Below, piece after piece: positions 1 through 36,198 of a DNA stretch of 36,198 bases. The translations under genes were made by a program, and so were the position numbers. Within the stretch, counting starts at the first letter, position 1, and every line of letters starts with the position of its first letter. This DNA comes from Klebsormidium nitens (taxonomy: Eukaryota > Plantae > Klebsormidiophyceae). The stretch lies in assembly GCA_000708835.1 (NCBI GenBank), contig DF237702.1, forward strand, positions 1-36,198, read 5' to 3'. Under the pieces are notes generated by a model, which saw only the letters and a list, made by a program, of their open reading frames with translations, did no database searches and was not told the origin of the DNA.

Positions 1-380
1 ATTCGGAATCATCACGTTGGACTACGGTATGCTGCTACCGTGAATTCCAGAACAAGCGGGATTGCTGTCACCACCGTCCAACTTGCAACTGTAGACAGGT
101 TGGACGGTTCGGATTGCCATACCAAATTGCTCATGCAGCAAAATCTCCCGGCGTCCAAACAAAGATTCAGGTAAGGTAGGTGGGTCGCCGACTCTTGAAA
201 TTGGGCCGTTCTAGTAGGTAGCATCGGCTCCGGTTTTCGGGGCTCAGCGTCGAGCGATCGCGGAACGGCATCATCGACGGTCAATTATATCTTGAGAGAG
301 AGTAGGATCAGGAGCTCTTCCTAAAACCCTATTAAAACATGAAACCTTCTCTGAAAAGTGCACCGAATCGAGCTACCTAG

Positions 381-717
381 GGTCTTTACACACAGAGCGG
401 GTGAACTTGGTTTTGAGCGACGGTACAGCAGGGGTTGCGGTGCTCCCGTCGCCAAGAAAACACCGCGGGTGAACTCAGGTGAACTTTTCAATTCGCCGGC
501 AAGTACGGCCTGACGTCAGCTTTTTCACCGCAGTGTTCCAAAGTGCTATACCCCCAAAAAAGCCTGGTGACGGTGGTGAACTTTTTTGGACCGTCGCGCG
601 GGACTACTTTTACGTGCGGAAGTTACCCCCCGGAGTGACAAAGTAAACTTTCGCAAAACAACACCTTCGGTTCTCGGCGAATTCACCAAAAGTTCACCCT
701 CTCTGTGTGTATAGACC
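381..717. mobile_element. MITE-like non-autonomous DNA transposon (~340 bp)
   Basis: 28-bp terminal inverted repeats: GGTCTTTACACACAGAGCGGGTGAACTT (381-408) vs reverse complement of 690-717 GGTCTATACACACAGAGAGGGTGAACTT (2 mismatches). Flanked by CTAG on both sides (377-380, 718-721); a TA duplication with a 380-718 element fits equally. Internal GTGAACT copies at 401, 469, 479, 576. No ORF. Confidence 0.8.
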
Positions 718-792
718 CTAGTAGTAGGTAGCAGATTCTCAATGGACTTTCCGAAAGTTGCGGAGCGGTGTGAGGGCTGTCCGCGGCACTAG

Positions 793-1135
793 GTACCATT
801 CTCAGTGACTGGGTACTTACCTTAGGTATTTACGGTACCGTATGTATTTAATAGGTAGTACTATACCTTTTCGTGTACACCCGGATTAATACAGCGATAG
901 GTACATACCGGTACGTACCGACAGGGTGGGTACTAAAGACTTGAACGTCGTGACTCATCAAATTGCATACCGTATCGAATCAATGGCATGCCACCGTACC
1001 TGTATCCAGTCTAGGTAGATTCGACTCATTTGCTGATCGAGAACGAAAGAGTTGACCGCGGGGTCCAAACGGACTTCGGCTGGGCGGGTAGTACGTCCGG
1101 TACCATGGTACCTCATTTGGTACCGTATTCAGTAC
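793..1135. other. Dense GTAC/GGTACC motif cluster upstream of the MAPK gene
   Basis: 15 GTAC in 343 bp (793, 813, 835, 858, 875, 901, 911, 915, 930, 996, 1091, 1100, 1108, 1120, 1132) versus about 1.3 expected at uniform composition. Function unknown. Confidence 0.75.
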
Positions 1136-2040
1136 AAGGTTCTGGCTACACCCTTCTACCTAACTTCTAAGTAGACCTTGATCGTGCCGGGCAACAACGG
1201 GGAGCCGCGACGGCAGTCCCCAGGACAAGTTTGTGATCTCGAGGACGTGCCGGATTCGAAGCACCGGGTGAGCGAGTCAACGGCCCAAGCACGAAGTCAA
1301 TGACCGGTTAGATGTCTAAGGTGTAGAGTCTGGACTCTGGTGTCAAGAGCTAGCCGGGGTCTGACTACCGATGCTCGGCCCCTTGTTCTGCGCGCGGGTT
1401 CATCCGTGGGCCGTGCGGTACCTTCTTGGCGGTCCCCACTTTAAGCATGACCGTGGTTAGGTCGCGCCTAGTTACATGCCGGGCCCGGGACCAGAATGCA
1501 CTAAAGTTACCAAACACGGTTGAAACCCCTCTAATGTGTTCTCTGTTTCACCCTTTAGGGTTCAGCGTCGAGCCCCCTAAATTCTGGGTTCGAGAAACAT
1601 TAAAGATAGGTAATCCAAACCCTGGCTCCATTCAGATGCGGGTTTCGGAAACCGGCTGTAGTGTTTTGCACGGTACATACTGGTAGCTCTGCATGTACAG
1701 GGTCGTATTAACGGTACTGATGGGGTGGCCGAGCATCCTGGACGCCTTCCGAACAAGGGTGAAATCTGAACCTCGCCGGCGCAGATCGGTCACACTGTCT
1801 CACACAGTCAGCAAGTACGGTGGGTTCCATTTGTCAAGAGCGGGGAAGTGCCTCAGGCAAGCTAGCGCGCTGCTGCTGCTTTACTTTTTGGTTGCAACTG
1901 TGTTAGTTTCGATCTCGCTGATTCTCGTACTATGCTACAAGATGGCAGCGTCTCCGTCTGAAATAGGAGCCTGCGTTTGCAAGTGGTAGCCGTTCAAGCA
2001 AGGGTAGTGTTTCTCCAACTTCATTGCTCGGATCCAGCAT

Positions 2041-5985
<3,945 letters not shown>

Positions 5986-6480
5986 GAAGAGGACGAAAGA
6001 CATCCTCTATGCCGGACGAGACGAATAGATGGTGCTCTGATAGCTAGGCAACCAAACACCCAGGGGCCAGGTGACCTTGGTTTGCCTTCGGACTTCGGAA
6101 AGTGGCAGGAGATGTTGCATGTCTCTCCCCGTTCAACTGAGATAGAGTAGGTCTCCTTGCGTTGCGGCTCCTCGTGCCACTCGCTACTGATCAAACCAGC
6201 TTGAGCTGGATATATTCCAGGTGATATAGGCCCCCATTAGCTGTACGTTGAGAGATTTGAAATTATCAGTGTAGTATTGTGAAATGATCCTAGGAAGCCC
6301 CTCCATTGGGGGCGCCGTCTGGAGTGTTGTTTACTCCAGGGCTAGAGGGCTAGATTATTCTTTTGACAGACAATCGTGGAAGAAGCTCTGACACAAATTA
6401 TCAAGCCAGGCGCGGCTCATGCAGAAAGTGGATTCTGTTCATCGAGTCTCATACCCTTTAAAGGCCCCTAAGCTCTTCAT

Positions 6481-7050
6481 CTGCATATATGCACGGTCGG
6501 TAGACAGCGATCCAACATAACGCGGGATGTGGGACATTCAATCAGTTCATGCATGCCACACTCAATGTACAGAGCTTTGTCATGCACGTGAAAATTTCTC
6601 GGCAACTGTATGTTTGTTGCGCTAATTTAATGATGCATGTCAATTTAATACATCCATGTACCATCTATAAGTGTAGGCGCGGCACATGCATGTGCGAAAT
6701 TGCGCTGCGCATATATAGTAACAGCCATGGTTCAATCATACATATATGCCATGCATGATCCGGTCGATCGATCATGCTGGCTTGGCGAGCATGTATATAC
6801 CGTCCATCGCATCTGGCCGGCACATGCAGAGCCGGATCATGGAAGCGCTATAGTCCGCGCACGACACAGTGGCATGCGCGCAGGCTTGTCAAGAGATCGA
6901 AGTCCGTTTTCATAAGTCACTGCAATGGAGTGCCGCGCATCTCGACAGCTAGCTGTGCCCATAGCTCTCAATAAAATGTCTATGATGCAGATAGGCGCTA
7001 CACGCGCCAATATGTTGCACGAGATGCTGGCCGAGCTACGGTGGCATGCT
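6481..7050. other. Palindrome-rich block A (convergent spacer MAPK / CFIm68-like)
   Basis: 16 CATG in 6548-7048; perfect palindromes TGCATATATGCA (6482), GCACATGCATGTGC (6682), ACAGCTAGCTGT (6945); AATAAA at 6970. Confidence 0.8.
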
Positions 7051-7190
7051 CGAGTCCTCAACGGACTCTTAAGTTGGGACTCCGATTCATCAGGACTGTA
7101 TAATTCTTATTGTGTAATAAAGCCGGAATGTTCCAGCTTCGATCCGCCCTATCAATCTTTCCGCCCGAATTTGCTTCATCTGGTCTCTCT

Positions 7191-8850
7191 TCAGTCTCCT
7201 TCCCTCTTCCGTTTTTCTGGGTTGGGTCCTCCCCAGCCCCATCCAGGACCTGCTTCGTACCAACCTATGATCATGAGGAAGGGGAAACAATTGAACATTA
7301 CAAGAGTCCAAGGGTTGGGACGGTCTACTTTGCGAGCTGGCCATGGACACGTTAAGCTCAATAGAATCTCCAAAGACCAACACACCCGAAATCGACAAAG
7401 AAGGCCAATGAGCACCGTCTTTCGGTCTCAGTTTGTGATTTTAACCTTATGTTTCACAATTGGACGTAGCAACAGAGCAGTAACCTTAACGGGAATGCAA
7501 GGACCAACTGGAGGGTTGTTCAATAGTTGGTCTTTTGATGCACGCCCCATAGAAGCGGCAGCTGTACTGGCAGAGCGCTGTGTGCTCTTGCTCCTCCCAG
7601 ATTGTCCCCTCACCTTGTCCCTCTGCGTAAGGCCCCCTGGGAGGCCCTTCTGCCTCCCACCCTGCTCCATACCCTGGCCCTCCCCACTGTGCATACGACC
7701 CTCTTTCCCACCCGCCCCCGTCCCTGCCGTGGACGCCTCTGCCCCCCGCATATCCCGCGTCCCAACCTGGCGCACCCCCGAGCGGAAAGTCCATGCCACG
7801 CCCCCCTGGATAGCCGCCCCGCCCATGGCCGTCATCCCTTCCAAGGCCGGGTGCCCGGAAGCTCCCCGCGGCAGCCTCTGCAAACCCGCCTCGGCCAGAG
7901 GGGCCCCTGCCCGCCTCTCCTCGCCCTCGCCCTCCTGCCCCTCGCATGTCCTGCTCCATCCCCATCGCTCCATGCGCTGGCTCAGAAGGGTTCCGAGGCC
8001 GCGTCGTTGACGCGTAAGTAACAACGCAGGGTCTGCCCGTAAATACGCGCCCGTTCATCTTCTCCTTGCACGCTTTTGCAGCATCCGCGTCGAAGAACTC
8101 AGCCTGGCAGTAGCCCTTGAACTTGCCATTGGCCTTTTCCTCAAACAGCCGCAGTTCCTTCACCCGCCCGTACTCTGCCAGGGCGCGCTCAATTTCCTCG
8201 TCACTTGTCCACCAGTTGAGCTCCCCAACATACACCTGCGTCGGCTCCTTCCCGCCCTGCGGGGCCGCCCTGTGCAGGTGTGCTTGCGCAGTGGGCGCCC
8301 CTCCCGGGCCCAGTCCATGCCGCGCCATGTACTCACTTGCAAGCGCGGCGCTCGTCAAGGGAGTTGGCGCCGCGGCGGCGGGTGCTTTAGGGGCGGTCGA
8401 GCTGGTGGTGCTTTTGGTTGCGGTGACCTGCGCTGACGCGGGGGGGGCTGCTCCGCTTTCGGCCCTGCGCATTGGCGCACTGGTGGGCAAGCCCGCATCC
8501 GCCGGAGAAGCAGCCGTGGTAGCTGCTGGGGGTGGTGTGGCGGTGGGGCCTGCTTGTGTTGTGCTGGGGCCACTGCCCTTCACCTGCTGGCTGGGAGCTG
8601 CCGGGGGAGGGGCGGGGCGCGCCGCCGGCTGGCGCCCACTGGTGGTGGGCAGGGCACTGCTGGCGGCAGCTCGGCTGGGGGCGAGGATGGGCCGCGACGA
8701 CACCAGGTCCATGTCAATGTCCCCGTACAGATCGAAATCTTCAGCGTCTCCCGCATCAGCAGCCACCCCATCCCCTCCGACGGCGGCCGCACCACTGAAG
8801 GCCGAGCCCAGGCCCTCCTCGGGAACATCGCCCAGACTTCCAGCAGACAT
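7191..8850 (-). CDS. CFIm68/CPSF6-like RRM protein (pre-mRNA cleavage factor I large subunit-like)
   Basis: Exons 8850-7614 and 7264-7191 (phase-1 GT-AG intron 7613-7265). Acidic N-terminal DFDLYGD, Ala/Pro-rich linker, RRM VYVGELNWWTSDEEIE...FEEKANGKFKGYCQAEF...MNGRVFTGRPCVV, RGG/GW-rich tail ending PEKRKREGD. Confidence 0.8.
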
Positions 8851-9584
8851 GGCAAGAATCGCTGATTGCGTAGACAGCACCCGGCTTACTGGCCGCCTGA
8901 GATGCCCCTCAAATACCGGGCATGCTGTTGACGCAGTGCCTTTGCCGCCAAGGTACCTGCAGCCGCGCTTCTAAAAGGGGAGGACCATCGTGAATGCACT
9001 AGGATACGTAATTAAAGGAAACTTTTTCCGGCCCTCACTGTTGACTTCCATTGGCATGTGCTCGCTTGAGGTTGAAGCAGCAGGTACCGTGTAGACTGTA
9101 TAGGGCGATAGAGCCCACCTCGCCCATATACGAGGTGATTAACGTAAGCGTATAAGGTAGTCAACTTTCACGAACGAAGGCCCAAGTAAGGGGGATCCCT
9201 TGGTATGTAACCGGGCAGCTGGTTGATGTGTGTTTTGACACCAGTTGTTAACTCGTTATACAGAACATACCGCCGTAGGCTGTCCCGGCAGTTAGAGGGG
9301 CCCTCGGGGATGTCCGGCCTGTACTTTGAAACATATTAGCCAGTAGGTATATGAGTGCCGCCATAAGACAAGACTTACCATGAAAACGTGCACGTATATG
9401 CGAGCCCCCAGATGCCAATGGAGCTCTCACACTGTCACGGTTCTTTCGCTGTCCAACTTCACTTGGCTTCCGTTTCACCGTCCCTTGTTCCATATGCCCA
9501 GCTTGTCGACCACGTCTTTCAATTGGGGAGTACTTCCTAAGTTCCTCCCATCGCCCAGAGGTGTGAACTTGCAAACGATGAGTG

Positions 9585-12209
9585 ATGGCGGCGTGCTCGA
9601 CATCAGTGCTGCGGTGTGATCTTGGAACCTTCCAGGCAGCTGCTCACGTGAGTCATTGCCCCCCAAGAGCGGACGGGACTTGTTCGGTCTGGCCGGTGGC
9701 CTGGCCCGTCTCGCCGGGCCAACCAGGGTGGCGCACCACACCCGCTCGCCGCGCTGCTGCGAGGAGAGGGCCGCTCTGGCCCCCAGTCACGCAGCCCCAC
9801 CCGTGTCCCCACCGTTGTGCTGACGGCCGGTGGCAGGTGAGTGCCTGTCAAACCCGGCTTGCCTTCAATCCCCGCCTTGGGCTGCGCATGAGCAGCTGGC
9901 TGAGCAGCCTGTGCGCTGCAGTAGTTGGTCCCAGCACGTTCTCTTCGCTTGGCTGCTGTCTGAAATGCTGTGGCTGTGCAAGGGGAAGGTTGAACCCGTG
10001 AACTTGAATCTCAGAGGCTGCCTGTTTCTCCATTGGTTTGTGGCCCTCTACTTTTGTCCTGGCTGGTGGCAAGCAATCACTGTGAGTGGCATCTGCTTGC
10101 AGTCTCGGCAGGGCCGCCGGTTGCACGGCCCGACCATGGTAGCGGGCGATGACCGCATGCTTGGAGATGGGCCCTACTTCAGAACTGGGGGGACGTTTGG
10201 GGAGGAGGTGAGGCCCAACGTAGCGGGCAGCAAGAGGCACTGCGCAGGAGGACAAACAGAGAGGGGGCCAGCCTTGGGTGGCCGCCAGCCGGCTCCAGTT
10301 TCACAAGGATAAAAGAAAAGAGCCTAGAGAAGGTGCCCACCTGAGGGTCGTACATGGTAGCCGGACCCCACTGTTGTTCGTTGGAGCCGTTGAGCCCAGG
10401 CTCATGTATCTATGGCTGTCTTGTCCCTCTTGTATTTCCTTCCCATGGTTCGCCTCTGTCTGCAGCGCATCGGCGCGGAGCACGGCGAGGGGTTCACAAC
10501 GATCCGGCCGAGCGGGCAGGCGCTGCGCGTGGACGTGGACTTTCTGAATGAGAAGATGCGCAAGCGTGGGCGGCAGCGCATGCGCTTCCAGGTGCGCCCG
10601 GACGAGGCGTTTGGCCTGGTGTACTCGTGGGAGGGCGTCCTGGCCGACACGCGGCCCTCGCACACCGAGACCTGGCGCCGCCTCGCGGAGGAGGAGGGCC
10701 GCCCGGTGCCGGACTACAGCCGCCCCGTGCACAGCATCCCCCCCGAGCGTGTCATCACCCAGGTGAGAGCTCGCACAGCGAAGTAAAGCTTGGAGGGAAG
10801 AAGGGAGCGGTCAACTTGGCAGGCAGGGACAAGAGGGGCAGGCAATGCCGGGGCGATGAAGAAGTATTTCGCTTGAAGCAGATGGAATCCTTGGGATGCG
10901 AGCTTTATGCAGCCCTTTAGGAGGCGTTTGGGAGATTGGAGGATACCTGTGCAACTTGGGAGTTGGTGCACGACTGTTGGAGGAATTGGGGTCTTGCCTT
11001 AGATTGCCCCGTTCGTCAAATCGTTGGGCGCAGGTGCTGGGTTGGACAAGGGAGCCGGAGGAGGTGGCGCGCCTGGTGGTGCGCGCGTCGGAGCTGTACT
11101 GCCAAGAGGTGGCCAAGCTGCGTGCACCGCAGGCAGGCCTGCGCGAGTGGCTGCAGGTGAGGGCGCAGACGGGGCGGGCCGCAGGGAATGACGCGCTCTG
11201 GCTGACATCGAATCCTCGATATTATGTCCTTACAGAGCTGTTTAGAAGTGGTTCTTTCCCGGACACAGTCTTGTGTGTCTGAGCCCGTATTGGGGGTGGT
11301 GGTGCAGGCGCTGCGCACCGCGGGCGTGCCGTGTGCGGTGACGAGTGCGCTGAGCCGCGCGACGGTGGTGGCGATGCTGGACGCGTGGGGCCTGCGGCAC
11401 TTCTTCCAGGCGGTGGTCACCAACGAGGACGGCATGGAGGCCATCAGCCAGCGGTTCCTCTCGGCAGCGCTCAAGGCAAGCGCCGCCATGCCAAAGCCCA
11501 CCGCGTCACGAGGACCGGAAGTCGTGCCTCTTTTTGACACTGTTCGGGGGGGGGTGTTCAACAATCCGCCCCGCCGTTTTTTTGACTGTGCAAGGTCGTT
11601 GGAGCTCGACTGAGTTATCTCGTGAGATAAGTGCTTCGGATGTCCCAGCTGTGCTCTGCTGACGCGAGGGCGCGCTTGCAGCTGGACCGGGCCCCCAACA
11701 GCTGCGTGGTGTTCGAGGACGATCCTCGGGGGATCGCCGCGGCCCACAACTGCACCATGAAGGCCGTCGCCCTGGTGGGAACGCACCCGGCGTAAGCAAC
11801 GTGCCGCCCGTCTCAAAGGCGGAGCCGTAGTACCACGTCTTTGCTGAGCTTCCGTCCATTCCCATGCAAATGCCATTGCCTTGCTTGAATCTAGGTATAC
11901 ACGCCCATATCAGAGATTGTCAAACCAGGCACTCTGCGAGGAGGTTCATTTGGCACGACAGCTCTCTTCCTCTCCTGCGAAATGTCCGTCCCCCTCCCTG
12001 GTCGCCCTGACCGGCGCGCGCTGGGTGGCTGGTGCAGGTACGAGCTGGAGCAGGCGGACCTGACGGTGAGCAACTTCTCGGAGCTGTCGGTGATCAACCT
12101 GAGGCGGCTCTTCGCAAACCAAGGGGCGGAGTTCATGGATCCCCTAAAGCAGCCTAGAAATCAAAGCCCTCCTCGACGAAGGAACAGAAACGACATGATC
12201 CCACCGTGA
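9585..12209 (+). CDS. Plastid-targeted HAD-like hydrolase (At3g10970-like, CbbY/PyrP-related family)
   Basis: Exons 9585-9836, 10103-10207, 10466-10762, 11034-11156, 11308-11475, 11682-11791, 12038-12209 join in frame. Motifs RIGAEHGEGF, RPDEAFGLVYSWEGVLADT, DGMEAISQRFLSAALK, CVVFEDDPRGIAAAHNCTMKAV, ELSVINLRRLFAN; transit-peptide-like N-terminus. Substrate not determinable from sequence. Confidence 0.88.
11476..11681 (+). other. Non-canonical GC-AG intron in the HAD gene
   Basis: AAG|GCAAGC donor at 11476 joins FLSAALK to LDRAPNSCVVFEDD (acceptor TTGCAG at 11681), restoring the family motif SAAxKLDR. Confidence 0.85.
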
Positions 12210-12439
12210 CTGTCTTGTATTCTAGTTCTGCACGCCGGGAGGTGAAGTCGAATTTCATGCGGGATGGGCTCGAGTGCCAATCATAGGGCAGTAGCCTGGC
12301 CACACGATGAATGGCCGCCTCCGTGCGCTGATGTCTCATAACAGCCCTGATCAGGAATCTGGGTATAGCGCGCATCCTTTTTTGGTGATCAGGTAGGCGC
12401 CCCACCTCACATATACTGTGTCGACGTACCGTGTGATTC

Positions 12440-13005
12440 CATCCTCACGCATGGCTGGCGGCGCCCAAGGCAAACTGCGGGGGTGCACCATGCAATCTGG
12501 AAGAGAACGACGAGGTCAATCATAATACTCGAGGACATGCTCTGGCCCGATAGCACGCGGCTGCCAAACTCGTATGTTGATCGCCATGTTTAATCTAACT
12601 CAAGCAGCCTTTACGTTTGACCAGATCAACCCGCGGCTCTTAGTACACGGTATAGGAAGCCGCCCTGCATGCTCAAGCTTTTGATAGGATGGCACACCGT
12701 CCGATCTGCTTATAGTTATAATAAATGCCACATGATGGTCATGGATCAACGCCCGCGCGTCTGAGTATGTGTCACTCAGACCGCGTGGCCATGGACCCTT
12801 AACAATAAATTGCTCAAATACTGCGTGAAACATTTTGCCGGACCGCTCATCATGGCATGCGGATATTGGCGCACATCGCGCGGCAACACGTCACGAACAC
12901 AACGACCGGATCACAGTGTATAGATATGTGACCCTAGCACCTGATCGTATGATGCAAATAGGCCGTTCCTTTCACAGGCCGCGACCACAATGTCATGACA
13001 TGACG
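12440..13005. other. Palindrome-rich block B (convergent spacer HAD / KIAA1328-like)
   Basis: 12 CATG in 12450-13002; hairpin GTCTGAGT-n7-ACTCAGAC near 12759-12781; AATAAA at 12720 and 12804. Confidence 0.7.
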
Positions 13006-13347
13006 AGTGCCTGAGAAATTAGCCCTGTCATTGTGGGCCCTCAAATAATCAGTGTGCCAGCTTCAACAAAGTGCGCAACGGACCTTGTACATCCACCCTC
13101 ATCCGTGACATTTGTCCTTTAAGCTTGATGCGTCATGGGTCTTGGCCGTCCTGAAGCAGATCAGTTGCGGGGAAGAAGCTGCTGAAGATGCATCGGTTCG
13201 CGGCTCATGAGAGCCGACCAGTGCAACGAATATTGAGGGCTCCTGTAATCGTCTAGTACATGAGCTTTTAAAATAAGCAGTGAAGCAGCTGAACCAGCAG
13301 ATCGCACGTTTGCCAAGTTGGAGCCGCAGTGTCAAGATCAGCTACCC

Positions 13348-16300
13348 CTACCAGCCGTTTGTGAGCACCAGCACCTCCGGTTCCAATTGGGATTGCACAA
13401 AAGTGGGATGCCGGTCTCGTTTACCCCGCGCTTGCACCTTTCCCCGCCCGTTCACGCTTGAAACAGGTTGAGGCGCTCCGCGCCACTTCCGTTCCGCTTC
13501 TTGTCGATCCGTCTGCCGGGCCCAGGCCGTCAACTCCGCCGGGAGGTCGCCTCTCGGGTCGTGCCTGCTGGTGCGGGCGTGGTCCATCTCTAGTTCTTCC
13601 ACCAGCTCCAGCAGCGCGCTGTCGTACAGCATCCCGGACACCCACCGCGCCCGCCCCTGCCCGCCACCCCGGCTGGGGCTGCCCTCCGGACTTACGCTCC
13701 AATGCCGCACCCCACTCTCCTTGACCACAACACGCTGTGCGACACGCGGGGCCGCCGTCGCGAGCGCGAGGGGCACCTCTGCCCCCGGCACTCCCTCTGC
13801 CACTGCCTTTTGGAGTAGACTGGAGGGGGCAGGCCCTTCGACCTCCGCTCCTCGCGTGGCCCTTCGTCGGCCGTCCTGTCCCGGCCCCCCGAGAGGCGAT
13901 TCTTCCCGTGCTCGCCTTGACACGTCTTCCGCCCCCTCGCTTCTCTCCCCCGGCCTCCGCCTCTGGCCCCCTGTTTCCCCGCCCATTCCATCCCCTGCTC
14001 CGTCCGCCCTACTTTTCTCCACCACTGCAACGTCCACGTAATAGAAAGCCCCCGCATCCCCAACTGTAGGATCAAACCGCAGCACTCGCTCGCATGGCGC
14101 CTCCCCTCGATCAGGGATCCCGGATACGTCCGTTGCCCTGCCCACTCCCGCTGGGCCTGCTTGCGCGTCCAAGCGTGCCCCCTGTAGTTCCCGCACTTGG
14201 TCGGACCCCGCAGCACCGCACCTCACCTCCGCAGCTACTGCAGCCCCGCCCGAACTCCGAGAAACGTCCGAAGTTCCATTCATCGGCACCGCTCCCAGAT
14301 GCACCCGCTGGCAACCATCAGGAGCCCCTATCGGGTGGCCGCTCTTGAGCAAAGGGGCAGAGGCAGCGGCGCAGGTCGACGGGGGGCAGCCGCATGATGG
14401 GAGGGCCGTGCCCCAGAGAGCCTGCACGGCAGAGCCCTCCGCAGTGGTGGAGGCAGCAGGCAGGGAGGCGGCGGGGACGGGGGCAGGCCCAGCGATGGCC
14501 GGAGAGGAGACATCAACGGGGGGCAAGCGACCCTGAAGCACGCCAACAGTGGGTAGGACTGGCTGCGGTGGAGCATCTGGTACTGCTGCCCCATGCGGTG
14601 GATAGGAGGGTGGAAGACGAAGAGGCGCCTCTTTGGGGGGAAAGAAGACGGGGCGGGGCTGGCTAACAGGCCCCCCTACAAGGGGCTGGTGCGCACTGCT
14701 CATACACACTGCTTCGGTTTGACTGCCCAGGGGCGGTTCCCTCGCACCTGAGGGGTCTACTGCCAGCACGCTGCCTGGCGGGTTGGGGACCAGAAACCCC
14801 GTCCCAGTCTGCTTGCTAGGCTTCCCATCTGGTTCTCCCTGAAAGCAGGCAACTGCTGCCAACAGCACGTCAGCTGAGGCCGACACAGCCATCCCTTCCA
14901 TTGGTCGTTGGCAGACCTCGCTATCATGTCCAGGGGCAAAAGACACCGGCATTGTAGGGGCGTCTTCGAAAGCCATTCCCCCAGCCGCGTTGCCTCCCTG
15001 CGGCTTGCCCCCCCCCACCCCAACGTCTGCTCCGGCCGCGTCCCCGCCGTGCTGCCCCCCTCGCTGTGCCAGTTCCCCGCTGATGGCCCGGATGCGCTGC
15101 TCTAGCTCCGCCCAGGCCGCCCACACCCCCTCCGCTGGCGCGTCCGCTGCTCCTGACGGCGGCGAGTCCCGCCGCTGTTCAGATGAGGCTCTGGTAGCCT
15201 CCAGGACACCGGATATAGCAGGCGCAGCGGAGGTGGCCGGCGGGCTGTGGCCGCGGTCAAGAGCGGGCTTACTTGGGCTGGCAGGCAGCCCACCGCCTCG
15301 AGAGGGCTCAGCTTCAGGGGGGGTAGCTGGGGTCAAGTGGGCACCAAGGGAAGCAGAGGAGGTGACCCCTGGTGCGTTCAGGCTGTTGGGAGAGGTGGAG
15401 CGGGGCAGCGCCGCAGCCGCTGCCTGAGCGGGCTGTCCTGGTGTGGGGCTGTCCAGGGCCAGGGCCACCTCGCGAGAGGCCCCCACCTTCAGAGCCCGCA
15501 GCTGCAGGCAACGCCGGAGGCTCCTCAGAGGACAAGCAATCGCAGAGAGCTGACAGATACTCCTGCGCTCATCAACATCTGCCAGCTTCCAACGGGCTCG
15601 ACCGGGGGCTTGGCCCCCTTGGAAAGTTATTGGCCTCCAATCTCCAGTCACCTGCCCCCAGGCCAGCAGCCAAGCATGGCCCCTGCTCCTATCCCCCCCT
15701 CCAGGGCTCCTCACCTTGAGCTGGTAGGAGCGCAGCAGGCCGTCAGCATGCAGCAGCTTGAGGCGCAGTGCAGTGAGCTCGGCAAGGAGGTCGCGGTTCT
15801 GCGCCTGCAGCCCCTCCAGCGCCGCCTGCTGGCTGGCGCGCTCCTGCGCGGCCTCTCGCTGCACCGCCTCCTTCTCCTTGGTCACAGACACCACCTGCCA
15901 CCGCAAGCAACACCTCAGAAAGAGGGAGATGCATACTTGAAGGGAAGGGCTGCACTGAACAGGGCGGCTCTAAGGGGGGCATTGCAGCACTAGTGCTGAA
16001 GATGATGGGGAAATATAGCCATGTGATCAGAAAAAGAGGGGAACTGAGTCCTTGTGCCCAAGCGCCGCAGCTGGTAAAAGCACGTCCAGCATACTCAAGG
16101 GACCTGTACACCAATTTTCTTCAAAAATACCACAGCAGCCAGCCGGGAGCAAGTGTGTCTATCGTTGTACCAGGGCCGTCAGTGCTCACCTGGCGGATCA
16201 GCCTGGCCACCTTCTGCTTGTCCTCCTCACAAAGATTCTTCAGAGTAGCGCCCTGGGCAGGCACGCCATTAAATCCATTGGAGTCTGCTAGAGCCCCTTC

Positions 16301-16399
16301 ATTCACAATGTCTGCATATGCCAGAGTGCTTGACATCGCGCGGGTTTCCTTCTTGACCCTGGGCTTTGGCTGGCTCCTCAAATGAAGAGGGCGCTGCAT
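13348..16399 (-). CDS. KIAA1328/hinderin-like coiled-coil protein with long disordered tail
   Basis: Exons ...16399-16190, 15894-15715 and 15501-~13348 (phase-0 GT-AG junctions). The spliced sequence TLKNLCEEDKQKVARLIRQ|VVSVTKEKEAVQREAAQERASQQAALEGLQAQNRDLLAELTALRLKLLHADGLLRSYQLK resembles my recollection of the KIAA1328 N-terminal motif (LKDLCxEDKxxIAxLIxxL...LLxxYQ). Start and 3' end uncertain. Confidence 0.6.
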
Positions 16400-17316
16400 C
16401 CTTGCACAGCTTGGTTGTTAGCAGGCTGCACCGCCAATTTAGGGGCTTGCCTATTCGCAGAGAACCCTCTTTGCGACTGAAAGGCCCCTGGACTGATGCC
16501 AGAATCTGCATCCATCAGCAATCAATGGTGCATGCTTAGCATCCATCCCGACCTGCACCCATTCAAGGTGGCGAGTTGCTTCATGAGCTCTCATCATTGG
16601 CGTGAGACAGATCTCATAGCCTCCTCAATCCACTGGAAATCTGTTTTAGGGTTTGCAACTGCAGCGCTCACGAGCTAAAGTCTTCATACTGGCAAGTGCG
16701 GACAAGCTGGGGGCTCGCTGGCTGGTGTGCAGCACCACCATGAGGGACTTCCTAACCACATAAAAGACACCGTTTGCTGGAGATGTAGCCTTAGGGCTCC
16801 ACTCCCATGCAAGAGACTGTCATTGTCAATGTCTGCAATGCATGGCGCTCCCCCGGCTTCTCTTTAAAATTAGTAATCAAGGAGAAAGCTTTAATAATAA
16901 TAATATATTTTTACGAAGTGCGGTGACATAGGTAGGTAGTCATTGGAGCAAGTACGACGAAGCATTCTCCTTTTGTTAGTGTCTCAGGCTTCAAAAAGTG
17001 TGAAAACGTTTCACACGCGGGATCATAGGCTCTCAAGGTGTCCGCGTGGAATAAAATGTCAGATCAGGTCCTTCGATCAAAATTTTGTCAGACAATACCG
17101 GTAGTGGGCCGCGGGCGGCGGAAACTCTTTACCGAATGTTAACCAAAAGCAGAGCATCACGCTTGCAAATTTGCACAAACTCTTCACTCTCTTGCCAATG
17201 CCAAGGTGGAGTGGGAATTGCCAAGGTGGAGAGTCACATGTTCCACTTCTCCACTGCTATAATTTAGTAATAGGCAGAAGAGAAGGGCGTATTGACGAAG
17301 TGCGGAGCAGCCCAGC

Positions 17317-19784
17317 ATGATCAGAGTCCGGCACAGACTTGCCACCTTGGCTCAGCATCTGCAGAGCGTTGCCTCGCTGCGACCCTCAGCAGTGGCTCAG
17401 ACGCAGCTGCTTTGCGACAGTGTGCCGAAAGCCCCTCTGCTAGAAACTTTGTCTGCCATCAGCAGCATTGGAGCAGCGAACGACCAATTTGGGTTCGGAA
17501 GTCTTGTGAATCCACAATTGACTGGTTGCTTGGTTGACATCAAACAGCTCAGTCGGAGGACACCGTTTGCAGGCCCCCTAGAGGCGGAGCTGCAAGCTGC
17601 GAGTGCTAGGGCCACTGGGGCCTCCACCCACAAGCCCGAGTGTTCCAGAGTGGTTGCTGAAGAACATATCCGCTGGCCGAGTGCTGCAATCAGGGGCAGC
17701 TCAATCAGGTCGAGGGGGCACCGCTGGCCAGCTGCCACCACCACCACCACCACCCCCCCTTGGCAGTTGCGTACTTTTTCTTCAGACTCTCCACCCAGCA
17801 ATGATGCTCCAGAACTAGCTGATAAGGTGGTCACTTCCCATGAGGGCGCGCAGGAGAAGCTCGTGCTGTATCGCGGGCGGTGGATCAAGCCCCTGCGCCT
17901 GCTGGTCAGGTGAGCGGGGAAGCGAACATGGGCTGGGCCCCCTCCTTGTGATGGACAGTCCCAGCTCTTGGGCCCTTTCGCCGTCTCATTAGTCTGGTTT
18001 CCTATCCAATCAAGGTTTCAAAATCGGCACTGACGGTCCGTCTTTGAATGTGGGCCAGGTTGAAGGTTTTGCAGCTGACGGGGGTGTCGGTGCTGGCCAT
18101 CCCAATTGTGCAGTACACGCAGCATGTGAGTACTGCCGCCACTGGTCTCCCTAGGACCCCCATCCTCCGGAGGTCACCTTTGCGCACTTTCACAGCGTGT
18201 GCTTGGTTTTCTTGCTCACCTTCTTTTGAGGGCTCACTTCCTCCCATTGGCTGCCTGCTGGTCATGTTTTAGTGAGGATTTCGGGAGAGGCATCCTTCGC
18301 GGTACCCTCACACTGCGGCTGCCAATCCAAGCTTTGGCGCTTGGTTGTGTGGTCATTACTTTCAGCCCTGTCCTCACCAATCTGCCGCCTCCTCTGCGGC
18401 TCAGTCCTTCGCCCCTTCCGTACACTATGCCATGCTTGATCCCCGCGTCCGTCAGGTGCCACAGCCCCTCGGGCACTGAACCACCTGAATCGTGTTGCCT
18501 GGCCTCACTTAAGCAGGCGCTGCACTCTCGATGCAGGGTCACGTGACGGTAGGGACCTACGCCGCAGTTGGGCTGGTCGTGAGCGGAGCGGCGATCGCCT
18601 CTGCGGCCCTCTGGTTCTACTCCCGCAGGTGACTCTGCCGGGCGTCCGTCAGAGACTTCGTGGGCTCTTGAATCTGAGATCCGTGTCAGCTCTATGCTTG
18701 TTTGCTTCACCACCTATAAGAATTGCGGAAATGCGGGATCTAGAAAAAAGGCAATCGTATGGGCTCGTTTTGACCCTGGTCAATTCAGCCTCGCTTGGCC
18801 GAAAGCCAGGACTTCAGCAGCCACAAGCCTTTGAGTACACGCTTCGCGCGTGTCGCTCTCGGTCTCTTCTCATGCGTGCAACCCTTGTAGCGGCTGTGCG
18901 CTAATGCCCTGCCGCCCGCAGGTACATTGGGGAGCTGAGCCTGCTGCTCCCAAAGAAGCGCGCTGTTCGCTTTAGCACCCTGGACTTCTGGGGCAGGCGC
19001 CAGGACACAGACGTCGCCATCAGGTACGGCATGCCGCGAGCAACTCACCCTAGCCGCCCGCCAATCTTGTATCACTCCTCCTCAGTCGCTTTTAGTTGTT
19101 TGTCTCCACAGGATCCGCACGGTTTTCACTCCTACCATATCCCCGTCAGGATCAGCGGGTAAGTTCTTCAACCCGGGACTAGGAGTGAGGTACCTATGCC
19201 CTCTCATTAGATTATGTAGTCAGTGGGCTGTGAAAGTGAAGAACCTGTTTGCGGTGTGTGAGTTTCGTCATGATCCGCCACTTCGTCGATGAGCACTGTG
19301 GCACTGACTCTGGGTACGGCCTGCTGTGTTCAGCCGGCTCGTTCCCCCTCTCAAAGGCCTGGGCCCGGCAGCGCTGCGCGAAGTGGCCCAGCATGCCTTT
19401 GTGCCGCTGGAAGGTGAGCCGCTCCGCATCACATCGACCCGCAGGCAGTGGCACGTGCTGGGCACTCCCCTCCATGTAGTGGCAGTGATTTGAGTTGTTT
19501 CGACTGGAACCTCGTGGAGAGAGCTGACAGAGACGGTGGACGAACGCATCACTGAAACAACCAAAGGCCTCTGATTCACTGCGCCAATGCTTTTTGAACG
19601 GCCACCTTTATTGGCGAGAGTCTTGAGCTTGAGGCGTTAAGATCCCGCAACATGCACAACCCTGTTTTATTACTTTGGTGCAGTCACTGGTGACCGGCAG
19701 TACATCCTCAGCCTTCGACACGGACACCTGCTTGAGAAGGACGCCCTCATTCACCTGCTGACCAAGGACAGTCAACAAGTGTGA
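17317..19784 (+). CDS. TMEM186-like mitochondrial membrane protein
   Basis: Exons 17317-17909, 18059-18125, 18537-18628, 18922-19023, 19334-19413, 19684-19784 join in frame. Presequence-like N-terminus ending RTFSS; LYRGRWIKPLRLLVRLKVLQL, two hydrophobic helices, RRYIGELSL, LDFWGRRQD, GDRQYILSLRHG. Confidence 0.75.
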
Positions 19785-19824
19785 GGCAGGGCGGCTGAGA
19801 GCTCGCGGACTCACTCTCTACAGC

Positions 19825-20330
19825 ACACCATGCACTGTCTGATTGCTGCAGGCGTGCATCGCGTGCACAGATCGACTCATGTCGGGCGGCAGCCAACTCT
19901 TGCCTGTCCAGCTACGATCAGATTATCCGGGATCGATTTCGGTCTGTGTCGAGCTGCTCAAATCAAGCCATCATTGTGATGCACATGAATGCCTATGATC
20001 GCTGTAGCAGTTCCACTAGATTGCTATCATTGCTAGACGTTGGAGCTCTAGCATGCCCGGCAGCCCCAAGCTAGCCATGGTCCAGCAATCCGGGTGCATA
20101 TATCTCGTGTGTGAGCCACAGACGGCCATGATGCATTTCGTAGCCTTTCGTACATCTGTCTAGTATCAACAATGACAATTATAGCGTCACTGGCACCACA
20201 GTGATCTAGTTAGACGGGGTCGATTGGATCGAGCGGCCATATGCATGTCGATCGGAGACCGCCGGCCGTCTCTGCCACAGTGCAGCGGCCACACTTTTCA
20301 ACATGAACGTGTGATGTAACTTTATTCAAG
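19825..20330. other. Palindrome-rich block C (convergent spacer TMEM186-like / CTDSPL2-like)
   Basis: 8 CATG and 7 GATC plus several CTAG/AGCT/TGCA/TCGA; near-palindrome GAGACCGCCGGCCGTCTC (20255-20272); minus-strand AATAAA at 20321-20326. Confidence 0.7.
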
Positions 20331-20751
20331 CAGCAGCTCAAGCAATCCTAGTGCATGCAGCCTGGTCAGATGCTGAGTCACACATTGTATGCTGCCATCC
20401 AATCAGCGAAGGCATCGTGCAATACACAACAGATGGTGCTTGGGTTTGTAGGCCATGCTTCGTGCATTTTGATTGGCAGCAACCAATCAAAGTCCTGCTT
20501 CGGAATATCTAGCCCGCTGTCCCATTCAAAAACGAAAACTGTCTGTTTCGCACGTTAGGTCCCAAATTCCCCCCCTTGGGACCAACATAAATGTCGTGTT
20601 CTCAATTGGAACTAATGAATGGTTGCAATGGTCCTAGAGATTGAGCCGGTTGGTTGCTTCTAGAACTCTTGTTCTACGTGTCCTTGGGTTGGCAGTCGTC
20701 TAGATTACCTCAGCCCTCCGATGTACATCACACCGGCTGCAGCCCCACTCC

Positions 20752-23700
20752 TTAGCGCAACAGCGGGTCTCCCAGACCCTTTTCTGGGGGCTCCTGAGCC
20801 GCTTCTATTTTCTCTCTCAGGTTAAACTCCTTCAGGACTAATGGCCTGACGTCCTCTACTCCGACTAGGCTTTCCAGGAATGGCAGCAGTGTCAGCAAGG
20901 CGGAATCCTCCTGGTCGTCAAACCAGCTCTCGATGGGGATGCCGTTTTCAACCTGCGTACCGCACATCACGAGCTTTCAGGATGCAAGAAGGCGCCGATG
21001 TTTCATTTCCATGATTAGATTGAGCTGAGGGTGGCCAAGAATAGAAGCAAAGAGGGCGGATCCGTGTTCCAAGAATAACCTCCGCTGACCGCATCCGCAT
21101 CCTGAAGATATGCAGCCTCCGAATATGGATGCAGAACAGCTAGATTGTCGACAAATCTACAAGAACTCGGCAAAAACAGAGCTCGCAATCACCCCGTTGT
21201 CGGAGTGGCGGCACAACCAAGTGAAAACGGACGCATGCAAACCGGGCACGCAGGCACCTAAACAAAGACAAGAGTAGAACGCCAGACACCAATCTGGAGG
21301 GCCAAAGGTTACCACCTCAGTCTTTTCGTACTTCAAGCGGCATCAACAACCTTCCCACAGTTATACGCAGGAACAAGAACAAGCAAAAGGGGCCTGGGAG
21401 GGCCGTACCTGGAAGCCAAACGCCTGCGGGGAGTTGTCCACAATAACTGTCTTGGCGAGGTCCCGGCCGAGCACGGAGAGGTCCTTGAGGTAGTTGCCCT
21501 CCACGTACACGCACGACTCGCGGAAGATGCGGTGGCGGATGAGGCGCCGCTTGGGGTCCAGGATGTTGAGCAGCGTCTCCGCGTACACGCTCTGGCTCGC
21601 GGTGAACACAATGATCTCAAAAAGCTGCGCCACGCGCTCCATGAACTGCTCCAAGTGCGGCCGCCGCCGCACATACACCTGCACCAGTCAAGAATGCCTC
21701 TGCTTAAGAGGATGGGAGGCAAGTGCAGACACAATCCTTTACTAGCGCACGTCGTCCACAATTCATCGTCCCATTCGAACCCGTGAGAGCTTTCGACCTG
21801 CCATTTGAAGCAGGCCAGCTCAGCATCTCACGAAATCAGCAAGCATTTGTCGCCTTGCCATAGTGCTGTCCTCCCCAAATTCGCCTGTTGCGGGCAGCAT
21901 GCTACCAGAAATGACGTTGTTCTAGCCAGCTGCAAAGGTGAGCAAACACGAAAAGGGCTAGCTTACGCTGGCCGCCCCTGCCTCTCCCCTCACACTGTCA
22001 GCCCGCTCACCGTATGCTTGCAGCCGTTGAAGTGCACGGGGAAGTTGAAGTCGGCGTCGTCGCACAGCTCCAGGGTGGAGTGCACCAGCGTCTCGTCCAG
22101 GTCCAGCACCAGCGTGATGGGCGGGGATCGCCGCGTCTGCTTGGGCAGCAGCACCGGCCGGCACACCGGCACGCACTCCGCCAGCAGCGGCAGCCGCTTG
22201 ATGAACAGGTACGGGTCGAAGTCGTCGTAGTCGTCATCGTCCCCCTCCTCCCCGCTCGCCGCGTCCTCGTCCTCGCACTCCAGCGCCACCGCTGTGTCTG
22301 CGCCGTCCCCCCGCACAATCACCAGCGACCTCTCCTCCTCCTCCTCCTCAACAATCGTGGTGATCTTGGGCTCACCATCTCCCCCCCCTTCTCCGCTCCC
22401 TTCCGAGCCGTCCCCAGTGCCCGTCCCCCTGGCCGCTGCCTCAGGAACGCTCTCGGCCAACTCTTTCCCCGGAACCTCTACCGCACCCTTCCCCTGCCGC
22501 CCTTGGACCAGCGGCTTTCCTAGCTCCTGGGCAGCTTGTGTTGCCCGGGAGGTGGCGGTGGAGACCACCGCGTCTCTGCTGTGCACCACAGTACCTGCGA
22601 AAGCCAGCCGCAGGCCATGAGTCCAGATGCTTTTCTGGTGACAAAGTCCTGCCCTGAATACATCTGGCTTGCATGATGAGAACGAGTTGCCGGAAGAGAC
22701 TTACTAGGAGTCCCCTTCCTTGAACTTCTCAAGAAGTTGAAATGTACGATGAGCAGAATCGAGATAAGCTGTTGTCCAGCAGTTGCTTGATATGGAAGAA
22801 GCAGACGGAGCTGCTGGGCAATCGCAGCAAGGCTGGTGCTTGCTTACCTTGACTACTAACCCTGCTTACAGTCTTGGAATGGGCGGCCCCCTCCTTTGCC
22901 CCAAACAACGTGAAGACAGGCGAAAAAATGGTCTCAATGATCGAGCTGCTCCGAGACTGTGGCGCTTCGTGACCACGGCGCACTCGCTCGCTGTTGTCTG
23001 GGGAGGGGGCAGCTGAAGTCGACTTGGGATCCTGCAGATCAAAGGCAGGTATTTGCGCTGCACCTTGCACACCATGCAGCAGCCCAAACATCAGCTTGGG
23101 CATACTACCAGTCTGTGCTTGACAAGTGCCATTCACAGCATCCATCGGCATGGGAATGAGACTCTTCAAGAACCTCAAAACTTGCAGTGTGCAACGTTGA
23201 ACCGAAAAATAAATCTTTGCCCCGCAATCAGGTTTCCAAGTTGACACACACCTCAGTCTGCACGACCTCCCCATCGCGCTCAACTGCATCTTCCAGGTCT
23301 TTGTTGGCCTTCTCTTCATGTGCAGGCCCGTCAAGCGGCGGATGAGGCCAAAGGGGTGAGGTTACCAATGGCAGCGCTTCTCCTGCCCAAAAGAAAGCAT
23401 TGCAATAAGCAGACCTTCAGTGAAGCAGTTGCTCAATAAGCTTGACAGAGGAGCCTGGAGCACCTGGGCAATGAGCATCTATTGCAATCTGTACCCGCAC
23501 TTACAAGCGGCAGGTGCACAGCCCTAGGAAAAACCATGGCGATTCCGTCTGATTGCCACTGGTGCTTGTGTGCTCACCAGGTCGCCGCCGTTTTGAGGCA
23601 GATGTGATCATAGTCTGAGCATCCGTCCTGGTACCCGCCCCCGTTGGAGTGTCTGGTTTCAACCTTTTATGAGACCTCGGCGTATGTGCTGCAACTTGCG

Positions 23701-23764
23701 GCTCCTCTGTAGCAGGCTTCGGCATCCTCCTTGCCTTAGCAGGCACTTTGCGTGCCCTTGCCAT
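20752..23764 (-). CDS. CTD small phosphatase-like (CTDSPL2/SCP4-type, FCP1-like HAD) protein
   Basis: Exons 23764-23578, 23382-23252, 23031-22848, 22594-22011, 21678-21409, 20952-20752 join in frame. TIFSPVF motif, [11 protein letters not shown], catalytic [12 protein letters not shown] (DxDxT), [43 protein letters not shown]. Confidence 0.92.
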
Positions 23765-25149
23765 TGTCAAATCTGCAAAAGCGATGCAAATAGGACTCAA
23801 GAAACCAACCATTAAAGTGTGCAAAGGACCTCAACTCCACATATGTCACCCGTGTGCTACAGTATTGCTGACAGAACATCATGAAGGCATCAAACGAAAG
23901 GACTTTGGATTTTCCCGGTCTGCCCAAAAACCTGGAAGTTGGCACGCTTTGTAAGTGTGATGAACGAGTTAATGAAATGGTGCCTGGATTCCAATCAGCT
24001 TCCTATGGAGCAGAAACCTAGCACATTTTTATAAAGAAGAGAAAGAGCTACTGCCAAAAAGAGAGAATCACAGCCAAATCAACAAGGTAACATTGCACTT
24101 ACCTTACCTCAGAAAGTTTGGCAGATCGAGCAAATATGCACCCCAAGATTAGCTATGGCTCTAGCAAAAACCTAAAATCCCCTCTGCGGTCCAGGCCGGC
24201 GCCTTTGAACCCAATATGAGAGCGCCTACGTCGCCAAAGCGAGCAAAGCTGAGCAACTGCGCGTTCTAAGAGCCGATGGCCAGAATGTCGAGTTTTGCAA
24301 AGCCCTCCTGGCCCGGACCCTGTCCACTCTGAAACCTGTTTCCTTCTTTGCTAATCGCCTCTCGCCTCTCTCTGCTAGGCGTCTACCTACGTACCTATCC
24401 GCCTCCCCAACTTGCTCGAAAACTCCCAACTCCCAGACAACCTCCCCTTCATTCTTTCCAGATGCAGGCTGCAGCCTCAGGTCGATTGGGAGCTTCGCAA
24501 TGCGCATACCTAAAGCAAAACCTCATGTGGCTGATTTCATAGAGATTGTTCAGATTTGGTACCCGTTGGACGATGCGCCCGGGGGCAAGGTCTGGGCTCT
24601 GAAGGCTCACTGGTCAAAAGTTTTGCCGCACGGCTCTCCTACCAGGATTCCGGTGGTCCGCTTGGCCTCCCGACCTGATGGGTGGCCCTTGCTGCTTCAT
24701 GCAAGGGCCGTGACTCACCCCGGGTCCCGGTGTACCGGGGACTTAGAAGTACTGTGGTCCCCGGGGAAGGCTCCCCTTTCCAGATCACATTTTACAACAG
24801 AGCTACGGTCCTACCGTCAGATGGTCCAGACGGACGGCTCGAGATGATCCGCAGCCCAAGGGCTGATGCCCTCCCGGTGGATGGTGAGCCTGTCAAGAAG
24901 AGGAACATCACATGTGATCATCACAGTGATGCATGATTCACGACTCTGATGCCTTCTGCTCCGAGCACCATCACACATCATGTCACATGTGCGTCGTGAC
25001 ACTGATTCTGAAGGATACAGCCAGGGTACAGCGGCAGGCTGTTGCCAGCATTGTTGCGGCCGCCGCCACTGCCCTGCTACTAGTGCTAGTAGTAGTAGGA
25101 CCTACTGTAGTACGGTACATACTCTATAGGCTTACGCAGCATTAGAACC

Positions 25150-28100
25150 ATGGCGGCTGTGGCCTCAGCGCGCCAGAAATTCCTTGGAGGGACCGCTCGC
25201 TTTCAAGAGCTGAAGTCTGCCAGTACTCCTTTGGAAACAACTTCCATAAATGTCGGTGCATCTACTAGAAGACTTTCGTCCAAGCCCTCTTTGTCAAGAA
25301 CAATCAGCTACGGTCTGTCCTCACTCTGTTGGAGCGGGCCAATTGACATCAGTAGGCGAAAACCTTTTGCAACTTGGCGGAAAGACTGCTGTTCTAAAGT
25401 CTCTACCAAAGGGCATGGGGTCAGGCGGCATTGGCGCCAGGCAGCAATGGCGAGTGATGGTCCTATTGAGGAGCCACAGAGTACAGACAACGGCAGCAAT
25501 GAAGGGAGCACGTCCGGTTCAGATTCTGACAAGTGAGACACTTCGTGCCGAAGCGGAACATTGAAAGCACCACCGTAGATGCAGTGGCTACCCGTCTGCA
25601 AGCTTTTCTCGCCACTGTCTGATTGATTTGAGAGTTAGTCACCATCAACTTTGTGGGTTGTCTCTGCTCTTGCTATTGGCATAGCTGGTCGTGTCCGAAA
25701 TGGAATGCGAAATCAAAAAGATGCCTTCATTACAGAAAATGCGGGCAGCTTACCACTGCGTAGTCATGCTTCTCAATCCTGTTGGGGTGCACTGTGGACT
25801 GGTTCACCAACTGACTAGTTCTTCATGCTGCGCTGTACTTTGACTCCATAAATCTGGCCCCTGGCTGCTGCACTCAATCGTTTGTCTCAGCAAGTGCAAC
25901 GTATTGCATCGAGGGCTGGGGCAACTACTGCTTTGCTAGTACCACCACCAGAGAGCACACTTAAACGGGTCTTGAGTATAAGTGCCCATGCTTCTTTTGC
26001 AGTGTGACTGTGGGCCTGGCAGAGCAGTTTTGTATCATTGAGGGGGCAGAGACAATGCAGGACTTTGCCCGGATGCAGCTAAAAGAAATCAAGGAGAACA
26101 TCGCAAGCCGCAGGAATAAGATATTTCTGCTCATGGAAGAGGTACGAATCACTGCCCTCTTGACCATGGTGTGAGTGGTGTCTGCCAGGTTCGGTGGTCG
26201 GTCAGTGATTCTGTGTTCTCCCCTTCTCATGCCCTCAGATGATGCACGCAGCTTGAAGGTTGCCAGTTCTTCATGATGTGGCAGAGCAGAAGAGTGTCGA
26301 TGGCCTTGAGCAAGGGGTAGAAAACTTGGCATGAGTTTCATCCAGGTGCGGCGACTGCGCATTCAGCAGCGGTTGAAGAGTGCGGAGAAGAGTCTCCAAG
26401 AGGACTCTGAAGACGAGACGGCGTACCCGTCGTCTATTCCGTTCCTCCCGCCCTTGGTGAGTATGGCTGCACTGATGCGAAGTTCTTGTGCTGGCCCTTG
26501 GACTCATCTGAAGGGGAGTTATGTTTACATTAGCCTCTGAACCGCTAATGTGCAAATCACTCTACATAACGGGTTTCATTGCCCTTCAAAACTGGGCATG
26601 GCTGGCTGGCAGTGGCAGCTCATATGAACATCTTAGAGTGCAGCAACAACCTTGGCAATCGAGCAAGTCAGAGACAGATGACGCAAGCCCTGACCGGTTT
26701 TCGTTTGCAGACCAAAACAGACCTTCGCCAGAAGTACTACGTCACCTTCTTCTCAATGATTGGCGCAGTCATCGTGTTTGGAGGCTTCTTCGCACCTGTG
26801 GTAAGTTTGAGAAAGTGTTCTTACTCGTAGATAGTCTGGACAGAACCAGAGAAAAGAGCTTGAGAGCAATTTCTTTGGTTCTGTCCAGTCTATCTACGAG
26901 TCAATTCTCAATCACGCAAAGGAAGCATATAGATGAAAGGCGTGTTCGTGGTGACAACTTGAACCTTCGCACTGTGAAATGAAATTCAGAATCTTGCCGA
27001 AAGTGCGTGCACGACCTACGCTGTAAGATTCTGAGAGGTAATGTTGTTGGAGAACCTTGAAAACTTTCCCGTCATAGTTAAGACCGGTTGCTATTTTCGA
27101 GAGTGTCCGAGCGGGGACAAGGAGAAGCTGTTTTCGCAAATTCAGAACCGAGGACACTGTTGGAAGGTGTCAGTTTCGGGATTTGCAGTGTTCTCAGTTC
27201 TTGGACGCTTTCCTTGAAGGAGCTCCGACGGCTTCTAAGCTTGCCCCAGAGTCCATTCGCGCGAGGAAGTCAATGAACATGTGATTGAGTTCCTCAAGTC
27301 TATCCGACGATTCAAACCCACCTACAATAAAAGCTCAGCCTTCTGTCACGACTCAACAACTTTCCAACAGCGTATTCGGTTTCGCTTCTGCGACGATTGT
27401 TTTTCCTTGTCCATGCTTTGTCCGCTTGAGCTTGTGTGCAGTTTGGAGAAGGCTTCCCACTGATTTGGCCCCTCATATGCCCTTACAGTTGGAGTTGAAG
27501 CTTGGAATTGGCGGAACGTCCTACGCGGACTTCATCAGAAGCCTGAACCTGCCAATTCAGCTCAGGTTCGTCCGTTTCCCTTGATTACAGTGGCACTGAA
27601 TGACCAGTGGTTCTTTACTGCTGACAACATTGTTGTACTGGCAGGATACCTTCCCTTGTCTTACTTTTGGCACTTGCGCGACTGGCCTCTGATGTCCTTT
27701 CAAGGCTTGCTGACTCTCAGGCGCTTGGACACGCGGGTCTGGGCATGCTGGTGACCCTTTTCTCGGCCTCGTTCCTGTGCAGTCAAGTGGACCCGATTGT
27801 CGCCTCGTTCTCGGGTGGCGCTGTGGGTGTGCTGTCGTCGCTCATGATTGTGGAGCTCAACAATGTGTCACTTCAGGAGGAGAAGAAGTGCCACTACTGT
27901 GAAGGAAGCGGTGAGGACCCCTGACGCTGCTTTCTCTTAGCTCCAAGGGCATAGTCCCCTGCTTTGCTGTCTGCTGTGGCGGGGTTCCAACTTTCTCTAT
28001 GCAGCCAAGATGGTCCGAGGTTGGACGTTGCCTCTCTGCCGTTTAAATAATTCTTCCACAGTCAGACTGGTACATCCATAGCACTAGTCTCTAGAAGGGA

Positions 28101-28973
28101 AGTTGAGGCGCGAAGGTTCTTGAAGATTTCCTGCTGCTTGTCCCAGCCACTCTTTGGCCTGATTCCATCACTTCGAGGACGTCGTCCTGCCAAGGGGAAG
28201 CTGTGCAGTTGAGCGGATTCAAAAGGATGTGTCTCGTGCCTTGTCTCCAAAAAAGCGAATGGCGGCCAATGACAGGCAATTGGCTGCACCTGGGGACGTC
28301 GTTGACTGCAGAAGGGCTATCATTCTAGTTGCGGCACTGCGGTTGGCCGGGAACGAAGGGATGGCCGAGTTCTTGCCGCAGTCGATTGACAAGCGAGCAG
28401 AATTCATGACAAGCAGTTACCAGAGGTGTGACTGATTGGACCGGGCGGGTTCCGTGCAGGGTACCTGGCGTGCGCCAAGTGCGGCGGCATGGGCGCCATC
28501 CTGGACCCGGGGGAGCGCGAGCAGCTCAGGGAGCAGCTCATCACCGCGGGGAAGGTGGGCGGGGCCAGCCGGCAGGTGGCGCTCAAGAAGCTGCGCGCGG
28601 AGCGGTGCAACAACTGCAGTGGCGCCGGCAAGGTAGGGCCGCGGAACCAGTGCGACTCGTGCTGGCAGGCGCTGTTACCGTGGGTGTGACTGGGACGAAG
28701 CAAGATCAATCAAACAAGCCGTACGATGTCCTGATGAACGGTCCCTGCGACGTTGCTCAAGAAACTGTACCCGGAGATGTCAACGCCCTTTTCACTGACG
28801 ATCGCTGGTATAGTATGATTTATGTTGACAGGTCACTTCACGATCTTCTGCACCTATGCTGCGGACTTGTAAAGCGATTCATTTGTCCGTGCCAGGTCAT
28901 GTGCCCCACTTGCTTGTGCACCGGGATGGCCCTAGCCACGGAGCACGACCCCAGGATTGACCCGTTCGATTGA
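25150..28973 (+). CDS. OR: ORANGE (OR) family DnaJ-like zinc-finger plastid chaperone
   Basis: Exons 25150-25532, 26003-26141, 26346-26456, 26711-26800, 27489-27565, 27783-27910, 28460-28632, 28896-28973 join in frame. FCIIEGAETMQDF, NIASRRNKIFLLMEEVRRLRIQQR, LGIGGTSYADFI, QVDPIVASFSGGAVGV, four CxxCxGxG repeats, terminal EHDPRIDPFD. OR versus OR-like paralog not resolved. Confidence 0.93.
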
Positions 28974-29289
28974 TCAGCGAAACGCGAACGATCGTAGGAG
29001 TGCTGCGAAGCTTCTGCGTTGTTTGAAACCCGATTTGATTGGAAGTAGAAACGTTGAAGGTTTGTTCGAGTGACTAGGATTATGCGACTCTAGTAGAAGC
29101 TGAGTAGTCGTAGATACGAGACAAAAACTAGCATTGAACTCGAGCGTCTGGTCGAGAACGGGTGAAATCAAAGCTCGTTTCCATTCGATCCGGCCATCAC
29201 TGCTTTCATGGTACTCATTCTCTTGAACTGCCTTTGACGCACAGACTCGAGCCATTGTTCAACCATTTTCGCGTTCAGAATCGAGCACT

Positions 29290-30030
29290 CGAGCAGCATG
29301 CACAGCTGCCATTGAGAGAAGCCGTCTGTATCCAATGATGGTGGCTATCTTCCTGCAACATTGATAGGAAGTACATTGAGAAGTACACATTTCGTTCTAG
29401 GGAAGTACATAGTCACCGTCTGAACCCATAACCTGGCAACAAGCTCGATTGCCTCAGAGTCCTGGTGGCCGCGGGCCGCCTGTATCATAACGAACCAGCT
29501 GGTATTAGTGAGACAATGCGCTGCAATGCCCATGATGTATCATAGCTTACATAATGATAGTATGCCATGGCATGATGCAGCTTGATCATGTGTAGTGACC
29601 GCGTCCGACGCCCATGTAGGAATGCGACACACATGCTGCCACTGGCATACAGCATGCAATCAATCAATTTCGATCGATCAATCACAATGATATATAGCTC
29701 CGCGCTAGCTAGTCAATTGACTCTCGAGTCTTGCTTTAACATATGCGATGTTTGATTCACATGCATGCACATGTGACGTGGCGCAGGCGGCTGCAAGCTA
29801 TATTTAGCTAGTTGATTGGATCGACCACAACGGTCAAAATTACTAGTTGGGTCCCATGCATGCACATGCATAATATAACGAACGCATGTGACTCGTACTA
29901 TAATGATGTAGTTTAGCCTTGCAAAAAGGTCACCAGTAGACGGCCAGGCGCGGTCCCGTATACAAACTCCAGGCCCGTCCGACTGCCCGCGCAGTATGTT
30001 CAATCCGTGACTCGCGCGGACAGCATGGTG
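29290..30030. other. Palindrome-rich block D (convergent spacer OR / PP2C)
   Basis: 15 CATG in 29531-30027; perfect palindromes ATGCCATGGCAT (29562) and AGTCAATTGACT (29711); CGATCGATC, CTAGCTAG, CACATGCATGCACATGTG (29758), CATGCATGCACATGCAT (29855). Confidence 0.8.
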
Positions 30031-30498
30031 CACTTGTCAAATATATGAAACAAGCGCTGACGGCTCAATGTTTTTCTACACAAGATAGATTGCGCATGTT
30101 CTTACAACTAGCTGCAAAATGGTTAATATGACAAAGATTCCTAACATTGCAATCGGCCAGGTGATTGCATCCTTTCCTACAAAGAAACTTACACAATCGG
30201 TTTGCTCTCGGTGTGAACAACACATGATCAGCGCTCAGGGCGCACAACAGCGTGGTTCTCATTGCATCATACTCAAGGTAATCGACTCCACTTAGGTACT
30301 ATCAACTAGTGTCCAACAATTACCTGGCGCTTCTACAAAGACATGTCGGTGGCGTGGCATCAAGCACAAGCAAGGAACGAGTCCAGAAACAACTTCAATT
30401 AACCAAACCAAACCCCTCGCAATCGATTTCGGGCTTATTAACAACATGTCAACACATGGTCAACAACAATGTACATTGGTGAGACTGTGGAAGGGCGA

Positions 30499-33400
30499 TC
30501 AAAGACCTGTCCCGGATGTAGCCCTGCACACACGGGACGTGGTATTCAGATCAAACAGTGAAGCTTCTTTGTCCTTCAGATTAAGACTCAACCTCCGGAC
30601 AAGGGCTGACCAGATACCAGGCAGCTTGATTGGGGGTGTGCAGGATGTGTCATCTTACCTCAAGTCTATCAGAATGATACTGATATTGTCGCTGCCCCGT
30701 TCCTGCAGAAACGAGGATCTTCTTTAGGCATAGGACCAAGACAAGACATGGTACCTCGAAGCACTGATGCATTGGCCCACTTTACTCGACTTCGGCAGAC
30801 AAGGCATACAACGAGACAACGGAGTCACATTTGCCTAGCCTGACCAGCCGCAAACAGCGGATTCACAGTCGCTGTGCAAGGACTTACTCTCAGAGCGAAT
30901 TTCGCCAGCTCTTGGGACGCCACCTGGTCGAGAGTCAAGTTCCAGTAATCCAGTTAGATTGGTAGCGGCCGTTAAGCAGTGCAGTTAACAAAACTGGCAT
31001 GTAAGAATTGATGCGGCATGCTCTGAGGTTACGAGGAAACATAAGCGGCAAATCACTCGGAGATAGAGCAGACTTTTGGCACACACGCTAGAAGTGCAGG
31101 GCTCACTTGCAGATCGTCCTTCTTCGCCAGCTGTTGCAACACGAACTGCACCGCTTCTTGGCTGCATGGATAGACGTCAGAGCATCAGCCGTAGACCGAC
31201 GCATGGGTCGTCAGAACCTGGGCAAAAGGCTTGAGACACTTCGATCTCTGGGCCTATTATCAAGTGCCTCATCCACAGTACGACGCCTTCATTGCAGGAT
31301 TACTCGCAAACTTTCAACTGTTGGGACTGCCGCAAAAATTTTATTGCCGCAGAAATAATGAAGACATATCGATCTCACCTCTTGATGCAGTCCCACAAGC
31401 CGTCCGAAGCCAGGATCACAAACTGGTCATCCGGGGTCAACGTAGTGTGAGTGACATCCGGCTTCGCGGTGACCCAGTCCTTGCTCAAGTCCAGCCTGTA
31501 CAAAGTCGATGGGGGTCAGAAAGGCGGCGGAAATCACTGTCCTCTTGAGAACAACAAACATGTTCTCACTTGCCAAGGTCTGCGGTGATAGAAGCAGCGG
31601 GCATTCGCTTTGATTCTAAGACGAACCTCCCACAAGTAGTCCCCATTAAAGGACGCCAATCCCTACCTTTCGACGAACTTCTTGGTGAATCGCCGCTTCT
31701 GCAACCCTTCCTCCAGCATCCTGCACAACGCACGGCAGTCAAGGTCAATGTCAGTTGCTGACCATAGCAGCATGTCATCCGAAGGTCCTCTCAAGCGGAC
31801 ACCAAAAAACCTTTTCGAACATGCATACTCGTCATGAGGAGCCAGTGTATACTCACACGCTTCGATCGTTCTTGTAGAGTGGATCTCCAAAGGCACGGGA
31901 GACAGCCAGCGTGCCGCAGACGCGCCCGTGGTTCACCTGCACATGGACCATGATTCAGAGGTAAGAACAGCTTGCCAGACAGAAGCTGACAAAAAGGGGC
32001 ATGCGTGTCCCAGGGTGATAGCGGACCGATGAAGAGAGCAGGATGACACCTGAGGTTCCAGTTCATCACGGAAGCCCCCTTAGGCAGAGTGGGACTTCTT
32101 TAAGAATTCTGTGTAGCTTCAGGAGAAGTAGGACAGCCTCTTACCCAGCAGCCTGCTTCTTTCAGCCGTTTGAGCTCAGCAACTGCCGAGGGCGCCTTGC
32201 CATAAGGACGGTGGTCTCCGCTGAGGTCCACCGCGCTCTTCCCGCGGCAGAGGACCTGCAAGGTGACAGTATTTAGCAGCTACTACAAGAAACTCAGATA
32301 TTAATCGTGTGATTTTGAAGCCCGTATGGAGAGGCAGGTGCAGCGCGGCCCTTGCACAATGGTCCCCCCTGGAATCTGGCATCCCCGCTCAAAGCTTTGG
32401 CTACCTGCTTCCAGACTGGGAGATGACTGGAATAAGTGCTCAGAAAAGGACAATGCAATTTCAGTGATGCAATCAACAGTGAGATCCAATCTCAAGCAGA
32501 CTAGTACACTGGGCTGCCTATGACTCACCACTCTCGAGTCCCCCACGTATCCAACGACCACTGTATCCTTCCGTATGAATGCCACTGTTCCAGTAGAACC
32601 AGAGCGACCTTCCCCGCCGCTTATTGAAGAAAGGCTGCACAGGGAGGGTAGCTCGAGGTAGAAATTCAATCGCGCACAGACAACAAAAGAGACTCATTGT
32701 GTCCTGGGCCTCCCACTCAATGTTGCATCCAAAAGGAGGACAAATACTTCAGATTCACTTGAATCAAGAGTGTGGGATGATTGAGATTGTGGGCTGCAAT
32801 TAGGACATTGCTCATGCATCCTCACGTTCGTACTTAAGACCTTCCTTTTGATCGATGTGGAGAGGCAATCTAAACTACGACTCAAGGTAGACTTACTGTT
32901 TCAACAATGCTGCGTCTGTTGTGAGGAAGGCTTCCTCCAGAGCTGCGGTAGCGTCTTCCAGAGTGGCAAGTGGCGCACCATCCCCGGTTGCAGTAGTCTC
33001 TATGCAGGCACTGTGCAGATTGTCCCTGCAGAGCAACCGGAGGGCAAATTAGGGGTCCGTGGTGTGTGACCAGGAAACCATCAAGAAATCTTGCAGGCTG
33101 GCCCACACAATGTGCCAAACCAGCTTTGACCGAGTCAACATCATGCTCCACCATCATCTACGTAATCTCCTGACTAAGCAATGGACCTGCAGACCTGGCT
33201 CGACGAGATACCTTCAGCAGACCCAGTGCACAAATATAACCAGAGAGCAAGGACAAACCAATCTGAAAGAATTAATGACTAGGGCCGTGAACCCAGCTAC
33301 CTATGAACCATCACAGCTGTAAAGAATGTGAGCTGCAGCTGACCTCAGATAGCTGACCGCTGCTGACCCAGAGTGACCATCATAGACCCCTGCAAAAACG

Positions 33401-33804
33401 AAGCCATTGTGCGCATTACCGACGACGACAGCCTCATCCTCCATCTCCTCCCGTGGCCCCTGCTCCAGCAAGATGCTGTACGGCAGCAAGCTAGCGGAAC
33501 CGTCATCTGAGCTCTCGCTGCTCACACTGCGATGCACCTTCTCCCGACGAAGACCCGGCGGGGCAGCCGCTGTTGCCTGGCATCGAATAGAGTTGATGCT
33601 CTGACAAGGTGACACATCGCACACACCAAAACGAGAGCTGCTCGATGTGGGCAATGGGCCCAATCGAGTGGGAGGTCCTTTCTCATGAAAATTGATAAGC
33701 GATCTTGACCGAACCTTTGGGCGAGTCAGAGATCGTGTGGCACATGATACCTCTAGGAATCCTGCCACAGAAGCTCCACATTGCAAGCAGGTGGTCCCAC
33801 CCAT
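30499..33804 (-). CDS. Chloroplast PP2C, TAP38/PPH1-like (PP2C57-type)
   Basis: Exons 33804-33345, 33025-32897, 32634-32529, 32255-32145, 31936-31857, 31720-31667, 31495-31379, 31161-31107, 30923-30888, 30702-30659, 30523-30499 join in frame. QGPREEMED, GVYDGHSG, SGSTGTV, YVGDSR, DHRPYG, GRVCGTLAVSRAFGD, insertion MLEEGLQKRRFTKKFVER, ILASDGLWD, DNISII. The HRPYG motif and the insertion are TAP38-like. Start codon and last exon less certain. Confidence 0.8.
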
Positions 33805-34154
33805 TGCCCCAGCCTGCCTTGTCCTTCTCGCTCAATGCGGTAATCCGTCTGCTGACACCTCGACTGTTGGAAGGCTACAAATTACAATGGCACGCTGCCA
33901 CAATTCTGAACGCCTACTGCGTAGCGCAGCACAGGATCGGCGCTGCCAGAGCCTCAGGGCTCTCCGAGTCCAAGTCCTGACCAGTGACTTTCCAAATGCT
34001 GATCTTCACTGGTCAGAAATCCCTGTTCCTACTTGGTGTTCACGAGTGCTCTTCAAGTTCCAGCCTCGCAATTGGAGTTGAAGGATCAATGTGAACTGCC
34101 ACCTCCCTCAGAGTGAAGTTTGTAATTAATGAAGATATATCGAAATTACCGTAA

Positions 34155-34429
34155 CCGGGAACGACCGATCGGCAGGGGTTGCCACCAACTTTCACCGGTG
34201 CCGGCTGCCTACCGGCTCCCCTGCAGTATTACCGGTTGACCTGGAGGCGGGACAAGTCACCGGGCACCGGTTTTACCTCCGTGCCATCCTATTTTTTTCC
34301 GACTTTTCAGCCGGTGAGGTGCCTTCGGCACCGGTGCATCTTCCCATTTTGTGCCGGCCAGGTCCAGCTTTAACACCGGTTCGTGGCAAGCACTGCCGAT
34401 CGGCCGGATGGCGATAAGGGCCTCCCCGG
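34155..34429. other. Dense CCGG/ACCGGT motif cluster upstream of the PP2C gene
   Basis: 13 CCGG in 275 bp, five of them ACCGGT (34194, 34231, 34266, 34330, 34375). Confidence 0.75.
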
Positions 34430-34721
34430 CCAGCCCTCGACCCTACACTTCGGTTAATCACACACTTCGCTCCTGAAGTGACGAAGGTGTCTGACACTGG
34501 TGCCAGTGGCAACAGCAGGCAGAGGGCGCAGACGCCCAGCCAAAATATGTATGATCAATTAAAATGGACCGGGCAAATGACACCCAACGATGGCGGAAAC
34601 TTGTGGAGAATTGTAGATTCTCGGCGTTTGTAATTAGCCGAGAATCGCGGTTCTCTTGGCGCGAACCGTGCCGCGGCCGCGGCGCCGCGCAGCGGCGCGT
34701 CTTGCTCCTTCGAAGCTTTAT

Positions 34722-35001
34722 AGGCCTATCCTGGACCCGGAGGTCGCAGAGTCGCGGTGAAGGTCGCGGACAAAAGTCGTGGAAAGTCGCGAAAGGTCGC
34801 GGAACGTCGCAGAGCATTGCAAGCATATAAACATAAAAGTTGCTTCAAAACATGCTTTTCAAAGATTGACAAAGTCGCGGTGAAGGTCGCGAAGTTCGCG
34901 GAACAAAGTCGCGGAGCACGGCGCGTAAAGTCGCGCAGAATCGCGGAAAGTCGCGCAACGTCGCGGGCAACTCTGGCAACCTCCGGGCTCAGGATAGGCC
35001 T
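34722..35001. mobile_element. 280-bp MITE-like element with 6-bp target duplication and internal GTCGCG arrays
   Basis: TIR AGGCCTATCCTGGACCCGGAGGT (34722) vs reverse complement of right end AGGCCTATCCTGAGCCCGGAGGT (21/23 identical); direct repeat CTTTAT at 34716-34721 and 35002-35007; 12 same-strand GTCGC copies; 19-bp direct repeat AGTCGCGGTGAAGGTCGCG at 34750 and 34873. Confidence 0.8.
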
Positions 35002-35193
35002 CTTTATAAGCGCACGAAGCTGCTCATTTCATTCAATCTGCTTCGTGCATGCTTCACAGACACGCTACTAAGCAATTGCGCAAAATTTCTTCTCTTTCCT
35101 TTCTTTTTCATGCACCCCTTTCTTTTGCTCCTGTCCTTCTCTTCATGACCGTTCAGATCTCATCAGCAATGTTTCAGTGACTACCTTTCCAGC

Positions 35194-36198
35194 ATGGCTC
35201 CTCGAGGTTCGTCTGATGCTGATCCTGCTGCGAAAGATCCTTCGAACGAAGATCCTCCACCCCCTGCTGAGAATGGAGCCAACGATGATGGTGCTGACGT
35301 TCGAGATCCGATTCGAAGAGTCCAAGACAATCCTCTCTTCAATCCTGCTCAGATGAACATGGGTGGCCATGCATCAGCTCCTTCGTCTGGGTTTGATGCA
35401 CTTGCTTACCTCAATCTGATTCGGGCCTTGTCTTCGAACGGGTTTCCACCTGGTGCTTTCAGTCACGGTGCTTTCGCTCCTTTTCAGCCTCAGAAGCAGC
35501 ATGCAAGACCTCCTTCTGCAGAACAACAAGGCCACCAAGTTCCCCTCGCTGCGCAACCTGCTGCTGCTCAAGTTCATCCACCTGCGGCTGCTCCAGTTCA
35601 TCATGCAGAGGATGCTCCTGTTCAACAACCTGCTCTTGGCGCAGACTTCGCACCTGTTCTTGGAGGTGTTCTGCAGGAGATTAAGGGAGAGCTTTCGGAT
35701 CTGAGGAGCCAGGTTTAGAATACTGTCCAGCACTCCGTGCATGATGCTCTGGCGACTTCGTTTGAGAACAGGAAGCGCAAGGCGTACAAGTTCAAGAGCG
35801 AATCAGCCAAAAAGCACTACGCTCCTTTGGAAGAGACGCACATCAGGTTTTCTGCTGCACGCGCTACAACGTCTGAAGCCTTGGAGACTGGCGCAAGGAT
35901 GTCTCACGAGCACTTGGAGCGCGTTCAGGATCTCATCGACGAGGGTATGTCTTTCTTGGAAAGTCGCATGCAGTTCTATGAGATTGCTGATGCCGAGTCT
36001 TGGCCTGTTGCGATGAAGATGGAGGAAGAGGAACTTGTTCTGGATCTCTCTGAGGAGAAGAGGAAGAGGCTCAAGAAGGCCAAGGACGAAATCAAGGAGG
36101 AAGCACGCGAGAAGGCTCAGTCGAAGAAGAAGTCCTCTGTCCCTCCTAAGTTCCAGAATGGTCCCAATGTGACGATTGGGCTATGGTTAAGTCTAAGC
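35194..36198 (+). pseudogene. DIRS-like (tyrosine-recombinase retrotransposon) gag-like ORF1, interrupted by one stop, runs off the window
   Basis: The frame starting at ATG 35194 is open to the window end except TAG at 35716-35718. The downstream part YKFKSESAKKHY...LIDEGMSFLESRMQFYEIADAESWPVA...LDLSEEKRKRLKKAK resembles the DIRS gag pattern as I recall it (FK...EG..L..R...IAD...W.V...D.EK.I.KA). No introns; T-ending codon bias unlike host genes. RT/RNaseH/YR not in window. Confidence 0.65.

Follow-up and report, generated by a model that had tools for sequence, protein, structure and literature searches.

The DNA analysed here (the window) is the whole of the Klebsormidium nitens scaffold DF237702.1, 36,198 nt in length, on which four gene junctions are convergent and none is tandem, so that among spacers the contrast is with divergent ones. 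Block A (6481–7050) is the palindrome-rich core of a convergent spacer extending from stop to stop over 5986–7190, between a protein kinase gene (597 aa, 2041–5985, + strand) and an RRM-domain gene (436 aa, 7191–8850, − strand). Block B (12440–13005) is a weaker core within the convergent spacer 12210–13347, between a HAD-hydrolase gene (408 aa, 9585–12209, +) and the orphan gene KFL_007530040 (847 aa, 13348–16399, −), and block C (19825–20330) is the core of the convergent spacer 19785–20751, flanked by a TMEM70-like gene (344 aa, 17317–19784, +) and a NIF (CTD-phosphatase-like) gene (540 aa, 20752–24452, −). Block D (29290–30030) is an untranscribed gap between the 3′ ends of an ORANGE-like gene (293 aa, 25447–29268 including the 3′ UTR, +; its homologs carry the name ORANGE) and of a multi-exon gene on the − strand, the 3′ part of which occupies 30059–32256 and which runs past 32256. 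RNA contigs define five GT..AG introns and the ends of the former gene, and seven CT..AC introns of the latter. A reading of the sequence alone had claimed a block at every convergent junction, and this is borne out, with one block at each of the four: according to the NCBI assembly gene ranges A, B and C lie between the stop codons of converging genes, and according to RNA contigs from four studies D lies between two transcript ends. The three divergent spacers served as negative controls, with palindromic tetramers at observed/expected (O/E) ratios of 1.19 (8851–9584; z 1.4), 1.01 (16400–17316; z 0.1) and 1.00 (24453–25446; z 0.0).

The RNA contigs of the four runs end at 29133–29268 for the + gene and begin at 30059–30095 for the − gene, and RNA depth is zero over 29400–29999. 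For block D, at contig resolution, the block is thus exactly the untranscribed gap between two converging transcript ends, and both transcripts end at its flanks. Bidirectional terminators exist at convergent genes in yeast, where likewise both converging transcripts end at one intergenic element, but the gaps described here are marked by their composition and not by a defined signal. The sequence-only reading had proposed a two-way terminator/poly(A) zone; its location fits the gap at block D, whereas the words AATAAA and TGTAA are not consistently found at the block edges. A related possibility, to which we give appreciable but clearly minority weight, is that the blocks are selected two-way terminators or boundaries in which one dyad-symmetric copy serves both converging polymerases, either by binding a symmetric dimeric protein or by forming a barrier, mechanical or chromatin-based. 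The exact filling of the gap by block D argues for such selection; the inconsistent placement of the poly(A)-signal words argues against it, as does the lack of a clear 10-bp periodicity of the nucleosome type.

The blocks are set apart by their dinucleotides. ApT is the most enriched step (rho 1.60, 2.3 times the rest of the window), ApT, GpC and CpA/TpG are all strongly over-represented, and purine–purine and pyrimidine–pyrimidine steps are depleted, in agreement with the earlier claim of alternating purine–pyrimidine runs (alternation 0.60–0.67 in the blocks versus approximately 0.47). CpG is not depleted (rho 1.01 versus 0.67–0.75 elsewhere), which resembles the composition of unmethylated DNA, and neither is TpA. 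With CpG islands the blocks share the trait of a discrete domain whose dinucleotides are unlike those of the adjoining methylated, transcribed DNA, CpG observed/expected being approximately 1.0; unlike CpG islands, they are not GC-rich (G+C 0.47–0.50), do not lie at promoters and carry in addition a palindrome excess, for which CpG islands are not known. A footprint of 5mC deamination, which had been offered as one origin of the blocks, is disfavoured by this undepleted CpG and by the published CG methylation, which is found in active gene bodies and not in gaps of this type (PMC5890265).

The CATG counts first reported are exact, at 16, 12, 8 and 16 for blocks A to D, and CATG is 5.0-fold denser in the blocks than in the rest of the window (approximately 2.2 per 500 bp). 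The accompanying expectation of approximately two per 500 bp holds for base composition but not under dinucleotide-preserving shuffles of the blocks, which give 6.3–9.8, so that relative to this block-specific null the excess of CATG itself is 1.2- to 1.9-fold (z 2.4 for A, 2.8 for B and 2.6 for D), and in block C the eight copies are not significant (z 0.6). The other words named as dense are indeed so, blocks versus elsewhere: GATC 2.9-fold, TGCA 2.1-fold, AGCT 1.6-fold, CTAG 2.6-fold and ATAT 5.1-fold. CATG is simply the commonest palindromic word, given the dinucleotide make-up of the blocks.

It had also been suggested that the RY word CATGCA forms homotypic clusters in the blocks, bound by B3-domain factors of the ABI3 or VAL type and serving Polycomb recruitment or insulation. 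Locally this word of the RY/Sph elements (CATGCATG, recognized by plant B3 factors) is very dense in blocks A and D: counting both strands, CATGCA is found 22 times within the blocks (2.4 kb) and 27 times in the remaining 33.8 kb, and CATGCATG occurs five times in the blocks and nowhere else in the window. However, the sub-words account for the frequency of the hexamer (14 CATGCA against 12.7 expected from its own pentamers; eight reverse complements against 8.8), its copies are uneven (9, 2, 2 and 9 in A to D, hence sparse in B and C), it is sparse in relatives, with just four copies in 1.7 kb of a close relative's gaps, and many unrelated palindromes are enriched equally. We therefore regard RY clusters as scarcely credible.

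Symmetric methylation would be another way to account for these words, the blocks being substrates either for 6mA at ApT (CATG, GATC, ATAT) or for tetranucleotide-specific methyltransferases, and the mark being an epigenetic label on the gap. The ApT enrichment and the densities of these three words favour this as far as substrate density goes, and 6mA at ApT is on record for Chlamydomonas and ciliates. Against it, a literature search found no Klebsormidium 6mA data, palindromes free of ApT (AGCT, TCGA, CTAG, CGCG, GGCC) are enriched equally or more, and known eukaryotic 6mA at ApT marks gene 5′ ends rather than 3′ gaps. Methylation appears to us an unlikely explanation.

What distinguishes the blocks beyond their dinucleotides is an excess of 4-bp palindromes which does not depend on the word. 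Palindromic tetramers number 291 in the K. nitens blocks against 200 expected (approximately 1.4-fold) and 439 in the gaps of relatives against 320–325 expected, and the excess holds under first- and second-order nulls in both sets (z 6.2–6.9). All 16 palindromic tetranucleotides have an O/E above 1 relative to trinucleotide expectation, compared with 0.98 for genes and 1.03 for divergent spacers, a breadth that counts against selection for one terminator or boundary site. The O/E per palindromic word does not correlate between species. Only the reverse-complement class is in excess; the mirror (0.93–0.98), tandem (approximately 1.1) and complement (approximately 1.0) classes are not. Against dinucleotide shuffles, the palindromic tetramers reach up to 19 per 100 bp in block A, where the background is approximately 5 (z 5.4), 12.3 per 100 bp in block C (z 3.5) and z 4.4–4.9 in block D; block B is weakest, with 10.3 per 100 bp and z 1.9 for the block (3.0–3.4 for the whole spacer). 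Such blocks had not been seen in introns by eye, and the 12 RNA-defined introns likewise lack the excess (z −1.0); in 3′-UTR flanks z is 0–1.7.

The symmetry is short and has little or no loop. The dyad excess is present at arm 1 (0.31 versus 0.21) and in the extension from arm 1 to arm 2 (0.36–0.40 versus 0.27), it falls with spacer length (0 > 1 > 2–3), and it is nearly gone beyond 4 bp, where extension is close to the shuffle value. The five perfect palindromes of 12–14 bp noted previously in A and D were recovered (starts 6482, 6682, 6945, 29562 and 29711) together with a sixth in block B (start 12990), so that six of the window's 18 perfect palindromes of at least 12 bp lie in blocks that make up 6.6% of it. 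These palindromes and the high purine–pyrimidine alternation would be in keeping with cruciform- or Z-DNA-forming DNA, or with remnants of a single transposon or MITE family. In single-stranded form, shuffled sequence folds just as well (z −0.5, −0.7), and the blocks are without hairpin or cruciform potential; Z-DNA or cruciform elements accordingly find no support, the structure-forming potential by folding and dyad extension not exceeding composition. Under the twin-domain model, moreover, converging transcription generates positive supercoils, which oppose cruciform extrusion. As to mobile elements, one block cannot be aligned with another, consistent with the earlier view that they are not one TE family; a transposon or MITE family is likewise not supported, since no further copy of a block could be aligned anywhere in the window and a search for pairs of terminal inverted repeats yielded none, only chance-like repeats of 15–22 nt. 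This group of structural and transposon explanations is very improbable.

A nearer likeness, that of dyad-symmetric sequence enriched at gene 3′ ends, is found in Saccharomyces cerevisiae, where short inverted repeats are statistically linked to poly(A) sites and a role for them in completing transcription has been suggested (Miura et al., 2018; PMC6420913), a precedent for the terminator or boundary reading. The yeast repeats have arms of at least 5 nt and loops of up to 8 nt, are AT-rich with ApT- and TpA-rich members, and belong to the 3′ UTR, which they occupy 20–90 bp before the poly(A) site (PMC6420913). In contrast, the blocks have an excess limited to words of 2–4 bp without a loop, lie beyond the transcript ends, span 500–700 bp and are 47–50% GC. 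Inverted repeats of the yeast type were rejected on the 4-bp limit and the folding values, and placement of the yeast type within 3′ UTRs on the position of block D beyond both transcript ends and on the values of the 3′-UTR flanks.

Palindromic tetramers (CATG, AGCT, TCGA and others) also stand back to back as doublets, with 26 observed against 4.1 expected (6-fold). Doublets of other 4-bp units are as frequent as expected (22 against approximately 19.7), so that palindromic units account for the whole doublet excess, which a simple model of short palindromic additions does not specifically predict. Period-4 tandem doublets as a whole number 48 in the gaps against 23.8 expected (O/E approximately 2.1), which could be taken as a scar of topoisomerase II (Top2), an enzyme that relaxes the positive supercoils arising where genes converge: if cleavage staggered by 4 nt is aborted and the ends are filled in and joined, a 4-bp core would be left duplicated, and convergent gaps are where Top2 is expected to act. 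In yeast, NHEJ-dependent de novo duplications of 4 bp are documented together with a Top2 mechanism, but dyad symmetry was not found at the duplicated sites (bioRxiv 10.1101/2020.05.03.075358), which speaks against such scars here. The likeness to Top2-dependent duplications of 2–4 bp lies in the over-represented tetranucleotide doublets at the expected location of the enzyme; the difference is that only palindromic units are doubled in these gaps and that the main signal is one of reverse-complement symmetry. Since fill-in duplication yields direct and not reverse-complement repeats, Top2 scars alone cannot explain the main signal, and we consider this origin improbable.

The pattern is real and common to related algae, and apparently new to the literature. 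The palindrome excess was found at all eight convergent junctions in two relatives, hence at 12 of 12 over the three species including K. nitens, and at none of eight divergent spacers, with 10.3–19.0 palindromic tetramers per 100 bp at the former versus 6.3–8.7 at the latter; this contrast counts in favour of a selected terminator or boundary. Such palindromic tracts also occur in a spacer of the distant relative that appears to be co-directional, so a strictly two-way function is not required. The sequence itself is not kept: against the close relative, the blocks give alignments no better than those of shuffles, compared with z 85 for intron-containing DNA, block B is not alignable, and at block A the alignment stops at 6453 and 7122, approximately 30–70 bp outside the block edges. 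Block sequence therefore changes more quickly than that of introns, whereas its statistical signature persists from species to species. Conservation of position or sequence is otherwise absent, which weighs against the selected terminator or boundary, the exception being a 36-nt island within block A conserved with the close relative, which weighs for it. In the distant relative two metagenome assemblies are identical across the gaps, leaving zero polymorphism to read.

We suggest, as the best reading though one held at somewhat less than even weight, that the blocks are the footprint of strand-symmetric mutation or repair, left in termination gaps whose sequence turns over rapidly. Location, composition, symmetry class, the 4-bp limit, the turnover of sequence and the conservation of the property are observed directly; a mutational origin and the specific repair mechanism are what we infer. 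The reading draws on the word-independence of the excess, its short range, the rapid turnover beside a conserved property, the lack of transcription and the unmethylated-like composition. The four blocks would be untranscribed DNA separating the poly(A) sites of each convergent gene pair, within which read-through from both sides would have to end. A DNA-level, strand-symmetric process of mutation or repair may leave the dyad signature there, acting where transcription and gene-body methylation are absent and insertions and deletions tolerated; break repair that adds very short inverted copies, as in hairpin-type end processing or transposon-excision footprints, would be an example. Conserved cis-elements would then not be the cause, and the gap would contribute to termination only passively, through the spacing it provides. 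Being untranscribed is not sufficient by itself, since divergent spacers are partly untranscribed yet lack the signal. The identity of the relative's two assemblies, which left no mutation to observe directly, was counted against the mutational reading, as were the back-to-back palindromic doublets.

A gap of 0.5–1 kb is retained at every convergent junction in a compact genome and over deep divergence, which hints at selection on its presence or length and supports the terminator or boundary reading. The same reading gains from the core word set, AGCT, TCGA, CATG, TGCA, TATA and CTAG being above expectation in all three species, which leaves room for word-specific readers. More speculatively, and with considerable doubt, we raise a ‘dyad-symmetry code’ of klebsormidiophytes, in which termination or boundary zones would be marked by dense 4-bp palindromes irrespective of sequence. 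An enzyme or protein with two-fold symmetry would read these palindromes or keep writing them; candidates are topoisomerase II, a dimeric boundary protein and a DNA methyltransferase specific for ApT or for tetranucleotides. Were this the case, both converging genes would be served by the same DNA, whose sequence could drift freely.

We find that the four gaps between converging genes in this Klebsormidium nitens scaffold, blocks A (6481–7050), B (12440–13005), C (19825–20330) and D (29290–30030), coincide precisely with the four peaks of a sliding count of palindromic tetramers (4-bp words equal to their own reverse complement), which reach 19, 10, 12 and 16 per 100 bp against a background of about 5. 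The CATG counts of the sequence-only reading proved exact (16, 12, 8 and 16 in blocks A–D; outside them, roughly 2.2 per 500 bp), the other words that it named (GATC, TGCA, AGCT, CTAG and ATAT) are likewise enriched, and all five 12–14 bp palindromes that it placed in blocks A and D are present, with one more in block B. Perfect palindromes of at least 12 bp number 18 in the window, 6 of them in the blocks, which make up 6.6% of the sequence.

According to the NCBI gene ranges, the scaffold carries a kinase gene (2041–5985, plus strand), an RRM protein gene (7191–8850, minus), a HAD hydrolase gene (9585–12209, plus), the orphan gene KFL_007530040 (13348–16399, minus), a TMEM70-like gene (17317–19784, plus), an NIF phosphatase gene (20752–24452, minus) and, starting at 25447 on the plus strand, a 293-aa gene whose homologues are named ORANGE; blocks A, B and C therefore sit in tail-to-tail spacers. 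Three head-to-head spacers are annotated (8851–9584, 16400–17316 and 24453–25446), and there is no tandem junction in the annotated part of the scaffold, which runs up to 32.3 kb of the 36.2 kb. An 852-aa ORF (13348–15906, minus) matches K. nitens KFL_007530040 at 99%, the window comprising all of scaffold DF237702.1 (GCA_000708835.1), and a protein search with the ORF at 28428–28973 showed its gene to be ORANGE-like, the K. nitens protein not being among the matches. A protein-representative search with the ORF at 5047–5778 gave 13 weak matches and no K. nitens paralogues, and neither tRNA nor Rfam scanning of the window gave any match. An exon finder based on codon usage and trained on long ORFs was discarded, being skewed by the GC-rich orphan gene. 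The protein encoded at 7191–8850 (P0018) is named 'hydroxymethylpyrimidine kinase' by NCBI and has a Pfam match to the RRM domain only, so that it is probably misannotated.

For block D, RNA-type contigs from four runs of four studies were mapped onto 26400–32399. The plus-strand gene on its left has five GT..AG introns and ends at 29133–29268, and the minus-strand gene on its right has seven CT..AC introns and a 3' end at 30059–30095, at a contig resolution that places the poly(A) sites less than base-exactly. Since RNA depth over 29400–29999 is zero in all four runs, block D corresponds to an untranscribed gap between converging transcript ends. This location fits the earlier suggestion of a two-way termination zone; AATAAA and TGTAA are inconsistently placed.

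The enrichment has two layers. The first is a separate dinucleotide regime, in which AT (rho 1.60), GC (1.45) and CA/TG (1.47) are raised, AA/TT, CC/GG and AG/CT are lowered (0.7–0.8), and CG (1.01) and TA (0.90) show no depletion, in contrast to the rest of the window; introns defined by RNA, at equal G+C (0.50), differ wholly (AT 0.78, TA 0.53, GC 1.05). This regime by itself lifts the expected CATG count to 6–10 per block, and CATG exceeds dinucleotide-preserving shuffles only modestly (z 2.4, 2.8, 0.6 and 2.6 in blocks A–D). Avoidance of UV damage or of dipyrimidines was rejected as a sufficient cause of the depleted purine–purine and pyrimidine–pyrimidine steps, because some of the strongest enrichments are those of palindromes containing such steps (AGCT, GATC, CTAG and TCGA) and because divergent spacers lack the depletion.

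The second layer, which is the more remarkable, concerns palindromic tetramers as a class: 291 are present where about 200 are expected (z 6.2–6.6 under first- and second-order Markov models), and all 16 exceed their trinucleotide expectation, with a pooled observed/expected ratio (O/E) of 1.41, against 0.98 in genes and 1.03 in divergent spacers. Control word classes of equal size show no excess in the blocks (mirror xyyx 0.93–0.98, tandem xyxy about 1.1, unreversed complement about 1.0). The symmetry is very short-range, comprising self-complementary dinucleotides and their extension to 4 bp, with almost no excess beyond; it falls with spacer length, from 0 through 1 to 2–3 nt, and the spacing of palindrome centres peaks at lags 2 and 4 only. 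A 10-bp periodicity of the nucleosome type is unconvincing (WW dinucleotides 1.10 at lags 10–11, second harmonic absent). Additionally, palindromic tetramers occur twice in succession 26 times where 4.1 are expected, chiefly as CATG, AGCT/GCTA and TCGA/GATC. Filled-in scars of Top2 cleavage would explain such 4-bp doublets; this source predicts non-palindromic doublets as well, whereas their count matches expectation.

These properties bear on further proposals of the sequence-only reading. Cruciforms are excluded at the level of sequence potential; single-strand folding of blocks A and D does not exceed that of shuffles (z −0.5 and −0.7), and in the twin-domain model the sign of supercoiling between converging genes is wrong for cruciform extrusion. 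The sub-words of the RY hexamer, put forward as a B3-domain site, wholly account for it, and its copies are unevenly spread among the blocks. ApT, the putative 6mA substrate, is dense, yet palindromes without it are equally enriched. A footprint of 5mC deamination is disfavoured, as CpG depletion is weakest in the blocks and as the published CG methylation of K. nitens, which is excluded from promoters, falls within the bodies of active genes (PMC5890265).

Through the window's proteins, syntenic contigs were reached in two relatives: a close one in the Logan assembly of SRR23617307 (contigs L002 and L004; about 80–84% nucleotide identity in genes) and a distant one in JGI metagenomes 3300060284 and 3300060285 (L005–L010; 31–57% protein identity), where gene orientation was taken from ORF calls and Pfam matches. 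Alignment of K. nitens to the close relative covers exons, introns and stretches of UTR; it breaks at 6453 and 7122, just beyond the edges of block A, and similarly around blocks B and C. The only alignable part of block A is a 36-nt island (6927–6962; 86% identity to L004 2188–2223) that includes a 12-bp palindrome (6945–6956). Global alignment scores of the blocks are shuffle-like, against z 85 for an intron-containing control; the orthologous gaps, though unalignable, show the same palindrome excess (z 3.3–4.7). Nor do the blocks share alignable sequence with one another or carry terminal inverted repeats.

Across the three species, 12 convergent junctions give O/E 1.12–1.52 and peak local densities of 10.3–19.0 per 100 bp, against 0.91–1.19 and 6.3–8.7 for eight divergent spacers, so that the ranges of peak density do not overlap. 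The junction of the Rad51-like and ABC genes in the distant relative is probably convergent. In L009 the ABC_tran domain carries on along the plus strand at 5653–5934, and the ABC gene therefore extends towards the palindrome block at 7201–7800; minus-strand gene calls at L009 5762–6703 are probably spurious. Two seemingly co-directional spacers of the distant relative disagree: one, of 3.6 kb, is positive (O/E 1.26, z 4.6), the other negative (O/E 1.10). The excess at convergent junctions may thus extend to 3' flanks generally.

The gaps therefore conserve a statistical property, nearly independent of the word, on untranscribed DNA that is not itself conserved and turns over fast. Since the property is kept while the sequence changes, we tentatively favour a footprint of mutation or repair, with confidence somewhat short of even; an ongoing, strand-symmetric process at the DNA level would be a simpler source than conserved binding sites. 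Candidates may be end-joining that adds palindromes of 1–2 nt from hairpin-type intermediates, or footprints of transposon excision where insertions are tolerated. Per-word enrichment does not correlate significantly between species. In the gaps, the distant relative's two metagenome assemblies show zero differences. A serious rival, which we consider somewhat less likely, is a selected two-way terminator or boundary; for it speak the absence of the signal from divergent spacers, the retention of a gap at every convergent junction and the recurrence of a core set of words (AGCT, TCGA, CATG, TGCA, TATA and CTAG exceed expectation in all three species).

Our literature search found no description of this palindrome-rich pattern in convergent gaps; the nearest report concerns inverted repeats of yeast (PMC6420913), which are longer, AT-rich and inside 3' UTRs. 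If mutational, the gaps would be a natural record and clean genomic readout of break repair that writes short palindromes, and motif hunters should be cautious, as CATG, RY and GATC 'sites' would emerge here without selection. If selected, they would constitute boundaries or terminators of a new type, set by symmetry statistics instead of a conserved motif, and would help to account for avoided interference between converging genes in a compact plant-lineage genome. Under either reading they mark convergent 3' ends in these genomes simply and without need of annotation: in the present data set, a cut-off near 10 palindromic tetramers per 100 bp divided the 12 convergent from the eight divergent spacers.

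Finally, several observations concern the surrounding sequence. The order and alternating orientation of the kinase gene and the five following it (RRM, HAD, orphan, TMEM70 and NIF) are conserved between the window (7191–24452 for the five) and L005/L006 at just 31–57% protein identity, and synteny breaks past NIF. L005 and L006 are identical over 15.4 kb save for 22 differences, all within 430 bp of the kinase gene (L005 13282–13713), which could be a diverged haplotype or a gene-conversion tract. The K. nitens scaffold (1–2040), L005 (17293–20086) and the right end of L006 all terminate 2–2.8 kb upstream of the kinase gene, which points to an assembly-breaking repeat there. SBP-box binding sites have GTAC as their core, and 16 of the window's 70 copies of GGTAC/GTACC lie within 350 bp at 790–1140, 0.9–1.25 kb upstream of the kinase start, together with three 12–14 bp palindromes (831, 909 and 1099); the flank at 1207–1420 is partially conserved with the close relative. 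Positions 510–519 read CTGACGTCAG, within which lies the palindrome TGACGTCA. A CpG-rich stretch at 34395–34689, probably a promoter region upstream of a minus-strand gene, holds perfect GC-rich palindromes (a 14-mer from GCCGCGG halves and two more) in a compositional regime unlike that of the blocks (alternation 0.50).
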